A DNA stretch of 64,000 bases from the NCBI GenBank assembly GCA_963748625.1, contig CAVVJT010000007.1, positions 640,001 through 704,000 on the forward strand, in the 5' to 3' direction. Under the pieces are notes generated by a model. That model made no database searches, was not told the DNA's origin, and was given only the letters and a program-made list of their open reading frames with translations. A program made the position numbers and the translations under genes. Shown here piece by piece: positions 1 through 64,000 of this stretch. Position 1 is the stretch's first letter, and each line of letters starts with the position of its first letter. This stretch comes from an uncultured Chloroflexia bacterium. Lineage in GTDB: Bacteria; Chloroflexota; Limnocylindria; Limnocylindrales; CSP1-4.

Positions 1-163
1 CCGCCGATGCCGACTCCGACGTTGCCGATGCCGAAGCCTCCGCCGACTCCGACTCCGGTGCCGAACCTTCGAAACCCGACTCCGAAGCCGAAGCGATCTC
101 GGGGGCGTCGACGTCGGCCGCATTGGCGGCGGTCTCCTCGACAGGACCCTCGGGATCGCTCAT
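1..163 (-). CDS. Partial hypothetical protein with acidic Ala/Ser-rich N-terminus, runs off the window
   Basis: ATG at 163, 12 bp downstream of the resA-like stop; reads MSDPEGPVEETAANAADVDAPEIASASESG with no stop to the edge. Confidence 0.4.
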   Translation of the reverse strand, partial: MSDPEGPVEETAANAADVDAPEIASASESGFEGSAPESESAEASASATSESASA

Positions 164-174
164 GCCCTACTGCC

Positions 175-780
175 TCAGTTCTGGATCGCGGCCAGTGCGC
201 GATCCATGTCGGAGCGACTCATCGCGCCGATCCGGACCTCGCGGACCGTGCCGTCGGCACCGATGAAGAAGTGCGTGGGGATCCCCATCGTGCGGTAGCC
301 CGCAGCGATGTCCGCGTTCTCGTCCACCAGGATCGGGAACGTCAGCCCCGCGCGGGACGCGTACCCGGCGATCGCGTCGGCCGGCTCGTTCATGAACACG
401 CCGACCACATCCACCTTGTCCTTGTTCGCGAGATACGCGGCCTCCACGTCCGGCGCCTCATTGCGGCAGTCCGGGCACCACGAGGCGCCGAACGTCAGCC
501 ACACCGGCCGTCCGGACGACAAGTAGGTCGAGAAATCAACAGGCTCACCGTCGTAGGTCACCCCGCGGAAGGACGGCGGAACCGTCCCGATCTTGGGGGC
601 ATTCGCGGCGGCGGCGGAACCCAGGTCCACCTCCGTGACCCCATCGGAGGAGGATGCGCCGCCCCCGATGAGGAAGGCGGCCAGCCCGATGACGCCCACG
701 GTGATCGCGATCACCACGATCGTCTGCAGCCGTCCGGCCGAACGGCCAGCCGGCCGCTCCGCCACATCCGCTGCACTCAT
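175..780 (-). CDS. resA: Membrane-anchored TlpA/ResA-family thiol-disulfide oxidoreductase
   Basis: N-terminal TM; FGASWCPDCRNEAP active site, GIPTHFFIG cis-Pro motif; adjacent to ccsA/resB/ccdA. Confidence 0.85.
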   Translation of the reverse strand: MSAADVAERPAGRSAGRLQTIVVIAITVGVIGLAAFLIGGGASSSDGVTEVDLGSAAAANAPKIGTVPPSFRGVTYDGEPVDFSTYLSSGRPVWLTFGASWCPDCRNEAPDVEAAYLANKDKVDVVGVFMNEPADAIAGYASRAGLTFPILVDENADIAAGYRTMGIPTHFFIGADGTVREVRIGAMSRSDMDRALAAIQN

Positions 781-810
781 AGACGAACTCCCTTCACACC
801 AGACCCGGGC

Positions 811-1881
811 TCAGCCCAGGCCGGAGTAGCTGTGGAGCCCGCCGAAGAACAGGTTCCCGAAGTAGGTGAACAGCGTGGCCACGAAGCCCAGGACCAGCAG
901 CCAGGCGGCGCGATCGCCGCGCCAGCCGCGCATCACGCGGGCGTGGAGGTAGGCGCCGTAGATGAACCAGGTCACCAGCGACGCGGTCTCCTTGGGATCC
1001 CAGCTCCAGTAGGTGCCCCACGCGGTGTCGGCCCAGACGGCGCCCAGGATGATCGTCAGGGTCAGGAACGGGAAGCCGATGACCACGGCGCGGTACCCGA
1101 TCTCGTCGAGCACCTGCGGCTTGGGCAGGCCCCAGCGGCCGCCATCGGAGTCGGAGAGCGAGGCGCCAACCCCGGACCAGCGGGCGATCCCGCCGATGAG
1201 ACCACCGACGACCGCGCCAAGCAGGAGGCCCGCGAGGAGCCCGGTGACCTGGCCCATGATCAGGCGCCGACGATCGCGCCCGGGACCGCGCCGATCAGCA
1301 TGCCCGCGGCCACCATCACCCACCGGCCCTGGAGCAGGAACAGCAGCGAGGCGGCGAACGCGATGGCGAAGGAGCCGTAGGCAACGATCGCGACCGCGAC
1401 GTGGACGGTGAGGAGCAGGTTGTTCTGGAGGGCGGGGACGAGCGGCTCGACGGTCGGCCGGAATGGTTGCCGCGTACAGCAGCATCGCCAGCGCGACCGG
1501 CAGGGCGATCAGGGCGAGGATGCGCTGGTGGTACTTGTGCTCGAACCAGGAGTACGTGACCAGGATGCCGAAGGCGAACGCCATCGAGAACTCGTACATG
1601 TTCGCGAACGGCCCGTGGCCGGTCACAACGGCCCGGAACACCATGCTGGCGCCCAGGAGGGCGGTGGCCAGCCACACGAAGATGGACGCGTACCGTCCTA
1701 GCTCGCCGGTGCGCGGGCCGGACATGAAGCCCACGGTGCCGCCGGCGCCTGAGCCAGGACCGCCCGCCGTCTGCATCCGCGCAGCGCGGACGCCGGAGAC
1801 GGCGTAGAAGATGTAGAGGACGAGCGCGAACGCCGTCATCAGGATTGACGCGATGAACGCGTACTCGGACATCTTTGCCAT
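811..1881 (-). CDS. ccsA: System II cytochrome c synthase CcsA/ResC, with two compensating frameshifts near 1260-1460
   Basis: WWD domain [41 protein letters not shown]-terminal GLHSY; the [13 protein letters not shown] segment lies in another frame. Confidence 0.9.
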
Positions 1882-1894
1882 GGTGGGGACTCCC

Positions 1895-3337
1895 TCAGCC
1901 GTTCGCCGGCGTTCGCAGCGCCGTGCGGATGTCGTTGACGATGCTTTCGAACTCGGTGCCCTGCGCCACATCCTTCTGGGTGAGGGTGGCCAGGGCCAGG
2001 ACGGCGCCGCCGTTCGGACGGCTGGTGATGCGGCCCCACACGCGCTTGTGCGGGAACATGAAGCGGATGGCAAAGCCTCCGAAGAGGAGGAACGAGCCCA
2101 GCCACACGAGGGTGACACCCGGGTCGCGCGCGACACTGAGCCGGGTGTACTGGGTCTCACGGTCGAATGTCACGTCGAAGCCCGCAAGACTGGCGGCCTT
2201 GCCCTGGTCGATGACCTCCTGGGCGATCGGCGCGTTGTCCTGCCCGTGCTGCCAGACCTGCACCTCCACCTGCCCCGGCTTGATGCGCGGGTCGCTGGAG
2301 CCGGTGGTGCCCAGGACCCAGAGCGTCTTGTCCGAGTCCGGCACGGACCAGATGGCGAGCTGGCGGTCGTCGGCAGACAAGGACCACTCGTAGGGCAGGC
2401 CCTCGGAGATGAGGACGGCTCCGTCCTCGCCCTTGATCGTCATCGCCGCCGCCGAGCCGAAGCCGGACTGGTAGAAGGTCGTGTCCTTGTAGCGCAGCGG
2501 GTCGTTGACCCGGATGACGTGCTCATCGATCTTCTGGCCGTCCTTGTACAGGACGACGGTGCTGGCGTAGTCGATCGGCTGGCCCGTGGTGGTGTCGTAC
2601 GAGTCCATGAAGTCCAGGACCTCGAGCGCGAGGCCCGCCTCCGCGCCCACGGCCCGGGTGCTGCCCTCGGCCACGGCGAAGCCGCTGTCGCGGTAGCCCC
2701 AGGTGCCGCCGATGATCGCGCCTGCCAGGATCAGGATGATCGAGACATGGGCGATGAGGCCGGCGAACGAGAGCCAGCGGTGCTTGTCCGCGTAGACGTG
2801 GACCGTCCCGTCGTCGGCGTCGAGCACCCGGTAGCCGCGCTTCTTGAGGACGCCCTGTGCGGCGGCGGTCGTCTCGCTCGCGGACTGGCGGGACACGATC
2901 GCCTCGTGCTGGGGCGCATGCTCGAAGAACGCTGCCCCCACGTCCACGCGCGGCTTGGTGGCGGTCCGCCACATGCCGGGCGTGCGATGGACGGAGCAGG
3001 CGATCAGGCTGATCGTCAGGAACGCGACCAGGCCGCGGAAGATCAGCGAGTTGAAGATGTTGAATGCGTCGACCGCCGCGAGCGGGTCCGTCCAGCCCCC
3101 GAATGTCGGGCGGATGCCGTCAAGCCAGTCCGCGCGCGAGGCCGGGTCGGCCCACACGGTGGACGGCGCCTGGATCACGAGCGAGCCGATCACGCCAAGC
3201 ACGGCGATCGCAAGCATCACGACCATGGCCACGCGCATCGAGCTCAGGAAGTGCCAGAGGCCTTCCAGCACGCCGTCAACGCGGTCCATGGCTGAGGGAG
3301 ACGCGGTTGCGGGCCGCGTTTCGACCTTCTGGGTCAT
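1895..3337 (-). CDS. resB: Cytochrome c biogenesis protein ResB/Ccs1
   Basis: [44 protein letters not shown] and SVARDPG motifs. Confidence 0.9.
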
Positions 3338-3348
3338 CGCCAGCCTCC

Positions 3349-4130
3349 TCAGATCCCGAACGGCGTGCCGAAGGTCGACAGCCGCCCGAGGGTGTTGGTG
3401 AACATCAGGACGCCGAGGATCACGAGCAGGGCGCCCGTGACCAGGTTGACGGCGTGGTTGTGGCGGCCGAACCAGCTCATCCGGCGGGCGACCCAGGAGG
3501 CGCCCATGGCGACCGCGATGAACGGGATGGCGAGGCCGGCGGCGTACGCGACCAGGAGCAGGGTGCCCTGGGCGAACGTCGCCGTGGCGGTGGCGATGCC
3601 GAGGATCCCGCCGAGGATGGGCCCGATGCACGGGCTCCAGCCGGCGGCGAACAGCAGGCCGAAGACGAAGGAACGGGGGTAGGCCGGAGTGCCGGGGCGG
3701 CTGGCGACGGCGCTCGATAGCGCCGCTGCCCGTGCCCGGGCCGCCGGCCATCACGAGGCCGCCGCCCATGGAGGGCATCACGCGGGTGTCGCGCCAGAGC
3801 GCGCGGACGTTGATGACGCCCGCGACCTGGAGGCCCATGAAGATCATCAGCGCGCCGATGATCATGTTCAGGTAGCGCCGGTCCACGAAGGCGCCGATCA
3901 CGCCCAGCAGGGCGTAGAAGGCGATGAACACGAGCGAGAAGCCCGCGCTGAACGCGAGGCCGTGGAAGAAGGCCGGGCGACGACCGGTGGTGCCCTCACC
4001 GGTCGCGCCCAGCATGTAGGAGACGTAGGCAGGAACGAGCGGCAGGCAGCAGGGGGATGCGAAGGACGCCAGCCCGCGCCAGGAAGGCGAGGCCGATGCC
4101 CAGCACGCTGCCGAGCTCGAGAGCGGTCAT
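3349..4130 (-). CDS. ccdA: Cytochrome c biogenesis protein CcdA (frameshifted)
   Basis: SFASPCCLPLVPAYVSY and FAAGWSPCIGPILGGIL motifs in different frames; stop at 3349-3351. Confidence 0.85.
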
Positions 4131-4133
4131 GGC

Positions 4134-5487
4134 TCAGGCTCCCACCGCGCGTGCGCCGGTCCTGGCGGGATTGACGTTCCCGGCCGGGCTGGCCGACGGG
4201 GCGGGGCTGGCCGAGGGCGCTGCCGACGGGGCCGCCGACGGGGCGCCGGAGGGCGCTGTCGACGGGGCAGCCGGAGCGCACAGGCATCATCGAGTTGCGT
4301 TGCCAGCGACTCCAGGTGGGACTTGGCCGTCTGGGCGAGGTCGGTCGTCGGGTCGATCTCGACGACCTGCTCCCACTCGCGCTGTGACGGCTGTCCAGTC
4401 CGGTTCGGCCTGGTTCAGGTAGAGGAACCCGAGGTCGTAGTGGACCTCCTGGTTGTCAGGGAACTTCGTCGGCGAACGCGGTCCACACCTTCTCGGCGTT
4501 CTCGACGTCACCAACGTTGAAGTAGACGGCGCCGCGCGCGAGGACGGCCCGCTCGTTGTCCGGCTCGATGGCGATGACCTTGTCCAGCCACGTGCCGGCC
4601 GTCTCGTACTCGCTCGACCGCGTAGTACTCGTTCGCGAGGGCGATGCAGCGTCTCCACGTCCTCGGGGTTCGCCTGGAGCTTGGTCATCAGCTCGGTGAT
4701 CCTCGCCGCGTCGACCGTCGGGGCGCTCGGCCTGCGCGGTGCGCCGTACCGGTGTTGCCCGAGGTGATCGGCGCTGCGGAGGACGAGCTGCCGAACAGGA
4801 AGTTGAAGCCCAGGAACCCGACCACCAGGACGCCGATGATGGAGAACGTGGCGATGTAGAGCCGCTTCCAGGGGTTCGTGGCGGTCGCAGCAGCCGGCGA
4901 CCGGCGCCGCCTTGGTGGCGGCTGGCCACCTTGCGCGCCTCGCGGCGATCCTTCTTGGTGGGCCGCTTGGCGTTGGGCGCCATGTCCGCGTGGGCGCTCG
5001 GCGTCACCGAGGCGTACAGCGCGGCCAGGTCCTCGGCGTCGGGCTCGCCCTCGATGGCGGCCGCGACGTCCTCGGGAGACTCGGCCTCGTCGGCCGGCTC
5101 CGCGACGCTCGTCAGCCTCGGTCGTCGGCGTCCACTGCAGCGGCATCCGCCACGGCAGCCGGGATCTCCTCGTCGAGGGAGATCCCGGCGGGCCGGAGGT
5201 GTCGCCGGCCCGCCGGGTACGACCACGGACGGACTCGTCGGGCTCCTGAGGGCCGAGCCCTCGAGACCGACCGGGTCGGTGAGTTTGAGGTACGCCGCGT
5301 CAAGCGCGGCGACCTGGGCGTGGGCCCATCCTCGCAGTTGCGGGGGTGCGGACGCGAGGTACTCGCTCGCGGCCTCGTGGAGGCGGTCCACGTCGTCGGG
5401 GGAAGCGCTGGCTGCCAGGCCGAGCTGGGCCAGCAGCTCGTTCTGGGCCTGCTCGGCCTCAGTGACCGGGACGCCGCGCGGGCTCAT
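4134..5487 (-). CDS. Membrane-anchored TPR protein (frameshifted), candidate apocytochrome chaperone
   Basis: Fragments give a helical N-terminal region, TM WKRLYIATFSIIGVLVVGFLGFNFLF, TPR-like LQANPEDVETL / VIAIEPDNERAVLARGAVYFN / PDNQEVHYDLGFLYL, and a Pro/Ser/Ala tail. Confidence 0.6.
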
Positions 5488-5687
5488 GCCGCGCTCCGGG
5501 CCCGGCGCGCGCGCGTGCTCACGCGCGCGGTCGTGCGAAACATGTTGATTGCCCTCAGCTATGTGCCGCGAGGGGCCGCGGCTTGACACCTGCTGAGATT
5601 GTCCGGGCACCAGGCGCTGCTCGCCCATGCGTAAGGCGGCACATTTCCGCGGGACCGTGACGGGCCAGAGGGTGGAGAAACGGACGC

Positions 5688-5716
5688 GGCCCCTGTATCC
5701 GCTCGATACAGGGGCC
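5688..5716 (-). terminator. Perfect 12-bp hairpin after the multiheme cytochrome genes
   Basis: GGCCCCTGTATC-CGCTC-GATACAGGGGCC, 28 bp downstream of the 5744 stop. Confidence 0.7.
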
Positions 5717-5743
5717 TCGAGAACCACGGTGCCGCGCGGTCGC

Positions 5744-8083
5744 CTAGTAGCGGAACGCCTGGTGGTCCTTGCCGTGGCACATCATCGTGCAGGTGCCCAG
5801 CGCCGTTGGCGTCTTCACGATGAACTGGAACCCCAGGCCGGGCGAGTCCACGACGTTGGGCGCGAAGTTGACGAGCCGCGGGTTGTCCGCCTGCCCGCCG
5901 ATGGCCAGGCTGCTGCCATGGATCCGGAAGTGGCACTCGGCGCACAGGGCGTTGCCCTGGCCGGCGCCGGCGACGTCGATGTCCCGGCCCCCGGACCCGC
6001 TGCCCCGGATGCCCGACATGTGCAGTCCGTGGTACCGGAAGTTGGAGTCCGCGCGGTTGGTGCGGCTCGTGTCGGTCATGGGCGGCTCTGTGTGGCAGAG
6101 GTAGCACTCGGCGAAGTTGCCGACCGCGTAGAGCGTGCCCGATGCCGATAGGACCCGGTCCTCGTACTTGCGGAGCAGGATCCCGCGGTTGGCCGATGCG
6201 TGGTTGTCGATCGACGCGTCCGCCGTGACCGCTGCGACCGTCGATGAACCGTGGCAGTTCTGGCAGCGGATCGTGGAGGTCGTCGTGAACGTCCACAACT
6301 TGTACGGCGATGTCCCGGCCAGGTTCGTGTTCATCTTCACGGTCTGGTTGGTGCCCGCAGCCTCGACCGGGTGGAACGAGGCGTTGGACGGGTTGAACTC
6401 AAGTGCCTTGTCGAGCGCCCAGCGGCTCGGGTGCGCCGGGTCCTGGGCGCGAAGGTCCGTGAACGCGGAGTGGCACTTGAAGCAGAGCTCGTACTCCTTG
6501 GCCGAGGTGAGGTTCCAGGTGTACGCCGGTGCCGTGTTCGCGGCCCCGTTGACGACCGAGACGCCGGAGGCACCCTTGAGAGCGCCGCTTGCGGACCACG
6601 CCGTGGCCTTGCCGTCAGGGCCCGCCGGCCCCATCACGGGCAGGGTCGAGTCAGCCAGGTGTGGCTGGTGGCAGTCTGAGCACTCGCTGTGCCGGTTCTC
6701 CACGCCCTCGAACTCGTTGGTGCGGTCGGACACGTGGTCCGATGCGACGGTTGCCGGGTGGCGGAAGAAGCTCGACGTCGCCGGGTCGTTGGCCGGGAAC
6801 GCCGGGTTGGTGAACTCGGCCTTCGTATTGGCATCCGCACCCGACCCGTCGTGACAGCTGAAGCACATCGTGGAGATCGGCGAGAACGTCGCCTTCTGCA
6901 GCATCGCGCCTTCGGCGGTGTGGGTCCGATGGCAGGACGCGCAGGCATCGCTCTCGAGGGAGGCCTCCGCAAGGTGCGGTGAGGAGAACGATCCGGCGAG
7001 GGGCCCGAGGTCCAGCGGGGTGAGCTGTTCGGCGGCCGCGGCGTGCCGGGTTGCCATCAGCTGCTCCGGCTTGGCGAGCGGGAAGGCGGGCTCCTCCGAC
7101 GGGGCGCCCTCGACCTCCTCGGCAGAACGCTGCCCGGGGGTGATGACCTGCTCCGGCTGCGGCTCCATCGTCAGCTGCGCGTCGATGCGATCGGTGACGG
7201 CCGCCTCGCCCAGGCCAAGCCGGAGGTTGAACTCCGCCAGCCACGGTGCCGCATCAGTGGCGCGCACACGGAACTCGATGTCCGTGTAGGAGTCGGCGGG
7301 GAGCTGGAGGTGCGGGGCAGGGTTCTCACCCGCGCTGATGAGTCCCTTGACCGGGTTGCCTGGGGTTTCCCCCACCGTCGCCCGCAGGTCCGCAGGCAGG
7401 ATGTCAGTTGTCCGGACCTCATACTCGCGACCCTTGTCCGATGCTGCGTAGAAGGGCACATCGGGCACCGGATTGACCTCGGGTACCGCGTCCCAGGCGG
7501 GGGCATCGGCGGCAGCGCTCCACAGGAGCTTGGGAGTGACCTGCTCGTCCGTCGCGCCGTCGTTCACCACCCGGAACCGGACCCGGTACACGACCGAGAA
7601 GGTCATGCCGGCCAGCGGCTCGTCCTCAGCGCCAGCGACAGCGAGGGCGCCGAGGTCGGTCTCGGTGTCAACCCACACGTGCTCGATGCGGACGCCCTTC
7701 TCGGGCGCCGGCGTCGCGGACGGCTCGGGGAGCGGCGTGGAGGACGGATCGGGGGTCGGGTCCGTCGACGGGCCAGGGGTCGGCTCCGGTCCGACAACCG
7801 GACTCGCGCTCGGGTCGGGCAGGGCCGAGGGGTCGGGCACAGCCGAGGGGTCGGGCACGGGCGTCGTGCCGGGCTGCTCGGAGGCAGCCGGTGCGGGCGT
7901 GGCGCCCGGGTCGAAGAACGGCTGTGCGGCGGGGTCAACAGGCGTGGCAGTGGGCTGCGGTTCAGGCGTCGGATCCAGGGCCGACGCCACCGGGATCGCC
8001 GGGGAGACCGTCGCCAGCAGGCCAGCCAGAACCAGCCACGCTCCGAGGAGCGGGCCGGCACGGCGGGTGATTGCTGACTTCAT
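5744..8083 (-). CDS. Secreted or anchored octaheme c-type cytochrome with Pro-rich linker
   Basis: Signal peptide, PDPSA-type repeats, a beta-rich domain, then CASCH, CFSCH, CSDCH, CFKCH, CQNCH, CYLCH, CAECH and terminal CTMMCH. Confidence 0.9.
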   Translation of the reverse strand: MKSAITRRAGPLLGAWLVLAGLLATVSPAIPVASALDPTPEPQPTATPVDPAAQPFFDPGATPAPAASEQPGTTPVPDPSAVPDPSALPDPSASPVVGPEPTPGPSTDPTPDPSSTPLPEPSATPAPEKGVRIEHVWVDTETDLGALAVAGAEDEPLAGMTFSVVYRVRFRVVNDGATDEQVTPKLLWSAAADAPAWDAVPEVNPVPDVPFYAASDKGREYEVRTTDILPADLRATVGETPGNPVKGLISAGENPAPHLQLPADSYTDIEFRVRATDAAPWLAEFNLRLGLGEAAVTDRIDAQLTMEPQPEQVITPGQRSAEEVEGAPSEEPAFPLAKPEQLMATRHAAAAEQLTPLDLGPLAGSFSSPHLAEASLESDACASCHRTHTAEGAMLQKATFSPISTMCFSCHDGSGADANTKAEFTNPAFPANDPATSSFFRHPATVASDHVSDRTNEFEGVENRHSECSDCHQPHLADSTLPVMGPAGPDGKATAWSASGALKGASGVSVVNGAANTAPAYTWNLTSAKEYELCFKCHSAFTDLRAQDPAHPSRWALDKALEFNPSNASFHPVEAAGTNQTVKMNTNLAGTSPYKLWTFTTTSTIRCQNCHGSSTVAAVTADASIDNHASANRGILLRKYEDRVLSASGTLYAVGNFAECYLCHTEPPMTDTSRTNRADSNFRYHGLHMSGIRGSGSGGRDIDVAGAGQGNALCAECHFRIHGSSLAIGGQADNPRLVNFAPNVVDSPGLGFQFIVKTPTALGTCTMMCHGKDHQAFRY

Positions 8084-8131
8084 GAGGCGGGACGTCCTCT
8101 CGGTTGTGATTGGTGGGGTTGCGTGGATGAG

Positions 8132-9394
8132 TTACGGGTTCCTGAAGTTCCCGGTGTACGGGATGGTGTTCGTCGGGTCGTGGCAGGCCTGGCAGGTGCC
8201 ACGGTTGTCGATCTTGAGCAGGCGGCTGTTGAGGTACGTGGTGGTCGGGCCGGTGCCGACGGTCGTCGGTGCGGACCCGTCCGGGTAGTCCATCGCCCCC
8301 GAGTTGCCGATCATCGTGGCGTTGCTGCCGTGCGAGACGTGGCACTGGGTGCAGGCGACGGTCTGAGTGAGGTGACGGTACGTGTAGATGGAGTCGCCAC
8401 TCGGTGTCGTGATGTCGGACGACGTCGCGTGGTACCGGCTATGGCACGTGGAGCACCAGGCCTCGATCTCGACGTTGAAGGTGACGAGATTGTCCGGGGC
8501 GCCGACCACGTACATCGGGATGTCGCCCGGGACGCCGGTGCCAGCCTCGTCCTCGAAGCCGTTCCAGGTCGGTACGCCGTCCCAGGGCAGCCACTTGCGC
8601 CAGTAATCGCCGGCCGTGGGGCCGAGCGCGGCGGTGACCACGTCCTGGAGGGTACGACCGTTCTGGACGGTGTAGTTGCGCGTGCCTGCGGCGCCGCTCC
8701 CGCTCGGGAGCTCCGCGTCATTGACCGTCGCCCCCGGCTCGCCGACGCGCACGAAGTCAGCGCCGTCAGCCTCGGGGCGGGGGTTCAGGATCCGGTACTG
8801 GCCGTTGCCATGCGGGTTGTGGCACGTGCCGCAGCTGATCGTCGCGGTGGGTCCGGCGCCGCTGTCGATCGCGCCGTTGCCCCAGACAACATCGCGGGCC
8901 ACCACGCCACCGGCACCATCGACATCGAGGTGCGCGGACGTGACGGGGGCGCCATCGACGAGGGCAGGGACCAGCATGGAGAAGCTGGTGCGGAACTCGG
9001 TGGGGGCGAGGAACGGGTAGGAGATGCGCGAGGGGTTGGCGGAGTCGATGCGTGCATCCACAAAGCCGCCGGCCCGCAGAGCACCGGCGATCACTCCGGT
9101 GTCGCGTTCGCCGGTCGCGAGGCCGTATTGGATGCCGCTCTGGACATCAGTCGTGGCGCCTGTGCTTGACGCGCCGTGGCAGGTGAAGCAGAGCTCCTCC
9201 TCCGTCGCGGTCTTGAGCAGTTTCGCCCCTTGGGCGGTGTGCGTCCGATGGCAGCCGGCACAGCTGTCCGCAGTCAGCGACGAGAGGCCGTTGTTGCTGC
9301 CGGCAACGTGAGGGCCGCCGTCCGCAAGGACGGGGAACGCGGCGAGGAACAGCCACAGCGTGCCGGCTGCCATCAGCAGCGTCAGCTTCTTCAC
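8132..9394 (-). CDS. Hexaheme c-type cytochrome, OmcS-like (paralog B, intact)
   Basis: AGGAGG 8 nt before GTG 9394; signal peptide; CAGCH, CFTCH, CGTCH, CSTCH, CTQCH, CQACH in about 420 aa. Confidence 0.85.
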   Translation of the reverse strand: MKKLTLLMAAGTLWLFLAAFPVLADGGPHVAGSNNGLSSLTADSCAGCHRTHTAQGAKLLKTATEEELCFTCHGASSTGATTDVQSGIQYGLATGERDTGVIAGALRAGGFVDARIDSANPSRISYPFLAPTEFRTSFSMLVPALVDGAPVTSAHLDVDGAGGVVARDVVWGNGAIDSGAGPTATISCGTCHNPHGNGQYRILNPRPEADGADFVRVGEPGATVNDAELPSGSGAAGTRNYTVQNGRTLQDVVTAALGPTAGDYWRKWLPWDGVPTWNGFEDEAGTGVPGDIPMYVVGAPDNLVTFNVEIEAWCSTCHSRYHATSSDITTPSGDSIYTYRHLTQTVACTQCHVSHGSNATMIGNSGAMDYPDGSAPTTVGTGPTTTYLNSRLLKIDNRGTCQACHDPTNTIPYTGNFRNP

Positions 9395-9456
9395 TGTCCT
9401 CACCTCCTTTCCTTCGGGTTGGACGCAGGGGTTGGCGTGTGGTGTTGAGTCGGGGT

Positions 9457-9490
9457 GAGCCCGGTGGCGCCGGAGGCGACCACCGGGCTC
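9457..9490 (-). terminator. Strong intergenic stem-loop between the two hexaheme genes
   Basis: GAGCCCGGTGG...CCACCGGGCTC 11-bp stem with inner CGCC/GGCG; no U-tract. Confidence 0.55.
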
Positions 9491-9505
9491 TTCAGTATCG
9501 GGGTG

Positions 9506-11766
9506 TTACGGGGTCGCCGGCATGATGCCGACGGACCCGCCCGTGCCAGCCAGCGATGATGTCGACGTCGGCGCCGGAAGAGTCGTGGAGGTACCGTGAA
9601 GTCGTGGCTCAAGGATGCGACCTGACGATGACTGGCGGTTGGCGGTGCCAGTCGACTCTGGTGATACCAGCGATGTTGACCTGGTCGCCGACCGCGAGGC
9701 CGTGAGCACGCCGACGTGAAGTACGTCGGTGGTCGGCAGTCCACGCCGAGGCGAGTGCGACCTTCTGGAACGGAGCACGACCGGGAACTGGTCGCCAGCG
9801 ACCGTCGTGCCCGTGGGCTCGTGGCACTGCTGGCAGGTTCCGCGGTTGTCGATCTTCAGCAGCCGGCTGTTGCCGACCGCATCTGGTCCCATCCGGGAAG
9901 GTGAAGTTGGCGCTGTACTCGCCGGTCATCTGCGGCATTGGAGCCGTGCGAGACGTGGCAGGTGAGGCAGCCGCGACCGGAGCTCGCACCGCGAGTGCGG
10001 TGCTGGTACGAGAAGATCGCGTCGCCGGGGCGCGGGTTGCTGTAAGCCGGGCCGGTGGCGGTGCCGTCGGTCGGATCCTCGGTCGGCTCGGACCAGGCGT
10101 AGTAGCGGCTGTGGCACGAGGTGCACCACGCTGCCATCTGCTCGCCGAAGCCGCCGGTGAACTGCAGGCGGTGCCGCCGCCGGGGATGGCCGTTCGGTGC
10201 GTCGTAGGTTCGACGCGCCGCTGGGCCGTGTTCCACGGCACGCGGTAGTGGAAGTAGTCGCCGTCGGTCGGGTCGAACGCGGCCGCCTCGCAGGCGAGGA
10301 GGACGTCGTTCTGGCGACGGCTGCGCACCGCCGATGGCGTCGGTTGCGGAGGACACGCCGGCGAGCGTGAAGGTCGTCGTCGTTGCGGTGGCGACCTTGA
10401 CGGTGGTGTTCGAGCTGCACGGCGCTCGTGGAGCCACCAACGGTCATCCCGGTGACGTTGACCGTGTCACCGACCGCGAAACCGTGGGCGGCGGCGGTCG
10501 TGTAGACAAAGGTCGTTCCGACTGTAGCTGACCACGACGGCCCAGGACTTGGGTCCTGGATGACGGTGTAGTTGCGGGCATCGCGCAGCCGGCGAGGGCC
10601 GCAGCGTCGGTGACCCGAACGCCACCGTTGCGGATCGACCTTGCCACCGAGACGGTGGTGCCATCGGTGACGCCGGTAATCGTGAAGGTCAGGTCGGACG
10701 GAACGGTGGCAACCGCGCCCGTGACGTTGGCCGCACCCAGCGCGTTGCCGCGTGACGGTGACGTTGTCGCCGATCAGCAGGCCGTGGCTGGCCACAGTCG
10801 TGTAGACCTTGTTGGAGTAGCTGAGCGAGGGCGACGCCCTGCGGCAGCACGGTGCCGCCGGTGCCGGTGCCGGCAGCCAGCTTGAAGGAGACGACCGGAG
10901 TGACCCGCCGGCAGGCTCGTCTTGGCGGTGAACTCGGTCGTGGGAGACGATCGTGTCGATCCACAGCGTCCGGTTGGCGGCCGTGGTGGAGTTACCGGCT
11001 ACCACGATCTGGTTGTTGACCGCCAGATCGTGGTTGGCGCCGGTGGTGAACAGCGCTGCGGCGTTGGCGGTAGCGGTGCCATAACCGATCACGCTGGTGA
11101 GCGCGGTCGTCGGGTACTGGCCGCCACCCCACGTGGCGTCAATGCCAGTAGCGCCGGGGATGGTGTTCAGGATGCGGTACTGCCCGTTCCCGTGCGGGTT
11201 GTGGCAGGAGCCGCAGGAGACGTCGGCAGCCGGGCCGGCACCGGAGCCGTTGGCCCCGTTGCCCCAGGCGATGCCGGGCTGCGTCAGGCCGGCAAGGCCG
11301 GGCATGTGCGCAGAGGTGACCGCCTCGAGACGGTGCGAGACGGTGACCTTGCCGTAGCGCGAGCTGTTGCCCGTCGCGCTGGTCTGGAGTGAGAACGGAA
11401 GGGATCGCCGATGCGGGCCTCTTCGAAGCCGCCGCCGCGGAGGGCGCCCAGGTCGGCCGTGCCGCTGCGCGGTTCTTCAGCGATCGTCGGAGGGCTCGTA
11501 CTGGACGCCCATGACGACGTCCGTGGTTGCGCCCGTCAGGCCGCACCGTGGCACGCGAGGCACAGGTCCTCTTCCGTGGTCTGGTTCAGCAGCAAGGGGC
11601 CCTTGGCGGTATGGACCCGGTGGCAGCCGGCGCAACTATCGGCCGTCAGCGACGTGACGCCGTTGTTGATCGACGACGTGTGGGGTCCACCATCCGCGAA
11701 CGCAGGAACCGCGGCAAGGAACAGCCAAAGTGTGCCGGCTGCGATCAGCAGCGTCAGCTTCTTCAC
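9506..11766 (-). CDS. Hexaheme c-type cytochrome, OmcS-like (paralog A) with four inserted beta-modules; multiple frameshifts
   Basis: ORF fragments reassemble as CAGCH, CLACH, CGSCH, CTSCH, CLTCH, CQQCH, colinear with paralog B (shared DGGPH, CHNPHGNGQYRILN, CHVSHGSNA, NSRLLKIDNRGTCQ). Confidence 0.8.
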
Positions 11767-11879
11767 TGTCCAAGCCTCCTTTCTGTAACTAACTACGTGC
11801 GTGTTGATTGACGTGGGCCGCCAATGGGGCGGCGGCTAGTTGGTCGGAAACACCTCCTGCTACTCCCTCTCATCTACCT

Positions 11880-12946
11880 CTAGTAGCTCCACAACTGGAC
11901 GCGGTCGTTGCCGGTGTCGGCCACATAGACCCTCCCTCTCGCATCGACAGCGACCCCGTTGGGGTATTGGAACGTCCCGTTGTCGGCGCCCCTGGCCCCC
12001 GAAGGAGCCAAGGAATTTGAGCTCCACGGGACCCGACGTCGAGATCTCGTAGACGAACACCCCGTGACCGGTGGAGTCGCCGACGTAGACGCGGTTCTGG
12101 CCGTCGATGGCGACGCCACGCGGGAGGCCGAGGTTGCCCTCACCCGACCCGCGGCCGATGCTCGCCACAACGCTGTTGTCGGCCCCGAACACCAGCAGGC
12201 GGCCGTTGCTGCTGTCCGCGACGACGACGTTGCCGTTGGCATCGACGGCGACGCCGTTCGGAAAGTTGAGGCCCTCGGTCTCGCCCATCGTGCGCAGGAC
12301 GGCGCCGCTGCGGTCGAAGACGACCACGCGCTGCGCCGGGCCGCCGACGTCGGTCACGTACAGGTTGCCGGTCTTGTCGAACGCGAGGGCCAGCGGCTGC
12401 CAGCCCTAGAATCGTCCTCGCCAGGGTCGAATGTCCGGGCGTAGGTGCCGTTGGCGTCGTACACGTGGATGGCGCCCGCCGGACGGTCTGTCACGTAGAC
12501 CTCGCCAGCCAGCGGATCGACGGCTAGGTACACCGGCACGTGGTCCACATCCGGGTTGGGCGCTGCCATGACGGCGAGCTCGTTGCCGCTGGCGTCGAAC
12601 ACGCGCGCGATCCGGTCACCGCCTGTCTCGCCGACGTAGATGCGGCTGCCGTCCGCCGTGACCGCGACGCCGACGGGGTGCATTCGCGCCGTACATGGAC
12701 GTCACGTAGCCAGGCATGACGACCTGGCCGGGGAGTGTCGGCAGCGGGCACGGGCTGGCGGAAAAGCAGGTACCAGATGGCGAGTCCGAGCAGCATGGCG
12801 AGGGCTGCCAGCAGGACGAGCAGGAGCACGACCTTGCGGCGGCGGGACTTGCCTTCGCCGGTGCCATCGAGGGGCTGGCTGTCGGTGCCCTCGGGGGCCT
12901 CAGCCCCTTCGGGGATGGCGGTGGGGACGGCGGGGGACGCAGTCAT
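11880..12946 (-). CDS. Membrane-anchored NHL-repeat beta-propeller protein (frameshifted)
   Basis: TM after RRRK; repeats PVGVAVTADG.RIYV, FPNGVAVDANGNVVVADSSN, LPRGVAIDGQNRVYVGDS, YPNGVAVDARGRVYVADTGNDRVQ; TGATG overlap with the upstream gene. Confidence 0.85.
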
Positions 12947-13943
12947 CAGTTGGATCCTTCGCTCGGGGACGCGGCCGGGGAGGCCGAGGGCTTGACCGGG
13001 ACGGTGACCCGGCTCAGGCCGAACTTGGCGGTGTCGTCCTCGGGATCGATGGCGAGCGCCTTGCGGTACCAGTCGGCGGCGGCGGCGGTGTCGCCGGTCG
13101 TCTCGGCGATCAGGCCCAGGCCGACGAACGCCTCGATGGCATGCTCGCCGCCGGTGATTGCCTTGAGCCGCTGCTCCGCGGTGGGGATGTCGCCGCTGTT
13201 GAACGCGGCCATGGCGCCTGCCCACTCGGCGAGCTCGGCATCTCCGGTCGCCTTGTAGGCGGTCTCCGAGGAGCGCGTACGGCTCAGCCCAGCCGGCCGG
13301 CACCAGTGCGATCGCCTTACGCAGGATCTCGACGGCCTCGGGGGCGCGATCCGTCGCAAGGTATGCCTTCGCAATCGCATACATCGCATCAGCGTTGGTG
13401 CGCTCGATCTCGAGGGCCCGCCCAAGCTGGTCGATAGCCTCGTCGTTGTTTCCCTGGGCCAGGGCGATCTCACCGCGGCCGAAGTAGGCGGCCGCAAGCG
13501 TGCGGTCCACGTTCGCCATCTCACCGCCTGCAGCGAACTCGACCACGGCGTCGTAGTCCTTGATCGCGTCGTCGTACCGCTCCATCGCCTGGTAGACGCG
13601 GGCGCGGCCCAAGGCTCGCGAGCTCGACCTCCTGGTCGGCATCGATCAGCAGCGTGTACTGGACGATGGCGTCCTCGTAGCGGCCCTTGGCGGCGTACGT
13701 GTCGGCGAGCAGGCCGCGGGCGGCGATGTTCTCAGGCTCTGCGCGGACCTTCTCCTCCATCGCGACGAGCTGCTGGTCAACGATCTCAGCAGTCGGCATG
13801 CGGAAGCGGTCGATGACGTAGAACGCCACGAAGGCGATGAGGACAACAACAAAGAGGAGCGCGATCCGCTTGATCCAGCGGTTCAGCTGCTCCTCAGGCA
13901 TGTTGGTCAGGGACGTGACCCGGGACATGAATGGCACCTTCAC
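12946..13943 (-). CDS. Membrane-anchored multi-TPR protein (two frameshifts)
   Basis: N-terminal TM, then TPRs such as ARGLLADTYAAKGRYEDAI, AYFGRGEIALAQGNNDEAI, AFVGLGLIAE...WYRKALAIDP. Confidence 0.8.
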
Positions 13944-14333
13944 TCCATGGTCGGCGGATTCGGACGGACCGACCTATGGCAATGCTCGCGGGCGCGACGC
14001 TTCGTTTGCATCCGTCGGGGGATAGAACTGCGATATACGCCGGTGCCTGGGTGCACCAGTTCGTCTATACCCTTTGGCCCATTGGAGCCGCGCTCGCGCG
14101 TGCGCACGCGAGCGAGGGCGTCACCAGGCGGGCAGGTCTAGGTCAGGCCGCACCTCAGTTCGCCGGGTTAGCGAAGCCTTTCCTGTTTGGCAGACGACCC
14201 GCGCTGGAACACGGCCACCGGCTGGCTCATCGTGTCGGTCACCGACACCACGCCGCCGGCTGTCTCGATCACGGGTGCCTTGGCCTCCTAAGGACTCGAT
14301 TCGGCCGCGTCGAGCACGGCGACTGCTGAGGAC

Positions 14334-14750
14334 GTGGTCGACGGCGGCCTCGTGCCCGCGTGCACGCTGGCGCGTGACGGCGGTTCGGCGGAGGCGGTGG
14401 ACTGCACTATGGGCGGCTTCGGCTGGGAGCTCGGCCCGGGTGCGTTCGTGTTCGCGGCGAGCGCGTCGGATGCCGCGGGCAACGGTCCTGTTGTTGAAGC
14501 CGTGTCGTTCTCGGTGGCGGCCACGTACCCGTCGATGGTCAATCTCACCCGCCAGTGGGTCACCAAGCCGGGCGTGGCCAAGGACCTCGTCGGGCTCCTC
14601 AACGGGGCGGCGACGGCCGAGGCCCGCAACCAGCTCCAGGACGAGGCCAGCAAGCTCGCCCAGTACCGGGCCCTGCTGGCGGCCCAGTCCGGCAAGGGGG
14701 TCCCGCCGGACAAGGCAGTACTGCTGTCGATGTTCTCCATGGGGCTCTGA
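14334..14750 (+). pseudogene. Probable C-terminal remnant of a secreted Ig-like/FIMAH-type protein
   Basis: ASASDAAGN beta motif followed by a short helical tail; no signal peptide or clear RBS. Confidence 0.35.
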
Positions 14751-14834
14751 GCTCCCGCTGATCGCACGCCGCGCCTCACCACATTGGGCAACGTGCCGGA
14801 TCGGGGGGCGATCGTGAAGGGAGGCGCTCGTGCG

Positions 14835-14864
14835 TTGACTTCAGATGTTGTTCTGAACTACGAT
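14835..14864 (+). promoter_or_regulatory. Sigma70-type promoter with palindromic operator; probably leaderless TA transcript
   Basis: TTGACT-18bp-TACGAT; spacer holds TTCAGA-N6-TCTGAA; ATG at 14871 with no SD. Confidence 0.6.
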
Positions 14865-14870
14865 GCCCAC

Positions 14871-15338
14871 ATGACCGCAGCGAACGCCATCCCCTCGACC
14901 ACCTGGAGCTCGTTCCAGCGCGATGCCAAGCGCGTGGCGGACCAGGCCGCAGAGTCCGACATCCTGCTTGAGCGGCGCGATGGACCGGATCTCGTGATCG
15001 GGACGGCGGAACGGCGCGAGGAGCTCGTCGAGAGTGTCACGGTGCTCACCCGTCTGCTGTCCGCCGTGATCCGCGATGTCGAGATGCTCCGCAGGGTCTC
15101 GGATCCGTCGGTGCTGCCCTGGCTCGCGTTCCTCCCCGACCGGGATCGGGAGACGTTTGCCGCCGAGTTCGTCTCGACGACCGCAGCTGCGATCGAGCTG
15201 GGGACGCTGGCCCCTGTCACCGTGCTGCTCCACGAGTGGAAGAACACGGCCCTCGTGCACGCCGATCCGAGGCTTGCCGCCGCGATGCGCCGGGATCACC
15301 CGGGCGCGGGCGAGGCTGTCCCCCGCCCCGGCGGCTGA
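14871..15338 (+). CDS. Putative Phd/YefM-like antitoxin
   Basis: N-terminal WSSFQRDAKRVA...ILLERRDGPDLVI Phd-like pattern; directly upstream of a RelE-like gene. Confidence 0.6.
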   Translation: MTAANAIPSTTWSSFQRDAKRVADQAAESDILLERRDGPDLVIGTAERREELVESVTVLTRLLSAVIRDVEMLRRVSDPSVLPWLAFLPDRDRETFAAEFVSTTAAAIELGTLAPVTVLLHEWKNTALVHADPRLAAAMRRDHPGAGEAVPRPGG

Positions 15339-15346
15339 CGAACCCC

Positions 15347-15712
15347 ATGGCAGGCAGGCGCGGAGGACGGGTTCCACCGCCACCGCCTCCGGGCGGCTGG
15401 ACCCTGCGCTTTGACGGGAACGCGCCGGCGGAGGGCTGGGAGCAGCTCGTCGGCCAGTTCCCCGGTCCGACCCGGAAGGCGTTCGAGCAACTCGAGAAAG
15501 AGCCGATTGCTCGCTCAGAGCGGCAGCACCGGCTTCGGGGCAGCGAGAGCACGACCACCGTGGGCGGCACGCCGCTCGAGCAGTGGCAGTACGAGCTCAC
15601 CGGTGGCGCCCGCATCCTGTACGCGATCGACCCGGAGAGCCGGACAGTCTGGATCCTCGAGGCGTCGCCGGGACACCCGAAACACACGGAGCGGGTGAAG
15701 GGGAAGCGGTAG
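15347..15712 (+). CDS. Putative RelE/ParE-fold toxin
   Basis: 121 aa; HRLRG...QWQYELTGGARILYAIDPESRTVWI...GHP pattern. Confidence 0.6.
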   Translation: MAGRRGGRVPPPPPPGGWTLRFDGNAPAEGWEQLVGQFPGPTRKAFEQLEKEPIARSERQHRLRGSESTTTVGGTPLEQWQYELTGGARILYAIDPESRTVWILEASPGHPKHTERVKGKR

Positions 15713-15859
15713 GACCACAACAGGACGGCCCCGTGGTGCGAGTCCCCCACGTAGGGCAGAGTGCGCGACCTGACACGGGCTCCCCCTCCGGCAAATGCAC
15801 ATCTGTATTTTTCGGATCGCCTAATTGACTTGTGCGCCTGCCCGTCGCATGCTGGTCCC

Positions 15860-16747
15860 ATGCGCTCGACCGATAGCCTGGAACCGGCCCTCGCTGACGC
15901 CGCCGCCGCCGCCTGGATTGCGTTGGGTGCCCAGCTGGAGGGGCTGCCGATGCATGCTGTCGTTGACCTCGAGGGTCTCGTCGTGGCGACGGCCCGGCTG
16001 GGTGATCGTGCCGATGCGCGCACGCGCGGCGTGGCCCTCGACTGGTGCGTCCGCTTCGGTTCAGTGATCAGTGGCAACCGCCTGATGCGCGTAGCAGAGG
16101 AGGCGCTGGCGATTGACCAGACCGCCTCCTTCGCAGCCACCGTCGCGGCGTCAGGCGGTCCGGCGTGGCCGATCGCGGTGCGTGGCCAGCCGTCGGCATC
16201 CGAGATCCGGGATCGCGTCCGTGTGGCGGACCTCGTCTCCACGAGTCGCCTTGCGTGGCGGCTGCGCGCGGCGTTCGGGGCGGTGTCCCGCGCCGACATC
16301 CTCCTCGCGGTCCTGCTTTCCCCGGTCCCACTCACGGTCGCCGAGATCGCGCGCCGGGCCCGCTACACAAAGGGAGCGGTCGCGGCCGCGATCCCGGGCC
16401 TCGCCCTGGCGGGGCTGATCGAAGTCGTGCGCGTCGGACACGAGGACCGCGTCTCGCTCGCGCCCGACTCGGTGGTCGCCGCCTGGCGGCCATCGCCCGC
16501 ACTGCCATACATCGATTGGGTGGCCCGGTGGAAGGTCGGGCTCGAGGTGCTCGACTGCCTCGCGGCAACACGCGATCTCGGCACCGCCGCTGCCGCCGTG
16601 CAGCGGCGGGCCTCGGTGTCGGCATTGCAGGCGGACATCCACGCCTCGGCGCTGCCTCGTGTTGACACGAAAGTGCTCGGGGAGGCGTTCGCGATCGAGT
16701 ACGAGCGCTGGGCAGAGGCCATCGCTGCCGACTTCGTGCCCGTGTAG
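15860..16747 (+). CDS. Hypothetical protein with central winged HTH
   Basis: RADILLAVLL...LTVAEIARRARYTKGAVAAAIPGLALAGLI. Confidence 0.55.
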   Translation: MRSTDSLEPALADAAAAAWIALGAQLEGLPMHAVVDLEGLVVATARLGDRADARTRGVALDWCVRFGSVISGNRLMRVAEEALAIDQTASFAATVAASGGPAWPIAVRGQPSASEIRDRVRVADLVSTSRLAWRLRAAFGAVSRADILLAVLLSPVPLTVAEIARRARYTKGAVAAAIPGLALAGLIEVVRVGHEDRVSLAPDSVVAAWRPSPALPYIDWVARWKVGLEVLDCLAATRDLGTAAAAVQRRASVSALQADIHASALPRVDTKVLGEAFAIEYERWAEAIAADFVPV

Positions 16748-16758
16748 TCCGGGGCCCG

Positions 16759-16870
16759 TGATGCGCCTGTGACTCACCCGCGGGGCTAGCGAGCGTGACC
16801 GCGTCGCGAAACCCGACCTTCGCGTCGTGATCGTGCAGGGCCGGGCTGGATCTGATGCGGCGGTGACTCA
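16759..16870 (-). repeat. Repeat family A, solo copy
   Basis: Boxes TGATGCGCCTGTGACTCA (16759) and TGATGCGGCGGTGACTCA (16853), 94 bp apart; core CGCGAAACCCGACCTTCGCG; reverse complement aligns with 21161-21272. Confidence 0.85.
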
Positions 16871-16984
16871 GGCGGGTGGCGGATCAGCCGAGAGGCGGCA
16901 GCAGCGGGGCGCGGGGACACTTCGAGCCGGTCGGCAGTTGGCGCTCGGTCGGTCCGCCGATACGGTCGGGCGCGGAGGTGGCGG

Positions 16985-17656
16985 ATGCTGGCTGTGGTCA
17001 TCGTCGCGGGGCTGGTGGCGGCCGTCGGGTTCGTCGTGATCGCGGCAGGCGGCGTCATCCCCGTGCTCGGTGATCCGATGGCCGCGTGGCGGGAGCCGGC
17101 ATCGTCTCTGGTGCTCCCGGCGCTGCTCCTGCTTGTGAGCACCGGGTTGCTGGTCGTCGGGGGGCTCGGCCGGGTCCGTCGGCGGGGTGCCAGCGGACGG
17201 CGCCAGGCGGTGGTGATCGGGGCCGTCGCGATCTGGCTCGCGGTCGGTGTCGGCGGTCTGGTGGTCCTGGGCCGCGATCTCGTGCTGCCCGGCACCGCGC
17301 GCGTCGAGGGCCTCCCGGGGCAGGCCGAGCCATGGTCGGGCCCGATGGTGTGCCGGCGCTACCGGTGGGGATCGTTCGAGAGCACGGGTCGGTCGGCCGA
17401 AGTCCAAGTGCCGGCATCGGCCACGGGGGGTGAGGTGACGTTCGCCCTGGTGCTGGCCGGCGTGGACGGGGACAACCCGAGCCTCATCGCCGGTGACGCG
17501 AGGTGGGGGTGGTCGACGGGATCCAGCATGTCGATGGCATCGGCGGACATCAGCGACGACGGTCTGCGGGGCACGATCCTCACGCTGCCCACCCCGATCC
17601 TCCACCGGGACGCCGCTCCGTCGATGGTCTCGTTGACCTGGGACTGCCTCGGGTAG
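16985..17656 (+). CDS. Hypothetical membrane protein (3 TM plus C-terminal extracytoplasmic domain)
   Basis: Three hydrophobic segments; C-terminus ends LTWDC, like the LTWEC end of 30231-30959. Confidence 0.5.
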   Translation: MLAVVIVAGLVAAVGFVVIAAGGVIPVLGDPMAAWREPASSLVLPALLLLVSTGLLVVGGLGRVRRRGASGRRQAVVIGAVAIWLAVGVGGLVVLGRDLVLPGTARVEGLPGQAEPWSGPMVCRRYRWGSFESTGRSAEVQVPASATGGEVTFALVLAGVDGDNPSLIAGDARWGWSTGSSMSMASADISDDGLRGTILTLPTPILHRDAAPSMVSLTWDCLG

Positions 17657-17692
17657 CGGTAGGACGACCGGCGCGGTGCGGCAGTGCAGCGC

Positions 17693-17749
17693 GCCCCGCC
17701 TGTGGGGCGAATCCGGACCGCGGCCGCACGGCCTGCGCGCCAAACCCCG
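17693..17749 (+). repeat. Repeat family B, left half (interrupted by IS30)
   Basis: GCCCCGCCTGTGGGGCGAAT...GCCAAACCCCG matches 19876-19932. Confidence 0.85.
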
Positions 17750-18999
17750 GGTGAATTCAGCCGGTCGATGCAACATCACCTCCGGAGGTCGTGTGGCGTA
17801 CTGGAGGTGACGGATGCGGCGACGGAGATCGGCCAGGGGCAAGCTCCGTGACGGGGACATCGCGGAGATCTGGCGGCTGTTCCATGACGGCCTCGGGCCA
17901 AAGGCGATCGCGAGGACCGTCGGCGCCTCGCACCAGGCGGTCGGCCGGGTGATCGCGGCACGCGGCGGCGTGATGCCCGTCGCCCACGCGGTCCTGCCGT
18001 GGAGGCGGTCGGGCCACCGCCTGCGGCTCGCGGACCGGGAGGAGATCAGCCGGGGCCTTGCCGCAGGCGAGTCCTTCCGGCAGATCGCCGGCCGCCTCGG
18101 TCGGGCGGCATCGACGGTCGCCCGGGAGGTCGGCCGCAACGGGGGCCGCGACGGGTACCGGGCCCACGAGGCCCACGAGGCCACCCGGGAGCGCGAGTGC
18201 CGCCCGAAGCCCACGCGCCTCGCCCGCAGCCCGCAGCTGCAGGCCGAGGTCGAGCGGCTGCTCCTCCTGCGCTGGTCGCCCGTCCAGATCGCGAGCCACC
18301 TGCGGCTGGCGCATCCTGCGGACGAGGAGATGCACGTGAGCCACGAGACGATCTACCGCGCGCTCTACATCCAGGGCCGGGGCGAGCTGCGCCGGGAGCT
18401 CGCCGCCTGCCTGCGCACGGGCCGGGCGAGGCGGCGGGCGATGGCCACGCCCGAGGACCGCGGGCGCATGGCGGGCATGGTCCTGATCAGCGAGCGTCCG
18501 GCCGAGATCGAGGACCGGGCGGTCCCCGGACACTGGGAGGGCGACCTGCTCATCGGCCGGGCCCAGGGCTCCGCCGTCGCCACCCTGGTCGAGCGGACGA
18601 CCCGGTACACCATGGTCGCCGCCCTGCCCGGCGGCCGCTCGGCCCCCGAGGTCCGCGACGCCCTGGTCGGGCTGGTCGCCCGGCTCCCCGACCACCTCCG
18701 GCGCTCGCTCACGTGGGACCGCGGGCACGAGATGGCCGAGCACCTGCGGTTCACGGTCGAGACCGGTGTTGCTGTCTACTTCTGCGACCCCTCGAGTCCC
18801 TGGCAGCGCGGCACCAACGAGAACACCAACGGGCTCCTCCGCCAGTACCTGCCCCGCACCATGGACCTGCGCGAGGTCGGCCAGGCGCAGCTCGACGCGA
18901 TCGCCGCCGAGCTCAACGGCAGGCCTCGACAGACGCTCGGCTGGAGGTCACCATCCGAGGTGTTCGCGGAGGCCGTTGCATCGACCGGCTGAATCCGCC
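17750..18999 (+). mobile_element. IS30-family insertion sequence, 1250 bp, about 25-bp terminal IRs, probable 2-bp CG target duplication
   Basis: IRL GGTGAATTCAGCCGGTCGATGCAAC, IRR GTTGCATCGACCGGCTGAATCCGCC; CG at 17748-49 and 19000-01. Confidence 0.92.
17814..18992 (+). CDS. IS30-family DDE transposase
   Basis: HTH LGRAASTVAREV, VSHETIY, GHWEGDL, SLTWDRG.EM, PWQRGTNENTNGLLRQYLP. Confidence 0.95.
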   Translation: MRRRRSARGKLRDGDIAEIWRLFHDGLGPKAIARTVGASHQAVGRVIAARGGVMPVAHAVLPWRRSGHRLRLADREEISRGLAAGESFRQIAGRLGRAASTVAREVGRNGGRDGYRAHEAHEATRERECRPKPTRLARSPQLQAEVERLLLLRWSPVQIASHLRLAHPADEEMHVSHETIYRALYIQGRGELRRELAACLRTGRARRRAMATPEDRGRMAGMVLISERPAEIEDRAVPGHWEGDLLIGRAQGSAVATLVERTTRYTMVAALPGGRSAPEVRDALVGLVARLPDHLRRSLTWDRGHEMAEHLRFTVETGVAVYFCDPSSPWQRGTNENTNGLLRQYLPRTMDLREVGQAQLDAIAAELNGRPRQTLGWRSPSEVFAEAVASTG

Positions 19000-19001
19000 C
19001 G

Positions 19002-19055
19002 ACATTGGCGCCCGGACCACGCTCACGACCCGCCGAAATGCCCCACAGGTGGGGC
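19002..19055 (+). repeat. Repeat family B, right half
   Basis: ...CCACGCTCAC...GCCGAAATGCCCCACAGGTGGGGC matches 19933-19986. Confidence 0.85.
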
Positions 19056-19120
19056 AGCGTGCAGGTAATCGGGGGCCGCGAGGTGGGCCGGAGTGCGGTG
19101 GCGAGACGGCGCGGATGTCG

Positions 19121-19540
19121 TCAGATCGAGCCGGGCGCGGCGACCCAGCGCACCGGCTGGCCCGTCACCGAGGCGATGACGTCGTAGTCGTGGTCGTAGT
19201 GGACGATCATCACCCCATGGCGGGCTGCGACTGCTGCGATGAGGAGATCGGGGATCTTGACCTGGCGGTGGTGCAGCGGCCCTCGGGCAGCCAGCTCACG
19301 GAAGACGCGGCGCGCCTCGTCCCAGTCCGCCGGCTCGGTCCGCAGCCACGGGCAGGCACGCAGGCCCTCCTCCACGGCCTGGAAGTCTGCCCCGTCGCGG
19401 GCGCTCCAGAGCAGCTCCATCGCGACCATGTCGCAGACGGCGATCAGGCCGTCCTCCAGCGCCGGTCCGAACCATGCCAGGCCCGGCTTGCCCTTCCGGG
19501 CCCAGGCCGACGTGTCCGCCAGCTCGAGGCGTTCGTCCAT
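19121..19540 (-). CDS. vapC: VapC PIN-domain toxin
   Basis: ADTSAW, MELL, DLLIAAVA, VHYDHDYD acidic PIN residues. Confidence 0.9.
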   Translation of the reverse strand: MDERLELADTSAWARKGKPGLAWFGPALEDGLIAVCDMVAMELLWSARDGADFQAVEEGLRACPWLRTEPADWDEARRVFRELAARGPLHHRQVKIPDLLIAAVAARHGVMIVHYDHDYDVIASVTGQPVRWVAAPGSI

Positions 19541-19545
19541 GGCCG

Positions 19546-19758
19546 TCAGCGCGGAAGGTCGCGCTGTGCCCGAAGGGTTGGCAGCACATCCTCGAGCTCC
19601 GAGAAGTCACGACGTGCGAGGCCGGCTCGCCGGCGGCGCGCGACGACGTCACGGAGGGCGGCGTGCACCGTTTCGGTGGTCCGCGTGGTGCCGAGCGCCT
19701 CGGCGGCGTCACGCAGCAGGTCGCGATCGAGGTCGAGCGTGGTGTGGGTCCTGGCCAT
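19546..19758 (-). CDS. vapB: VapB ribbon-helix-helix antitoxin
   Basis: MARTHTTLDLDRDLLRDAAEALGTTRTTETVHAALRD, upstream of vapC. Confidence 0.85.
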   Translation of the reverse strand: MARTHTTLDLDRDLLRDAAEALGTTRTTETVHAALRDVVARRRRAGLARRDFSELEDVLPTLRAQRDLPR

Positions 19759-19875
19759 CGGAGGTGCCTCCGCCCGTGCGTTCTCGTGATGCGTGAACTC
19801 TATCACCGCGTCCACGCATCCATCAGGCGATTGATCACGCATTCGGCCCGATGCTCGGTCGGCCACGCAGCGCGC

Positions 19876-19986
19876 GCCCCACCTGTGGGGCGAATTGGGA
19901 TGTCGAACGCAGGGTCTGCGTGCCAAACCCCGGGATGCGCACCCGGCCCACGCTCACAGCGGGCCGAAACGCCCCACAGGTGGGGC
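19876..19986 (+). repeat. Repeat family B, intact copy
   Basis: Boxes GCCCCACCTGTGGGGC (19876) and GCCCCACAGGTGGGGC (19971), 95 bp apart. Confidence 0.85.
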
Positions 19987-20022
19987 AGGTGCGCGATCGG
20001 GGACTAGAGCGCAGGCGCCCGA

Positions 20023-20550
20023 TCAGGCCGGCAGTGACTCCTTCGGCGTCTCGAAGTTGGACGGGACGTCCACCTCGATGCCAGTGCCGGGGATCTCGCG
20101 GACCGGGAACCGGACCAGCGGCTTGGGCGGCGCGCCGGCGAGGACGGTGCCGTCAAGCGCGAACTCGCCCTCGTGGCACGCGCACTCGAACTTGGAGATG
20201 GCGGCCGTCCAGGAGTAGCGGCACAGGCCGTGCGTGCAGCGCGGGTCGTAGGCGACGAGGTCGCCCTCGGCCGTGCGCAGGAGCCAGGTGGAGCCGGGGA
20301 TCCGCTCGCCGTTGGACGCGACGACGCTGAACGGGACTTCCTGCGGGGTGCCGGGGACGAGACTCGCGGGGTCGATGTCGAGGGCGATGGTCTGCGGGGG
20401 TCCCGAACAGGCAGCAAGGACCGCGCCGAGGCCGCCCGAGGCCACGACGGCACCTGCGCCCATGAGGATCAGCATCGATCGTCGCGGGACGGGCGTGGAA
20501 CGCGGATCGAACGCCGGACCCTCCTCGGGCCGGCGGCCTGTGTTGCCCAT
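20023..20550 (-). CDS. Rieske [2Fe-2S] protein, probable Tat lipoprotein
   Basis: PRRSMLIL twin-Arg, VLAAC lipobox, CTHGLC and CACH motifs. Confidence 0.85.
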   Translation of the reverse strand: MGNTGRRPEEGPAFDPRSTPVPRRSMLILMGAGAVVASGGLGAVLAACSGPPQTIALDIDPASLVPGTPQEVPFSVVASNGERIPGSTWLLRTAEGDLVAYDPRCTHGLCRYSWTAAISKFECACHEGEFALDGTVLAGAPPKPLVRFPVREIPGTGIEVDVPSNFETPKESLPA

Positions 20551-20562
20551 GTTCGGGAGAGC

Positions 20563-20952
20563 CTACCCCGAGACCGCGCTCGGCTGCAGGCCGCGATCCT
20601 GGTCGTTGCGCGCAACACCGCTGACAGCCTGGCGGATGGCGGCCAGGAAGTCGTCCGGCTTCGACGCCAGGGACTCCCGCTTGAGGGTCCACGCGCTGGT
20701 GGTGGTGATGTCGACGTCGAGCACGAGGGCCGATCCGGATCGCCGCACGATGTCCGCGGCGTCGATCCTGCCGCCCTCCTCCACCACGATCACGGCGGGC
20801 GCGCTGGCGAGCGCGGCATCGACGGCAGCCGTCTCGCAGACGTCCACGGCCTCGACGATGATGCCGGGTTCGGCGGCCAGCATCCGGCCCAAGCCCTCCC
20901 CCATCAGGGGATGGCTGTACAGGACGAGGACCCTGACGGGCTCCGGTGACAC
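20563..20952 (-). CDS. Stand-alone degenerate receiver-domain protein
   Basis: VRVLVLYSHPLMGEGLGRML...DDFLAAIRQA resembles a NarL receiver but lacks the acidic pocket and phospho-Asp. Confidence 0.55.
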   Translation of the reverse strand: MSPEPVRVLVLYSHPLMGEGLGRMLAAEPGIIVEAVDVCETAAVDAALASAPAVIVVEEGGRIDAADIVRRSGSALVLDVDITTTSAWTLKRESLASKPDDFLAAIRQAVSGVARNDQDRGLQPSAVSG

Positions 20953-21160
20953 GTTCTCCCACCCACTCCACAGCCCGCGACGGGGCCGTGCTCCGATGCT
21001 AGGGGAGGGTCCGATGTCGTCCAATCCGTCGCAGGGCACAGCCGGACCCGCGAATCCCTGTATCCGAAGGGCTACCGGCCCAAGGAATCCGTGCCGAACG
21101 GCGCATCCGGCCGACGGCACCCACCGCGTCGGGACCTCAATCCACCCCCGTTGCCCCGAC

Positions 21161-21272
21161 TGAGTCACGTATGCATCAATTCAGGTCCGGCCCCGCACGA
21201 CCAGGCCGCGAAGGTCGGGTTTCGAGGCCCGGCCACGCACGTACCGGGGCGGATTGAGTCACAGCCGCATCA
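21161..21272 (+). repeat. Repeat family A, copy upstream of the HTH-nuclease gene
   Basis: Boxes TGAGTCACGTATGCATCA (21161) and TGAGTCACAGCCGCATCA (21255), 94 bp apart; core CGCGAAGGTCGGGTTTCG. Confidence 0.85.
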
Positions 21273-21365
21273 AGTTCCCGAAGGTGCTGTCGATGCCACC
21301 AATGTGCGGCATAAGCGCGGCATACGCGCGGTCTAAGTACGACGTGAGCGGACTCCGCTACAACC

Positions 21366-22184
21366 ATGGCCATGGACAGCCGAACCGTGCGACTGGGCGA
21401 GGACGCGACGGTCGGCAGTGTCGCGACGATCATCAAGAACGCCCGCGAACTGACGGGCTGGTCGCAGCGCGAGCTCGCGGGGCGCGCCGGAACATCGCAA
21501 TCAGCGATCTGCCGGCTGGAGTCCGGGAGTGCCTCTGCGGTAGAGATGCTCGTGCTCGGCAAGGTGCTCGACGCGCTCGGACTGGACGCGCAGCTCGTCG
21601 TCGAAGGCCGCCACCTCTTCGACAGGGTGCGCCAGAAGGATGGCGTACACGCGAAGGTCACGGGGTTCGTCGGCCGACGCCTCACGCGGTGGGATTGGCT
21701 GACCGCCGGTGAAGCGCTGATCGGCATCGATCGGCCGCGCGGCTGGATCGACCTTCTGGCCTTCCGGTGGGCCGATCGCGCACTCCTGGTCGAGGAGACC
21801 AAGACAGAGATCCCGGACATGGGCCAACTCCAGCGCAGCCTCGCCTTCTATGAGCGGGAGGCGATGGCGGTGGCACGGGGGTTCGGGTGGGAACCGCGCA
21901 GCGTGAATGTGCTTCTTGTCACCTTGGACAGCGCGGCCATCGCCCGGCGCCTCGCAGACAACCGGGACCTCGTCAGACTCGCCTTCCCCGCGCCGGTCTC
22001 GGATGTTCTCCGCTGGCTCGAGCACCCGACTGCGGCGCGGCCGCGAGAGTGGGCCATCGGCACGTGCGACCCAGCGTCACGGAGGGTGACGTGGCTCCGG
22101 CCAACGACGCTCGGCTCGCGTCGCACGCCTCCGGCCTATGCGAACTACGCGGATGCGGCGGCCCGCCTGCTCCTGCCGGGGTGA
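21366..22184 (+). CDS. XRE-family HTH fused to a PD-(D/E)XK restriction-endonuclease-like domain
   Basis: ARELTGWSQRELAGRAGTSQSAICRLESG; GWIDLLAF...LLVEETKT (D...ExK). Confidence 0.75.
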   Translation: MAMDSRTVRLGEDATVGSVATIIKNARELTGWSQRELAGRAGTSQSAICRLESGSASAVEMLVLGKVLDALGLDAQLVVEGRHLFDRVRQKDGVHAKVTGFVGRRLTRWDWLTAGEALIGIDRPRGWIDLLAFRWADRALLVEETKTEIPDMGQLQRSLAFYEREAMAVARGFGWEPRSVNVLLVTLDSAAIARRLADNRDLVRLAFPAPVSDVLRWLEHPTAARPREWAIGTCDPASRRVTWLRPTTLGSRRTPPAYANYADAAARLLLPG

Positions 22185-22247
22185 ACTAACCGCGTGCGCA
22201 GGGCCCGAGCGGTGGTCGCGGGGCGGGTCCCGCTCGCGTCGGCTGGC

Positions 22248-22359
22248 TGAGTCGCCTGCGACTCACCGCGTGAGATCCACGCAGGGGTGCGCCCCCGAAG
22301 TCGAGGTTCGCGTGTTGGGCTGTGCGGGGACGAGGGCCGAATGAGTCCGGCGCGACTCA
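22248..22359 (-). repeat. Repeat family A, inverted copy downstream of the HTH-nuclease gene
   Basis: Boxes TGAGTCGCCTGCGACTCA (22248) and TGAGTCCGGCGCGACTCA (22342), 94 bp apart; core CGAAGTCGAGGTTCGCG. Confidence 0.8.
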
Positions 22360-22449
22360 GGCGCCGGGGCGAGCGTGCCCAGACCGACTCAGGCGCCACG
22401 GCGCGGCGCGAGGAATCCGCGCCCGAGGCGCAGGCCGCGAGACCCCGCG

Positions 22450-23145
22450 TCAGCCCCGGGGGTTGTCCTGGCTCGTCATCCCCTGGCGCACCGCGTAGGC
22501 CGCGGCCTGCACCCGGTTCGTGAGGTGGAGCTTCTCGAGGGCGTTGTGGACGTGGTTCTTGACCGTGCCCTCGGTGATCGTCAGCTCGTTGGCGATCTCC
22601 TTGTTGGACATCCCCGCAGCGACGAGCTGGAGGATCTCCGACTCACGCCGGGTGAGGACGGTGTCCTCGGGCGCCAGCGTCGAGCCAGATCCGCGCGTGG
22701 GGATCCCGCCGGTGCGCAGGGCCTCCAGCAGCTTGGTCGCGACCGCGGGTGCGATGGGCGACTCACCGCGCATGACACCGCGCAGGTCCTCGAACAGCTG
22801 CTCCGGCCGGACGTTCTTGAGGAGATACCCGTTGGCGCCGGCCTTGATCGCGTTGAACAGGTCGTCGTCGTCCTCGGACACCGTGAGCATCACGATGGGG
22901 GTCGTGAAGCCGGCCGACCGGATCGCGATCACCCCGTCGACGCCGTCGGCATCGGGCATGTTCACGTCCATCACGACGAGGTCCGGCTTGAACTGGCGGA
23001 CCTTCTCCAGGGCGTCACGGCCGTTCTCGCCCTCGCCCACGACCGTCATGTCGAACTGGCCGCCGATCAGGGTCGCCAGTGCCCTCCGGAAGAGCGGCTG
23101 GTCGTCAACGAGCAGCACCCTGATTTTCGGCGGAAGGTGTTCCAA
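22450..23145 (-). CDS. NarL/LuxR-family response regulator
   Basis: VLLVDDQ, VVMDVNMP, GYLLK, LTRRESEILQLVAAGMSNKEIA; probable TTG start. Confidence 0.92.
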   Translation of the reverse strand: MEHLPPKIRVLLVDDQPLFRRALATLIGGQFDMTVVGEGENGRDALEKVRQFKPDLVVMDVNMPDADGVDGVIAIRSAGFTTPIVMLTVSEDDDDLFNAIKAGANGYLLKNVRPEQLFEDLRGVMRGESPIAPAVATKLLEALRTGGIPTRGSGSTLAPEDTVLTRRESEILQLVAAGMSNKEIANELTITEGTVKNHVHNALEKLHLTNRVQAAAYAVRQGMTSQDNPRG

Positions 23146-24913
23146 CAGTGTCCTCGGCGTCGAGTCGGACGACGATCGTCGTCCCGGCATTCGGAGCAGT
23201 ATGCACATCGATCGAGCCGCCGATCTGCTGGACCCGCTCCCGCATGGAGGCGAGCCCGAAGCCCCCCTCCATCGAACCGGCGACGGTCGAAGGATCGAAG
23301 CCTACCCCATCATCCTCGATCGAGAGAGTGGTGCCACTGGGCGCGCACTCGATCCGGACGCTGACCTTGGAGGCCTGGGCGTACTTGCGTGTGTTGGTCA
23401 GGGCCTCCTGTACGACGCGCAGGAGCTGGACCTCGGAGCGGGGGCTGATCGAGCGGCGGGCGTCGCCCTGGCAGGAGACGGTGGCGGCGATACCCGTCTG
23501 GCGGCTGTACTTGCGCAGGTACTCGCGAAGGGATCCCTCGAGGCCCGCGTCCTCGCGGACGGTCTCGCGGAGGCCAAGGATCGCCTCGCGGACGTCCTGG
23601 TAGGCCTCGTCGGCGGTGTCGGCCAGGTCGCTGAGCTCATCGGCGAGGTCGCTGCTGGCCTCGTCCTTGGCGCGCAGCTCGAGCGCGCGCAGCTGGAGGT
23701 GGATGACGCCGAGGACCTGCGCGAGGCTGTCGTGCAGCTCGCGGGCGATGCGATCGCGCTCGGCGTGGATGGTCCACTGCTCCTCGGACTCGTGGAGGTG
23801 GGCGGTGCGGACCGCGATCGCGGCCATGTCCGCGAGGGCACCGAGGAGGCTGCGCTCGCTCTCGGTGAACGGGCGGCCGTGGCGGACGACGCACAGCTCA
23901 CCGAGCACGCCGTCGGGGCCGCGGAGCGGACGGGCTGCCCACTGGGTGTCACCGTCGCGCAACACGGTCGGGCAGTGCGCGTTGTGCGTGCGGCCCGCTG
24001 CTGCATGCTCATCGGCCACGTGGCAGACGGGGCCGTCGTCGGCCATCGCGAGCAGGTCACGGATCGCAGGCGTGCGGGCGGCGACGTCTCGCCGGTCGGA
24101 CAGGCAGGCCACGGCGCGCTCGGCGCCCAGCAGGTCGCGGGCGTGCTGGGTGATGGTGTCGAGGACCTCGCGCAGCTCGGCGCGGCCGGTCAGCTGGAGG
24201 GCGACGGCGTACAGGGCTCCGCGCTCGAGCTCGCGGCGGTGCAGGTCGGCGACCGTCAGGCCCAGCTGGGCAGCGCCAGCGATCTCGCCCGCGATGTCGG
24301 CGAGGGCCGCGTCCGAGATGTCGGGCTCGACGGGCGGGTGGAACGCGAGGCGCAAGTGGCCGATGCGCGCGCCGCCACGGACGAGCGGCAGGTCCAGAAT
24401 GCCGGTGTCGATGCCGGCCCGGCGGGTGTAGCGCGGATCGAGGAAGGCGGCGTCGGGGGGCTCGGTGAGGAGCGGGGAGAGCCAGGCGAGACCGGGCGAC
24501 AGGGCGGCCGGCCGACGGATCTCGATGGGCGGTCCATCCGGCTGCGCGATGGTGACGATCCCCGCGAGGGCGCCGGTCTGGGTCATCACGCGATCGAGGC
24601 TCTGCTCCAGCAGGTCCGGCAGGGAGAGGCCGCCGCGGACCGCCGAGCTCACGGCATGGGTGGCCGTGAGGTCCTTGTTCTGGCTCACCAGGTGGCGCTG
24701 GGCGCGGTCGAGGTAGACCGAGACGATCATCGCGAAGGCAACGATCGCGCCGCCCATGACCATCGCGGCGGCGACGTGCGACTCATCGGACGTCAGCTGC
24801 GGGTCGAGGACGAGGAAGCGGACGAGCTCGAAGCCCCAGACGAAGACGATGGGCAGGACGATCGTCACCCACTTGAGGCGGTTGAGGTCGCGGAGGCCTC
24901 GGGGGTCGCTCAT
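23105..24913 (-). CDS. GAF-domain HisKA_3 sensor histidine kinase
   Basis: 2 TM, GAF domains, ERDRIARELHDSLAQ, QEALTN, IEDDGVGF, GFGLASMRER. Confidence 0.92.
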   Translation of the reverse strand: MSDPRGLRDLNRLKWVTIVLPIVFVWGFELVRFLVLDPQLTSDESHVAAAMVMGGAIVAFAMIVSVYLDRAQRHLVSQNKDLTATHAVSSAVRGGLSLPDLLEQSLDRVMTQTGALAGIVTIAQPDGPPIEIRRPAALSPGLAWLSPLLTEPPDAAFLDPRYTRRAGIDTGILDLPLVRGGARIGHLRLAFHPPVEPDISDAALADIAGEIAGAAQLGLTVADLHRRELERGALYAVALQLTGRAELREVLDTITQHARDLLGAERAVACLSDRRDVAARTPAIRDLLAMADDGPVCHVADEHAAAGRTHNAHCPTVLRDGDTQWAARPLRGPDGVLGELCVVRHGRPFTESERSLLGALADMAAIAVRTAHLHESEEQWTIHAERDRIARELHDSLAQVLGVIHLQLRALELRAKDEASSDLADELSDLADTADEAYQDVREAILGLRETVREDAGLEGSLREYLRKYSRQTGIAATVSCQGDARRSISPRSEVQLLRVVQEALTNTRKYAQASKVSVRIECAPSGTTLSIEDDGVGFDPSTVAGSMEGGFGLASMRERVQQIGGSIDVHTAPNAGTTIVVRLDAEDTVGTPSAENQGAAR

Positions 24914-24929
24914 GTGTGGGGGTCGCTCA

Positions 24930-25015
24930 TGCGGGGATGACGCGGGCTGCGCGGGGGACGCGAGCTGCGCTGGGGACGCCGGGGACGCGGATTGCCCGCG
25001 GGACGCTGGGGACGT
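24930..25015 (+). repeat. Degenerate 9/18-bp tandem repeat (GGGGACGC-like)
   Basis: Several ggggacgc-like units upstream of the kinase. Confidence 0.45.
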
Positions 25016-25132
25016 TCATTGCCTCGACTGTGCCGTTCGATACAGCTGTCGGGTCAGTGCCGACTGGCCCGTACGATACAGGGCCGTGCGGACCGGAGGG
25101 CCGGGACGCGTGCGGCCGGGGGGCGTCGCGCC

Positions 25133-25286
25133 AGCCTGCGCACCGATCGCGCCCACTGTGCAGCGCCGTCGCTGGATGCGCGATCGATGCGCAGCTCAGG
25201 CGCCGGCTCGGGTCGAACTCGCCACGGGCTGCGCGCTCATCAGACACCCAGCGACGTGAGTGCCTGGTGTGCGCGACTGATGCGCA
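25133..25286 (+). repeat. Repeat family C, copy 1
   Basis: First 54 bp identical to 26151-26204; remainder colinear; TGCGC-N7-GCGCA-like boxes at 25137, 25177, 25230, 25270. Confidence 0.85.
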
Positions 25287-25375
25287 CGGCTCGCGGCCCG
25301 GGGTTGTGGGTCGCAGCTCGGGGGTTGTGCACAGGCGAATTGGTCCGGGATAAGCGGGACGTGCCACAGTCCGCC

Positions 25376-26032
25376 ATGGGAACTCACCAACGAGCCGTGG
25401 ACCTCGCCGCCGAGGATGCACGGATGATCCTCGAACGGCTGCGCAAAGAGGTCCGCGACACGCGGATTGCCCTCGGGCTCAGCCAGGTCGAGCTCGCCGC
25501 CGTGTCCGGGGTATCGCGCTGGAAGGTGGGGCGGTTCGAGGCTGGCGACGCCGGCGCCATTCCGCTCGCGGACCTGTGCGCGTTGCTGCGTGGGGTCGGA
25601 CTGGCGCCGTATGTGAACACCGCCCCCACCGGGGTGCGGGTCCGCGACGGCGCCTCGCTGCGGATCCTCGATCGCTTCGCGGAGGTCGTGGCATCACCCC
25701 TGCGACTCCCGCGTGAGGTGCTCCTCCCTGCACCGGGCGAGCTGCGCGCCTGGGACGCCGCTGTCATGGCGGAGCGGCAGCGTGCCTTCGTGGAGGTCAT
25801 CTCGAAGTTGGGCGACGTGCAGGCGCTGGCCCGATACCTGGCGATCAAGCTGCGCGACGATGGCCGCAGCCAGACGCTCATCCTGGTTGTCGGGCGGACC
25901 GCGCACAACCGGGAGGTGCTTGCAGCCCACCGCGAGGCGCTTCGCCTGGCGTTCCCGCTCGACGGGGCGGCCATCGCACGAGCGCTGCGGTCGGGACGTC
26001 TGCCAGCGGCCAGCGGGATCATCGTCGTGTGA
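25376..26032 (+). CDS. XRE-family HTH fused to a degenerate PD-(D/E)XK-like domain
   Basis: TRIALGLSQVELAAVSGVSRWKVGRFEAG; RAWDAAV...FVEVISKLGDVQAL; C-terminal LRLAFP, compared with VRLAFP in 21366-22184. Confidence 0.7.
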   Translation: MGTHQRAVDLAAEDARMILERLRKEVRDTRIALGLSQVELAAVSGVSRWKVGRFEAGDAGAIPLADLCALLRGVGLAPYVNTAPTGVRVRDGASLRILDRFAEVVASPLRLPREVLLPAPGELRAWDAAVMAERQRAFVEVISKLGDVQALARYLAIKLRDDGRSQTLILVVGRTAHNREVLAAHREALRLAFPLDGAAIARALRSGRLPAASGIIVV

Positions 26033-26103
26033 GCTCGGCAGTCCGCCGGCCTGGCGCCGGCTTTCCGCTGGGTGTGCGCCGGGCCCCCGCCGGGAGTCCC
26101 CCA

Positions 26104-26145
26104 GCCCCCGGCCCCCGGCCCCCGGCCCCCGGCCCCCGGCCCCCG
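26104..26145 (+). repeat. Perfect heptamer tandem repeat (GCCCCCG)x6
   Basis: Read directly; six G5 runs on the minus strand. Confidence 0.9.
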
Positions 26146-26150
26146 CGCGG

Positions 26151-26304
26151 AGCCTGCGCACCGATCGCGCCCACTGTGCAGCGCCGTCGCTGGATGCGCG
26201 ATCGGCACGCAGCCCAGGCGCTGCGAGACGGCCGCGACCGTCCAGGCTGCGCATGGCTCAGACAACCAGCGACGTGACCGCACGGTGTGCCTGCGGTGCG
26301 CGCA
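26151..26304 (+). repeat. Repeat family C, copy 2 (direct orientation)
   Basis: Offset by 1018 bp from copy 1, with boxes at the same relative positions. Confidence 0.85.
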
Positions 26305-26402
26305 GACGAGCGCCGCGCGCAGACGAGCGGTGCGCGCAGGCCGGCGAGATCAGGCGCGGGCCGGCGAGATCAGGCGCGCCGGCCGGACGGGCGCCCGGGC
26401 GT

Positions 26403-27449
26403 TCAGCCCTCCCGGCGCGACCCCTTCGGCAGCAGCTGCACGAACTCGAAGCCGAAGCGGCCCTTCACGCACAGGTTGCCCTCGGTCACGTACGAGTCCG
26501 TCGGCGAGAGCACCTTCACGATCCTGCCGTCCTGCGCATGCAGCGACAGCGTGCACCCAACGCCGCAGTACGGGCAGATCGTGTTCGTCACGGTCTGCAC
26601 CGACTCGTCCCAGGTCCCCGCCTCGCGCATGTCGTACTCGGACTTGAACATCAGCGCCCCGGTGGGGCAGACGTTGATGCAGTTCCCGCACCAGACGCAC
26701 GCCGACTGGTCGAGCGGGACGGCGTACTCGGTGGAGACGCGCGCATCGAACCCGCGACCTGCGATCGAGATCGCGAAGGTGTTCTGGGCATCGGCGCCGC
26801 ACGCCTCGACGCACTTGTAGCAGAGGATGCACTTGGCGTAGTCGCGGACGAAGAGGTCGTTGTCGATCTTGACCGGCTGGGCCACGTTGGACGCGGTGGC
26901 CCCGGAGGGATCGTGGTGGTGGCCGGCATGGATGGCATCGCGCTCGCCGGCGGCCGCGGGCGGCGACGGCGGCCCGAACCGGGTCAGGTCGGCGCCGTAG
27001 CGCTCCACGTACTCCGCGAACTTGCCGTCAGGCAGCACGGAACCAGCGAGGCTGACATCCACGGACGAGCCCAGCAGCTCCAGCACGAGCTTGCGCGAGA
27101 GGCGGACCTTCTCGCTGTCCGTCTCGACCGACATGCCCTGGGAGACCTTGGCCGAGCAGGACGGGGTGAGCGCGCGGGCGCCCGTGTCCACCACGCACAT
27201 CCGGCACACGCCCTCGGGCGTGAGCGTGGACAGCTGGCAGAGCGTGGGGATGTCCTTGCCCTGCGCCAGGCAGGCGTCGAGGATCGTCGCGTCGGCGGGA
27301 GCCGTCACCGGCACCCCGTCGATGGTGATCTCCACCATCCGCGGCGCCTTGCGCTCGGGGCGCGCAGGAATGGACGGCGAACGTGCCGGCGACGTTGTGA
27401 AGATGATCGGGTCGACGCCCGTGTAGATGGGCTTGGGGGCGTGGCTCAC
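26403..27449 (-). CDS. Formate dehydrogenase Fe-S subunit (2Fe-2S, 2x4Fe-4S, molybdopterin-proximal 4Fe-4S)
   Basis: PTLC...CRMC...PSC; CILCYKCVEAC; CVWCGNCINVCP; TICPYCGVGC...LCVKGRFG. Confidence 0.9.
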   Translation of the reverse strand: MSHAPKPIYTGVDPIIFTTSPARSPSIPARPERKAPRMVEITIDGVPVTAPADATILDACLAQGKDIPTLCQLSTLTPEGVCRMCVVDTGARALTPSCSAKVSQGMSVETDSEKVRLSRKLVLELLGSSVDVSLAGSVLPDGKFAEYVERYGADLTRFGPPSPPAAAGERDAIHAGHHHDPSGATASNVAQPVKIDNDLFVRDYAKCILCYKCVEACGADAQNTFAISIAGRGFDARVSTEYAVPLDQSACVWCGNCINVCPTGALMFKSEYDMREAGTWDESVQTVTNTICPYCGVGCTLSLHAQDGRIVKVLSPTDSYVTEGNLCVKGRFGFEFVQLLPKGSRREG

Positions 27450-29359
27450 GATCCAACCTCCGCGAGCCGGATGCCCGTCCGCAGCGCGTCATTGGCGGTC
27501 TGGCCGAGACCGCAGATCGAGGCGTCGCGCAGGACCTGGCCGAGGTCCTCGAGCAGGGCGAGCTCATCCTCCACGCTGCCCCGTGGTTGCCTCGCCGCCA
27601 GCCGGGCGAGCAGCTCCTCCTGGCGGACGGTGCCCACGCGACAGGGCACGCACTGGCCGCAGGACTCGTCGCGGAAGAACTGGGCGATGCGGCGCAGGAT
27701 GTCGAGCATGTCGGTGGTCTCGTCGAACACGACGACGGCGCCCGCGCCGATCGTCACGCCCAGCTCCTTGGCGGCCTCGAAGGTGAGCGGCATGTGGAGC
27801 GACTCCGGCCCGACGAAGGCGCCCGCGGCCCCGCCGAGGTTGACGGCCTTGACCTTGCGGCCACCGGGCACGCCGCCCGCCATGTCGATCAGGTCACGCA
27901 GGGTGATGCCGAACTCGGCCTCGTAGACGCCCGGCCGGTTGACGTGGCCGGAAACCGAGAACAGCTTGTGGCCGTTCGACCCGTGGGACCCGAGCGCCGC
28001 GTAGACATCGCCGCCCTCGAGGACGATCCCCGGGATGTTGGCCAGCGTCTCGACGTTGTTGAGCACGGTGGGCTTCTGGAAGAGGCCGGCGGTGGTCGAA
28101 CGGGCCGCCTTGTTGCGCGGCTCGCCGCGCTTGCCCTCGATGCTCTCGTAGATCGCGGTGCCCTCACCGCAGACGTAGGCGCCGCCGCCGCGGCGGATCT
28201 CGATGTCGAAGGCGAAGCCCGCGCCCATCACGTCGCCGCCGAGCAGGCCCTTCTCACGGGCGGTGTCGATGGCGCCCTGGAGGCGCTCCTCGGCGAGGGG
28301 ATACTCGCCGCGCAGGTAGACGAAGCCCAGCTCCGCCCCCACAGCGAAGCCCCCGATGGTCATCGACTCGACCAGGCTGAACGGGTCCTCCTCCAGGATG
28401 ATCCGGTCCTTGAAGGTGCCCGGCTCCGCCTCGTCGGCGTTGCACACGATGTTCTTGGGCCAGGCCTGGGTGGCGCGCGCGGCGGCCCACTTCTTGCCCG
28501 CGGGGAACGCGGCGCCGCCACGTCCGAGGACCTCGGCCGTGATGACCTCCTCGATCACCCGGTCTGGACCCACCGCGATCGCCTCCTTGAGGGCGCGGTA
28601 GCCGCCGTTGGCGAGATAGTCGGTGAGGCTGGTGGGATCGATCCGGCCGACACGGGCCAGGAGGCGCAGGTCGGGATCGCCGGCCTGGGGCGCGAACTGG
28701 CGCACCGCCTCAAGCCGCTCCGCCGTGGGGGCGGTCTCGAGGCCGTGGACGTGGCCCTCGGGGTGGGGATGCTCGGCGTCCTCGAGGCGGCGGTGGATGG
28801 CCGCGGCGTCAAGAGGCCCCGTGGAAAGGCGCACGCACGGGTCGCCCGCAAACGTGAACAGCGCGGCAGGGGCGCGGTCGCACTGGCCCAGGCAGGGGCT
28901 GCGCATCCAGGATGCCGTGGCGCCGGGCTTGGGATGGCCGGCAGGCCCGAGGGTCCGCTCCAGGTCTGCCGCGATCTCCTCGGCACCGGCAAGGCGGCAG
29001 GCCATGTCGTCGCAGACATGAACGACGGAGGCCGGCATGGGCGTCATCGTGAACAGGGCGTAGAACGTGGCCACGCCGTACGCGTCGGCCGGCGGGATCG
29101 TCAGGCGCTTGCAGGCGTAGTTGAGGGCGGACTGGCTGATCCAGCCGAGCCGGTCCTGCATCGCGTGCAGGGTGGGCAGCAGCAGGTCGCGGTGGCTGCG
29201 CGCGTCGTGGCCGCCCCTTGCCATGCGCGAGTCCTTGGCGACGTCACGCTCTCCGCCATCCCAGCCGCTGGTCGCCGGGCCGATCCGGCCATCGAGGAAG
29301 GAGTCGACCGCGGCCCGCTCTTCGGCAGTTGCGGCGGGTCCGACGAAATGCAGATCCAT
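27446..29359 (-). CDS. NuoE-NuoF fusion diaphorase subunit of NAD-linked formate dehydrogenase
   Basis: CDDMAC...CLGQC; GRGGAAFPAGKKW, CNADEAEPGTFKDR, GAYVCGEG, ESCGQCVPCRVG...SICGLG. Confidence 0.9.
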   Translation of the reverse strand: MDLHFVGPAATAEERAAVDSFLDGRIGPATSGWDGGERDVAKDSRMARGGHDARSHRDLLLPTLHAMQDRLGWISQSALNYACKRLTIPPADAYGVATFYALFTMTPMPASVVHVCDDMACRLAGAEEIAADLERTLGPAGHPKPGATASWMRSPCLGQCDRAPAALFTFAGDPCVRLSTGPLDAAAIHRRLEDAEHPHPEGHVHGLETAPTAERLEAVRQFAPQAGDPDLRLLARVGRIDPTSLTDYLANGGYRALKEAIAVGPDRVIEEVITAEVLGRGGAAFPAGKKWAAARATQAWPKNIVCNADEAEPGTFKDRIILEEDPFSLVESMTIGGFAVGAELGFVYLRGEYPLAEERLQGAIDTAREKGLLGGDVMGAGFAFDIEIRRGGGAYVCGEGTAIYESIEGKRGEPRNKAARSTTAGLFQKPTVLNNVETLANIPGIVLEGGDVYAALGSHGSNGHKLFSVSGHVNRPGVYEAEFGITLRDLIDMAGGVPGGRKVKAVNLGGAAGAFVGPESLHMPLTFEAAKELGVTIGAGAVVVFDETTDMLDILRRIAQFFRDESCGQCVPCRVGTVRQEELLARLAARQPRGSVEDELALLEDLGQVLRDASICGLGQTANDALRTGIRLAEVGS

Positions 29360-29474
29360 AGGCAGCCGAGTGTAAACAATCGACGGCAGGCCGCAACAGG
29401 TATCTCGGCCCGGTCAGAAGGGGCATGATCGTCCGTGATTCCACCTGCGTCCGCCCTGCCGTGAGGCCCCAGCC

Positions 29475-30216
29475 ATGTCCCTGCGCCACCACGAGATCGC
29501 CGAGGCCCGCCACCGGATCCTCGACCCGTTCACGCACGAGAAGCTTCGGCTGCTGGGCGAGGTCTGCTGGCGTTGGACCGGGCACCCGGATCCTCGACCT
29601 GGCCTGCGGCAAGGGCGAGATGCTGTCGTCCTGGGCGACGTGGTTCGGCAGCAGCGGCGTCGGGGTCGACTTGTCGCACGTGTTCCTGGCAGCGGCGGTC
29701 GAGCGGGCATCGGAGCTGGGGGTGTCGGCGCGGGTGTCCTTCGTGCAGGGCGACGCTGGCGTGTATTCGGCTGAAGCGGGCGCGTTCGACATCGCGTCGT
29801 GCCTGGGGGCGACCTGGATCGGTGGCGGGCTCGGCGGGACGCTGGACCTGCTGCGGCCCGCGGTGCGGGAGGGCGGGCTGGTCGTTGTCGGGGAGCCGTT
29901 CTTCCACGAGGAGCCGCCGGCCGAGGCGATCTCGGCGTGGGGCTTCGGGCCGGACGACTACACGTCGCTGGCGGGGACGGCTGCGCGGATTCGCGACGCC
30001 GGCTTCGAGCTGGTCGAGATGGTGCTGGCGGACCAGGATTCGTGGGATCGGTATGAGGCCGCACACTGGCCGACGATCCTGGACTGGCTGGCGGCCAACC
30101 CGTCCGACCCGGACTGGGGCGCGATGCGCGAGATGCTGGACCGGGATCGCGCGACGTACCTGCGCTGGGGCCGGCGGTACCTCGGCTGGGGCGTGTTCGT
30201 CTGCCGGCCGGTCTAG
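29475..30216 (+). CDS. Class I SAM-dependent methyltransferase (YjhP-like), frameshift near 29570
   Basis: HRILDPFTHEKL then ILDLACGKGEML, CLGATWIGGG, DSWDRYEA, RYLGWGVF. Confidence 0.8.
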
Positions 30217-30230
30217 GGTCCGCCGCAGGC

Positions 30231-30959
30231 TCAGAACTCGCCGCACTCCCAGGTGAGGGTGCCTGACCAGCCGTTCGGCCAAGGATCCATCGCGCCGTCG
30301 ACCGGGCCGAACTCGGCCGTGCCCGAGAGGCCGTCGTCGGCAAGGTCCACGGTGACGGGTCCCTGCCAGAAGGGCTGCCCGACGCCCTTGGAGGCGCCGT
30401 CATCGTCGAAGAGGTCGCCGCCGTCGATGAGCAGCTCGAGCGTCCAGTCGGCCGTCGTGTCCATCCGCTGCACGCCGCCGCGGAGGGTGCCCTCGATGCC
30501 GCCGGCCCAGATCGTGCCAAGGTCCATGCCGAAGGCCGCGCCCAGCTCCCGGGTATCGGGAACGGAGTCGCACGTCGCCCCACCGGAGCCCCCTTCCCCG
30601 GCATCGCCGAGGCCCGCGGGCTCGAGCGACATGGTGCCCTCGCTGCGGATGGTCACCGGTTCGTGGTACCCGAGGCTGAGCACGGGGACCAGGACGAACG
30701 CCACCGCCGCGGTCGCCGCTGCGACACCGGTCCCGCGCAGGAGCGCCCTCCCTGCCGCCTGCGTCTTCGTCCAGCGCGCCAGGGCCCACGCGATCAGCGC
30801 GATGATGCCGAGGAGCGCGGCGGCCATGAGCACCAGGATCGGCGCCCCGAGGGAGGCGAAGCCGCCCACGGTCAGTGGATAGGCGCAGTACCAGCCGATC
30901 AGGTAGCCAACGATGACCCCCGGGATCGCGGGCCACCAGCGCTTGGCGGTGCCTCTCAC
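30231..30959 (-). CDS. Hypothetical membrane protein
   Basis: Three TM segments plus acidic/Gly-rich C-terminal domain. Confidence 0.55.
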   Translation of the reverse strand: MRGTAKRWWPAIPGVIVGYLIGWYCAYPLTVGGFASLGAPILVLMAAALLGIIALIAWALARWTKTQAAGRALLRGTGVAAATAAVAFVLVPVLSLGYHEPVTIRSEGTMSLEPAGLGDAGEGGSGGATCDSVPDTRELGAAFGMDLGTIWAGGIEGTLRGGVQRMDTTADWTLELLIDGGDLFDDDGASKGVGQPFWQGPVTVDLADDGLSGTAEFGPVDGAMDPWPNGWSGTLTWECGEF

Positions 30960-31035
30960 GTTCCATCTCCACGCTTCGGTGGGACGCGCGGTGCCGTCAA
31001 GTCTAGTCGCCTCGCATTGTGCTACCCTGTGCTAC

Positions 31036-31339
31036 ATGAGTGAGGCGGGAGCGCGGCCGGCGCGGGTCGGGGTCCGGGAGCTGCGGCAGAACCTGTCCGT
31101 GTACCTGGACCGCGTGAAGGCCGGTGAGACCCTGGAGGTGACCGAGCACGGGCACCCCGTCGGGCATCCTTGCGCCACTCCCGGTGAAGCCGATGTCGAT
31201 CGTGGACCGGGGCATCGCCGAGGGCTGGATCACACCCGCAACCACGGACCATCGCAGCACGCCGCCGCCACCCAAGATCCCCGGGCGCCCCCTCAGCGAG
31301 ATCCTCCAGGAGATGCGGGACGAGGAGCGCATGCTGTGA
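31036..31339 (+). CDS. Phd/YefM-family antitoxin (frameshift near 31165)
   Basis: VGVRELRQNLSVYLDRVKAGETLEVTEHGHPV; true C-terminus LSEILQEMRDEERML in another frame; TGTGCTAC direct repeat just upstream. Confidence 0.8.
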
Positions 31340-31725
31340 GTCTGGCCTACCTGGATGCCTCGGCGCTGGTCAGGCTGATCGTGGACGAAGCCGAGTCGGC
31401 GGGTCTCAACCGCTGGTACGTGGAGGCGGAGCGCCTGATGACCAGTCGTGTCGGGGTCATCGAGACGATCAGGGCCACGGGCCGGCGCACATTCGACAAG
31501 CGCCAGCGGGACCGGATCCTCTCGGATGTCGAGGTCATGGAGCTCGGACCGGCGATCGCGGCGTCGGCCGCCGTCGTCGGCTCGCCGCTCCTGCGGACGC
31601 TCGATGCGATCCACCTCGCCTCGGCGATGGCGCTGATGCCGGAGCTAGACGCCTTCGTCACGTACGACGACCGCCTCGCCGAGGCCGCGCGGAGCCTGGG
31701 GCTGCCGGTGGTGCGGCCGGCCTGA
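31336..31725 (+). CDS. vapC: VapC PIN-domain toxin
   Basis: YLDASALVRL...EAES, LRTLDAIHLASA, FVTYDDRLAEAA; GTGA overlap with the antitoxin. Confidence 0.9.
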   Translation: MSLAYLDASALVRLIVDEAESAGLNRWYVEAERLMTSRVGVIETIRATGRRTFDKRQRDRILSDVEVMELGPAIAASAAVVGSPLLRTLDAIHLASAMALMPELDAFVTYDDRLAEAARSLGLPVVRPA

Positions 31726-31753
31726 CCGGGGCACGGAGGCGCACCTGGAACGG

Positions 31754-31783
31754 CGAAGGCGGACCCTCGCGGATCCGCCTTCG
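31754..31783. terminator. Hairpin between convergent vapC and fdhF
   Basis: CGAAGGCGGA-N10-TCCGCCTTCG. Confidence 0.65.
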
Positions 31784-31804
31784 AGTTTCGTGCGTGGGCG
31801 AACG

Positions 31805-33727
31805 TCAGGCCAGGACGGGTGCCTCGAGCTTCTCGACGCGGATCGCGGCGGCCTTGAACTCGGCCGTGCCGGACTTCCAGTCCGTGGCGTCGATCGTCAG
31901 GACGTTCACCGGGACGTCGTCCTGGTGGTGGAAGGTGATGAACGCGAGGCCGGGCCGGAGACCCGGGTCCGCCGCGACGGGGACCTCGATGGAGCCGCGC
32001 CGGGAGGTGACCCGGACCAGCTCGCCCTCGGCCAGGCCCATGGTGACCAGGTCCTCCGGACAGAGGTCAAGGGTCTCCATCCGCCGGTGCGGGTGCTTGA
32101 ACGAGTTCGACTGGACGCCCGTGTTGTAGGACTCGAGCCGGCGGCCAGTGGTGAGCCGGATCGGGAACTCCGGGGTGAGCTTGTCCACGGGCAGTTCGTG
32201 CTCCACGGGGACGAACGGCGCGCGGTTGCCCGGCACCGGGTCAGCCCAGAGGCGCGAGTGCAGGAACGGCTCGCCCGGGTGGGTCTCGTCGTAGCAAGGC
32301 CACTGGATGCCGTCGAGCTCCTCGAGGCGCTGGTAGCTCATGCCCCGGTGCGCCGGCGACAGGGTCCGGAACTCGTTCCAGAGCGCCTCCGCCGAATAGT
32401 CACCCCAGTCCTTGCCGAGGCGCCGGGCGATCTCGAAGATGATCCAGAGATCGTCGCGGGCGTCGCCGGGCGGGTCGATCGCCTTGCGGACACGCTGGAC
32501 GCGCCGCTCGGAGTTGGTGACGGTGCCCTCGGTCTCGGCCCAGGCGGCCGCGGCCGGGAGGACGACGTCCGCGATCTCCGCGGTGGCGGTCCGGAAGATG
32601 TCCTGGACGACGAGGAGATCGAGGCCCGAGAGCAGGCGCGTGGTCCGCTCCATGTCGGCCTCGGACTGGACCGGGTTCTCTCCGATGCAGTAGACGGCCG
32701 TGAGCTCGCCGCGCTCCATGGCGTCGTACATGGCCGTGAGGTTCAGGCCGCGCTTGGGCGGGATGGTGACCCCATAAGCCGCGTCGAACGGGGCGCGCAG
32801 GGCGTCGTTCTCGACATGCTGGAAGCCCGGCAGGCGGTCCGGCAGGGCGCCCGAGTCGCCGCCGCCCTGGACGTTGTTCTGGCCGCGCAGCGGGTTGAGG
32901 CCGGAGCCCCACTTGCCCACGTGCCCGCAGAGGAGCGCCAGGTTGATGAGGCTCAGGACGTTGTCCACGGCGTTGTGGTGCTCGGTGATCCCGAGCGTCC
33001 AGCAGATCATCGCCTTCTCGGCCTTGGCGAAGGCATGCGCCGTCTCACGGATGGCCGCTGCCGGCACACCCGTCTCCCGCTCCACCCACTCGAGCGTGTA
33101 GGGCTCAACGGCCGCCTTGTACGCCTCGAAACCACTCGTGGCACGCCCGATGAACTCGTCGTGCGCGAGGCCAGCCGCGATGATCTCGCGACCCATGGCG
33201 TTGGCGAGGGCGATGTCGGTGCCCACGTCGAGGCCGAGCCAGAGATCGGCCCACTCCACCGATGAGGTCCGCCGCGGGTCGACCGCGATCATGCGCGCGC
33301 CGTTGCGGATCCCCTTGAGGATGTGGTGGAAGTAGATCGGATGCGTCTCCCGGGCGTTCGAGCCCCACAGGAGGATCAGGTCCGTCTCTTCGATCTCTTT
33401 ATATGAGCTGGTGCATCCGCCAGCGCCGAACACGGTCGCCAGACCGGCGACAGAGGGGGCGTGTCAGGTGCGGTTGCAGCTGTCGATGTTGTTGCTGCCC
33501 AAGACCTGGCGGGAGAGCTTCTGGGCCGCGTAGTTGACCTCGTTGGTCGAGCGGCTGCAGGAGAAGATTCCGTAGGTCGTGGGGCCGTGCGCCTCGCCCG
33601 CTGCCCGCAGCCCGGCGACCACCCGGTCCAGCGCCTCGTCCCAGGTGGCTGGGCGGAGAGGGGCGCCAGAACGACGGTCACCATCGCGCACGAGCGGTGT
33701 GGTGAGACGGACGTACTCCTTCGGCAC
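31805..33727 (-). CDS. fdhF: Selenocysteine-containing formate dehydrogenase catalytic (molybdopterin) subunit
   Basis: In-frame TGA at 33464-33466 in NNIDSCNRT-U-HAPSVAGL; PLRGQNNVQG, GTVTNSERRVQ, LTTGRRL, TAEFKAAA. Confidence 0.9.
33435..33451 (-). promoter_or_regulatory. Bacterial SECIS-like hairpin
   Basis: GTCGCC-GGTCT-GGCGAC starting 12 nt after the UGA codon. Confidence 0.75.
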
Positions 33728-33800
33728 TGGTGTACCTCTGGTATGGGGTCCGATCGGGGGAGTGTAAACCGGCATGCAAGAGGGCGATAGGCTGCTTGGC

Positions 33801-34835
33801 ATGCGCGAGGCCGTCCCCGGGAACCCTGTTGACGGGCCGGATGGCGATGTCCGCCTCCCGGTCGAGGGCAGGCTCGACCTGCGCCAGGTCCTGGGCATCC
33901 ACCAGCGGGGGTACGGCGATCCGGCCCTGCGGTTCGAGGTGTCGGGCTCCTGCTGGCGGGCGTCGCGCACGCCCGACGGACCGGTGACGCTGTTCGTGGA
34001 GACGTTCGCGGGGGCGGGCGAGGGGCTCGACGGGACGGGCGAGGGGCTCGACGGCGGGCACGCTCGGGTGCGCGCGTGGGGCCCCGGGACCGCGTGGGCG
34101 CTCGCGCAGGCGCCGGCGCTCCTGGGCCTTGATGACGTGCACCGGACCGTGACGCCGGCCCATCCCGCGGTGGCCGCGGCCCAGCGCAAAGTGCGCGAGG
34201 TGCGCATCGGGCGGACCGGTCGTGTCCTCGAGGCGCTCATCCCGGCGATCCTCGAGCAGAAGGTGACCGGCGACGAGGCACGGCGGGCGTACCGCGGACT
34301 GATCGCGCGGTGGGGCGAGGACGCGCCGGGGCCGTCCGGGCTCCGGCTGCTGCCCGCACCCGATGTCATCGCGGGACTCCCCTACCACGCGCTGCACCGG
34401 GTGGACGTCGAGCGGCGGCGGGCCGAGCTGCTGGCCCGGGTCTGTCGGGACGCCGCGCGGCTGGAGGCCCTGGGTGCGGCCGCCGCGACGCACGGCGCAA
34501 CGTCCCACGCGACGCACGGCGCAACGTCCGACGCGCGGGCGGCGGTGTACGCCGCCCTTCGCGCCTATCCGGGCATCGGCCCCTGGACGGCCGCCGAAGT
34601 GGGCATCCGGGCCCTCGGCGATCCCGACGCCGTGAGCGTCGGCGACTTCCACATCCCGAACATGGTCGCGTGGGCGCTCGCACGCGAGCCGCGCGGCACC
34701 GACGAGCGGATGCTCGAGCTGCTGGAGCCGTACCGGGGCCAGCGGGGGCGAGTGGTGCGGCTGCTGGAGCTGGCCGGGATCAAGGCGCCGCGGTACGGCC
34801 CGCGCCTCTCAGCGCGCCGCATCGGTGAGCTCTGA
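33801..34835 (+). CDS. AlkA-like DNA-3-methyladenine glycosylase (HhH-GPD)
   Basis: AILEQKVTG, PGIGPWTAAEV...GDPDAVSVGDFH, LEPYRGQRG. Confidence 0.85.
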   Translation: MREAVPGNPVDGPDGDVRLPVEGRLDLRQVLGIHQRGYGDPALRFEVSGSCWRASRTPDGPVTLFVETFAGAGEGLDGTGEGLDGGHARVRAWGPGTAWALAQAPALLGLDDVHRTVTPAHPAVAAAQRKVREVRIGRTGRVLEALIPAILEQKVTGDEARRAYRGLIARWGEDAPGPSGLRLLPAPDVIAGLPYHALHRVDVERRRAELLARVCRDAARLEALGAAAATHGATSHATHGATSDARAAVYAALRAYPGIGPWTAAEVGIRALGDPDAVSVGDFHIPNMVAWALAREPRGTDERMLELLEPYRGQRGRVVRLLELAGIKAPRYGPRLSARRIGEL

Positions 34836-34871
34836 CCAGCTGAGCGTGAGCCAACGCTGGCCGCGCGCGAC

Positions 34872-36095
34872 TCACGCAGCCGGAACCGGCTCCTCCCGCA
34901 TCCCCCAGGGCGACCCGTACTCCACGAGCAGGTCGAGGAATGGCTTCGGCGCGAACGCCTCAGGCCCCAGCACGCCCGCGCCGGACCACACGCCCCGCGA
35001 GAGCAGCTCCATCCCCACGATCGGGTTGATCGCGGTCTGCCAGACGACGGCCTGCGACCCGTACTCGCGCCACGACCAGTCGCTGTCCACCACGTGGTAG
35101 AGGTACACGGCACGCGGCGAACCATCCTTGCCCAGACCGGTCACGAACGTGCCCGCGCAGGTCTTCCCATGCATGCGGTCGCCCAGGCCGGCCGGGTCGG
35201 GCAGGCATGCGGCCACAACGTCCCGCGGCGAGACCTCGACGCCCTTCACCTTCACCGGCGTGGTGCGATCCAGCCCGAGCGTGTGCAGCACCTTGAGGAC
35301 GTTGATGAACTCGTCGCCCAGGCCGTACTTGAAGGTCACGCGCTTGGCCTTGACCCAGCGCGGGATCAGCAGGACCTCCTCATGCTCCACGTTCACGCAC
35401 TCGACCGGGCCGATGCCCTCCGGGAACTCGAACGTCTCGGGCTCCGAGAACGGCGGTGTCGTGTACCAGCCGCGACCCTCCTCGAAGATCACCGGCGGGT
35501 TCAGGCACTCCTCGATCGTCGTCCAGATGGAGAACGACGGGGCGAAGTCGTACCCGTCCACGACCAGGTTGGCACCATCCCGGACACCGGCCTCGTCGAT
35601 CTCCGAGAACAGCTCGTCGGCCGCATACCGCGCGAAGATGTCGGACAGGCCGGGCTCGATGCCCAGGCCCACCAGCGCCAGGCGCCCGGCCGCCTCCCAC
35701 TCCCCCGCCTTGGCGAACTGCTCGTCGCCGAGCTTGAGCCCGGACAGCTCGTAGGGCTTCTCCGGATGCGGCTTGGACAGGCTCATCGCCATGTCCATGT
35801 AGTTCACGCCGGCCTCGGCGCAGGCATCGAAGATCGGCATGACGAAGCGCGGGTCCACCGCGTTGAGCACGTGCGTGACCGCGTGCTCGCGGATGAGCGC
35901 AGCGACGGACGCCACGTTCGACGCATCGACCTGCGCGCCGCTGAAGCGGGCGTCACCCGCGACCTGGGCAAGCGCGTGCTCGACGCGGCGCGGATCGTAG
36001 TCGGCCACGACCATGTGCTCGAAAAAGGCGCGGCGGGCGGCGATGGCCACGGCCGCAGTGCCGACGCCACCAGCGCCGACGACCAGGATTCGCAT
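34872..36095 (-). CDS. Saccharopine dehydrogenase / carboxyspermidine dehydrogenase family protein
   Basis: MRILVVGAGGVG, YMDMA, GIEPGLSD, HEEV. Confidence 0.85.
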   Translation of the reverse strand: MRILVVGAGGVGTAAVAIAARRAFFEHMVVADYDPRRVEHALAQVAGDARFSGAQVDASNVASVAALIREHAVTHVLNAVDPRFVMPIFDACAEAGVNYMDMAMSLSKPHPEKPYELSGLKLGDEQFAKAGEWEAAGRLALVGLGIEPGLSDIFARYAADELFSEIDEAGVRDGANLVVDGYDFAPSFSIWTTIEECLNPPVIFEEGRGWYTTPPFSEPETFEFPEGIGPVECVNVEHEEVLLIPRWVKAKRVTFKYGLGDEFINVLKVLHTLGLDRTTPVKVKGVEVSPRDVVAACLPDPAGLGDRMHGKTCAGTFVTGLGKDGSPRAVYLYHVVDSDWSWREYGSQAVVWQTAINPIVGMELLSRGVWSGAGVLGPEAFAPKPFLDLLVEYGSPWGMREEPVPAA

Positions 36096-36193
36096 GGTGA
36101 GGATCACCTCGTGGCGGGGGCGGCGGCACCGGATCGACCGCCGCCCGGACTGGTGGGGGACGGGACGGTCCCCCTGGGGTTGCACCGATTGTG

Positions 36194-37768
36194 TCAGCCG
36201 GCAGACTCGGGCTTCGGCTGGTAGACCTCACGCTTCCGCCGGAAGAACTCCGGCGCCTTCAGCCTCCAGGCCACGAGCAGGATCACACCAAGGATCCCGA
36301 GCAGGATCGAGAGCGCCAGCGGGACACCGATGCCGAACAGGCTGGCGCAGGTGGCGACATCCTCGGGATCGGTGCACGTGTAGGAGCTCAGCGGGCTCAT
36401 GAGATCGACGACCGACTGCCAGAACGCCCAGGTGAGGACCAGCGCGCCGAACAGGGGCAGGAGCCCCATCCCGATGAAGTCCTTGGCGCTGCGGAACAGG
36501 ACCTTCCGGTAGTAGACCACTGACGCGTAGCCGGTGATGCCGTAGTAGAAGGCGATCATCAGGCCCAGCGCGGTGAGCGCGTCCCAGTACACGTTCTCCG
36601 AGATGAGCTTGAGCCCGATGTACCAGAGGACGGCCAGGATGCCCGTCCAGATGGTGGCATTCGCGGGCGTCAGGTAGCGCGGGTGGATCTGGGCCCAGTA
36701 CTTCGGGGCCGCACCCTTCGCCCCCATGGACAGGGCGGTACGCGCGCACGGCAGGATCGTGGTCTGCGTGGACGCCGCGGCGGAGGTCAGGACAGCAATG
36801 ATCAACAGCACGTTGAGCGGCTCGCCCAGGATCTCAGCGCCGAGGCTCGCAAGGATGTCGCTCTCGCCCTGCTCGGCCAGGTACTCGGCCCCGTGGATCG
36901 CCTGCGCGGCGATCGTCACGAGGACGTATGTCCCGACCAGGATGAGAACGGAGAAGATCGTCGCCCGGCCCGGCTGCTCGGTGGGGTTGCCGCTCTCCTC
37001 GTTGACCGAGGCGGTTGTGTCCCAGCCCCAGTAGATGAACAGGGTGATGAGCATGGCGGCGGCGAAGGCACTGGCGTCCCAGGCACCGTTCTCGCCGACG
37101 ATCGACAGGGGGTTGAGCCACTCGAGCGTCGGCATCACCGACCCCTCGAGGCCGCCGAAGACCTTGACCAGCGCGACGACCGAGAAGATGCCGAGCGTGA
37201 TCAGCTCGACGCTGAGCAGGACCGCCTGCGATCGCGCCGAGAGCTCGATGCCGCGCCAGCAGATCCACGTCATGGCGGCGACGAACAGGATGCCCAGGGC
37301 GACGACACCGACGTCAAAGGTGACCTCGCCGACCATGATCGGGAGGACCGGGTTCGCGAAGACGTCGATCCCGAACAGGCTGAACGTGTACTGCGCCGCA
37401 ACCTCGGCGAGGCTGGCGATGACGATGACCTGGGCGACGATCATCACCCAGCCGGTGAACCAGCCCAGGTGTGGGCCGGCGGCAGTGGTGACCCAGGTGA
37501 AGCTGGTGCCGCAGTCGGGGTCGGCGCGGTTCATGTAGTAGTAGGCCATCGCGATGCAGAACATCGGGATGAATGCCACCCACATGATCGAAGGCGCAGC
37601 AAGCCCGACGGCGGCCGCCACGAGGCCCAGCGAGACCGCGAGGCTGTAGGCCGGAGCCGTGGATGCCACCCCGATGACGACGTTCTCCGCCATCCCGAGG
37701 GCACCGGTCTTCAGGCCCTTGCTGCCTGGGGATCCCTCGCCTGTCAGCTCTTCGCTAACGACCGCCAT
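36194..37768 (-). CDS. APC-family amino acid/polyamine permease
   Basis: About 12 TM; STAPAYS, PDCGTSFTW, YWGWD, EES. Confidence 0.9.
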   Translation of the reverse strand: MAVVSEELTGEGSPGSKGLKTGALGMAENVVIGVASTAPAYSLAVSLGLVAAAVGLAAPSIMWVAFIPMFCIAMAYYYMNRADPDCGTSFTWVTTAAGPHLGWFTGWVMIVAQVIVIASLAEVAAQYTFSLFGIDVFANPVLPIMVGEVTFDVGVVALGILFVAAMTWICWRGIELSARSQAVLLSVELITLGIFSVVALVKVFGGLEGSVMPTLEWLNPLSIVGENGAWDASAFAAAMLITLFIYWGWDTTASVNEESGNPTEQPGRATIFSVLILVGTYVLVTIAAQAIHGAEYLAEQGESDILASLGAEILGEPLNVLLIIAVLTSAAASTQTTILPCARTALSMGAKGAAPKYWAQIHPRYLTPANATIWTGILAVLWYIGLKLISENVYWDALTALGLMIAFYYGITGYASVVYYRKVLFRSAKDFIGMGLLPLFGALVLTWAFWQSVVDLMSPLSSYTCTDPEDVATCASLFGIGVPLALSILLGILGVILLVAWRLKAPEFFRRKREVYQPKPESAG

Positions 37769-38100
37769 TCGGCTCTCCTTCTAGCCTCGACAGGAATGGC
37801 GGGACGCTCCGCGTGATGGCACACCCGCGGGCACGACCGCAACAAGGCCAGACGGCATGCCGTCCTCGGTCCGGATGGCGGGTAGGACCGGGTGCGGACC
37901 CCTGCGCGTACCGGGTCGTGCGTGGATGTGCGGCCTGCGGCGCGAAATGACGTTGCCCCGAGCCCGCGGTGGCGGGCGGACGGGACGGGCGCACCCGCGA
38001 TGTTGCGCCCTGCGGGTCAGGCCCCGGTGGACTCCCCCGGCGCGGGGGCCGTTGGGGCGTTGATCGCCGCCGTCGGCTGACCGGATTGCGGAGCGGGCCG

Positions 38101-38490
38101 TCAGCGCCCGGTCGAACGGGCCTCGGTGGACTCCCCGAACGACATGGCGATGAGCACGACCAGGATCACGAGCACGACGGCCCCGAGGAGGAGCGGGGCG
38201 AGGGACTCAGCGGGCGTCGGGCTGGTGCGAACCCAAGCGGCGCCGGTCTCGGTCGAGCCCGGCTCTCCCGGCTTGGGCGTCGCGGCCGGCGCCGGGGTGG
38301 CGTCGGTCGTTGCAGCCACGATCGGGGCGGCGTCGCTGCTACCGGCGGTGGCGGAAGCCGTGGTCGCGAGGACGATGGACGGCAGGGCGGCCGCGAGCAT
38401 CAGGCCGAGCATGACGACGAGTACACCGGTCCTCCGGCGCGCGCGGGTCAGCAGTTGTCGAGTCACGAGATGCGGCACGCGGTCAGCCAT
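38101..38490 (-). CDS. Small hypothetical protein with signal peptide and C-terminal TM
   Basis: Two hydrophobic segments flanking an Ala/Thr/Pro-rich region. Confidence 0.45.
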   Translation of the reverse strand: MADRVPHLVTRQLLTRARRRTGVLVVMLGLMLAAALPSIVLATTASATAGSSDAAPIVAATTDATPAPAATPKPGEPGSTETGAAWVRTSPTPAESLAPLLLGAVVLVILVVLIAMSFGESTEARSTGR

Positions 38491-38655
38491 GAGACATCCT
38501 CCACCCTGCCGCCCGGACTCGGCGGCCGTCGGGAAGTGTAGCCGCCGCCGGTCGCGCAGGCTACGGCGTGATGGCCGGCACTCCGGACCATGCGACGGCC
38601 GCCGGGTCGTCCCGACGGCCGTCCTGCCTCGCTGGATCCGCCGTCCGGCGGTGCG

Positions 38656-39267
38656 TCAGCCCCCGAAGAAGTCCGTCACGAGCCGCGTGTGACCGTTGGC
38701 CTTCCACACGCCGATGCCGACCTTCTTGTACCGGCTGTTCTTGATGTTCTTCCAGTGGCCGCCACCGGTTGCCTTCTCCCTCTGGAAGGCGAGGTGCGTG
38801 TACAAGACCGACTTGTAGGCGCTCGAGGCGTCCCAGCAGCCGATGTTCTCGCCCCACGTGTAGCCGCTGAAGCCGGCGTTCGCGAGCCGACCGGTGACGT
38901 TGCCGTGGTAGCAGGCACCCGCGGTGGCCAGCTTCTTCGCCCAGCGACGCGCGACCCCCGACAGGTCCGCGTTGCGCTTGAGCGGCGCCACGTACTTGGA
39001 GTAGGTGCCCGTGCCGTAGGCCTTGCAGGTGCCGTCCTTGAGCACCCATCCGCCGGTCCGGGTGCAGTTGAGCAGCTTGAGGTAGTAGGTCTCGACGCCG
39101 TACCAGGACGGATCGGCCGCGGCGACGCCCGTCGGGGCGGCTGCGCTGGTGCCGAAGGCTGCGAGCGACGCGAGCAGGCTCACGGCGAGCATCGTGGCGA
39201 AGCGCGAGGTCAAGCGCGAGCGGATGGACGCCCGCTGGGCGCCGGGGTGAAGCAGTCGCACGACCAT
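38656..39267 (-). CDS. Secreted CAP/SCP-domain protein
   Basis: LLNCTR, WGENIG, GHWKNI, VGIGV...TDF; GAGAGGAA before ATG 39267. Confidence 0.8.
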   Translation of the reverse strand: MVVRLLHPGAQRASIRSRLTSRFATMLAVSLLASLAAFGTSAAAPTGVAAADPSWYGVETYYLKLLNCTRTGGWVLKDGTCKAYGTGTYSKYVAPLKRNADLSGVARRWAKKLATAGACYHGNVTGRLANAGFSGYTWGENIGCWDASSAYKSVLYTHLAFQREKATGGGHWKNIKNSRYKKVGIGVWKANGHTRLVTDFFGG

Positions 39268-39471
39268 TTCCTCTCTACCCGACGGCACCGGGAAGGCCGA
39301 TGCCGACGATCTGCTTGGGTGCCGGGGCTCGTGCGGCCACCGGACCATTGGACCGGCCGAAGGCTACCGGGTCATCGTCGATCGCGCCCTGACCCGGTGG
39401 TACTGGCCGGGTTCCGGGGCCAGACCGCGCCGCCACTGCCCGCGCCCGCGGCCGAACCGGCGATTCCGACG

Positions 39472-39500
39472 CTCATGTGAGGCATTGCCGCTCAGGCGAG
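39472..39500 (+). promoter_or_regulatory. Paired palindromic operators upstream of the SorC-type regulator
   Basis: CTCATGTGAG (39472) and CTCAGGCGAG (39491), 19 bp apart. Confidence 0.55.
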
Positions 39501-39514
39501 GTAGCATGTTCCCC

Positions 39515-40480
39515 ATGACTGACCTCGGCAGCAGCGGCAAGGATCGGCTCAGCCTGGTCACCGCCGTGCTCGCCGCGCGCCGCTACTTCCTCGATGGCGC
39601 CACCAAGAGCGAGATCGCCACCGAGCTCGGCATCTCCCGGTTCAAGGTCGCGCGCCTGCTCGACGATGCCGTTCGCGACGGGATCGTCAAGATCGAGATC
39701 GAGGCCGTCCCGGAGATCGACGAGGTGCTCTCCAGGGAGCTGGCCGTCGCCACGGGGATCCGCAGCGCGGTCGTGGTCCGGGACATGGGCGGCCCACCGG
39801 AGCTGGAGCGCTCGCAGTTGGGCCGGGCCGCCGCCACCGTCCTCGCGGACGCCCTCGACGACGGCGACATCCTGGGCATCTCGTGGGGGCGCTCGCTGCA
39901 CGCGATGATCGGCCACCTCCCCGCCCTGCCCGGCTGCGATGTCGTGCAGCTCGTGGGCATCGTCCCCACGCTGGACCTCGCGGTGAACTCGCTGGAGCTC
40001 GTGCGCCGCCTCGCCAACCGGGCCGGGGGCCACGTGCACCCGCTCCACGTCCCGATCGTGGTGGAGCGCCCGGAGCTGGCATCCGCGCTGCGCGAGGATC
40101 CGCACGTCGGGCGGACGATGGCGATGTACCCCCGCCTGACGCGCGCGGTGGTGGGCATCGGGGCCTGGCGCACGGGCTCGTCGTCCCTGCGCGAAGCACT
40201 GTCAGGAGCCGATGCGCGCACGATCGATGCGGCGGGCGCCGTCGCCGACTGCTGCTCGATCCTGCTCGACGCCGACGGGCGCGAGGTCCATGCGGCCGGC
40301 CTGCCGGAGCGCTGCCTCGCGATCTCCGCGGACGAGCTGCGGCGCGTCCCCGACGTCCTCGCGATCTCGGCCGGCACCGAGAAGGTGGAGGGGATCCGGG
40401 CGACGCTGCGCTCAGGCCTGGTGCACCGGCTGGTGACCACCGAGGCGACGGCGCGCGCCCTGCTGGCCGGCGCGGGCTGA
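39515..40480 (+). CDS. SorC/DeoR-family sugar-binding transcriptional regulator
   Basis: ARRYFLDGATKSEIATELGISRFKVARLL, GISWGRSL, VVGIG, LVT. Confidence 0.9.
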   Translation: MTDLGSSGKDRLSLVTAVLAARRYFLDGATKSEIATELGISRFKVARLLDDAVRDGIVKIEIEAVPEIDEVLSRELAVATGIRSAVVVRDMGGPPELERSQLGRAAATVLADALDDGDILGISWGRSLHAMIGHLPALPGCDVVQLVGIVPTLDLAVNSLELVRRLANRAGGHVHPLHVPIVVERPELASALREDPHVGRTMAMYPRLTRAVVGIGAWRTGSSSLREALSGADARTIDAAGAVADCCSILLDADGREVHAAGLPERCLAISADELRRVPDVLAISAGTEKVEGIRATLRSGLVHRLVTTEATARALLAGAG

Positions 40481-40524
40481 CCTCGGGCGCCGGGGGCTGA
40501 TCCCCGGGCGCCTGGGCGGGCGCT

Positions 40525-40637
40525 TGAGTCATCACCGCATCAGTTCGGCCTGCTGCGTGCGATGGTCGCGGGCGGAAGGTCGACTTCAGGTGCTGACCCA
40601 CGCACGGTGGTAGCGGATCTGATGCACAGCCGAATTG
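40525..40637 (+). repeat. Repeat family A, diverged solo copy
   Basis: TGAGTCATCACCGCATCA (40525), core GAAGGTCGACTTC, CCACGCACG, degenerate box TGATGCACAGCCGAATTG (40620), 95 bp apart. Confidence 0.65.
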
Positions 40638-40674
40638 CGACGCCGGCGAGCCCCCGACCGGGGCTACAAGGGGG

Positions 40675-40734
40675 TTTACGCGCGCCGTCGGCCGGAGTAT
40701 GGTTACTCATGCGAGCGGTTATCTCTCATATGAG
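40675..40734 (+). promoter_or_regulatory. Promoter with paired operators for the E1/E2 operon
   Basis: TTTACG-17bp-TATGGT, then CTCATGCGAG (40706) and CTCATATGAG (40725), 19 bp apart. Confidence 0.65.
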
Positions 40735-40781
40735 CATCGAGAGTGTGCCGCTCGCCCAACCACAGAAGGACGAAGCCGGCA

Positions 40782-43088
40782 ATGACGCAGACGCAGGACC
40801 CCGCCCAGCGTGAGCAGGTCTACCACTCCGACCATCGCCCGGACTTCACGCCGTTCGTGAAGTCGGCCGGGACGATCAGGGGCTTCACGTACGCGGGCAA
40901 CCTCGCGTCCGAGCTCGAGGCAGGCACCATCACGCAGCCCGAGGCGCTCGAGCTGCTCGACGACATGCTCGCCATCCGCGAGCTCGAGGAGATGATCGTC
41001 CGCCTCCGCTCCGGCGGCTACGACGCACTCCCCGGCTACGACTACCGCGGCCCCACGCACGTCTCCATCGGCCAGGAGGGTGCGGCGGTTGGCGCGAGCT
41101 CCGTCCTGCGCACCGACGACAACATCACCAGCTCCCACCGCGGCCACGGCGACGCCATCGCCAAGGGCTTCTCCGCCCTGCGCAAGATGAGCGACGTCCA
41201 GCTCGCCGTCCGCACCGGCCGCACGGGCACCCGCGAGGAGCTCCTCGGCGCCGCCCTCGAGGACCACGTCTTCAAGACCATCGCGGAGCTGTTCGGCAAG
41301 GAGGACGGCTACAACAAGGGCCGCGGCGGCGGCATGCACATCGCCGACTACTCCACTGGCAACCTGGGGGCCAACGCCATCGTGGGCGGGTCCGTGCCGA
41401 TCGCCACGGGCGCCGCCATGGCCGCGCGCTACGAGGGCTCGGATCGGGTCGTCTGCTGCTTCGCGGGCGACGGGTCGTATGCCAACGGCGTGGTGCTCGA
41501 GTCCCTCAACTGGGCCGCCCAGGTCCAGTGGACCAACCACCTGGCCGAAACGCCGTACGGCCTGCCGGCGATCTACGTCATCCAGAACAACCACTACGGC
41601 ATGACCGGCCGCGCCGACGACGAGGTCATGGGCGTCCAGTTCCTCGCCCAGCGTGCTGCGGGCTTCGCCGAGAACACGATGCACGCCGAGGTCGTCAACG
41701 GCATGGACGTGCTCGCCGTGCGCGAGGCCGTCCAGCGCGCCGCCGCGATCTGCCGCCGTGGCGAGGGCCCGGTCCTGCTCGAGGTGAGCACGTACCGCTA
41801 CTACGGCCACTCGCTCTCCGACCCGCGCAACGAGTACCGGACCCGGGACGAGGAGGCCGCGTGGCGCGCCATCGACCCGATCGCACAGCTCCGCGAGCAG
41901 CTCCTCGCGGCCGGCGTCGACGCCGGAACCGTCGAGGCCGTCGAACAGGGCGCCACCGCCCGCAACGCCCGCGCCGCCCAGCGCGCAGCCGTCTCGCCCG
42001 AGCCCGCCGCCTCCGCCGTGCTCGACTACATGTACACCGACACCACCTCGGCCGGCACCGAGGTCGCGTCCCCCGCCCTCCTGGCCCCGCTTCCCGAGGC
42101 CAAGCGCGACGCCAACGGCCAGATCAGCTACAAGGACGCCCTGCGCGAGGCGCTCGCCCAGGAGATGGTCCGCGACGCCCGTGTCATCCACTACGGCGAG
42201 GACGTGGCCGACTACGGCGGCGCCTTCAAGCTGACCAAGGGCCTGCTGGAGAGCTTCGGACGCAACCGCGTCTTCAACACGCCGATCTCCGAAGCCGCCA
42301 TCTGCGGCACCGCGGTTGGCGCGGCGATCGCCGGCACCCGCCCGGTCGTCGAGTTGATGTACATGGACTTCGCGCTGATGGCGTCCGACCAGATCGCCAA
42401 CCAGGCCGCGAAGTGGCACTTCATGTCGGGCGGCCAGATCGAGGTCCCGCTCGTGATCCGCGCCTCGGTCGGCGCGGGCAAGGGCTACGGCGGCCAGCAC
42501 AGCCAGAGCCTCGAGTCGATTTTCACCCACACCCCCGGCCTCTACGTCGTCTACCCGTCCACCGCGGCTGACGCGAAGGGCCTTCTCGCCTCCTCGATCC
42601 GGACCAACAACCCGGTCCTCTTCGTGGAGAGCCAGGGCCTCTACACCACCAAGGGCGTCGTGCCCGAGGGCGAGCATCTCGTCGAGATCGGCACGGCCGC
42701 GGTCCGGCGCGAAGGCGACGGGGTCACGCTCGTGTCCTGGGGCCCGGCGGTCCTGGACTGCCTCAAGGCCGCTGAGACGCTGGCCGCCGAGCACGGCCTG
42801 GAGGCCGAGGTCATCGACCTGCGCTCGCTGGTCCCGCTCGATCTCGAGACCGTCCTGACGTCCGTCCGCAAGACCGGGCGCGCCGTGGTGGTCGCCCAGG
42901 CGATCCTGCGCGGCTCATTCGTGAACGAGATCGTGGCCTCGATCCAGCTGGAGGCGTTCGACGACCTCGATGCGCCGGTGGGCCGCGTGGGCGCCGTCCC
43001 GGGCATCTCGCCCCAGAGCGAGATCCTCGAGGCAGCGTTCCTGCCCAACGCGGGCGACATCGTCAGCGCCGTCCTGGCGATCGGCTGA
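40782..43088 (+). CDS. Fused E1 alpha/beta TPP-dependent 2-oxoacid/acetoin dehydrogenase
   Basis: HVSIGQEG, GRGGGMH, GDGSYANG..N, YRYYGHS; GEDV, NTPISEAAI, GGQHSQS, IDLRSLVPLD. Confidence 0.92.
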   Translation: MTQTQDPAQREQVYHSDHRPDFTPFVKSAGTIRGFTYAGNLASELEAGTITQPEALELLDDMLAIRELEEMIVRLRSGGYDALPGYDYRGPTHVSIGQEGAAVGASSVLRTDDNITSSHRGHGDAIAKGFSALRKMSDVQLAVRTGRTGTREELLGAALEDHVFKTIAELFGKEDGYNKGRGGGMHIADYSTGNLGANAIVGGSVPIATGAAMAARYEGSDRVVCCFAGDGSYANGVVLESLNWAAQVQWTNHLAETPYGLPAIYVIQNNHYGMTGRADDEVMGVQFLAQRAAGFAENTMHAEVVNGMDVLAVREAVQRAAAICRRGEGPVLLEVSTYRYYGHSLSDPRNEYRTRDEEAAWRAIDPIAQLREQLLAAGVDAGTVEAVEQGATARNARAAQRAAVSPEPAASAVLDYMYTDTTSAGTEVASPALLAPLPEAKRDANGQISYKDALREALAQEMVRDARVIHYGEDVADYGGAFKLTKGLLESFGRNRVFNTPISEAAICGTAVGAAIAGTRPVVELMYMDFALMASDQIANQAAKWHFMSGGQIEVPLVIRASVGAGKGYGGQHSQSLESIFTHTPGLYVVYPSTAADAKGLLASSIRTNNPVLFVESQGLYTTKGVVPEGEHLVEIGTAAVRREGDGVTLVSWGPAVLDCLKAAETLAAEHGLEAEVIDLRSLVPLDLETVLTSVRKTGRAVVVAQAILRGSFVNEIVASIQLEAFDDLDAPVGRVGAVPGISPQSEILEAAFLPNAGDIVSAVLAIG

Positions 43089-43117
43089 GCGGCCCCGAGC
43101 GACACGGAGAGACGACG

Positions 43118-44476
43118 ATGGCGCACCCGATCCTGATGCCGAAGCCCGGTCAGATGACCGAGGAATGCACGATCATCGCCTGGCACAAGGCCGAGGGCGA
43201 CAGCATCGCGAAGGGCGATGTGGTCTTCGAGATCGAGACCGACAAGTCCGCGATGGAGGTCGAGTCCTGGGAGGCCGGCGTCCTGCTCAAGCAGGTGGTC
43301 GCCGCGGGCGAGACGGTGCCCGTGAACGCGGTCTGCGCGTGGATCGGGCAGCCCGGGGAGGCGATCCCGGAGACGCCGGCCGCGCCCGTGGCCGCCGTCG
43401 CACCGGCGCCCGCAGCCGCGCCTGAGCCCACCCCGGCCCCAGCGCCCGCTCCGGCTCCGGCCGCGGTTGTGCCGGCCCCAGTCGACGCCGTCCCCGCACC
43501 GGCAGCTCCGGCAGCTCCGGCCGCGCCAGGCGAACGCGTGAGGATCAGTCCGCGCGCGAGCCGCCTGGCCGCGTCCGCCGGCCTCGACCCTCGAACGATC
43601 GCGGGCTCCGGCCCCGGCGGGCGGATCGTCGAGAAGGACATCCACGCCGCCATCGAGGCCGCGAAGGCGGCTTCGGCTTCGGCTTCGGCTTCGGCTTCGG
43701 CTTCGGCTTCGGCAAGCGTGGTAGCCGCGCCCGTGGCAGCTGCATCGGCCAGCGCCCCGTCCGCCATCCAGATCCCCATCGATGCTGACGCCTCGGTCGA
43801 GCCGATGTCGCGGATGCGCCGCGTCATCGCGGACCGCCTCACCCACAGCTGGACGACGACGCCGCACTTCACGGTCACCGTTGCCGTGAACATGCAGCGC
43901 CTGTTCAACCTGCGCACCGAGCTCAAGGCCCAGGGCACCAACCTGTCGGTGACCGACTTCATCCTCGCGGCAACGTCGCAGACCCTGGTCGAGTTCCCGG
44001 ACGTCAACACCCGGGTCGACGGGACCAACCTCGTCCGCCGGCGCCACGTCCACCTCGGGCTTGCCGTCTCGGTGACCGGCGGCCTCCTCGTGCCGGTGAT
44101 CCGGGACGCGGACCTGCTCTCCGTCACGGGCATCCACGACCGGTCACAGGCCCTCATCCAGGGCGCACGTGCCGGCACCCTCGGCCCGGACGAGCTGTCG
44201 GGCTCCACCTTCTCGGTGTCCAACTTGGGCATGTTCGAGGTGGAGGAGTTCTCCGCGATCATCAACCCAGGCGAGGGCGCGATCCTCGCGGTCTCGTCGG
44301 CCGTGCCCACGCCGGTCGTCGTCGGGGAGGGCATCGCCGTCCGGCCGATCATGAAGCTCACGCTGTCGGCCGACCACCGCGTGGTGGACGGCGAGACGGC
44401 GGCCCGCTTCCTGGGCGCGCTGCGCCGGCGGCTCGAGGACGCCGACGCGTTCCGGACGCAGGTGCTCCTGGACTGA
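43118..44476 (+). CDS. Dihydrolipoamide acyltransferase E2
   Basis: Lipoyl IETDKSAME, E3-binding SPRASRLA...GSGPGGRI, catalytic ADHRVVDG. Confidence 0.92.
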   Translation: MAHPILMPKPGQMTEECTIIAWHKAEGDSIAKGDVVFEIETDKSAMEVESWEAGVLLKQVVAAGETVPVNAVCAWIGQPGEAIPETPAAPVAAVAPAPAAAPEPTPAPAPAPAPAAVVPAPVDAVPAPAAPAAPAAPGERVRISPRASRLAASAGLDPRTIAGSGPGGRIVEKDIHAAIEAAKAASASASASASASASASVVAAPVAAASASAPSAIQIPIDADASVEPMSRMRRVIADRLTHSWTTTPHFTVTVAVNMQRLFNLRTELKAQGTNLSVTDFILAATSQTLVEFPDVNTRVDGTNLVRRRHVHLGLAVSVTGGLLVPVIRDADLLSVTGIHDRSQALIQGARAGTLGPDELSGSTFSVSNLGMFEVEEFSAIINPGEGAILAVSSAVPTPVVVGEGIAVRPIMKLTLSADHRVVDGETAARFLGALRRRLEDADAFRTQVLLD

Positions 44477-44602
44477 CGCCTCCGGGTGCGGGGCAGGCCC
44501 GGGTCGCCTGCCCCGGCCGCCTGCCCCCATCGCCCGCCCCAGACCGCACGCCGCACCGGCGATACTCCGGGCCTACACACGACCGCCCCGGAGCCAGACC
44601 CG

Positions 44603-45631
44603 ATGCCCACGCTTGCCGACTATCCGCGCGAGAACCTCCGCTTCGGCCCCTCGCCCATCCAGCGCCTGCCGCGCCTGTCGAAGCACCTCGGCGGGGCGAT
44701 GGTCTGGGCGAAGCGCGAGGACGTGAACTCCGGGCTCGCGTTCGGCGGCAACAAGGTCCGCAAGCTCGAATACCTCCTCGCCGACGCCCTGGAGCAGGGC
44801 GCGGACACCCTCGTGTCGATCGGCGGCGTCCAGTCCAACCACACCCGCCAGGTGGCGGCGGTCGCGGCGCATGCAGGCCTCGGATGCGTGCTGGTCCAGG
44901 AGCACTGGGTCGAGTGGCCGGACGTGACCTACGACCGCACCGGGAACATCCTCATGAGCCGCCTGATGGGCGCCGAGGTCCGCCTCGACCCGGCCGGCTT
45001 CTCCATCGGCTTCCGCGACAGCTGGAAGCAGGCGCTCGACGATGTCGAGGCGCGCGGCGGCAGGCCCTATGCGATCCCGGCCGGCGCCTCGGACCATCCG
45101 CTGGGAGGCCACGGCTTCGCGGGCTGGGCGTACGAGGTCGCGGAGCAGGAGGAGGAGATGGACGTCTTCTTCGACACGATCATCGTGTGCTCGGTGACCG
45201 GGTCCACGCAGGCGGGCATGATCGCGGGCTTCGCGGTCCTGGAGGATGCGGGCGGCCGCAAGCGGCAGGTCATCGGCATCGACGGATCCGCCACGGTGCC
45301 CGAGACCCGCGAGCAGGTCGCGCGGATCGCCCGCCGGACCGCGGGGATGATCGGCCTGGAGCGGGACCTGCGCGATGACGAGATCATCCTCGACGACCGG
45401 TACCACGGTGGCGTCTACGGTCTCCCCGACGAGCGGACGCTCGACGCGATGCGCCTGGTCGCGCGCCTGGAAGGGATGATCACGGACCCCGTGTACGAGG
45501 GGAAGTCGATGGCGGGCCTGGTCGACCTGGTGGCCCGTGGCGAGATCGGCAAGGACAGCAACGTCCTCTACGCGCACCTCGGTGGGCAGCCGGCGATCAA
45601 CGCCTACGCCTCGCTGTTCACGGGCGGCTGA
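44603..45631 (+). CDS. acdS: 1-aminocyclopropane-1-carboxylate deaminase
   Basis: [50 protein letters not shown] and AHLGG (Glu/Leu residues that distinguish it from D-cysteine desulfhydrase). Confidence 0.92.
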
Positions 45632-45922
45632 CTTCGGCGGCAGATCACCGGCCGACGACCCGTGGGCCGTCCCCGTTCACCGTGCGCCGTGCATCTGAGG
45701 CAATAGATCGCGGGTGTCGCGTCGCCGCGTTGCCGCTCTCGCACCTGCACGACGGCGATTGGGCGTCACGAGCGCCAGTGGGTGCAGCTGGCGTGCTCCC
45801 CTAGCAACGGCGCGACACATGGGGCCCCAACCATTGCGTGGCGTGCACCGCAGGTCCGCACGAATGGCGGCAACCACGCGGATTGAGCCGTCCCTGCAGG
45901 CTTTCGGCGCCGCCGTTGCGAG

Positions 45923-46804
45923 CTACGAGAGGCCCAGGAGCTCCGCGAGCAGGGCCGCCACCGCGGGATGCGGCCGGCGCTCCGGCTTGAGGGCGATCAG
46001 CACGCGCCGGTGGACCGGCGGGTCGAAGGCGGCGATCGTCGCCCGGATCTCCCGGTCCCGGAGCGCCAGGCCCGGCAGCGGCGCGATGCCCAGGCCCGCC
46101 TCCACGAGGGCGATGATCACGCTGTAGTCGCGGCAGTTCGAGCGGACCCGGGGCTCGAAGCCCGCCCGTCGGCAGGCACCGGTGACCGCAGCGTGGATCG
46201 TGCTGGCCTCGGTGTCCATGATCCAACGCTCCCCGGCGAGCGAGGCGAAGGTCACCGGCGCCGCGCGCCCGCCCGAGCCCGGTCGCGCGAGGAACAACGG
46301 GTCCTCCATCAGCGGCAGCCACTCGAGCGCGGGGTCCAGCGGCGCATCGGGGTCGTACTCGTCCACCACCGCGAGGTCCACGTCGTCGTGGCGCAGGGCG
46401 GCGAGGCTCTCGGCCGTCTCCAAGTCACGCAGGAGGATCCGCAGGTGCGGGTGGGCCTGCCCGAGGCGACTGATGACGGTGGGGAGGAGCGCCCGCGCCG
46501 CCGTCGGGAAGGCGGCGATCCGCAGGGTGCCGGTGATCTCGTCACGCCGCGCCGCCAGCTCCGACTCCGCAGTGGACAGGGCCTGGGCAATGACATCCGC
46601 GTGCTCGACGAGCATCGTGCCGGCCTCGGTGAGGCGCACCAGCCGCCCGTGCGGCTCCAGGAGCGGCATGCCGGCCTCGTCCTCCAGGATCCGGAGCTGC
46701 TGGCTCACAGCCGACGGCGTGACCGACATCGCCTCCGCCGCCGCGCGGATGGTTCCCCGTCGCGCGACCTCGCGCAGGAGCTGCAGGCGCCAGACCCCGA
46801 GCAT
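45923..46804 (-). CDS. LysR-family transcriptional regulator
   Basis: TIRAAAEAMSVTPSAVSQQLRILE, LTEAG, LVEAGLGIAPLP. Confidence 0.92.
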   Translation of the reverse strand: MLGVWRLQLLREVARRGTIRAAAEAMSVTPSAVSQQLRILEDEAGMPLLEPHGRLVRLTEAGTMLVEHADVIAQALSTAESELAARRDEITGTLRIAAFPTAARALLPTVISRLGQAHPHLRILLRDLETAESLAALRHDDVDLAVVDEYDPDAPLDPALEWLPLMEDPLFLARPGSGGRAAPVTFASLAGERWIMDTEASTIHAAVTGACRRAGFEPRVRSNCRDYSVIIALVEAGLGIAPLPGLALRDREIRATIAAFDPPVHRRVLIALKPERRPHPAVAALLAELLGLS

Positions 46805-47089
46805 CGGCCGACCCTCCCGTTGATGAAGTAGTCCTGCTACCGGATTGTGCAAGAAGTCTGCACTTGATGTTCGCTGTTGGCCAAGCGAGCATGCGCGCAA
46901 GCGAGAAGCTGCCCACCGTCCCGGTTCCGGTCGCCTCAGGCCTCCGGACCCGCACCTCCGCGGCCCCCCACTGGCCCGGTCCGTCGCCCCCCCCGACGGG
47001 CCGGGCCCTCCTCGTTCCCGCGGGGCGATCGACGATCCGGCCACGGGCGGGCGTCACGCGGGCCGGCCGGCGGTGCGGTCAGCGGCCGG

Positions 47090-47650
47090 CTACCGCGGAA
47101 GGCGGTCGAGCAGGTCCCGGGTCGACACCACCGTCGCGAACTCGCCGTGCAGGTTGGCGGCCGTCGCGCGGGCAAGGTCGTCGGCCACAACCACCTGGCC
47201 GTCTGGGCCCCGCCGGTCGAACGTGTGCGTGGCGTCCAGCGCGAAGCTGACCTCGTAGCCGAGGTTGCCGGCCATGCGCGCGGTCGTCTCGCAGCAGTGG
47301 TTGGTGGTGATGCCGCAGATCACCAGCGCGTCGATGTCGCGGGCGCGCAGCCAGGCATCGAGGTCCGGCGTTCCGTAGAAGGCGGAGTTGACGCTCTTGC
47401 TGACGAGGACGTCATGCGGGCCATCGACCCCTGCCTTGAAAGCGTTGCCGGGCTGGCCCGGCCGGAGCGGCGAGCCCGGAACGACCGAGTCGTGGCGGAC
47501 CAGGACGACCGGCAGGCCACGCGCGCGCCATGCCTCGAGCAGGCGGGCGATGTTCGCCTCGCAGGCCGGGTTGTTGCGCGGGCCCCAGGCCGGGTCGTCG
47601 AAGCCCTGCTGGACGTCCACGACGATGAGGGCGGCGGGTTTGCTGGTCAT
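47090..47650 (-). CDS. Isochorismatase/cysteine hydrolase family protein
   Basis: [32 protein letters not shown]. Confidence 0.9.
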
Positions 47651-47764
47651 CGGCCGATCCTACAGGGCAGGGCAGGCACGGAGGTCGGGCTCCCGCCACG
47701 GAGGTCGCCGGTCCCCCGGGTGCTACCCTCCGGCACCACTGCGATCCCGCACGAGAGGACCTCC

Positions 47765-49726
47765 GTGACCGATCCGAAGCCGCTGGATCCCAGCTCCTGG
47801 GACAGCGCGAGCCCACTGGCCGAGGACTTCTACCACCACGTCAACCGGGCGTGGCTGGACGCGAACCCGGTGCCGGCCGAGTACCCCGCCTGGGGCGCCT
47901 TCATCGAGCTCGACCACCGGAACAAGGAGCTCACGCGAGACCTGCTGGAGGCAGCGGCCGACGCGTCGGTCGCCGGGACGGCCGATGCTGTCACGCGCCT
48001 CGTCGGCGACTTCTACGCGTCCGGGATGGACGAGGCGGCGATCGCTGCGGCGGGCGCGGAGCCACTGCGCCCGTTCCTGGACCGGATCGATACGCTCGCC
48101 TCGGTCGAGGATGTCCGCGCCTTCAACCTCGAGCTCCACATGAGCGGACTCGGCGCCTTCTTCGGCGTCGGCGTGGAGGCCGACTTCGAGGACGCGAACC
48201 AGTACCTGGCCTACGTGCAGCAGGCGGGCTTGTCGCTGCCGGAGAAGGGCTACTACCAGAACGACGACGAGAAGTCGGTGGCGCTGCGCGCGGCCTTCAC
48301 CGCCCACGTCGGCAACCAGTTCCGGAACCTCGGCTACCAGGATGACCGGGCGACTGGCGCGGCGGACGCGGTCCTCGCCTTCGAGACCCGCCTCGCCGGG
48401 GTGTCGCTGTCGCGCGAGGAGCAGCGGGATCCGCGCCGGACGATGAACCGCTTTGCGGTGGCCGCGCTCGACGACCTGATGCCGCTCACCCGCCTCTCAG
48501 CGTTCCTGCGCGAGCTTGGCGTCGGCAGCGAGACGGTCAGCGTGCAAAACCCCGCGTTCATGACCGCGCTGGACGCGATCCTCGTGGAGACCCCGCTCGA
48601 CACGGTCAAGGACGCCCTGCGCTGGCACCTCGTGCACGCCACCGCATCATCCCTGGCGCCGGCCTTCGAGAACGAGGCCTTCGCCTTCTTCGGACGGATC
48701 CTCGGTGGCCAGCAGGAGCAGCACCCTCGCTGGAAGCGCATCGTGGGCGCCGCATCGTCGGACCTGGGCGAGGCCGTCGGACAGCTGTTCGTGCGGGTGA
48801 CGTTCCCGCCCGAGGCCAAGGCACGGGTCGAGACGCTCGTGGGCCACCTGCTCACGTCGATGGGCGAGGCCATCCGCCGCAACGCGTGGATGACCGACAC
48901 GACCCGCGAGCAGGCCCTCACCAAGCTCGCCGGCTTCGGCTACAAGATCGGCTACCCGGACGAGTGGCGGGACTACGCCGCCCTCACGATGGACCGCTCC
49001 TCGTACCTCGCGAACCGCCTGGCCGCGGCGGCGTTCGAGCAGCGCCGGCAGCTGGGCCAGCTGGGCAAGCCGATGGACCGCGGCGAGTGGGCGATGCCGC
49101 CGCACGTCGTGAACGCCTACTACCACCCACTGCGCAACGAGATCGTCTTCCCGGCCGGAATCCTGCAGCCCCCGTTCTTCTGGCGCGAGGCGGACGACGC
49201 CGTCAACTACGGGGGCATCGGGACGGTGATCGGCCACGAGGTCACGCACGGCTTCGACGACACCGGGTCCCGCTTCGACGCCGCGGGCGCCCTGCGCGAC
49301 TGGTGGACCGAGGCCGACCGGACGGAGTTCGAGCGGCGCGCCGCCGTGCTGGTGGAGCAGTTCAGCGGCTACGAGGTGCTCGACGGCGTCAACGTCAACG
49401 GCCGCCTCACCCTGGGCGAGAACATCGCGGACCTCGGCGGTATCGCGGTCTCGCTCGACGCCATGCACGACGCCGTTCCCGCGGACGCGCCGCTCATCGA
49501 CGGCCTCACGCCGGACCAGCGCTTCTTCGCGGCCTACGCGACGATGTGGCGGACGGGATACACGGAGGCGTACGCACGCCTGCTGGCCAACGTGGACACC
49601 CACTCGCCGTCGATGTACCGGGTCAACGGCCCGCTCTCGAACACGCCGGCGTTCGCCGCCGCCTTCGGCATCGCCGAAGGGTCGCCCATGGCGCTCCGGG
49701 ACATCGAGCGCGCGAGGATCTGGTAG
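47765..49726 (+). CDS. M13-family metallopeptidase (PepO/neprilysin-like)
   Basis: DFYHHVN, VNAYY, FPAGILQPPFF, GHEVTHGFDD, GENIADLGG. Confidence 0.93.
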   Translation: MTDPKPLDPSSWDSASPLAEDFYHHVNRAWLDANPVPAEYPAWGAFIELDHRNKELTRDLLEAAADASVAGTADAVTRLVGDFYASGMDEAAIAAAGAEPLRPFLDRIDTLASVEDVRAFNLELHMSGLGAFFGVGVEADFEDANQYLAYVQQAGLSLPEKGYYQNDDEKSVALRAAFTAHVGNQFRNLGYQDDRATGAADAVLAFETRLAGVSLSREEQRDPRRTMNRFAVAALDDLMPLTRLSAFLRELGVGSETVSVQNPAFMTALDAILVETPLDTVKDALRWHLVHATASSLAPAFENEAFAFFGRILGGQQEQHPRWKRIVGAASSDLGEAVGQLFVRVTFPPEAKARVETLVGHLLTSMGEAIRRNAWMTDTTREQALTKLAGFGYKIGYPDEWRDYAALTMDRSSYLANRLAAAAFEQRRQLGQLGKPMDRGEWAMPPHVVNAYYHPLRNEIVFPAGILQPPFFWREADDAVNYGGIGTVIGHEVTHGFDDTGSRFDAAGALRDWWTEADRTEFERRAAVLVEQFSGYEVLDGVNVNGRLTLGENIADLGGIAVSLDAMHDAVPADAPLIDGLTPDQRFFAAYATMWRTGYTEAYARLLANVDTHSPSMYRVNGPLSNTPAFAAAFGIAEGSPMALRDIERARIW

Positions 49727-49756
49727 CCGGCACAGCCGGCCGAGGGAGGATCGAGG

Positions 49757-50602
49757 ATGACGTTTTCCATCGTCGCGCGGGACCCGGAGACCGGGGACGT
49801 CGGCATCGCGATCGCCTCCAAGGTGGTGGCCGTTGGGGCGGTTGCTCCGTTTGCGAAGGCGCTGGTGGGGGCGGTGGCGTCACAGTCGGCGCCCAACGTG
49901 ACCTACGGGCCGGACGGCCTCGCCCGCCTGGCCGCCGGGGAGCACCCCAAGGCGATCCTCCAGGCGCTCACCGCGCCCGACAGCATGGCCGCCATGCGCC
50001 AGGTGGGCATCGTGGACGCGACCGGGCGGGCGGCGAGCTACACCGGCGCCGAGTGCGTCGAGTGGGCCGGGGGCCGCGTCGGGCCGGGCGTTGCCGCGCA
50101 AGGCAACATGCTCACAGGCCCCGCGGTCGTGGACGCCCTGATCGACTCCTACCTCGCGGCCACCGGAAGCTTCCCCGAGCGGCTGCTCGCAGCGCTCCGC
50201 GCGGGTGACGCGGCCGGCGGGGACAAGCGCGGGCGCCAGTCGGCCGCGCTCCTCGTCCGCCGCGAGAAGGGCGGGATCGCGGGGCTCGACGACCGCTGGA
50301 TCGACCTCCGCGTGGATGACCACACGGATCCGACCGCGGAGCTTGCGCGCCTGTACGACCTGCTGGCGAAGCAGAACAACCCGCTGACGGCGGAGAACCT
50401 GCCCAAGGTCGCCTCGATGCTCGTGGGCACCGTGGCCAACTCCATCAAGCAGGCGATGTCGGGCGAGCCCAAGCCGGAGCCGCTGCTCGTGGCCTGGGAG
50501 CCGGAGGCACCCGCGGGCGACGACGCGCAGGCCCGGCGCGCACCGGCCGGGAGCGCACCGGCGGCGGGCGGGACGGCCGACGACGGCTCCATCGGCGGCT
50601 GA
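49757..50602 (+). CDS. DUF1028 family Ntn-hydrolase-like protein
   Basis: MTFSIVARD, AQGNML, GGDKRGRQSAALLV, DLRVDDH. Confidence 0.85.
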   Translation: MTFSIVARDPETGDVGIAIASKVVAVGAVAPFAKALVGAVASQSAPNVTYGPDGLARLAAGEHPKAILQALTAPDSMAAMRQVGIVDATGRAASYTGAECVEWAGGRVGPGVAAQGNMLTGPAVVDALIDSYLAATGSFPERLLAALRAGDAAGGDKRGRQSAALLVRREKGGIAGLDDRWIDLRVDDHTDPTAELARLYDLLAKQNNPLTAENLPKVASMLVGTVANSIKQAMSGEPKPEPLLVAWEPEAPAGDDAQARRAPAGSAPAAGGTADDGSIGG

Positions 50603-50610
50603 CCACCGCC

Positions 50611-51663
50611 GTGAGACTGCCCTCCCTCGGAGCCCGTCGCGACCACGCCGAGCGCTACCTCTTCCTGGTCGTCGCCGCCTTCGCAATCAGCGTGGCCGTG
50701 ACCCGCGTCTTCCTCGCCGCCACGGGTTACCCGAAGGTGGGCGGTGGCGGGCTGCACATCGCCCACATGCTCTGGGGCGGCCTGCTGCTCGTGGTCGCGT
50801 CGATCCTGCCACTGATGCTGGTGGGCAGCCGGGTACTCGTCGTGTCCGCGATCGCGGGCGGCGTGGGCGTGGGCCTGTTCATCGACGAGGTCGGCAAGTT
50901 CATCACCGAGAACAACAACTACTTCTTCGCCCCGGCGGCCCCGCTCATCTACGGCGCGGTCCTGCTCATGGTCTCGCTGCTGGTCATCGTGTCCCGACGG
51001 GGAGGCACCAGCCGCGACGCGCTCCAGGCGGCCGTCGAGGCAGCCCGCGAGAACGTTGACGGCCGCCTCACCCGCGAGCACCGGGACGAGGTCCTTGCAG
51101 GCCTCGAGCGGGTCCAGGAGGGTGGGGATCCAGCCCTCGCGTCGCTCGCGTCGCGATACACGGAGCTGCTGGTCTCACCAGAGGTCGAGGCCCGGCTCGG
51201 CACCACCGGCTGGCTGGACAACGGCGGACCCCAACGCCTCATCGAGCGCCTGCTGCCCGTCCGGCTCGAGCGCGCGCTCGTCTACCTGGGGCTGGGCTAC
51301 ACCGCCCTTGGCGCCGTCGTCTCGGCGCTGCTGCTCGTCGCCCTCCTCGGCTACGGGCCGCTGCCGCCGGTCGCGGACAACGGGCCCGTCGAGTTCCCGT
51401 CGGAGCCGTTCTGGACCTACGCGCTGCTCGCGGTCGCGACCGGGGTTGGCATCGCATCGGGGATCGCGGTGGTCCTGCTGGCGACCGGGCGCGCGCGCAG
51501 GGGCCTGCGCGTCGGAGCGGGGGCGACGCTCGTCAACCTGGTCGCCGGCGGCCTGCTCACCTTCTATGTGCAGCAGTTCGCGGCACTCGGCTCCACGGTC
51601 CTGCACCTCGCCATCCTTGGCCTCCTTCTCGACATGGGCCGGCGACTGGAGCAGCGGAGGTGA
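50611..51663 (+). CDS. Hypothetical multi-pass membrane protein
   Basis: HIAHMLWGG, GLFIDEVGKFIT...YFF; about 8 TM. Confidence 0.7.
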   Translation: MRLPSLGARRDHAERYLFLVVAAFAISVAVTRVFLAATGYPKVGGGGLHIAHMLWGGLLLVVASILPLMLVGSRVLVVSAIAGGVGVGLFIDEVGKFITENNNYFFAPAAPLIYGAVLLMVSLLVIVSRRGGTSRDALQAAVEAARENVDGRLTREHRDEVLAGLERVQEGGDPALASLASRYTELLVSPEVEARLGTTGWLDNGGPQRLIERLLPVRLERALVYLGLGYTALGAVVSALLLVALLGYGPLPPVADNGPVEFPSEPFWTYALLAVATGVGIASGIAVVLLATGRARRGLRVGAGATLVNLVAGGLLTFYVQQFAALGSTVLHLAILGLLLDMGRRLEQRR

Positions 51664-51997
51664 GGCGCCGGTGAGGCGCCCGCCGCTGCCCGCGGTGCTC
51701 CGGGAGGTGATCGACGACCGGGCAGGGCCCGGACCGGAGTCCAGAAGGGGGCAGAAGCGGGGCCGGGACGCACCGGATTCGGGTGCAGGTTGCGGTTTGG
51801 ATGCGCCCCGGCGTGCGTCGAGGCGAGGCAAGTTGGACAGTTCGCGCGACAGGCGGGCAAAGATGGCGTATTCTGCCGCGACGCCCCACCGTCGGGCGCA
51901 AGCACCAGCACGGCCGACTCGATCCCTCCCTCCCGGTCTCCGCAGAGGACTCGATCGCGGAAACCGGCACAAGACCACGAGGAGTGGATCAACCTTC

Positions 51998-52348
51998 ATG
52001 AACGTCGACCGGACGCTCACCTGCAGCGACTGCAACCAGTCGTTCACCTTCACTGTCAGCGAGCAGGACTTCTACGCCCAGAAGGGCTTCTCGGAGCCCC
52101 GCCGCTGCCCCAACTGCCGTGCCGCCCGCAAGGCGCAGCGCGGTGACTCCGGTGGTGGCAGCTACTCCAGCGGTGGCGGCTACTCCAGCGGCTCCAGCTT
52201 CGGTAGCGGCTACGGCTCCTCGCGCGGTCCGCGCGAGATGTTCACCGCAACCTGCTCGGCATGCGGCCAGGAGACCCAGGTCCCCTTCCGCCCCACGTCC
52301 GGCAAGCCGGTCTACTGCAGCGCCTGCTTCGCACAGCGCCGCGCCTGA
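51998..52348 (+). CDS. Double zinc-ribbon protein (CxxC-x17-CxxC type)
   Basis: CSDC...EQDFY..KGF.EPRRCPNC, Gly/Ser linker, CSAC...VPFRP...PVYCSAC. Confidence 0.88.
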   Translation: MNVDRTLTCSDCNQSFTFTVSEQDFYAQKGFSEPRRCPNCRAARKAQRGDSGGGSYSSGGGYSSGSSFGSGYGSSRGPREMFTATCSACGQETQVPFRPTSGKPVYCSACFAQRRA

Positions 52349-52392
52349 CCGCCGCCCGGGACGTTGACGTCCCGGATCCGCGCGCAACGACT

Positions 52393-52420
52393 ACGGCCCC
52401 CGGTCACCCGGGGGCCGTTT
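52393..52420 (+). terminator. Intrinsic terminator-like hairpin
   Basis: ACGGCCCCCGG-TCAC-CCGGGGGCCGT followed by TT; between convergent genes. Confidence 0.7.
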
Positions 52421-52562
52421 CGATTCACTGTGGGGTCGTGCGCCAGGCGGCCGGGATCGATCTCCTCCAACGCGATCCCGGCCGCGCGGCGCACGACCCG
52501 CGCACGGCCGCAGGCTGCCGCCGGCGCTCAGCCCTCGCCGACCAGCAGCCCTTGCCGGCCGC

Positions 52563-54008
52563 TTAGCCTTCGCCGGCCAGCAGCTCGAGCGCCTTGAGCA
52601 GCTGCGCGTCCCCCGCATCGACCAGCTGCTGCCAGGTGAGCCCCTTGACGTCATCGGGCTGGAGCGGTGCGACCGTGTCATCGAGCGTGACGGTCACGTC
52701 CGGCGCCAGTCCCTCGTGCCAGATCGGCCGGCCGTTGCGGGTGAGCCAGCGCTCCACGCCGATCCGCAGCGACGAGCCGTCCTTGAGGTCGTACTGGCCC
52801 AGGACGGTGCCGGTGCCGAACGTCTTCTCGCCCACGACCTTGCCGCGGCCCGCATCCTGAATCGCCCCGGACACGATCTCCGCCGAGCTGGCCGAGTCGC
52901 CGTCCGCGAGGACGATCAGTGGGATGTCGGTGGCCAGACCGCCCGGCTCGACCTTGTTGTCCTTGCGCTCCCCGCTGCGGTCGAACGCCTGGAACACGAC
53001 ACCGTCGGGCACGAACTGGCTCGCGACGGTGAGTGCCTCGCCGACATACCCACCGGGGTTGCCGCGCAGGTCGAAGACGATCGCCGTCGCGCCGGCCTCC
53101 TTCGCCTCGGTGATCGCCTTCTTGAGGGCGTCGCCTGCCCCGTTGGCGAACTGGTCCAGCCGGATCATCGCCACCGTGCGGTCCGGGATCATGGCCCAGG
53201 ACACGAGCGGCAGGTCGAACTTGCGGCGGGTGATGGTGACATCGAAGTCCGCCGACCCGGCACGGCCGATGGTCAGGGTGACGTCCTCGCCCTCCGGGCC
53301 GCGGACGCGCGAGATCGTCTGGTCGATGGCCTCGTCGGTGGTTGCCTTGCCGTCCACTTCGAGGATGCGGTCGCCCCGCTGAAGACCGGCCTCCTCGGCG
53401 GGCGTGTTCGGGATCACGGAGAAGACGTACGGCACGCCGTCCTTCTCCTCCTCGTTGACGCGGATGCCGACACCCACGAACGTGCCCGACAGCGACTCGT
53501 TGACGGCCTTGGACTCCTCGGCCGTGAGGAACGAAGTGTGGCCCTCGTCGCCGACGGCCTCCACAAGACCGCGGATCGCCGCGTACGCGAGCTCCTGGCT
53601 GTCCAGGTTCTCGGCATCGACGTAGTGCTCCTGGATGTCGTTCCAGGCCTCCTCGATCAGGGCCAGCTCCGCGTCGGGGTCACCGACGGCGAAGGACGGG
53701 CTGGTCGTGGCGATGGTGCCTGCTGCCGCTGCCGTGCCGGCCCGGCCGACGACGACGCCGCCGGCGAACAGGGTGATGGCAAGCACGGGGGCCAGCACGA
53801 GGGCGATGGCCTTGCCCAGGCCCTTGCCCCCGGTGGATGGAGCCGGAGTCGCGACCCCGACCGGTTCGCCAGCCGGGGTGGGCGTCGCGAGGGCCGGAGA
53901 CGCGAGGACCGGCGTGGGCGGAGTCAGCGTGGGCGGAGCCGGCGGCTCGATGGGTGCGGGGGCCGGTCCCTCGAGCGGGGACGCGTGATCGGGGGTCGGT
54001 TCGGTCAT
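52563..54008 (-). CDS. ctpA: S41-family C-terminal processing protease with PDZ domain
   Basis: GVGI, PAEEAGL, DLRGNPGG, SASSAEI, GEKTFGTG. Confidence 0.88.
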   Translation of the reverse strand: MTEPTPDHASPLEGPAPAPIEPPAPPTLTPPTPVLASPALATPTPAGEPVGVATPAPSTGGKGLGKAIALVLAPVLAITLFAGGVVVGRAGTAAAAGTIATTSPSFAVGDPDAELALIEEAWNDIQEHYVDAENLDSQELAYAAIRGLVEAVGDEGHTSFLTAEESKAVNESLSGTFVGVGIRVNEEEKDGVPYVFSVIPNTPAEEAGLQRGDRILEVDGKATTDEAIDQTISRVRGPEGEDVTLTIGRAGSADFDVTITRRKFDLPLVSWAMIPDRTVAMIRLDQFANGAGDALKKAITEAKEAGATAIVFDLRGNPGGYVGEALTVASQFVPDGVVFQAFDRSGERKDNKVEPGGLATDIPLIVLADGDSASSAEIVSGAIQDAGRGKVVGEKTFGTGTVLGQYDLKDGSSLRIGVERWLTRNGRPIWHEGLAPDVTVTLDDTVAPLQPDDVKGLTWQQLVDAGDAQLLKALELLAGEG

Positions 54009-54156
54009 GGTTCTCAGGGCTGCAAAGGATGGCCGAGACATGGTCGGCGGTTGACAGGATGCCTTGTCCACGCTTCAAGCGCGGTGGACGGATGGTGAAG
54101 TTGCCTTAGCCGAACCCGACTGTGGCCGCGCGGGCGGGCACGTGCAGGCGCGGATT

Positions 54157-54349
54157 CCATGCCCATGCGGATGAACGACCGTTCCATCCCTGCGCGGATG
54201 GATTCGGCCAACAATCCCCGTGGTGAGATCCGACCCGGGCGTACGGGGGTCACGCACCGAACCTCGAGTTCGGGCACCGGGCCCTGCGTGCAGGGCGCCG
54301 AAACCATCCGCAGGGGGATTGATTGGCGATTCGATCCCCGTGGGAATGA
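54157..54349. repeat. Repeat family D: five 18-bp boxes around a central hairpin
   Basis: CCATCC-N6-GGATGG-like boxes at 54157, 54184, 54212, 54304, 54332; core CCGAACCTCGAGTTCGG at 54257-54273. Confidence 0.6.
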
Positions 54350-54383
54350 AGTCGGGGCTGGGCAGGGCGGGCGGGGCGGGCAG

Positions 54384-54416
54384 GGCGTGGCGTGGCGTGG
54401 CATGGCGTGGCGTGGC
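54384..54416 (+). repeat. (GGCGT)n pentamer tandem repeat
   Basis: About six units with one mismatch, preceded by G-rich runs. Confidence 0.7.
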
Positions 54417-54443
54417 GGCGCGCGACCACGTGCAGCCTCCGGT

Positions 54444-55160
54444 CTACGGCTCCCGCATCAGCCGGCGTGCCGCCCGGGTCGCACGGACGAAGTGGCGCAG
54501 GTGGGCCACCGGCTTCACATGGCTCGGTTCGCCCGCGTAGATCGTGGAGATCGGCACCCAGTCCAGCGTCCACCCGCTGCGCAGGCAGACGGCGATCATC
54601 TCGACCTCGAACTCGAAGCCGCGTTCCTGCGATCCGAGCGTCGCGGCCATCAGCCGCCGCCCGAGAAGCCGGTAGCCCGACTGGTTGTCCGGGACGTGGC
54701 GGCCCACGGCCCACGAGAAGGCGGCCGTGCCAACCGTGTTCGACAGCCGGCGGACCGGCGGCATCCGGGCGAAGTCCCGCCGCCCGATGATCAGCTCCGG
54801 CCGCGGGCCCGATGCCCCCGGTGCCGCGAACGCCGCCACGAACCGCGGGATCTCGTCGGGATCGTGCTGGCCGTCCGCGTCCAGCGTGAGCACCGCGTCC
54901 CAGCCCTCGTCGAGCGCGAGGCGGAACCCGGCCCGGAGTGCCGCGCCCTTGCCCTGGTTGGGGACCTGGCGCAGGACCCGCGCGCCCGCAGCCTCCGCGA
55001 CGTCCGCCGTGTCATCGGAGGAGCCGTCATCCACGACGAGCACCGGCAGGTGGCGCAGCGTGCGCTCGACCACGGACCCGATCCGGGGGCCCTCCTCGTA
55101 GCCGGGGACGAGCGCCAGGATCCGGACCCCGGGCGCAGCATCCCCGACCGCAGGCGTCAC
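54444..55160 (-). CDS. Glycosyltransferase family 2
   Basis: VVDDGSSDDT, NQGKGAAL, LDADGQH, DNQSGYR, FEFEVEM. Confidence 0.9.
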   Translation of the reverse strand: MTPAVGDAAPGVRILALVPGYEEGPRIGSVVERTLRHLPVLVVDDGSSDDTADVAEAAGARVLRQVPNQGKGAALRAGFRLALDEGWDAVLTLDADGQHDPDEIPRFVAAFAAPGASGPRPELIIGRRDFARMPPVRRLSNTVGTAAFSWAVGRHVPDNQSGYRLLGRRLMAATLGSQERGFEFEVEMIAVCLRSGWTLDWVPISTIYAGEPSHVKPVAHLRHFVRATRAARRLMREP

Positions 55161-55843
55161 GACCCCGTCTTGAACTGGAGGCTCTTGACGATCGGAATCG
55201 CCTGGTTGAGCAGCCCGTCGAACACGGAGCCGTCGAAGGCATCGACGTCCACGACCACCGTGCCGCCGCCGGGCAGGTCGAGCAGGTAGAGGCGGAGCCG
55301 CTCGTTGCCCACCACGATCCAGTGGTAGCCCGCGTCACCGCCGTTGAACAGCGGCACGGTGGGCAGACCACCCGCGAAGGGGCAGGACGTGGTCCAGCCC
55401 TCCTTGATGCCCACGTCGATCATCTGGCCCGGCAGGCCGCCGATGGTGACCATCGCGGGCGGGCTGACCGTGAGGCCCGGGCGCTCCCGGATCCACTTGA
55501 CGAGCTCGGTGGAGGTGGTGCCCACCGTGGTGTCGGGCGCCGACGTGCAGGCGGCGTCCTGGATCGCGGCCTTCGGCGTGGCGAAGAAGTGGATGCCCGC
55601 GATCTCCGAGCCGAACGGGCGCATCTCCAGGTAGGCCGCACGGTCCACGGGGATCTCCCAGCCGTCGGGCAGGGTGTAGGTCGCGGTGGGCAGGAAGCCG
55701 AGCGAGGAGTAGGTGCCGGCCGGCAGTGCCTTGCCGCCCGAGGCGCTCGGGGCGGCGGTTGCAGCTCCCGAGCCACCGCACGCGGCGACGGCAAGGGCGG
55801 CCAGGGCAAGGACGAGGGCAAGGAACGGGCGGCGCCGGTTCAC
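55157..55843 (-). CDS. Hypothetical lipoprotein
   Basis: VNRRRPFLALVLALAALAVAAC lipobox; start position uncertain. Confidence 0.65.
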   Translation of the reverse strand: MNRRRPFLALVLALAALAVAACGGSGAATAAPSASGGKALPAGTYSSLGFLPTATYTLPDGWEIPVDRAAYLEMRPFGSEIAGIHFFATPKAAIQDAACTSAPDTTVGTTSTELVKWIRERPGLTVSPPAMVTIGGLPGQMIDVGIKEGWTTSCPFAGGLPTVPLFNGGDAGYHWIVVGNERLRLYLLDLPGGGTVVVDVDAFDGSVFDGLLNQAIPIVKSLQFKTGS

Positions 55844-55959
55844 GCGTTCGGACCTCCGGGTCGCGGTGGGACCGGCGGTGAGGCCGGCGGTTGTGGGGAC
55901 GCCGGCGGTCAGGCCGGCGGTTGAAGGGGCGCCGAGAGGGGCACCGCTTGGCGTCATTG

Positions 55960-56904
55960 TCAGGCCACCGGGGTGGTTCGGGCGAGTCCCTCGCCGAGGA
56001 GTCGGACCTGGTCCGGCGTGACACGGCAGCAGCCACCCACGAGGCGGGCCCCGGCAGCGCGCCAGCGCGCGGCAGCGGCCCCATCCACGTGCCCGGGGCC
56101 GGTGCCGGTCCAGCGCCGCTGCACCGCGTCCCAGCCCTCGCCGCTGTTGGGGTAGACGACGATTGGCAGTGCCGTGACCGCGTGCATCCGCTCGACCAAT
56201 TCGTCGGCGTGCTCGGGCGCCGTGCAGTTGAAGCCGACGGCAAGCACGCCGGGCATCCCGCTCACCGCCTGCACCGCCTCCTCCACCGGCACCCCGCTGT
56301 TGAGGTGGCCGCCGTCAGCGCACGAGAAGCTGATCCAGGCGGCCGCGCCGTCGACCTCACCGAGAAAGCTCGCGACGGCCACCGCCTCCTCGAGCTCCGG
56401 GATCGTCTCCACCGCCAGCACGTCGGGTCCCGCGGCGGCGAGCACCTCCAGGCGCTCGCGGTGGAAGTCGCGCAGCTGCTCCACGCTGAGGCCGTAGCGG
56501 CCCCGGTACTCCGAACCGTCGGCGAGCATCGCGCCGTAGGGTCCCACGGACGCCGCGACGAACAGCGGGACCTCGATCCCCTCGGATGCCGCGCGCTGGC
56601 GCGCCCGGTCGGCGAGGTCAACCGATCGACCCAGCAGGCCGACCGCGTCGTCGTGGGTGAGGCCACGCCGGGCGAAGCCCTCGAACGTCGCCTGGTAGCT
56701 GGCCGTGGTCGCCACGCGGGCGCCCGCCCGGAAGTAGGCGAGGTGCGCGTCGGCGATGGCCTCGGGCTCCTCGACCAGGAGGCGGGCCGACCAGAGGCGG
56801 TCTGACAGGTCGGCGCCCTGCGCCTCGAGCTGGGTGGCGAGGCCGCCGTCGAGGAGGAGGGCCCCCTCATCGGCCAGGGCGGAACGGAAGGCGCGGGAAT
56901 CCAT
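55960..56904 (-). CDS. mmuM: Homocysteine S-methyltransferase
   Basis: LDGGLATQLE, LWSA, SVGPYGA.LADGSEYRG, GFNC, YPNSGE, VGGCCR. Confidence 0.92.
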   Translation of the reverse strand: MDSRAFRSALADEGALLLDGGLATQLEAQGADLSDRLWSARLLVEEPEAIADAHLAYFRAGARVATTASYQATFEGFARRGLTHDDAVGLLGRSVDLADRARQRAASEGIEVPLFVAASVGPYGAMLADGSEYRGRYGLSVEQLRDFHRERLEVLAAAGPDVLAVETIPELEEAVAVASFLGEVDGAAAWISFSCADGGHLNSGVPVEEAVQAVSGMPGVLAVGFNCTAPEHADELVERMHAVTALPIVVYPNSGEGWDAVQRRWTGTGPGHVDGAAAARWRAAGARLVGGCCRVTPDQVRLLGEGLARTTPVA

Positions 56905-57010
56905 GGCGCGATGGTGCCACGTCCGTGCGCAGAGGGCTGCGGGACGGGCTGCGGGACGGGATCCGCGGGCGATACGCTCGCGGATGTCACCCTGTCACCC
57001 GGAGGTCCCC

Positions 57011-58138
57011 GTGCGCTACCGGCGGATGCCGATCGAGGAAGAATCGCCCGAGCAGCTGGGCTACGGCGCCATCCGCCGGAACCTGGCCGAGAGCTCCGTG
57101 TCGGACGCCACCCTGGGCGACCTGGGGGCGGGCCTCGAAGGTCTGGTGCTCCAGTATGGGGACCACCTGGGCCTGCCAGCGCTGCGGTCGGAGATCGCGG
57201 GAGACGTGCCCGGTGCCGACCCGGATGACGTGATGGTCACGCCCGGTGCGGTGGCGGCGCTGTTCATCCTCCACACATCGCTGCTGGAGCCCGGTGACCA
57301 CATCGTCGTAGCACGCCCCAACTACGCCACGAACGTGGAGACGCCGCGGGCGATCGGGGCGGACGTGAGCTACCTGGACCTGGAGTTCGAGGACGGCTGG
57401 GGCGTGGACCCTGCCCGGATCGCGGCGCTGATGACGCCCCGGACGCGGCTGGTCAGCCTCACCACGCCCCACAACCCCACCGGGACCACGCTCGACGAGG
57501 CGACCCTGCGCGAGGTGATCACGCTGGTCGAGCGGGCCGGGGCACGCCTGCTGGTGGACGAGACCTATCGCGAGATGACGTTCGCCGAGCCGCTGCCGGT
57601 GGCGGCGAGCCTGAGCCCCAGCGTGATCTCGGTCTCGTCGCTGTCGAAGACCTACGGCCTGCCGGGGATCCGCATCGGCTGGCTCGTCACCCGTGACCGT
57701 TCGCTGCGCGACCGGTTCCTGGCGGCCAAGGAGCAGATCCTGATCAGCGGGTCACTGGTCGATGAGACCATCGCGCTCGAGGCACTCCGGCGCCGGCCCG
57801 CGTGGCTGCCCGTCATCCGCGAGCGGATCGACACGGCATTCACGCTCACGGCGGAGTGGCTCGACGGTCACGAGCGGCTGGAGTGGATCCCGCCCCAAGG
57901 CGGCGTGGTCGGCTTCCCGCGCATCCGGCCGGGCGCCGGAATCAACGCCGACACGTTCCACCGTGTGCTCTTCGAGGAGCACGGCACGATCGTGGGCCCC
58001 GGCCACTGGTTCGAGCGCCCTCGCAGCTACTTCCGGCTGGGCTACGGCTGGCCGACGCTCGACGAGCTGCGCGAGGGTCTCGCCGCGATCGATGCCGCCC
58101 TCCAGACGGCCGAAGGGCCCGATCACCCGGACCTGTAA
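57011..58138 (+). CDS. PLP-dependent class I/II aminotransferase
   Basis: PHNPTG, VDETY, SLSKTYGLPGIRIGW, FRLGY. Confidence 0.9.
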   Translation: MRYRRMPIEEESPEQLGYGAIRRNLAESSVSDATLGDLGAGLEGLVLQYGDHLGLPALRSEIAGDVPGADPDDVMVTPGAVAALFILHTSLLEPGDHIVVARPNYATNVETPRAIGADVSYLDLEFEDGWGVDPARIAALMTPRTRLVSLTTPHNPTGTTLDEATLREVITLVERAGARLLVDETYREMTFAEPLPVAASLSPSVISVSSLSKTYGLPGIRIGWLVTRDRSLRDRFLAAKEQILISGSLVDETIALEALRRRPAWLPVIRERIDTAFTLTAEWLDGHERLEWIPPQGGVVGFPRIRPGAGINADTFHRVLFEEHGTIVGPGHWFERPRSYFRLGYGWPTLDELREGLAAIDAALQTAEGPDHPDL

Positions 58139-58194
58139 CGCCCGCGCCAGTCGACCGGCTGCTCGTCCGCCGATCGCCCTCGCCGGTCGACCAC

Positions 58195-58827
58195 CTACTC
58201 GCCCGACGTGATCGTGACGTCGGTGGCCGTGATGGCGCCCGAGCCGCTCACGGGCGCCGCGCTCGCATCAGGCCGGCGGAAGCCGAAGCCCTCGGTGGCG
58301 ACGGTCACCTCGCTGCCCACCTGGACGTCGGCCGCGGAGGCGTTGGCCTGGGCGTGGAAGTCTGCGCCGGACACGTCGATCGTGGTCTGACCACCGCTCG
58401 CCGTCGTGATGACCAGCGTGGAGCCGTCGAAGCTGGTGACGGTGCCGGAGATGCTCATCGTGCGGTCACCACCGCCCGGCATACCACCCGGACCCGCCTG
58501 GCCGGGGTCGAAGCTGCCGCCGGGCAGGCCACCCGCGAAACCCGGGGGCATGCCCTGGCCACCGGGAAAGACCGACGCCTGCGCCGGCGCGGTTGACCGG
58601 CCCACCGCGAAGGCCACGCCACCTACCGCCACCAGCGCGGCGACGACCAGGACGGCGTTGACGAGCGCGCCGCTCTTCTTCTTCGGCGTCGCAACGGGCA
58701 CGGCCGACTGGGGCACGGGTGCCTGGGGCGCGAGCGGGGGCGACTGGAGCGCGGGCGGTGCGTTCTCGGGCGTGGGTGCCTGACGCTCGCCCTCCGGCGT
58801 CGCCCAGTTCGTGTTCGGCTCGGTCAT
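58195..58827 (-). CDS. Membrane-anchored hypothetical protein (DUF5666-like OB domain)
   Basis: Single TM, Gly-rich linker, SGTVTSFDGSTLVITT...ITATDVTI. Confidence 0.6.
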   Translation of the reverse strand: MTEPNTNWATPEGERQAPTPENAPPALQSPPLAPQAPVPQSAVPVATPKKKSGALVNAVLVVAALVAVGGVAFAVGRSTAPAQASVFPGGQGMPPGFAGGLPGGSFDPGQAGPGGMPGGGDRTMSISGTVTSFDGSTLVITTASGGQTTIDVSGADFHAQANASAADVQVGSEVTVATEGFGFRRPDASAAPVSGSGAITATDVTITSGE

Positions 58828-58838
58828 GACGGTTCTCC

Positions 58839-60056
58839 CTACTCGAAGCGCAGCGCGGCGATGGGGTTGAGGCGGGCGGCCTGCCGCGCGGGCCAGACGC
58901 CGAAGATCACGCCGACGACCAGGCTGAACACCATGGCCACGACGAGGGTGAGCGGGTTGAAGGTGAAGGCCCAGCCGGCGAGGGTGCTGATCAGGAGGGA
59001 CGTCGTCAGCCCCACGACCACGCCGATCAGCCCGCCCAACACGGACAGCACCAGGGCCTCGACGAGGAACTGGAGCAGGATGTCCCGGTTGCGGGCGCCG
59101 ATCGCCTTGCGGATCCCGATCTCACGGGTCCGCTCGCGAACGCTCACCAGCATGATGTTCATGATCCCGATGCCACCCACGAGGAGGCTGATGCTCGCGA
59201 CGCCCACGAGAAGCACCGTGAGCACGCCGTAGATCGAGGTCGCCGTCGCCAGCAGCTGCGTCTGGTCGGCCACCGAGAAGTCGTCGGTCTCGTCGGCGCC
59301 GATCTCGTGGCGCTCCTGGAGGAGGGCCGTGACGTCGGACTTGACGGCGGACATCTGCTCGGCCGTGGCGACCGACACGCCGATGGAGCGCACGCCCGAC
59401 GTCGCGGACCCGGTGAAGTACTTCTTGAGCGTGGCCACCGGCACGAGCACCTGGTCGTCGGCGGAGGTGGACGTCGTGGAGCCCTTGGACTGCAGGATGC
59501 CCACCACCTCGAACGGGATGCCGCCGATGGAGACGGTGGAGCCGATCGCGTCCGCGCCGAGCTCCAGGTCGTCGGCGGTGGTGGAGCCGAGGACGGCGAC
59601 CCGGAGCGCCTGCTCGTTCGCCGTGTCGGTGAGGAACGAGCCCTGCCAGAGCTCGTAGGCGCGGACGGTGAGGTAGTCCTGGCTGGTGCCGAGGATCGTC
59701 GTGGTGGTGTTGAGGTCGCCTGCGACCACCGTCTGCGACGAGGACAGCTCCGGCGAGACGGCGGCCACACCGTCGATCGCCTTGACGGCCTCGGCGTCCT
59801 CAAGGGTGAGCGTGGTCGCCGAGCCCGCGACCTGCCGGAAGCCGCCGCTGAACGAGGCACCCGCGTTGATCGTGAGCAGGTTGGTGCCCAGGCTGCTGAT
59901 CCGGTCGGTGATCCCCGACGAGGCGCCCTGGCCGACCGCCACGAGGGCGACGACGGAGCCAACGCCGATGATGATCCCCAGCATCGTGAGGAAGGAGCGC
60001 ACGCGGCTCGTGCCAAGGCGCGAGATCGCGAGCCGGACGAGCTCGGTGAGGCTCAT
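58839..60056 (-). CDS. MacB/FtsX-family ABC transporter permease
   Basis: RSFLTMLGIIIGV, GGIGIMNIMLVSVRERTREIGIRKAIGA. Confidence 0.93.
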   Translation of the reverse strand: MSLTELVRLAISRLGTSRVRSFLTMLGIIIGVGSVVALVAVGQGASSGITDRISSLGTNLLTINAGASFSGGFRQVAGSATTLTLEDAEAVKAIDGVAAVSPELSSSQTVVAGDLNTTTTILGTSQDYLTVRAYELWQGSFLTDTANEQALRVAVLGSTTADDLELGADAIGSTVSIGGIPFEVVGILQSKGSTTSTSADDQVLVPVATLKKYFTGSATSGVRSIGVSVATAEQMSAVKSDVTALLQERHEIGADETDDFSVADQTQLLATATSIYGVLTVLLVGVASISLLVGGIGIMNIMLVSVRERTREIGIRKAIGARNRDILLQFLVEALVLSVLGGLIGVVVGLTTSLLISTLAGWAFTFNPLTLVVAMVFSLVVGVIFGVWPARQAARLNPIAALRFE

Positions 60057-60727
60057 GCCGCGATCCTCCCGTCGAGGACGTGGATCTGGCGCCCTGCCCG
60101 GACGGCCACGTCCGAGTCGTGGGTGATGAGCACGATCGTGACGCCCTGGTCGTTGAGGTCGTGGAAGAGCTGGAGGACCTCCTCGCCCGTGTGCGAGTCG
60201 AGGTTGCCGGTCGGCTCGTCGGCAAGGATCAGGCTCGGGTTGGTGACCAGCGCCCGCGCGATCGCCACGCGCTGCTGCTGGCCGCCGGAGAGCTCGTTGG
60301 GCTCGTGATCGAGGCGGTCGCCGAGGCCCATCCGCTCGAGAGCGGCCGTGGCGCGCGCGAGGCGCTCCTTCTTGGGGACCCCCTGGTAGAGGAGGGGCGT
60401 CGCCACGTTCTCCAGCGCGCTGGTGCGCGGCAGGAGGTTGTAGCTCTGGAACACGAAGCCGATCATCCGGCTGCGCACCCGGGCCAGCCCGTCGTCGTCG
60501 AGCTCCTCGACCGGGGTACCGTCGAGGACGTACCGGCCCGAGGTCGGCCGGTCAAGGCAGCCGAGGATGTTCATCAGGGTTGACTTGCCGGACCCCGACG
60601 GGCCGATCACGGCCACGAACTCGCCCTCGTCCACGTGGAGGCTGGCGCCGGCAAGCGCATGCACCTGCACCCGGCCGAGGTCGTAGGTCCGGTAGGCGTC
60701 GGTGAGGTCGATGATGGTGCGGCCCAT
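60053..60727 (-). CDS. MacB/LolD-type ABC transporter ATP-binding protein
   Basis: GPSGSGKST, FVFQSYNL, LSGGQQQRVA, ILADEPTGNLD. Confidence 0.95.
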   Translation of the reverse strand: MGRTIIDLTDAYRTYDLGRVQVHALAGASLHVDEGEFVAVIGPSGSGKSTLMNILGCLDRPTSGRYVLDGTPVEELDDDGLARVRSRMIGFVFQSYNLLPRTSALENVATPLLYQGVPKKERLARATAALERMGLGDRLDHEPNELSGGQQQRVAIARALVTNPSLILADEPTGNLDSHTGEEVLQLFHDLNDQGVTIVLITHDSDVAVRAGRQIHVLDGRIAA

Positions 60728-60730
60728 GGC

Positions 60731-62386
60731 TCAGTTCCCGCCCGGGAAGCCGCCGGCAGGCGGCTGGGGCATGCCGCCGGCACCGCTGATGCCACCCATG
60801 CCAGGCCCGAACTGGTCGCGGCCGGACGAGGTCGTCGTCGTGGTGGTCCGGTCCGCCGATGAGCCGGTGACGACGGTCTCGCCCGCCGCGATGCCGCTCG
60901 TGATCTGGGCGTAGTCGTCAGCGATCAGGCCGACCTCGACGGCGCGGCTCTCGACGCTGCCGTCCGTGCCCAGGACGCGTACCGTGTAGCTCCCTGACGT
61001 CCCGGAGAGGGCGATGGCCGGGACCGCGGTCACGTTCTCGGCGGACGCGATGACGATGGTGATCTCGGCCGACATGCCGGCGAGCGGCGCAGTGGCAGCG
61101 GTTGCCGAGGGGGCCGGGGAGGTGGCCGCTGCGGTCGCCGCGCCGGTGCCGCCCGTCTCGTCGAGCGTGACCACCACCGCGTAGCTCACCACCGACGAGG
61201 TGCCCGACGACGATGCGACCGGGTCGATCGCCGTCACCGTGCCGGTGGCCGTGGTCCCGGTCGCGCTGATGTCGACCGTCGCCTGCTGCCCCAGCTGGAG
61301 GCTGAGGATGTCATCCTCGGTCACGCTCACCGAGAGCGCCATCTGCGTGGACTGCATCTCGATGGCGGTCCCGGTGCTCTCCTCGCCCACCACCGCGTTC
61401 ACCACGGTGACGCGCCCGTCCATTGGGGCGACGAGGGTGGCCGCCTCGAGGGCCCCCTGGGCATCGGCGAGGGCGGCCTCGGCGTTGGCGATGGCGATGT
61501 CGTCGGCGACGAGGACCGCGTTGTCGGCGGCGGTCGTGGCGCTGTCGTAGGAGCGGTTGGCGGACTTGAGCGAGGCCTTCGCGTTCGCGATGCTGCCCGA
61601 CGCCTGGCTGTTGCTGCTGGCGACCTGGAGCCGCGTCGAGGCGAGGCTCTGCTCGGCCTGGCTGATCGCGGCCCTGTCCTGCTTCAGGGTCTGGGCCGGG
61701 GCTCCCGCCTTCTTGTCCGCGGCGAGCTGGTCCCGGGCATCGGCCAGCGCACGCCTCGCCTGCGCGAGCTTGAGGTTGCCCTCGGCGACCGTGTTCGAGT
61801 AGGAGCTGCGGGCCTGGGAGAGCTGCCGCTGTGCGCTGTTGACCTGGTCCCTTGCCTGCGCCCGCGCGTCCGAGGTGCTTCCGGCAAGGTCGATCCTGCG
61901 CTGCTTGCGGGCCGCGGCAAGGTTCGCCTCCGCCTCGCGAACCGCCAGCTCGGCCGTCGCGGTGTCGGCCGTGGCGAGGATGTCGCCCTCGGCAACGAGG
62001 TCCCCGACCCCGACGTTGACCGCGGTCACGGGCCAGGTGACGGTGACGGATGCGCCTGAGGCGCCCGACGCAGACGTCGAGGTCGAGCTTCCGGTGCTCG
62101 CGCCGGTGGTCGCCGTGGTACTGCCGGTCGTGGCGCCGCCGCTTGCGGTGGTGGCCGACGTGCCGGACGAGATGACGGCGTCCTCACCGAAGGCCAGGGT
62201 GGCGACCTTCGCCGCCACGAGGTTGCCGCTGGCGGCAGCCGTCTGCTCGACGGTGGTGGTGGTCGCAGCGGAGGTCCGGTAGGTGGTGGACGTGGCGGTC
62301 GGCGATCCGATCCCGACGATGCTGATGCCGACGGCGGCGACGCCGATGGCCAGCAGCCCGATGGCCGCAACGGCCTTGATGTTCAT
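60731..62386 (-). CDS. MacA-like membrane fusion (adaptor) protein
   Basis: N-terminal TM, lipoyl-like halves VNVGVGDLV / LVAPMDGRV flanking a coiled coil. Confidence 0.85.
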   Translation of the reverse strand: MNIKAVAAIGLLAIGVAAVGISIVGIGSPTATSTTYRTSAATTTTVEQTAAASGNLVAAKVATLAFGEDAVISSGTSATTASGGATTGSTTATTGASTGSSTSTSASGASGASVTVTWPVTAVNVGVGDLVAEGDILATADTATAELAVREAEANLAAARKQRRIDLAGSTSDARAQARDQVNSAQRQLSQARSSYSNTVAEGNLKLAQARRALADARDQLAADKKAGAPAQTLKQDRAAISQAEQSLASTRLQVASSNSQASGSIANAKASLKSANRSYDSATTAADNAVLVADDIAIANAEAALADAQGALEAATLVAPMDGRVTVVNAVVGEESTGTAIEMQSTQMALSVSVTEDDILSLQLGQQATVDISATGTTATGTVTAIDPVASSSGTSSVVSYAVVVTLDETGGTGAATAAATSPAPSATAATAPLAGMSAEITIVIASAENVTAVPAIALSGTSGSYTVRVLGTDGSVESRAVEVGLIADDYAQITSGIAAGETVVTGSSADRTTTTTTSSGRDQFGPGMGGISGAGGMPQPPAGGFPGGN

Positions 62387-62536
62387 GTGCGCGCACTCCC
62401 GCTGGGACCCGGGCGCGGCGCGATGCGGCGTGCGCCCAGGCAGGAACTCTCAGCGGTGATCGTCGGCGTCGCTACCTTTCGATCGGGTGACGCCGGGCAG
62501 CGTCATGCCCGGTCGACCGTCAGGCGCGGCCGACCG

Positions 62537-63580
62537 CTAGGCGCGCTGGTCCGTCGCAGGCTTGTCCCAGAGGTTGACGCCACCTTCCACGGCGTACGTG
62601 TCGATCTCGGCCAGCTCATCGGCGGTGAACGGCGGCGCCCCCACGACGCGCAGGTTCTCGCGCACCTGCTCAGCGGACGACGCCCCGATCAGCGTGGTCG
62701 TCATGCGCGGATCGCGCAGGACCCACTGGTACGCCATCTGGGCCAGCGTCTGACCGCGGCTCGCGGCGATCCCGTTGAGGGCGCGGACCCGGGCCAGGTT
62801 CTCCTCCGAGAGCATCTCCGGCGTGAGCGATCCGCCGCCGGGCCGGTTGACACGGGCATCGGCCGGGATGCCGTCGAGGTACTTGTCGGTCAGGAGTCCC
62901 TGCGCGAGGGCCGTGAACGCGATCACGCCGGCGCCCACCTCCTCGACCGCGTCGAGCAGGCCGCCCTCGATCCAGCGGTTGAACATGCTGTACGAGGGCT
63001 GGTGGATCAGCAGCGGCACGCCCTCGGCGCGCAGGAGCGCAGCGACCTCCCGGGTCTTGCCGGCTGAGTACGACGAGATGCCCACGTACAGCGCCTTGCC
63101 CTGGCGGACGGCGTGGGCGAGCGCCCCGATCGTCTCCTCCAGCCGCGTGTCCAGGTCGAAGCGGTGGCTGTAGAAGATGTCGACGTATTCGACGCCGATC
63201 CGCGCGAGGCTCTGGTCCAGCGATGCCAGCATGTGCTTGCGCGACCCGCCGCCCTGGCCGTACGGGCCCGGCCACATCTCCCAGCCGGCCTTGCTCGAGA
63301 TGACCAGCTCGTCGCGGTGCGCGGCGAGGTCCTCGCGCAGGATGCGCCCGAAGTTGATCTCGGCCGAGCCGAAGGGCGGTCCGTAGTTGTTGGCGAGATC
63401 GAAGTGGGTGATCCCGCCGTCGAACGCCGTGTGCACGATCTCGCGCTGGACGGTGGCCGGGGTGGCGTCGCCGAAGTTGTGCCACAGCCCCAGGGACAGG
63501 ATCGGCAGGCGGAGGCCGCTCCGGCCGCAGGCCCGGTACTCCATGGCGTCATAGCGGGCGGCGGCGGGCTGGTACGACAC
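62537..63580 (-). CDS. Aldo/keto reductase, L-glyceraldehyde-3-phosphate reductase (YghZ/Gpr) type
   Basis: LSLGLWHNFG, HFDLANNYGPP.GSAE, YVDIFYSHR, IHQPSYSM. Confidence 0.9.
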   Translation of the reverse strand: MSYQPAAARYDAMEYRACGRSGLRLPILSLGLWHNFGDATPATVQREIVHTAFDGGITHFDLANNYGPPFGSAEINFGRILREDLAAHRDELVISSKAGWEMWPGPYGQGGGSRKHMLASLDQSLARIGVEYVDIFYSHRFDLDTRLEETIGALAHAVRQGKALYVGISSYSAGKTREVAALLRAEGVPLLIHQPSYSMFNRWIEGGLLDAVEEVGAGVIAFTALAQGLLTDKYLDGIPADARVNRPGGGSLTPEMLSEENLARVRALNGIAASRGQTLAQMAYQWVLRDPRMTTTLIGASSAEQVRENLRVVGAPPFTADELAEIDTYAVEGGVNLWDKPATDQRA

Positions 63581-63698
63581 GGGGGCTCCTGCTGCAGGGG
63601 GTCCGGCGGTTGCGTGCTCCAACCCTACCCTGCGGGGCGGATAATCGGCGGGCGCCGGCACGCGGCGCCATCCCATCGACCCTGATTGGAGGCCCATC

Positions 63699-64000
63699 GT
63701 GACCCGAGCCAAGCGCGTCGGCATCCTGACCGCGGGCGGCGACAGCCCGGGCCTCAACGCGGCCATCCGCGGCTTCGGCAAGGCGGCGATCGGCGTCCAC
63801 GGCATGGAGCTGTACGGGTTCCGCGACGGGTTCCGTGGCCTGGCGGAGGACCGCTTCCTCAAGCTCGACTCGCGCGAGCTGTCGGGCATCCTCACGGTGG
63901 GCGGCACGATCCTGGGCACCAGCCGCGACAAGCCGCACCGCATGCCGTTCGACGGCAAGGTGGTGGACGCCACCGAGCGCATCGTGGACACCTGCAAGCG
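63699..64000 (+). CDS. pfkA: 6-phosphofructokinase, 5-prime part
   Basis: [35 protein letters not shown]; GGAGG before GTG. Confidence 0.88.

Follow-up and report, generated by a model that had tools for sequence, protein, structure and literature searches.

A module of 11–12 genes is strictly conserved in the class Limnocylindria (Chloroflexota), and on balance we favor the view that the gene cluster described here is a local copy of it, encoding a c-type cytochrome path that leads electrons from the quinone pool to the outside of a cell lacking an outer membrane. The cluster occupies positions 175–13943 (minus strand) of the analyzed window, a 64,000-nucleotide stretch of a Limnocylindria metagenome-assembled genome, and by profile comparison it includes members of a large, uncharacterized branch of the OmcS superfamily. 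Limnocylindria are common in soils and aquifers. What is known of OmcS and of cytochrome nanowires comes mainly from Desulfobacterota, which have outer membranes. Should the module carry electrons through the wall of a monoderm, by relay or by filament, it would offer these bacteria a route to minerals, humics or partner cells, and a porin-free design to set against the Geobacter systems.

Gene order, conservation, and host

Gene identities were assigned from open reading frames, Pfam, tblastn with the intact orthologs of genome G022, and Pfam searches of those orthologs. On the minus strand the order is TPR, NHL propeller, hexaheme A, hexaheme B, octaheme, a second TPR, CcdA, ResB, CcsA, and ResA, the same co-oriented run of ten genes that a sequence-only reading had proposed. 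That reading had also counted 20 heme-binding motifs, and exactly 20 are found on this strand: six CXXCH in a single frame of hexaheme B (8180–9262), seven CXXCH and one CX3CH in the octaheme (5774–6943), and six CXXCH in hexaheme A (9821–11634). It had assigned them to three exported proteins; the motifs of hexaheme A are split over two reading frames. All ten gene types are present, yet in this assembly six of the genes are interrupted and only four are intact, namely ResA (175–780), ResB (1895–3337), the octaheme (5744–8083), and hexaheme B (8132–9403). Pfam, tblastn and ortholog families revealed no beta-barrel gene among the cluster genes, as the earlier reading had it, since every gene of the run is assigned to another family. 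The locus continues past the window start with a NapC/NirT-like gene (window +130 to −1587, minus strand), of which the 5′ end (1–130) lies inside the window, and a second TPR–NHL–hexaheme triad follows outside it at −4265 to −7475.

The synteny survey covered 42 related loci, each 20 kb or longer and picked for carrying the hexaheme, and found the module genes co-oriented and in unchanged order throughout. NHL genes were present in 40 of these loci, the first TPR in 39, the octaheme in 37, and the second TPR in 34; the maturation genes CcdA, ResB, CcsA, and ResA were found in 29, 34, 36, and 34, respectively, a NapC-like decaheme gene after ResA in 31, and a Rieske [2Fe-2S] gene (PF00355, 1.2e-10) upstream of the module in 34. 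Although so common in the related loci, the upstream Rieske gene was missing from the present one by tblastn, and there is an intact IS30-like transposase at a distance of 4 kb; this copy has thus undergone rearrangement. Of 24 same-genus genomes, 18 have a homolog of hexaheme B, as against none of 16 genomes of the small-genome sister family. Tandem hexaheme paralogs occur in the host lineage.

Genomes of the same genus, like the closest loci, carry the titles Candidatus Limnocylindrales or uncultured Chloroflexia, which bears out the proposal of a non-Geobacter host and places it in the Chloroflexota rather than among diderm Desulfobacterota. The suggestion that the cell is monoderm also gained support: the host genome contains no LpxC, and a genome-wide Omp85 search found no BamA-type member. 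The sole Omp85-family match is a ShlB/FhaC-type gene lying 1–3 kb from a contig end and 690 kb from the locus, and ShlB was found in none of 40 relatives.

The hexaheme cytochromes and their relation to OmcS

Hexaheme B is a predicted exported six-heme cytochrome of 423 amino acids. Among 87 homologs, each of its six CXXCH sites is either invariant or conserved to at least 90%; by inspection it looks secreted, with neither a lipobox nor a C-terminal anchor. Hexaheme A (9785–11770, minus strand) is a larger paralog with inserted repeat domains and an N-terminus similar to that of hexaheme B; its orthologs are ∼630–700 residues long, and the intact G022 ortholog carries six CXXCH. The hexaheme family comprises 1,912 cluster representatives at E ≤ 0.001 (50% identity clusters). 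Chloroflexota and Actinomycetota of soils and sediments supply most of them, and the only names they bear are “CXXCH cytochrome” and “cytochrome c3 family.”

Single-sequence searches with the hexaheme gave no match to OmcS, so that the relationship stands at the profile level. Searched against the PDB, the family profile (A1) had OmcS as its top match (E 0.0033), and a more diverse profile (A2) matched OmcS 6ef8_A at E 6.8e-7 (31.9 bits), aligning profile positions 172–303 with OmcS 130–249 in addition to a collinear segment at hemes 1–2. A bridging family (A5), made up of NHL-adjacent hexahemes from Desulfobacterota-phylum genomes, aligned with A2 in hhalign (99.6%, E 9e-24, 245 columns) and with OmcS across residues 8–360 (E 7.3e-9); L140 matched OmcS at E 1.7e-5. 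The octaheme profile (A3), used as a negative control, had no OmcS match at E up to 10. MtrA was the second-best match of the hexaheme profile search, and OmcE matched A2 weakly (2.5e-3) over the paired-motif segment only. The alignment with OmcS is confined to hemes 1–4, leaving hemes 5 and 6 unaligned, and heme motifs 4 and 5 are separated by 34 residues in the hexaheme vs. ∼90–100 in A5 and OmcS. Judged by these profiles, the hexaheme family is a distant relative of OmcS over hemes 1–4. The resemblance to Geobacter sulfurreducens OmcS (6EF8/6NEF) extends to six CXXCH hemes in ∼400 mature residues and to the CXXCHxxH of heme 1, in which the alignment pairs His55, conserved to at least 90%, with the His found at position 16 of OmcS.

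This homology to a proven filament subunit raises the possibility, which we regard as plausible though less likely than not, that hexaheme B and/or hexaheme A polymerizes head-to-tail into a conductive heme filament; the sequence-only reading had likewise proposed an electron transfer filament with its assembly kit. The membrane-anchored NHL and TPR proteins would then form an assembly or anchoring base that replaces the outer-membrane parts of Geobacter systems. Besides the secreted appearance of the hexaheme, the position of His55 would suit such a filament, the OmcS His at position 16 probably being the inter-subunit ligand. Both OmcS and OmcE have a His supplied by the adjacent subunit (PMC9473688), and omcS and omcE are both accompanied by NHL or beta-propeller genes. 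The CXXCHxxH motif is nevertheless common in non-filament cytochromes such as MtrA, many OmcS relatives have no known polymerization, and the OmcS hemes 5–6 region, which forms the subunit interface, is precisely the part that does not align.

An AF2 model of hexaheme B without hemes (pLDDT 86.4) is coil-rich, helix making up ∼13% and strand ∼11% of the mature part; OmcS is likewise coil-rich, a point for the filament reading. With this heme-free model, Foldseek returned nothing at E ≤ 0.001, and the 50 matches listed included no cytochrome, coil-rich proteins being hard for Foldseek; the relation to OmcS therefore has a sequence match but no structural one in Foldseek. Should the hexaheme form nanowires in bacteria that lack an outer membrane, which we think possible though less likely than not, the filament would be assembled on the membrane-anchored NHL propeller and TPR proteins, with a NapC-like quinol dehydrogenase as its electron source. 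Heme nanowires would then be widespread among the abundant monoderms of soil instead of a specialty of Geobacter-like diderms, because the family numbers ∼1,900 clusters, most of them from Chloroflexota and Actinomycetota of soils and sediments.

Partner genes, cytochrome maturation, and a possible electron path

The octaheme is an exported protein of 779 amino acids with a signal-like N-terminus, a Pro/Thr/Ser-rich linker of ∼100 residues, a middle domain without a recognized fold, and a C-terminal heme domain (Paired_CXXCH_1, 1.1e-13; MtrC/MtrF domain II/IV, 6.2e-8). Its family has at least 974 members, and the only notable PDB match of its profile is OmcE 7tfs (2.8e-4), over the paired-motif segment only. 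The NHL-repeat beta-propeller gene (11860–12943, minus strand; NHL 1.8e-14) lies directly upstream of the hexahemes, as an NHL gene also directly precedes a hexaheme in L108; it encodes a membrane-anchored protein whose G022 ortholog has an N-terminal transmembrane segment and matches to NHL (3e-25) and to 6-bladed propellers. Two further membrane-anchored proteins have TPR matches, one first in the run (12946–13943, minus strand) and the other between the octaheme and CcdA (4255–5487, minus strand). In its G022 ortholog, the latter matches TPR_11/17/19, with PF23914 TPR_CcmH_CycH (31.1 bits, cutoff 42) and NrfG (3.4e-4) both below cutoff, and we tentatively consider it a CcmI/CycH/NrfG-like apocytochrome chaperone. 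For the NHL, TPR, and octaheme proteins, function is guessed from gene context, their family matches being generic or below cutoff.

The claim that the cluster has its own System II maturation set was confirmed, with CcdA, ResA, ResB, and CcsA all present and adjacent. ResA is a TlpA-like thiol-disulfide oxidoreductase (201 aa, minus strand) with an N-terminal membrane anchor (AhpC-TSA 7.8e-19, Redoxin 3.4e-16), and ResB (CcsB; 480 aa, minus strand, ATG at 3337) matches PF05140 at 5e-70. CcsA (ResC; 811–1899, minus strand), the heme-handling subunit, matches PF01578 (120.7 bits at C7:640832-641125) and on a frameshift-corrected path is 80% identical to its G022 ortholog (PF01578, 1.6e-46). CcdA (3349–4194, minus strand), a DsbD-type transmembrane reductant carrier, is 69% identical to its G022 ortholog (PF02683 DsbD_TM, 4.6e-13). 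Elsewhere the genome encodes another CcsA, at C10:933208, and another ResB, at C7:845253, and the cluster's System II is thus an additional copy. System II consists of CcdA, ResA, ResB, and ResC/CcsA, as in Bacillus subtilis, and the same four are found here; unlike that system, however, the present one is an extra copy lodged within the cluster, and it comes with a CcmI/NrfG-like TPR protein of a kind normally tied to System I or Nrf. Its CcdA and CcsA are frame-broken in this assembly.

Beyond ResA, the NapC/NirT-like gene has ten CXXCH over three frames and encodes a membrane helix at the N-terminus, ahead of a NapC/NirT-type heme domain; its G022 ortholog matches PF03264 Cytochrom_NNT above cutoff (1.6e-11), and matches to the NCBIfam NrfH, TorC, and NapC models fall below their cutoffs. 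In the path that we favor, this membrane decaheme would exchange electrons with menaquinol and pass them to the secreted OmcS-superfamily hexaheme(s) and the octaheme, whose stalk, rich in Pro and Thr, could reach across the wall. Two scaffolds anchored in the membrane, the NHL propeller and the TPR protein, may keep the hexaheme at the membrane surface or assemble it there, a role that has been proposed for the NHL protein beside omcS. The extra CcdA-ResA-ResB-CcsA set, together with the CcmI/NrfG-like TPR protein, would attach 20 to 36 hemes. We infer the localization of these proteins, the direction of electron flow, the partners, and the monomeric or polymeric state of the hexaheme.

Electrons might instead flow inward or to and from soluble substrates, the cluster serving an extracytoplasmic oxidase or reductase rather than a mineral-respiring conduit, but we think this unlikely. 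Examples, equally unlikely in our view, would be a system that oxidizes Fe(II) or Mn(II), one that reduces humics or chelates, and one that acts on a nitrogen or sulfur oxyanion. Several observations are compatible with such a role: the Rieske gene that precedes most copies of the module, the isolate name of one relative (“MnB_4 Mn-Chloroflexi-1”), the unusual and conserved CX3CH site of the octaheme, and the fact that NapC/NirT-type proteins serve many soluble-substrate reductases. Against it, the coding strand of the locus contains no CXXCK-like catalytic motif, the octaheme profile has no match at E ≤ 10 to the octaheme nitrite, tetrathionate, or hydroxylamine enzymes, and the conserved module has no substrate-specific partner gene in the 42 loci.

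Set beside OmcS, the outward path that we favor would differ in its Chloroflexota host without outer-membrane markers, in NHL and TPR partners carried on N-terminal transmembrane helices, and in a module, known here from its genes, that brings its own System II and NapC-like gene; the hexaheme itself has no detectable single-sequence identity to OmcS, in addition to its unaligned hemes 5–6 and its shorter heme 4–5 spacing. In Geobacter sulfurreducens, omcT is a neighbor of omcS. An NHL-repeat gene adjoins the hexaheme in both systems, this being GSU2505 beside omcS (PMC9070056). The OmcE nanowire clusters of Desulfuromonadia are described as always containing beta-propeller lipoproteins and a large outer-membrane beta-barrel, beside resB/ccsB (bioRxiv 10.1101/2025.10.22.684050). 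They thus share with the present cluster a nanowire-type cytochrome together with other multiheme cytochromes, beta-propellers, adjacent resB/ccsB and, in extended clusters, TPR proteins, whereas the cluster described here has no barrel and an OmcS-like hexaheme in place of the tetraheme OmcE.

Among monoderm hosts, a porin-free, wall-crossing multiheme relay has been proposed for Thermincola and Carboxydothermus (OcwA etc.; PMC7829351), likewise with several secreted or wall-associated multiheme cytochromes; the accessible part of that account describes it without NHL or TPR partners or a dedicated System II. OcwA was absent from all PDB search results with the cluster cytochromes, which gives no sign of a sequence relation. 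NHL propellers co-expressed with multiheme cytochromes, and proposed to stabilize their complexes, are described in Desulfovibrio ferrophilus (PMC5815863), there in a diderm host, in an outer-membrane context and with other cytochrome families. The nearest reported case is an OmcS homolog, 28% identical, in a Coriobacteriales metagenome-assembled genome (PMC7399161). A full-text literature search found no description of the module or of OmcS homologs in Limnocylindria, although supplementary tables may list such genes.

Frameshifts in the present copy

Frameshift-aware alignment to the G022 orthologs gave 30 frameshifts in the six broken genes of the run: two in the first TPR, four in NHL, nine in hexaheme A and ten in the second TPR (both approximate counts), three in CcdA (near 4134, 4076, and 3718), and two in CcsA (near 1452 and 1147). 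With two more in the adjacent NapC-like gene, the total is 32 across seven genes, 26 of them of the +1 class. The spread is uneven, as ResA, ResB, the octaheme, and hexaheme B had no frameshifts in the same test, giving 0 in 5.7 kb of intact genes vs. 32 in ∼8.7 kb. None of the seven frameshifted genes contains an in-frame stop, and the 30 frameshifts of the run therefore look like patchy consensus error. We accordingly hold it fairly probable that the frameshifts are errors of the assembly consensus and not decay. The host genome has intact rpoB and three intact class-I tRNA synthetases, and the five sister loci examined have no frame breaks.

A less probable reading is that the frameshifts are real and the locus is, in this genome, a decaying relic in which only hexaheme B, the octaheme, ResB, and ResA remain open. 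In its favor, at least 32 frameshifts fall in seven genes while the neighboring genes are clean, the sites are not at homopolymers, and the 25-kb bin containing the locus has 18 frameshift-like junctions, the genome median being three; the absence of the upstream Rieske gene, the nearby transposase, and the second CcsA and ResB also point that way. Yet 32 indels without one in-frame stop count against decay, and their bias toward insertion runs opposite to the deletional bias usual in bacterial pseudogenes. The corrected frames, moreover, keep 50–80% identity to the orthologs. The genome bin is 7.74% contaminated and the largest in its genus sample, which suggests mixed strains, and comparable dense patches of frameshifts elsewhere in the genome cover unrelated, ordinary genes.

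Gene content of the locus and its host

The genome carrying the locus (G000; 4.63 Mb, 10 contigs, ∼70% G+C, 98.3% complete and 7.74% contaminated) belongs to the Chloroflexota, class Limnocylindria; the window covers C7:640001-704000 of it. Between positions 175 and 13943 of the window, the minus strand carries all coding signal belonging to the cluster, which runs TPR, NHL, hexaheme A, hexaheme B, octaheme, second TPR, CcdA, ResB, CcsA, and ResA. Intact open reading frames were found for hexaheme B (423 aa; 8132-9403), the octaheme (779 aa; 5744-8083), ResB (1895-3337; PF05140, 5e-70), and the ResA/TlpA-like redoxin (175-780), all on the minus strand. A six-frame motif scan placed exactly 20 heme sites on the cluster strand: hexahemes A and B account for six CXXCH each, those of hexaheme A being divided over two reading frames, and the octaheme contributes seven CXXCH and one CX3CH. 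The gene content and 20 heme sites described in the sequence-only reading are thus present, but its three exported proteins are not all in good order, as frame breaks interrupt hexaheme A and five further genes in the assembly. None of the cluster proteins reached a curated NCBIfam family.

The module extends past the first base of the window. A NapC/NirT-like gene with 10 CXXCH, whose ortholog matches PF03264 above cutoff, lies at about +130 to −1587 relative to the window start, followed at −4265 to −7475 (region L097, contig C7:620001-640000) by a second, paralogous TPR-NHL-hexaheme triad. The triad is likewise scattered over several frames, its six CXXCH (−6644 to −7458) being spread over three. 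At the opposite end, a gene for a small Rieske protein that precedes the TPR gene in relatives is absent from the G000 locus; the flank at 13943-17800 holds small genes (DUF6247, MarR-like) in that position. The window also contains, 4 kb outside the cluster, an intact IS30-like transposase (17814-18992, plus strand; HTH_38 1.2e-20, rve 8.8e-12).

Judging from the intact orthologs of a same-genus genome (G022), in which each has a single N-terminal hydrophobic helix, the NHL and first TPR proteins are predicted to be membrane-anchored with their repeat domains outside. In the second TPR protein, a single transmembrane helix separates a cytoplasmic N-terminal part from a TPR domain on the outer side; the protein's below-cutoff similarity to CcmH/CycH and NrfG tentatively suggests an apocytochrome chaperone. 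The octaheme has a signal-like N-terminus and a stretch of ∼100 residues rich in Pro, Thr, and Ser, which would be typical of wall-spanning linkers. Given that another ResB and another, intact CcsA are encoded elsewhere in G000, the System II genes of the cluster constitute an additional, dedicated set.

The host had been called apparently monoderm and non-Geobacter, a description borne out by its Limnocylindria lineage and by its envelope genes. LpxC was not found in the 98.3% complete genome, and the sole Omp85-family match lay at L132:7274-8884, ∼1–3 kb short of the contig C7 terminus, where a two-partner-secretion transporter of the ShlB/FhaC type is encoded (POTRA_2, 72.8 bits; ShlB, 92.1 bits). 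Because ShlB was found in none of 40 relatives, this gene was treated as foreign or chimeric; it may represent a foreign gene or a chimeric contig end, and a diderm host was rejected on these grounds. To our knowledge, the envelope of the class Limnocylindria has never been imaged. A monoderm cell plan has likewise been inferred for other Chloroflexi, as stated in PMC7399161.

Frame breaks in the G000 copy

Breaks were counted by our own frameshift-aware protein-to-DNA alignment against the intact G022 orthologs (locus L093), which align with the window in several frames for each gene. We counted two frameshifts in the first TPR gene, four in NHL, nine in hexaheme A, ten in the second TPR gene, three in CcdA, and two each in CcsA and the adjacent NapC-like gene, with none in hexaheme B, the octaheme, ResB, or ResA. 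The +1 class accounted for 26 of the 32, and no in-frame stop occurred anywhere along the frameshift-corrected paths. Such a pattern (indels only, biased toward insertion, no nonsense codons) is expected from consensus errors when a long-read bin mixes strains, and not from neutral decay, which leads us to favor an assembly artefact as the probable origin of the breaks on the sequence evidence. The module is free of frame breaks in five sister genomes. Real inactivation of the G000 copy is a less probable alternative, in favor of which the frameshifts are unevenly spread and lie in non-homopolymer contexts: the mean longest run was 2.6, compared with 2.8 at 5,000 random sites, and with no enrichment for homopolymers we rejected simple homopolymer error as their source.

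A codon-usage Viterbi gene finder trained on G000 itself returned 788 frameshift-like junctions genome-wide, with a median of 3 and a 95th percentile of 11 per 25-kb bin. The bin containing the locus had 18, tied second among 192 bins, and the other 50 kb of the window was almost free of them. Elsewhere in the genome, the open frame of rpoB (1185 aa) was intact, as were three tRNA synthetases of class I. Patches of 3–10 kb with dense frame switches between clean flanking genes were observed in G000 (e.g., C4:680063-685964, C10:336387-340455, and C7:414445-421511), and one dense patch lies inside the window at 43085-44473. Fragments within three such patches belong to ordinary unrelated genes (ABC ATPase, branched-chain amino acid permease, LuxR/TPR regulator, MFS transporter), and the overall picture suggests uneven consensus quality in a bin of mixed strains (7.74% contamination).

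Relationship of the hexahemes to OmcS

The hexaheme family comprises at least 1,102 proteins at E ≤ 1e-5 among 8,000 candidates scored, and its representatives at 50% identity number 1,912 (E ≤ 0.001), 978 (≤ 1e-10), or 388 (≤ 1e-30); members carry only generic names in the source databases. Single-sequence PDB searches with hexaheme B and the octaheme returned none of OmcS, OmcE, and OmcZ, only a weak match to the non-filament cytochrome MtrA (6r2q_A) and low-complexity matches to circumsporozoite protein. With a 48-sequence hexaheme profile, the filament subunit OmcS (6ef8_A, 6nef) ranked first (E 0.0033), and with a more diverse 35-sequence profile it reached E 6.8e-7 (31.9 bits), ahead of MtrA (1.2e-4) and OmcE (2.5e-3). 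Positions 172-303 of the latter profile align with OmcS 130-249, from heme 3 through heme 4, and a weaker collinear segment corresponds to hemes 1–2. An octaheme profile built from the same genomes did not match OmcS, so the hexaheme match does not reflect mere richness in heme motifs.

A bridge search covered 301 genomes from a Desulfobacterota-type phylum (that of genome G041); with the first hexaheme profile, 79 gave matches, most of them to the paired CXXCH segment only. Nine places were taken from this search (L108 and eight regions), of which L108, L133, L134, L139, and L140 contained hexahemes; the remainder, with 9 to 16 hemes, were dropped. The bridging hexahemes are 420–445 aa long, and in L108 an NHL propeller gene immediately precedes the hexaheme gene. 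An alignment of these proteins matched the window's hexaheme family with an hhalign probability of 99.6% (E 9e-24, 245 columns) and OmcS with E 7.3e-9 in one alignment across residues 8-360, and the L140 hexaheme matched OmcS directly (1.7e-5). At the level of sequence, the bridging family confirms the link between the hexahemes and OmcS, the closest known protein.

Homology between the window's hexaheme family and the bridging hexahemes ends after heme 4, and the spacing between hemes 4 and 5 is 34 residues in the former vs. ∼90–100 in the bridging alignment and OmcS; relative to OmcS, the C-terminal third has diverged. The nearly invariant His55 aligns with the OmcS histidine at position 16, which we take to be the bridging ligand to the neighboring subunit's heme; the motif containing His55 is not specific to filaments. 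In both OmcS and OmcE filaments, as described in PMC9473688, a histidine is given to the heme of the adjoining subunit.

In the ESM Atlas, hexaheme B fell only into generic "paired CXXCH / cytochrome c3" clusters from several phyla. A first AF2 model of the protein, from 48 sequences, reached a pLDDT of only 61.4, and a Foldseek search of that model returned noise. Complex prediction for two mature copies with four hemes gave a median of 0.38 against a mark of 0.42 and was not counted either way. Neither the single sequence nor the profile of the octaheme found an informative structural relative in the PDB; the only notable profile match was a paired-motif OmcE segment, from which no fold assignment followed, and the ESM Atlas lead for its middle domain, consisting only of unnamed phage-labeled clusters (0.91), was of no use.

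Distribution of the module and comparison with known systems

Among genomes of the same genus, 18 of 24 had homologs of hexaheme B, as against none of 16 genomes of a 1.1-Mb sister family. A scan of species-representative genomes yielded 78 loci; apart from a few with Actinomycetota, Dehalococcoidia, or other titles, these bear the titles Chloroflexota or Limnocylindrales. Of the 78, 36 were shorter than 20 kb and were excluded; in the remaining 42, each chosen for hexaheme presence, components were counted by tblastn with the G022 proteins. NHL was found in 40 of the 42, the first TPR in 39, the octaheme in 37, CcsA in 36, the second TPR, ResB, ResA, and Rieske in 34 each, the NapC-like gene in 31, and CcdA in 29. 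Wherever the genes are present their order is the same, on a single strand: Rieske-TPR-NHL-hexaheme(1–2)-octaheme-TPR-CcdA-ResB-CcsA-ResA-NapC. The tandem hexaheme pair characterizes the window's lineage, including G022 and another genome, G011; only one hexaheme is present in most of the other relatives.

As in the omcS locus, an NHL-repeat gene stands beside the hexaheme; the one adjoining omcS, GSU2505, is proposed in PMC9070056 to aid OmcS assembly or expression. The cluster logic of propeller, further cytochromes, and resB/ccsB also resembles that of the Desulfuromonadia OmcE nanowire clusters, which are described as adjoining resB/ccsB and as always containing, besides further cytochromes, two lipoproteins of the beta-propeller type (bioRxiv 10.1101/2025.10.22.684050). 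A similar association of NHL propellers with outer-membrane cytochromes is reported for D. ferrophilus in PMC5815863. Unlike these systems, the module lacks a beta-barrel, has membrane-anchored instead of lipoprotein scaffolds, embeds System II and a predicted quinol dehydrogenase, and resides in a Chloroflexota host. We found no description of it in searches of article full texts.

The sequence-only reading had interpreted the locus as a cytochrome nanowire with its own maturation set. What survives is a cytochrome module related to OmcS, conserved and porin-free, that has dedicated maturation genes and sits in a monoderm-type host. We lean slightly toward the view that it acts as an electron-transfer conduit, extracytoplasmic or extracellular; filament formation is plausible but less likely than not.

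Several variants of the hexaheme were also observed. Hexaheme A-type paralogs (window 9785-11770; L093:13080-14960; L100) carry repeats inserted between hemes 3/4 and 4/5, in which the motif His-Gly...Gly-Asp-x-Val-x-Val recurs and for which Pfam gave no match, and this enlarged form also occurs on Actinomycetota-titled contigs (L100 is titled Ilumatobacteraceae). On Dehalococcoidia-titled contigs (L072-L080, L084), the hexaheme core forms part of longer fusion proteins (13 hemes in L072), with several copies per contig, and no octaheme or System II genes lie nearby. A Nitrospirae-titled contig (L090) encodes at 1930-7581 a 1,884-aa protein with 41 CXXCH, composed of repeated modules resembling the heme 3–6 part of the hexaheme family.

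Follow-up and report, generated by a model that had tools for sequence, protein, structure and literature searches.

A distant relative of the Geobacter cytochrome OmcS in a conserved envelope gene cluster of uncultured Limnocylindrales Chloroflexota and Actinomycetota

The analysis of a window of 64,000 nucleotides from an uncultured Chloroflexia bacterium (GCA_963748625.1, contig CAVVJT010000007.1, positions 640,001 to 704,000) shows that its short hexaheme c-type cytochrome, P0001, is distantly related to OmcS of Geobacter and is encoded in an envelope electron-transfer cluster conserved among uncultured Limnocylindrales Chloroflexota and Actinomycetota. By analogy with OmcS, it is plausible that P0001 subunits are linked through H55 of one subunit on a heme of the next. 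The protein might then serve as a segment of a wire outside the membrane, with OmcS-like head-to-tail assembly as the most likely mode, a reading to which we give somewhat less than an even chance.

The secreted P0001 protein is about 400 amino acids long and has six CxxCH motifs (Table 1). The open reading frame and the motif strings quoted for the window in the initial annotation are all present with the expected codons. The GTG at 9394, where that annotation had placed the end of the gene, is the likelier start since an AAGGAG box abuts position 9403. The mature N-terminus, DGGPH, is nearly invariant, with D28 and G29 found in at least 90% of relatives and G30, P31 and H32 invariant. The protein matches Pfam Paired_CXXCH_1 (PF09699; 1.2e-18; 67 bits, above the curated cut-off of 20.6) and the doubled-CXXCH model TIGR01905 (53.8 bits, above the cut-off of 25.2). 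Assignment to the DmsE/MtrA decaheme family was rejected, as the score against TIGR03508 was 43 bits with a cut-off of 192.2 and the protein has six hemes, not ten. Three 151-base contigs from the reads of two DNA runs fall inside the short hexaheme gene with 0-1 differences, whilst 436 pieces from an RNA library are mostly 90-95% alike and thus stem from relatives.

Table 1. Positions of the short hexaheme gene, its heme motifs and candidate ligands, and the neighbouring genes of the cluster.
Feature	Position	Strand	Remarks
Hexaheme c-type cytochrome gene (P0001)	8132..9403	-	423 aa if started at GTG 9403; more likely 420 aa, started at GTG 9394
Sec-type signal peptide, residues 1-27	9323..9403	-	Cleavage after VLA; read from sequence
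H32, N-terminal arm, candidate distal ligand	9308..9310	-	Kept in 127/128 relatives
Heme-1 motif CAGCHRTH	9239..9262	-	Aligned to OmcS chain residues 9-16
Heme-2 motif CFTCH	9176..9190	-	Aligned to OmcS residues 47-51
H158 (TSAH), candidate distal His	8930..8932	-	Kept in 128/128 relatives
Heme-3 motif CGTCHNPH	8810..8833	-	Aligned to OmcS residues 140-147
Heme-4 motif (W)CSTCH	8441..8455	-	Aligned to OmcS residues 238-243, in a single stretch also covering heme 3
H344 (YRH), candidate distal His	8372..8374	-	Kept in 127/128 relatives
Heme-5 motif CTQCHVSH	8330..8353	-	OmcS counterpart residues 328-335
Heme-6 motif CQACH	8180..8194	-	OmcS counterpart residues 400-404
Longer paralog of the hexaheme, carrying inserted domains	9506..11790	-	All six His and six motifs; at least 5 frame pieces
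NHL-repeat beta-propeller, N-terminal membrane anchor	11860..12946	-	Three frames; L001 counterpart matches Pfam NHL, 7.8e-28
Membrane-anchored TPR protein	13006..13943	-	Three frames; 67/75 loci
Octaheme cytochrome, 779 aa (7 CxxCH and 1 CxxxCH)	5744..8083	-	72/75 loci
TPR-cupredoxin fusion	4301..5463	-	At least 4 frame pieces; 63/75 loci
Dedicated System II cytochrome c maturation genes	175..3337	-	ResB, CcsA, thioredoxin
ResB	1904-3337	-	Intact; 56/75 loci
CcsA	814-2105	-	At least 3 frames; 53/75 loci
Thioredoxin	175-810	-	

The relationship to OmcS is indicated by fold comparison and, less clearly, by sequence profiles. Against the PDB, a profile of the family (A1) gave OmcS (6ef8_A) as its top match with an E-value of 0.007, and a broader profile (A2) placed OmcS second (0.0018) behind MtrA (2.7e-4), with one collinear stretch from heme 3 to heme 4 in its alignment to OmcS. 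The E-values for OmcS are carried largely by the heme motifs, and a PDB search with the single sequence of P0001 returned MtrA alone and missed OmcS. A VIA fold search of 48,161 chains yielded just two at a Z of at least 2, OmcS and then MtrA (Z 5.0). The match of the second model to 6ef8_A (Z 9.1, rmsd 3.8 Å, 207 aligned residues, 23% identity) runs end to end, from residues 3 to 384 of the model and 1 to 407 of the OmcS chain, with about half of the residues unaligned; an earlier model of lower quality scored Z 8.0. In the PDB, neither model had a significant Foldseek match; OmcS was returned for the first with an E-value of 0.48 and a TM of 0.21, and was absent from the best 50 matches for the second. 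The predicted monomer has a pTM of 0.89 and a mean pLDDT of 88, and its least confident part is formed by the first three ten-residue blocks, comprising the N-terminal arm and the heme-1 motif (pLDDT of 41, 51 and 67), with the arm itself (mature residues 1-14) below 50.

The PDB profile alignments also bear out the proposal that the hexaheme keeps the motif order of OmcS and its local contexts. The OmcS strings given in the initial annotation agree with these alignments for CEGCHTMH, GPMLL, CLNCH, CSSCHDPHG, EWCANCH, VNCLSCHRAHAS and RALCNKCH, but the YRIL said to follow CSSCHDPHG reads KYRR in the PDB alignment and the LRH is seen in none of them. The His noted three residues after the first CxxCH, at the position claimed for the inter-subunit ligand, is H55, which follows the heme-1 proximal His H52; it is aligned with OmcS chain residue 16 and is kept in 127 of 128 relatives, a set that reaches down to about 35% identity. 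The one relative that lacks it, P0165, counts against ligation in trans. The equivalent residues three positions past the proximal His of hemes 3 and 5, H198 and H358, are each kept in all 128 relatives, and P0001 thereby carries a +3 His on hemes 1, 3 and 5, as does OmcS.

Six non-motif His had been counted as common to both hexaheme paralogs, which is correct, and the six, H32, H55, H158, H198, H344 and H358, proved invariant in the family, first in 51 of 51 sequences and then in 127-128 of the 128 relatives. The single relative without H32 is an N-terminally truncated sequence, and P0165, the sole exception for H344, is probably misaligned since it has a His two residues earlier. The seventh non-motif His of P0001, H325 (RYH), is kept in just 4 of 51 sequences, and M364, present in 117 of the 128 relatives, could be an alternative ligand. 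The count of six invariant distal-His candidates predicts, at the level of sequence, bis-His ligation of all six hemes. These fall into three di-heme modules, each patterned His ... CxxCHxxH ... CxxCH (H32/C48-H55/C72, H158/C191-H198/C317 and H344/C351-H358/C404).

P0001 belongs to a large family. Among 8000 candidates scored, 1106 were homologs at an E-value of 0.001 or below, the family comprises 1946 clusters at 50% identity at the same threshold, and relatives occur in 209 stretches of the species-genome collection. Exactly six CxxCH motifs are found in 234 of 268 stored proteins, nearly all of them relatives, and those longer than 500 residues have six hemes with inserted domains, the exceptions being P0166 with five hemes, P0181 and P0191 with four and P0258 with 14. 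Natural tandem fusions with 12 hemes were sought among the stored proteins and none was found. An Atlas cluster commonest in Bacillota scored 0.92 and is a bare lead toward CwcA-like proteins.

How the six His are distributed over the hemes bears directly on whether P0001 could polymerise. Three papers describe heme 5 of OmcS as receiving its distal His from the adjacent subunit (PMC6584659, PMC7096707, PMC9473688), and according to one of them every subunit contributes six distal His, of which one goes to its neighbour (PMC6584659). The six-His count of P0001 fits ligation in cis and in trans equally, because an OmcS subunit also provides six and gives one away. Wang et al. in 2019 are said to have assigned the trans ligand of OmcS to His16, three residues past the heme-1 proximal His, on heme 5 of the neighbour; the residue number "His16" was absent from the accessible portions of the OmcS literature searched. 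From this single case of OmcS we infer an "n-2" rule, in which a +3 His would close the heme two back in a continuous chain. Applied to P0001, H198 would ligate heme 1 and H358 heme 3, with H32, H158 and H344 closing hemes 2, 4 and 6. This would leave H55 with no heme in the same chain and heme 5 with no distal His from within it, and the N-terminal module would therefore have to supply the next subunit's heme 5, or that of a different partner.

In support of a filament, OmcE (7tfs_A), which also assembles through a trans His, has a +3 His on heme 1, monomeric MtrA is without one on its first heme motif, and the N-terminal arm is of low confidence in the model though the mature N-terminus is nearly invariant. 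Against an OmcS-like assembly stand the first-cysteine spacings, which are 24/119/126/34/53 in P0001 and 38/93/99/89/72 in OmcS. MtrA also shares the first-module spacing, in that 16 residues separate the +3 His from the following Cys, just as in its paired motif. It is ahead of OmcS under the broader profile, and its chain is not known to polymerise.

The confident monomer model, which likewise counts against a filament, argues for a self-contained monomer, in which six His in cis would close the six hemes with H55 on a neighbouring heme of its own chain, as in ordinary paired-CXXCH modules, and no filaments would form. We consider this tenable, with a likelihood rather below even. The protein would then act as an electron relay or shuttle in the wall zone, among the anchored octaheme, the cupredoxin protein and external substrates, a role that we rate similarly. 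The strong Paired_CXXCH_1 match, the resemblance of the first module to MtrA in sequence as well as spacing, and the provision of six His for six hemes with no partner needed are all in keeping with a monomer, and part of PMC12977616 names OmcS alone as a known wire among its relatives in G. sulfurreducens. However, with nothing upstream in the chain, a monomer gives no reason why the +3 His of heme 1 and the mature N-terminus should be nearly invariant; the model is least certain in its placement of the N-terminal arm and the heme-1 motif, and the protein that matches best by fold is one that builds filaments.

The genomic setting of P0001 is consistent across its hosts. The cluster was found conserved in 74 loci of Chloroflexota (Limnocylindrales) and Actinomycetota, in the order TPR, NHL propeller, long paralog, short hexaheme, octaheme, TPR-cupredoxin and ResB/CcsA, with the NHL propeller gene adjacent upstream in 70 of 75 loci. 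The octaheme has an N-terminal anchor and a Pro/Thr-rich linker, and its first heme module (SPH..CASCHRTH..CFSCH) resembles that of the short hexaheme. A second ResB lies elsewhere in the same genome. The frame breaks of the long paralog are probably assembly indels; an intact counterpart of 654 residues lies at L001:8309-10273, and no pieces from the DNA or RNA sequencing runs crossed the breaks (shares of the stretch 0.06-0.07).

The co-occurrence of several cytochromes would also suit a finite hetero-complex, in which the N-terminal module of one of them (the octaheme or either the short or the long hexaheme) acts in trans on heme 5 of another, and a defined chain runs from the membrane anchor through the wall. 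Encoded together are two or three hexaheme paralogs and an octaheme whose first module is the same, the pairing of short hexaheme with octaheme is seen in 72 of 75 loci, and the long paralogs retain six hemes despite their variable inserted domains. About half of the loci, however, match the long paralog just partially, perhaps by way of the conserved N-terminus of the short gene, and we regard a hetero-complex as improbable. A redox enzyme with a five-coordinate, catalytic heme 5 or other heme (e.g. for metal or nitrogen-oxide chemistry), fed by the other hemes, would agree with the co-encoded cupredoxin protein and with the five-coordinate, possibly catalytic heme that a terminal OmcS subunit would carry according to part of PMC7096707, but is highly improbable given that all six distal-His candidates are invariant and that no match to NrfA-, HAO- or MccA-type families was above cut-off.

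If P0001 does assemble as a filament, the companion genes could be given a part in it. The membrane-anchored octaheme, with its equivalent first module, could plug the open heme-5 end and anchor the wire, and the NHL propeller and TPR proteins would help assembly; the accessible part of one report includes a beta-propeller lipoprotein in OmcE nanowire clusters (bioRxiv 10.1101/2025.10.22.684050). Extended to the whole group, this would mean that Limnocylindria-type Chloroflexota and Solirubrobacterales, uncultured bacteria abundant in soil and freshwater, build His-cross-linked wires from the hexaheme by the n-2 rule, which would drive polymerisation by leaving the His of the first module and heme 5 open by design, with the wires rooted by the octaheme and assembled with the aid of the NHL and TPR proteins and a private ResB/CcsA pair, a general scheme that we put forward tentatively and deem unlikely to hold as a whole.

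Structures of cytochrome nanowires have come from a few Desulfuromonadia and from archaea. Should the family polymerise, OmcS-type wires would reach Chloroflexota and Actinomycetota lineages represented mostly by uncultured soil and freshwater MAGs, and would give them a concrete, readily testable way to export or take up electrons across a thick cell wall. The invariant H55 and H32 and the three-module layout are precise targets for mutants, and even if no polymer forms, the conserved cluster stands as an unstudied respiratory module equipped with cytochrome maturation genes of its own. No papers on OmcS-like genes in Limnocylindria or Solirubrobacterales were found in the literature searched; the available text of PMC7399161 mentions OmcS, Chloroflexi and homologs together, and that of bioRxiv 10.1101/2021.08.23.457424 makes no mention of OmcS.

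Among known systems, P0001 is closest to OmcS of Geobacter sulfurreducens (PDB 6EF8/6NEF), a secreted protein of similar length with six CxxCH motifs whose contexts follow in the same order (CxxCHxxH, CxxCH, CxxCHxPHG.YR, WCxxCH, CxxCHxxHxS and R..CxxCH) and which is its best solved fold match, end to end. The two nevertheless differ by an identity of about 23% over the 207 aligned residues and a Foldseek comparison that is not significant, by the distance between hemes 4 and 5 (34 residues versus 89) and by the part of the P0001 model that separates heme 2 from heme 3, which is rich in beta structure (strands within mature residues 64-126). The OmcS filament is known, whereas a filament of P0001 is a proposal. 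The hosts differ as well, Chloroflexota and Actinomycetota being phyla usually regarded as single-membraned, and neither an outer-membrane channel nor a prolyl isomerase was found among the annotated cluster genes. The osc companion genes of OmcS, described by Shen et al. in 2025, reportedly encode a prolyl-isomerase chaperone, channel proteins and a beta-propeller. A beta-propeller gene, GSU2505/OscD, adjoins the OmcS gene, and the NHL propeller gene beside P0001 may be comparable to it.

The MtrA/DmsE-type cytochromes (6r2q_A) have repeated Paired_CXXCH_1 modules of the same spacing and provide the second fold match, but they carry ten hemes and no +3 His on the first heme motif, and MtrA sits inside an outer-membrane porin. 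With the OmcE-type filaments (7tfs_A; 9yuq_N), P0001 shares an N-terminal module of the form His ... CxxCHxxH ... CxxCH and a beta-propeller gene in the cluster, and part of PMC9473688 describes a His of one subunit ligating a heme of the adjacent one. Unlike P0001, however, these have four hemes, the first module alone aligns (E-values of 0.016 and 0.011), and no OmcE-type chain reached a Z of 2 in the VIA fold search. In a Gram-positive host, the counterpart is CwcA (Tfer_0075) of Thermincola ferriacetica, a cell-wall hexaheme and OmcS homologue which, as set out in part of PMC7911101, was insoluble on expression and was homology-modelled as a polymer that spans the wall, in which the next subunit contributes the His that completes heme 5. 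The idea of an inter-subunit His put forward in the initial annotation is thus already in print for CwcA (PMC7911101). P0001 is likened to CwcA by description, as a hexaheme of the OmcS kind, rather than by sequence alignment, and the partners differ, being ImdcA, PdcA and OcwA in Thermincola and TPR, NHL, octaheme, TPR-cupredoxin and ResBC proteins here. P0001 is probably a divergent member of the OmcS/CwcA kind.

The hexaheme cytochrome is encoded by an unbroken frame opening at GTG 9403 (Table), but translation more likely starts at GTG 9394, because an AAGGAG box abuts the former codon but sits nine bases before the latter. The probable 420-aa product is also the database's gene call (P0002), and 9394 is the end coordinate of the initial annotation; residue numbers are counted here from GTG 9403. 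A Sec signal peptide was read in residues 1-27, with VLA at its end, and the mature protein begins DGGPH. The first cysteines of the six CxxCH motifs are C48, C72, C191, C317, C351 and C404. The window strings quoted in the initial annotation were all found at the expected codons, and its observation of an OmcS-like motif order was confirmed.

Relatives of the hexaheme are numerous, with 1106 of the 8000 candidates scored reaching E≤0.001. When the whole set of 1.84 billion cluster representatives was scanned, 1946 reached E≤0.001, 996 of them at or below 1e-10 and 393 at or below 1e-30. Exactly six CxxCH motifs are present in 234 of the 268 proteins compared, nearly all of which are relatives, and long forms retain the six hemes while carrying extra domains in the heme 3-4 and heme 4-5 loops. 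Across 128 aligned full-length six-heme members, with identity down to about 35%, three of the non-motif histidines that are candidate distal heme ligands, H158, H198 and H358, are conserved in all 128, and H32, H55 and H344 in 127 each, the missing residues coming from one N-terminally truncated sequence and from P0165, a relative of 389 aa. P0165 is the sole member of the 128 without a His at the H55 position, and at H344 it looks misaligned by two residues. The count of six shared non-motif histidines in the initial annotation is thus correct and family-wide, since these six are near-invariant and H325, the seventh, is present in only 4 of 51 sequences. M364 is also well conserved (117/128). 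One protein of 776 aa, P0258, is a compact hexaheme unit fused with eight further hemes.

The fold was compared using two AlphaFold models. The first, from 51 sequences and with the signal peptide included, was mediocre (pLDDT 75.2); Foldseek ranked OmcS first without significance (E 0.48, TM 0.21), and an aligner independent of Foldseek gave Z 8.0 for OmcS and 5.4 for MtrA. The second, of the mature protein from 128 sequences, was good (pLDDT 88.3, pTM 0.89), and in the fold search only two of 48,161 representative chains reached Z≥2: OmcS (Z 9.1, rmsd 3.8 Å over 207 aligned residues at 23% identity, with model residues 3..384 matched to chain residues 1..407) and MtrA (Z 5.0). Foldseek gave no significant match to this model, and OmcS was absent from its best 50 rows. 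The relationship with OmcS is genuine but distant, with a common heme-binding core and about half of the chain not shared, and the evidence supports homology at distant-family level.

When the single sequence was searched against the PDB, the only match was the MtrA decaheme chain 6r2q_A (E 0.008), which is oddly labelled in the PDB table, the entry being the Mtr complex. A profile from 51 relatives placed OmcS (6ef8_A) at the top (E 0.007), whereas the best match of a broader profile, of 44, was MtrA (2.7e-4), ahead of OmcS (0.0018), whose alignment formed a single collinear stretch from the heme-3 to the heme-4 motif. These scores are marginal and driven largely by the heme motifs. Most of the OmcS strings given in the initial annotation are seen in the profile alignments (Table), but YRIL is actually KYRR and LRH occurs in none of them. 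The first-Cys spacings are 24/119/126/34/53 in the hexaheme versus 38/93/99/89/72 in OmcS. H55 and H198 align to OmcS residues 16 and 147, and the counterpart of H358 is residue 335; His16 is reportedly the OmcS trans ligand described by Wang et al. in 2019.

An inter-subunit His in the hexaheme is a reasonable hypothesis, and we tentatively favour head-to-tail assembly through such a ligand, while stopping short of calling it probable. The twelve axial ligands of OmcS are all His; eleven belong to the subunit itself, and the remaining one, on heme 5, is supplied by the adjacent subunit (PMC6584659; PMC7096707; PMC9473688). Each OmcS subunit therefore likewise supplies six distal His, and a count of six His for six hemes fits a closed monomer and a trans-ligated polymer alike. 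The initial annotation had counted correctly, but its argument that six is the number needed for six bis-His hemes is weakened accordingly. The closed monomer, which we consider only slightly less likely, is as compatible with the count as the polymer, and the layout of the histidines is more telling. The hexaheme comprises three modules (His ... CxxCHxxH ... CxxCH), with a His three residues after the motif (+3 His) on hemes 1, 3 and 5, exactly like OmcS. We take the heme-1 +3 His of OmcS to reach heme 5 of the previous subunit, that is, heme n-2 in a continuous chain. If this were a property of the module, a rule that we infer and do not derive from coordinates, H198 would ligate heme 1 and H358 heme 3, leaving H55 without a cis target and heme 5 without a cis distal His. 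The rule fits OmcE (7tfs_A), another trans-His filament, which also starts His ... CxxCHxxH, and monomeric MtrA, whose first heme motif has no +3 His. It also fits the second model, where confidence is lowest in the N-terminal arm (mature residues 1-14, including H32) and at the heme-1 motif (pLDDT 41, 51 and 67 in the first three ten-residue blocks versus a mean of 88), although the mature N-terminus is near-invariant across relatives. Against the rule, the 16-residue gap of the first module equals that of the MtrA paired motif, poor modelling is common at N-termini, and the trans ligand, if any, could be H32 instead of H55.

The window's assembly comprises 4.63 Mb in 10 contigs. The short hexaheme, octaheme and ResB genes are unbroken in the window, and the frame breaks in five other genes of the cluster, which are spread over two to five reading frames (Table), look like indel errors of long-read assembly rather than decay, because the maturation gene CcsA is also broken and intact counterparts occur in other assemblies. 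In a related locus with an intact cluster, L001, the order is GAF histidine kinase, membrane-anchored TPR, membrane-anchored NHL propeller, long hexaheme, short hexaheme, octaheme (N-terminally anchored, with a Pro/Thr-rich linker), TPR-cupredoxin, ResB, CcsA and thioredoxin. Long paralogs (that of L001 and P0125-P0264) retain six hemes, but 100-350 residues are inserted in their heme 3-4 and heme 4-5 loops, with weak matches below the cut-off to End_beta_barrel (3.5e-4) and E1_FCCH (9.1e-4). Going by record titles, the related loci are mostly Chloroflexota, Chloroflexia or Limnocylindrales MAGs, with eight from Solirubrobacterales/Solirubrobacteraceae, two from other Actinomycetota and one from Anaerolineaceae. 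Because a second ResB lies in the same genome outside the cluster, the cluster seems to have a dedicated set of cytochrome c maturation genes. The genome has five Paired_CXXCH_1 matches, all within the cluster, and some 7 kb ahead of the window there is a third, fragmented hexaheme paralog. Elsewhere in the window, genes resembling an NAD-linked formate dehydrogenase encode a 2Fe-2S/4Fe-4S/Molybdop_Fe4S4 protein, a Nuo51-like flavoprotein and a molybdopterin subunit, with other reading frames between the molybdopterin part and its Fe4S4 domain. In a metatranscriptome library, 436 contig pieces, 90-99% alike and mostly from relatives, cover 28 of 30 bins of both hexaheme genes (window 8100-11900), a hint of transcription of the family in some setting, DNA carry-over being the alternative.

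The octaheme has an N-terminal anchor followed by a Pro/Thr/Asp-rich linker of roughly 100 residues. In its first heme module, SPH is followed after 13 residues by CASCHRTH and then by CFSCH. This module is a copy of the one in the hexaheme, upstream His and +3 His included, and for this reason the octaheme could cap a heme chain or root it in the membrane. That the hexaheme works within a finite hetero-complex is unlikely, and that it is an enzyme is very improbable.

Table. Positions of cluster genes and OmcS motifs. Loci are tblastn matches of L001 proteins among 74 related loci and the window (75 in total), several loci without matches being short contigs.
Feature	Position	Strand	Description	Loci
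Hexaheme cytochrome	window 8132..9403	-	open frame, 423 codons	
Long paralog	window 9506-11790	-	split, at least five frame pieces	
NHL	window 11860-12946		split between frames	70/75
TPR	window 13006-13943		split between frames	67/75
Octaheme	window 5744-8083	-	unbroken	72/75
TPR-cupredoxin	window 4301-5463		split between frames	63/75
ResB			unbroken	56/75
CcsA	window 814-2105		split between frames; cytochrome c maturation	53/75
Formate-dehydrogenase-like genes	window 26403-33463	-		
Long hexaheme of L001	L001:8309-10273		654 aa, small beta-barrel inserts	
Third hexaheme paralog	C7:632525-633462	-	own-genome contig; three frame pieces	
Second ResB	C7:845253-846566	-	own-genome contig	
OmcS CEGCHTMH	chain residues 9-16		profile alignments	
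OmcS CLNCH	chain residues 47-51		profile alignments	
OmcS CSSCHDPHG then KYRR	chain residues 140-152		profile alignments	
OmcS EWCANCH	chain residues 237-243		profile alignments	
OmcS VNCLSCHRAHAS	chain residues 326-337		profile alignments	
OmcS RALCNKCH	chain residues 397-404		profile alignments	

Among known systems, a propeller-like OscD and an NHL gene adjoining omcS have reportedly been described by Shen et al. in 2025. A beta-propeller lipoprotein gene is characteristic of OmcE nanowire clusters, according to a preprint (bioRxiv 10.1101/2025.10.22.684050). Of OmcS and its paralogs in Geobacter, wire formation is known for OmcS alone (PMC12977616), which calls for caution on filaments inferred from homology. 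For CwcA, an OmcS homologue of the Gram-positive Thermincola, a wall-spanning stack has been proposed in which heme 5 is closed by the next subunit, on the basis of a homology model at 18% identity and the insolubility of the protein; the idea that a Gram-positive OmcS homologue stacks into a wall-spanning wire is thus already published, for CwcA (PMC7911101).

What the first reader, a model, noticed from the sequence alone, without database searches (positions are those of the whole stretch)
16759..40637. Repeat family A: fixed-geometry 112-bp elements flank an HTH-nuclease gene and also occur solo
Seen: four intergenic copies (16759-16870, 21161-21272, 22248-22359, 40525-40637). Each has two 18-bp boxes TGA(GT/TG)C-N6-G(AC/CA)TCA spaced 94, 94, 94 and 95 bp, with a central hairpin core; CGCGAAGGTCGGGTTTCG is identical in two copies while the linkers diverge. 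Two copies bracket, in inverted orientation, a gene encoding XRE-HTH plus a PD-(D/E)XK domain with an intact D..ExK motif. Inference: a REPIN/RAYT-like selfish system driven by a restriction-like nuclease rather than an HUH or DDE enzyme, with the HTH binding the boxes and the nuclease acting at the core; solo copies would be non-autonomous. I know no described system with this layout.
Basis: partly seen in the sequence, partly recalled or inferred. Interest (0 to 1): 0.85.

Follow-up and report, generated by a model that had tools for sequence, protein, structure and literature searches.

The report
Nuclease gene bracketed by cognate repeats
A DNA-binding nuclease gene in an uncultured Chloroflexota bacterium is bracketed by 113-base repeats whose end motifs match its own variant, and about a hundred related repeats are scattered through the genome, which looks like a repeat-and-enzyme partnership of a kind so far known only with a different enzyme.

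Summary
The four copies are real. The box pattern occurs 7 times in the window against 0.03 expected, and box spacing is 94-95 bp in all 34 copies collected from 9 of 70 genomes of the genus.

"Family A" has only 5 copies in this genome. It is a minor branch of a superfamily of about 99 loci that share the same centre and fixed geometry but carry other end boxes.

The bracketed gene encodes an XRE-type HTH domain fused to a PD-(D/E)XK fold, with D129, E144 and K146 invariant.

- **Linkage:** homologues in other genomes are flanked by the same kind of element on both sides in 14 of 20 loci.
- **Matching boxes:** each paralogue has its own box type, which tracks the HTH recognition helix.
- **Polymorphic sites:** two solo copies and the whole gene unit are present in some relatives and absent in others.
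- **Other enzymes:** no RAYT gene was found in the genome.

DNA binding, cleavage and mobility remain untested, and the two flanking copies are direct repeats, not inverted.

The parts
16759..16870 (-). Family-A solo element (c1): boxes TGAGTCACCGCCGCATCA and TGAGTCACAGGCGCATCA on the reverse strand, 94 bp apart. It lies 11 bp after the stop of a MarR-like gene.
   Evidence: (E 9e-25)
17693..17751 (.). Left half of a B-type element (box gCCCCGCCTGTGGGGC), cut at its centre by an IS30-family insertion.
17752..18994 (+). IS30-family insertion sequence (transposase ORF 17814-18992, about 22-bp terminal inverted repeats) lodged inside the B-type element.
   Evidence: (NF033563, E 5e-85)
18995..19056 (.). 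Right half of the same B-type element (box GCCCCACAGGTGGGGC).
19876..19986 (-). B-type solo element: boxes GCCCCACCTGTGGGGC and GCCCCACAGGTGGGGC around the shared centre.
   Evidence: (E 2e-21)
21161..21272 (+). Family-A element (c2) 93 bp upstream of the nuclease gene: boxes TGAGTCACGTATGCATCA and TGAGTCACAGCCGCATCA.
   Evidence: (E 8e-27)
21366..22184 (+). Gene for a 272-aa XRE-HTH (residues about 20-80) plus PD-(D/E)XK domain (about 94-245; D129, E144, K146).
22248..22359 (+). Family-A element (c3) 63 bp downstream of the gene, in the same orientation as c2: boxes TGAGTCGCCTGCGACTCA and TGAGTCCGGCGCGACTCA.
   Evidence: (E 5.5e-18)
22354..22397 (+). Two extra half-box repeats GACTCAGGCGCC, 32 bp apart, at and just outside the outer edge of c3.
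   Evidence: compare the tandem box arrays at other loci
40525..40637 (+). Family-A solo element (c4) between a SorC-type regulator gene and an E1 dehydrogenase gene. Its second box is degenerate. It is absent from the syntenic site in G014.
   Evidence: (E 8e-22)
54205..54325 (+). Further superfamily element with yet another box type.
   Evidence: (E 2.4e-8), alignment row

Best explanation
**What it is.** The four copies belong to one small sub-family ('A', 5 copies) of a superfamily of about 100 extragenic elements in a Limnocylindrales (Chloroflexota) genome.

**Element anatomy.**
- Each element is 112-116 bp long.
- It has two 16-18-bp boxes a fixed 94-97 bp apart, about nine helical turns, so both boxes face the same side of the helix.
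- A shared, roughly dyad-symmetric centre lies between conserved GC dinucleotides.
- In most sub-families the box reads (T)GA-NN-C N6 G-NN-TC(A), and only the NN pairs differ between sub-families.

**The linked gene.** Each sub-family is tied to one paralogue of a gene for an XRE-HTH fused to a PD-(D/E)XK nuclease. That paralogue sits between two elements carrying its own box type. The window shows the A-type unit: element, gene, element.

**Most likely working (inferred).** HTH dimers read the boxes, with the recognition helix setting the NN preference. The fused nuclease then acts on the element held between the two bound boxes. The resulting break or nick is repaired by copying, which spreads or replaces elements. 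The gene with its two elements is the autonomous unit, and solo elements depend on it.

**Shown versus inferred.** Shown here: the anatomy, the gene-element linkage, the box/helix correspondence and the presence/absence differences between species. Inferred: binding, cutting and the way of copying.
For: **Geometry and reality of the family**
- The box pattern occurs 7 times against 0.03 expected.
- Paired boxes occur in 9 of 70 genomes of the genus, with 0 hits for the backwards control pattern.
- Spacing is 94 or 95 bp in all 34 copies.
- B-type boxes CCCACGTGGG form 8 pairs, all exactly 97 bp apart.
- A 64-sequence alignment is nearly gap-free, with G6, A7, C10, G17, T20 and C21 at least 90% conserved.

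**Abundance**
- G000 has 99 distinct loci at 20 bits or more.

**Linkage to the gene**
- In 20 loci from other genomes, elements lie on both sides of the gene in 14, on one side in 1, and none was detected in 5.
- Three of those 5 still show boxes in their flanks (L030 13, L040 5, L038 3).
- In 54 loci from species-representative genomes there are 31 hits of 20 bits or more in 112,608 bases. About 2.4 would be expected at G000's genome-wide density, and none of the hits lies inside a gene.
- A locus scored 'none' (G075) has elements of another centre type on both sides when read by eye.

**One box type per paralogue in G000**
- Window gene: A-type.
- C10:1357630: GACTCC..GGAGTC on both sides.
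- C10:449623: CCCCA..TGGGG on both sides.
- Frameshifted C7:636315: B-type on one side.

**Helix and box go together**
- Trp before the helix Arg goes with GAC-N-C in 7 of 7 loci that have boxes.
- Ser goes with GATCC in 4 of 5.
- Cys goes with GAGTC, GATGC or GAACC.
- CCCCA-type boxes appear in two separately supported clades (97/97 and 97/94). Both have the helix changed from S-Q-x to S-K/N-G.

**Polymorphism**.

**Same spacer, different family**: the AsnC/M1 spacer holds an A-type element in G075 and a B-type element in G000.

**Nuclease**
- D129, E144 and K146 are invariant in 18 of 18 sequences.
- Fold matches: Upx 9wuf Z 8.6, rmsd 3.3, 117 aligned; AF1548 1y88 Z 8.2, rmsd 3.7, 111 aligned; NucS 2vld Z 8.0, rmsd 3.1, 104 aligned; Can2 8bao Z 7.9, rmsd 2.7, 112 aligned.
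- Foldseek also matches the R2 restriction-like endonuclease.

**Other enzymes and assembly signature**
- No Y1/HUH transposase was found in a 98.3%-complete genome, while the control genomes were positive.
- Many homologues sit on contigs of about 1.1 kb, roughly the gene plus two elements. That is how repeats break assemblies.
Against: - **No sign of recent copying.** Copies within a sub-family differ widely outside the boxes and centre. The only near-identical pair (C10:847040 and 874664) shares its flanks too, so it is a segmental duplication.
- **Some copies are long-lived.** G064, G072 and G073 hold elements at syntenic sites where the boxes are conserved but the interior has diverged. 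That fits selection for a host or regulatory role just as well.
- **No clear ends.** No target-site duplication or clean terminal inverted repeat is seen in 35 flank pairs.
- **Elements without the gene.** G076 (one contig, 93% complete) has 2 elements but only a 33%-identical paralogue. G064 and G072 likewise have only distant hits.
- **Broken partner.** The most abundant sub-family (B) is tied here to a frameshifted paralogue.
- **Undetected flanks.** 25 of 48 loci with full flanks had no profile hit. At least some of these are misses, as searches show.
- **Weak tree.** 14 of 21 inner branches of the protein tree are unresolved, so the helix/box link rests on few independent events.
- **Modest fold scores.** Z of about 8 is only at the level the tool calls meaningful.
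Confidence: 0.6

Rival explanations
1. This is an autoregulated transcription factor with a regulon. The HTH protein binds the paired boxes as operators, looping 94-97 bp of DNA, to control its own gene and the neighbouring genes. The PD-(D/E)XK-like domain serves for oligomerisation or ligand sensing. The elements are host cis-regulatory modules, not selfish DNA.
For: - Two boxes about nine helical turns apart is a classical looping geometry.
- The best HTH fold matches are repressors that bind paired operators (HipB, C.AhdI, C.Esp1396I, SinR).
- Boxes are conserved at syntenic sites while the interiors drift.
- The helix/box covariation fits any cognate DNA-binding protein.
- A distant HTH plus PD-(D/E)XK paralogue stands alone without elements.
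Against: - Only 5 of 35 family-A copies lie between divergent genes, and 12-13 lie between convergent genes where there is no promoter.
- About 99 sites beside unrelated housekeeping genes would be an odd regulon.
- The catalytic D, E and K are invariant in 18 of 18 sequences.
- The gene unit and solo copies come and go between species.
- One spacer carries different box families in two close relatives.
- An insertion sequence sits in one element without obvious consequence.
Confidence: 0.2
2. The elements are REP- or MITE-like repeats that are spread or kept by something else, such as another transposase, host recombination or selection as terminators. The nuclease gene merely tends to sit among them, for example because it inserts next to such repeats.
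For: - The elements are extragenic and lie mostly at gene 3' ends, sometimes supplying the stop codon TGA, as REPs do.
- They cluster in hot regions: 14 loci lie in C7:620-695 kb.
- An IS30-family element targets one of them.
- Elements occur in genomes without a close gene homologue.
Against: - No Y1/HUH transposase was found in the genome.
- The IS30 terminal repeats are unrelated to the boxes.
- Mere neighbourhood does not explain why the two flanking elements carry the same box type at each locus, different between paralogues, and matched to the recognition helix.
- Hits are about 13-fold enriched in the gene's immediate flanks.
Confidence: 0.12
3. The element is a structured non-coding RNA or a bidirectional terminator, and the boxes are stems.
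For: - The element has dyad symmetry: 68.6% of cells pair in register against 27-39% when the register is slid.
- One pair (columns 47/77) keeps pairing in 34 of 34 copies with two main pair types.
- In the B-type centre, G-U pairs would form on one strand only (read).
Against: - No Rfam family matches at the gathering threshold or at E up to 10.
- Folding z-scores run from -1.7 to +1.0.
- RNAalifold predicts no consensus pair.
- The paired fraction equals that of column shuffles (68.6 against 67.1%).
- The frequent box TGAGTC..GCATCA has two built-in mismatches as a stem.
- Copies lie in either orientation relative to the genes.
Confidence: 0.05

Closest known systems
REP/REPIN elements with their RAYT genes (Pseudomonas, Enterobacteria)
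   Same: - Both involve short extragenic repeats in tens to hundreds of copies.
- In both, a chromosomal gene is flanked by the very repeat type it is linked to.
- In both, there are several gene-and-repeat families per genome, each with its own sequence.
- Both are mostly inherited vertically, with slow turnover.

Basis for the known system: titles and abstract openings of PMC3116915, PMC3337134 and 10.1101/2021.07.10.451892 in the listing, plus recall.
   Different: - The enzyme here is an XRE-HTH plus PD-(D/E)XK nuclease, not an HUH Y1 transposase.
- The element is not a hairpin-forming doublet of inverted REPs. It is two boxes at a fixed 94-97 bp spacing around a conserved centre, with weak pairing covariation.
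- The flanking copies are direct repeats, not inverted.
- No GTAG or CGTC tag was seen.
MITEs and their parent insertion sequences
   Same: Both are small non-coding elements of about 100 bp with symmetric ends, found as solo copies beside a protein-coding relative, with presence/absence differences between genomes.
   Different: - No DDE, serine or tyrosine enzyme is involved.
- No target-site duplication is seen in 35 flank pairs.
- The gene lies between two complete elements, not inside one element.
PD-(D/E)XK proteins tied to DNA mobility: Tn7 TnsA, YhgA-like/Rpn (PF04754), PDDEXK_2, DUF4420
   Same: All use a restriction-like fold for DNA breakage in or near mobile DNA. Passages of PMC3424549 read list TnsA as a transposase and the others as putative transposases.
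   Different: - None of these Pfam families matches the protein; only HTH families match.
- TnsA works together with the DDE protein TnsB.
- None of them is described in those passages with cognate flanking repeats.
Controller (C) proteins of restriction-modification systems and their C-boxes
   Same: Both have an XRE-type HTH close in fold (C.AhdI Z 10.4, C.BclI Z 10.1, C.Esp1396I Z 9.3). Both have palindromic sites built on GACT/AGTC-like half-sites (the C-box consensus is recalled, not from a call).
   Different: - Here the HTH is fused to the nuclease.
- No methyltransferase is among the neighbours scanned.
- The sites come as pairs 94-97 bp apart and are dispersed genome-wide.
Insertion sequences that target REPs (for example ISPpu9 in Pseudomonas putida)
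   Same: The IS30-family element in the window is inserted at the centre of a B-type element. ISPpu9 copies sit in REP sequences (abstract opening of PMC8450116 in the listing).
   Different: This concerns a passenger insertion sequence, not the system itself.

Membership tests
REPIN/RAYT system | Short extragenic repeats present in many copies per genome | tested here: met
   G000 has 99 distinct loci at 20 bits or more. Family A alone has 5 copies.
REPIN/RAYT system | The linked gene is flanked by its own repeat type | tested here: met
   Both sides in 14 of 20 loci from other genomes. Among G000's four close paralogues, 3 are flanked on both sides and 1 on one side.
REPIN/RAYT system | The gene encodes an HUH Y1 (IS200-like) transposase | tested here: not met
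   Pfam finds only HTH families in the protein. PF01797 finds nothing in the whole genome, while 6 control genomes are positive.
REPIN/RAYT system | The element is two inverted REPs that fold into a long hairpin | tested here: inconclusive
   Dyad symmetry is present, but the paired fraction equals column shuffles (68.6 against 67.1%). RNAalifold finds no pairs, and the boxes are mostly direct repeats.
MITE / insertion sequence | Target-site duplication at both ends | tested here: not met
   No recurrent direct repeat is seen in the flanks of 35 copies (read by eye).
MITE / insertion sequence | A parent element encodes a DDE, serine or tyrosine transposase between the same ends | tested here: not met
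   The gene between the elements is an HTH plus PD-(D/E)XK protein. The only DDE gene nearby (IS30 family) has its own unrelated terminal repeats.
PD-(D/E)XK nuclease superfamily (protein, residues about 94-245) | Restriction-endonuclease-like alpha/beta core | tested here: met
   The model has pLDDT 91. Matches: 9wuf Z 8.6 (rmsd 3.3, 117 aligned), 1y88 Z 8.2 (3.7, 111), 2vld Z 8.0 (3.1, 104), 8bao Z 7.9 (2.7, 112). Foldseek also matches the R2 endonuclease domain. The scores are moderate.
PD-(D/E)XK nuclease superfamily (protein, residues about 94-245) | Catalytic D ... (D/E)-x-K motif | tested here: met
   D129, E144 and K146 are invariant in 18 of 18 sequences.
PD-(D/E)XK nuclease superfamily (protein, residues about 94-245) | Metal-dependent phosphodiesterase activity | not testable with these tools
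   Needs a biochemical assay.
XRE-family HTH | Pfam HTH_3 or HTH_31 above the gathering score | tested here: met
   HTH_3 scores 34.4 bits (cut-off 23) and HTH_31 scores 33.1 bits (cut-off 27).
Restriction-modification controller protein / C-box | A small stand-alone HTH next to methyltransferase and endonuclease genes | tested here: not met
   The HTH is fused in a 272-aa protein. The neighbours are a Rieske protein, a 201-aa protein with no family match, a response regulator and a histidine kinase.
Homing endonuclease gene | The gene interrupts its own recognition site, leaving two half-sites | tested here: not met
   Two complete elements flank the gene. Contrast the IS30 insertion, which leaves two halves.
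Known RNA family (Rfam 15) | Match at the gathering score | tested here: not met
   0 matches in the whole window. There is no relevant match at E up to 10 in 16500-22600.

The most novel reading that the evidence does not exclude
This would be a new class of prokaryotic selfish DNA whose only dedicated enzyme is a sequence-reading HTH fused to a restriction-like nuclease, with no HUH, DDE, serine or tyrosine recombinase. The protein would clamp two boxes nine helical turns apart and break the DNA between or beside them. It would be copied by the host's break repair, in a homing-like way, spreading 113-bp dependants. A two-base 'code' in the GA-NN-C half-sites, read by the recognition helix, would let the system split into mutually blind families. 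These families would coexist, compete for the same intergenic sites and replace one another.
Probability: 0.35. Interest if true: 0.9.

Novelty: new variant of a known kind. Interest (0 to 1): 0.78.

Why it matters
Persistent, vertically inherited repeat-and-enzyme partnerships in bacteria are so far known for REPINs with RAYTs, which are HUH enzymes. This would be a second, unrelated case, built on a restriction-like nuclease with its own DNA-reading domain.

- **Generality.** A second case would show that such partnerships are a general outcome and not a peculiarity of one enzyme family.
- **A test bed for specificity.** The system offers many natural protein/site pairs that differ in two bases and a few helix residues. 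That makes it a compact setting for studying how HTH specificity evolves.
- **Possible tool.** The protein could be a source of programmable site-specific nucleases or nickases with an 18-bp recognition site.
- **Assembly.** It explains part of the assembly fragmentation of Limnocylindrales genomes, a widespread but uncultured soil and freshwater group.

Four literature searches turned up no description of it. Supplementary files were not consulted.

Tried and rejected
- **Heat-shock, DosR, CRP and MtrA operator look-alikes.** I considered these from memory for the box TGAGTC-N6-GACTCA. All were dropped because the spacing or half-site orientation does not fit and the N6 varies.
- **Replication terminus or macrodomain sites.** Cumulative GC skew on contigs C7 and C10 is noisy, with no turning point at the elements.
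- **BLAST of one copy against 60 relatives.** This found nothing outside G000. The pattern search was needed instead.
- **Strict 'perfect palindrome' box-pair detector.** It found only 5 of 20 loci, against a background of 73 of 3000 random windows. It was rejected as too strict because many boxes have two unlike half-sites.
- **Recurrent neighbour genes.** The MFS and ABC transporters seen beside copies in several genomes are common families, so I take this as chance or synteny.
- **Genus-level co-occurrence of family A with close gene homologues.** This is uninformative: 6 of 9 element-bearing genomes have a close homologue, against 30 of 61 without elements.
- **Public reads.**
  - No RNA holder is listed, and the best DNA runs hold at most 0.19 of the sampled words.
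  - Contigs from four freshwater-sediment runs bridge c2 (21142-21339) and the gene-to-c3 border (22064-22337) without differences.
  - No joint skips an element or the unit. Coverage is too thin to say more.
- **Defence-system and other libraries.** PADLOC gave HTH-only matches. NCBIfam gave HTH-only matches below the cut-offs. PDB sequence search gave HTH only. The ESM Atlas gave unnamed Chloroflexota clusters for the C-terminal part.
- **Earlier scan findings.** The scan had no look-alike stretches for the element or the protein.

Full report

The pattern TGAKKC-N6-GMMTCA occurs 7 times in the 64-kb window against 0.03 expected, and none of 100 shuffles reached 7.
- Six of the seven form three pairs exactly 94 bp apart, at 16759/16853, 21161/21255 and 22248/22342.
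- The seventh (40525) has a degenerate partner 95 bp away.
- The whole 4.63-Mb assembly holds only 11 such boxes: the 7 in the window, one more pair 95 bp apart on contig C10 (416619/416714), and two single boxes.
- A profile of the copies finds just 5 full-length members in the genome (E 2e-27 to 6e-18).

Two details of the observation do not hold.
- The two copies that bracket the gene have the same orientation by their asymmetric centre, and it is the copy at 16759 that is inverted.
- The 'hairpin core' folds no better than shuffled sequence (z from -1.7 to +1.0).

**2. The family beyond this genome.**

Paired boxes 72-80 bp apart occur in 9 of 70 genomes of the same genus, at 1 to 7 copies each. 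The pattern read backwards gives 0 hits everywhere.
- In all 34 copies collected, the boxes start 94 or 95 bp apart.
- In a sample of 401 genomes of the class, the pattern is found in 6 of 137 further genomes of the same family and in 0 of 263 genomes of the other families.
- Copies are extragenic. Crude ORF calls place 12-13 between convergent genes, 16-17 between tandem genes and 5 between divergent genes. Several supply the stop codon TGA of the upstream gene.
- Some copies sit at syntenic sites in G064, G072 and G073, with conserved boxes and diverged interiors.

**3. The gene.**

ORF 21366-22184 encodes 272 residues.
- The N-terminus is an XRE-type HTH (HTH_3, 34.4 bits against a cut-off of 23).
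- No sequence library names the rest.
- A model built on 18 homologues has pLDDT 91.
- Residues 94-245 align best to PD-(D/E)XK nucleases. These are Upx (Z 8.6), AF1548 (Z 8.2), NucS (Z 8.0) and Can2 (Z 7.9), and the endonuclease domain of R2 elements in Foldseek.
- D129, E144 and K146 are invariant in 18 of 18 sequences.
- The Z-scores are moderate. Together with the motif, I take the fold assignment as sound.
- Source names on homologues place the family in 'Candidatus Limnocylindrales' (Chloroflexota).

**4. The turn: family A is a small branch of a large superfamily.**

I compared G000 with its close relative G075 at the locus of the fifth copy. At the corresponding spacer, G000 carries an element with the same centre but with boxes CCCACGTGGG.
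- That box forms 8 pairs in the genome, all exactly 97 bp apart.
- A profile of the shared centre finds 48 loci.
- A broader full-length profile finds 99 distinct loci at 20 bits or more, and 74 at 30 bits or more.
- A 64-sequence alignment across sub-families is almost gap-free. It shows a general box (T)GA-NN-C N6 G-NN-TC(A), in which the GA, C, G and TC positions are at least 90% conserved and the NN pairs vary.
- The window itself holds further members: a B-type copy at 19876-19986, one at 54205-54325, and a B-type copy split at its centre by an IS30-family insertion sequence.
- Fourteen loci crowd C7:620-695 kb.

**5. Gene and element go together.**

Only 2 of the 30 loci that hold family-A copies have a close homologue of the gene within 4 kb, so most copies are solo. 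Seen from the gene's side, the picture is very different.
- In 20 loci of homologues from other genomes, a same-architecture element lies on both sides of the gene in 14 and on one side in 1. None was detected in 5.
- Three of those five still show box motifs in the flanks.
- In 54 loci from species-representative genomes (a set that overlaps the 20), 31 hits of 20 bits or more fall in 112,608 bases. About 2.4 would be expected at G000's own density, and none lies inside a gene.
- Of the 48 loci with full flanks, 11 have hits on both sides, 12 on one side and 25 on neither.
- The profile misses diverged centres. The G075 locus scored 'none', yet it carries elements of another type on both sides when read directly.
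- In G000, each close paralogue has its own box type. The window gene has A. C10:1357630 has GACTCC..GGAGTC on both sides. C10:449623 has CCCCA..TGGGG on both sides. The frameshifted C7:636315 has B on one side.
- A distant paralogue (32% identity) has none.
- Outside the flanking elements, many loci carry short tandem repeats that each hold a whole or half box. The window has two GACTCAGGCGCC repeats at the outer edge of c3.

**6. Box type follows the recognition helix.**

The residue before the conserved Arg of the helix sorts the loci.
- Trp goes with GAC-N-C half-sites in 7 of 7 loci.
- Ser goes with GATCC in 4 of 5.
- Cys goes with GAGTC, GATGC or GAACC.

The protein tree is poorly resolved, with 14 of 21 inner branches open. 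However, two supported clades (97/97 and 97/94) each contain one member with CCCCA-type boxes, and both of these have the helix changed from S-Q-x to S-K/N-G. That is two apparently independent joint changes of site and reader.

**7. Turnover.**

- G075 lacks the fifth copy, c5, and the alignment breaks exactly at the element's left edge.
- G014 has 38 bp where G000 has 347 bp including copy 40525-40637.
- G036, G061 and G073 have 100, 219 and 315 bp where G000 has about 1.4-1.5 kb holding element, gene and element.
- G014 has a homologue at that site with different boxes, at 68% nucleotide identity against 81% for the neighbouring genes.
- By their shared upstream leader, G077 and G082 also carry a homologue at that site.
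- The AsnC/M1 spacer carries an A-type element in G075 and a B-type element in G000. The two are only about 50% identical.
- Against recent activity, copies differ widely outside the conserved parts, and no target duplication is seen.

**8. What it is not.**

- No Y1/HUH transposase was found in the genome.
- No Rfam family matches.
- There is no consensus RNA structure.
- The symmetry of the element is a property of the columns and not of within-copy covariation: 68.6% paired against 67.1% in shuffles. A covariation score of 0.197 against 0.168 is reached by 2 of 500 shuffles, which relatedness alone can produce.
- The IS30 ends are unrelated to the boxes.

**9. Reading.**

The best-supported explanation is a cognate protein-and-repeat system, like REPIN/RAYT in its logic but built on an HTH-guided restriction-like nuclease.
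- Binding of the boxes by the HTH is inferred from linkage and covariation.
- Cutting is inferred from the invariant catalytic triad.
- Copying by break repair is a guess suggested by family replacement at fixed sites and the lack of target duplications.
- A regulon reading remains possible at about 0.2. An unrelated-mobiliser reading stands at about 0.12 and an RNA reading at about 0.05.

**10. Novelty.**

Four full-text searches found REPIN/RAYT papers and a PD-(D/E)XK survey, but nothing describing this arrangement.
- The survey lists TnsA and three putative transposase families (passages read). None of them matches this protein.
- For the REPIN/RAYT papers I saw only the listing and abstract openings.
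- Supplementary files were not consulted and could hold relevant family lists.

Noticed in passing
window 17693-19056: An IS30-family insertion sequence (transposase ORF 17814-18992, about 22-bp terminal inverted repeats) is inserted at the exact centre of a B-type element, leaving two half-elements. This recalls insertion sequences that target REPs.
   Followed up: partly
G000 contig C7:620900-638200 (just upstream of the window) and window 16.7-22.4 kb: This is a hot spot. Six B-type elements lie within 18 kb next to a frameshifted paralogue (C7:636315-636899), followed by six more elements in 5.6 kb of the window.
   Followed up: partly
L030, L040, L044, L026, L042 flanks; window 22354-22397: Tandem 17-30-bp repeats, each carrying a whole or half box, lie just outside the gene-flanking elements at many loci. 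Examples are 4 copies of GACTCCACCACGGGTC in L030 and 3 copies of GACCCCACGGTGAGTC in L040. Their role is unknown.
   Followed up: no
window 21290-21365 and the upstream flanks of L024-L042: A conserved leader lies between the upstream element and the start codon: cgcGTAAGc..GTAAGt..gCTACAAc. It could be a promoter or a second operator.
   Followed up: no
L001 8877-8997 (G000 C10:418885) against L066 4001-4112 (G075): The same AsnC/M1-peptidase spacer holds a B-type element in one species and an A-type element in its close relative. The two are about 50% identical.
   Followed up: partly
window 22450-24913: A LuxR-type response regulator and a GAF-GAF histidine kinase (DosR/DosS-like architecture) lie next to the unit. 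They are conserved at about 81% identity in relatives whether or not the unit is present.
   Followed up: no
window 19121-19540: A PIN-domain ORF (E 5e-11) lies between the insertion sequence and a B-type element. It is probably a toxin-antitoxin remnant in this variable stretch, and no partner gene was examined.
   Followed up: no
window about 9000-16700: A stretch of lower G+C (0.67-0.70 against about 0.71-0.73) holds short ORFs, including DUF6247, a MarR-like winged helix and TPR. It ends at the first family-A copy and could be an integrated element.
   Followed up: no
G000 C7:467000-467608: A distant (32% identical) HTH plus PD-(D/E)XK paralogue, with its own D..E-V-K motif, has no flanking elements. 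Relatives of this type occur in most genomes of the genus and may be the stand-alone ancestor or a domesticated form.
   Followed up: partly
L068 (G014 C27:641276-641481) and L047 (G036 C70:6895-7225): Local duplications of elements occur: a 93-bp tandem repeat of a box plus linker, and two near-identical copies 218 bp apart.
   Followed up: no
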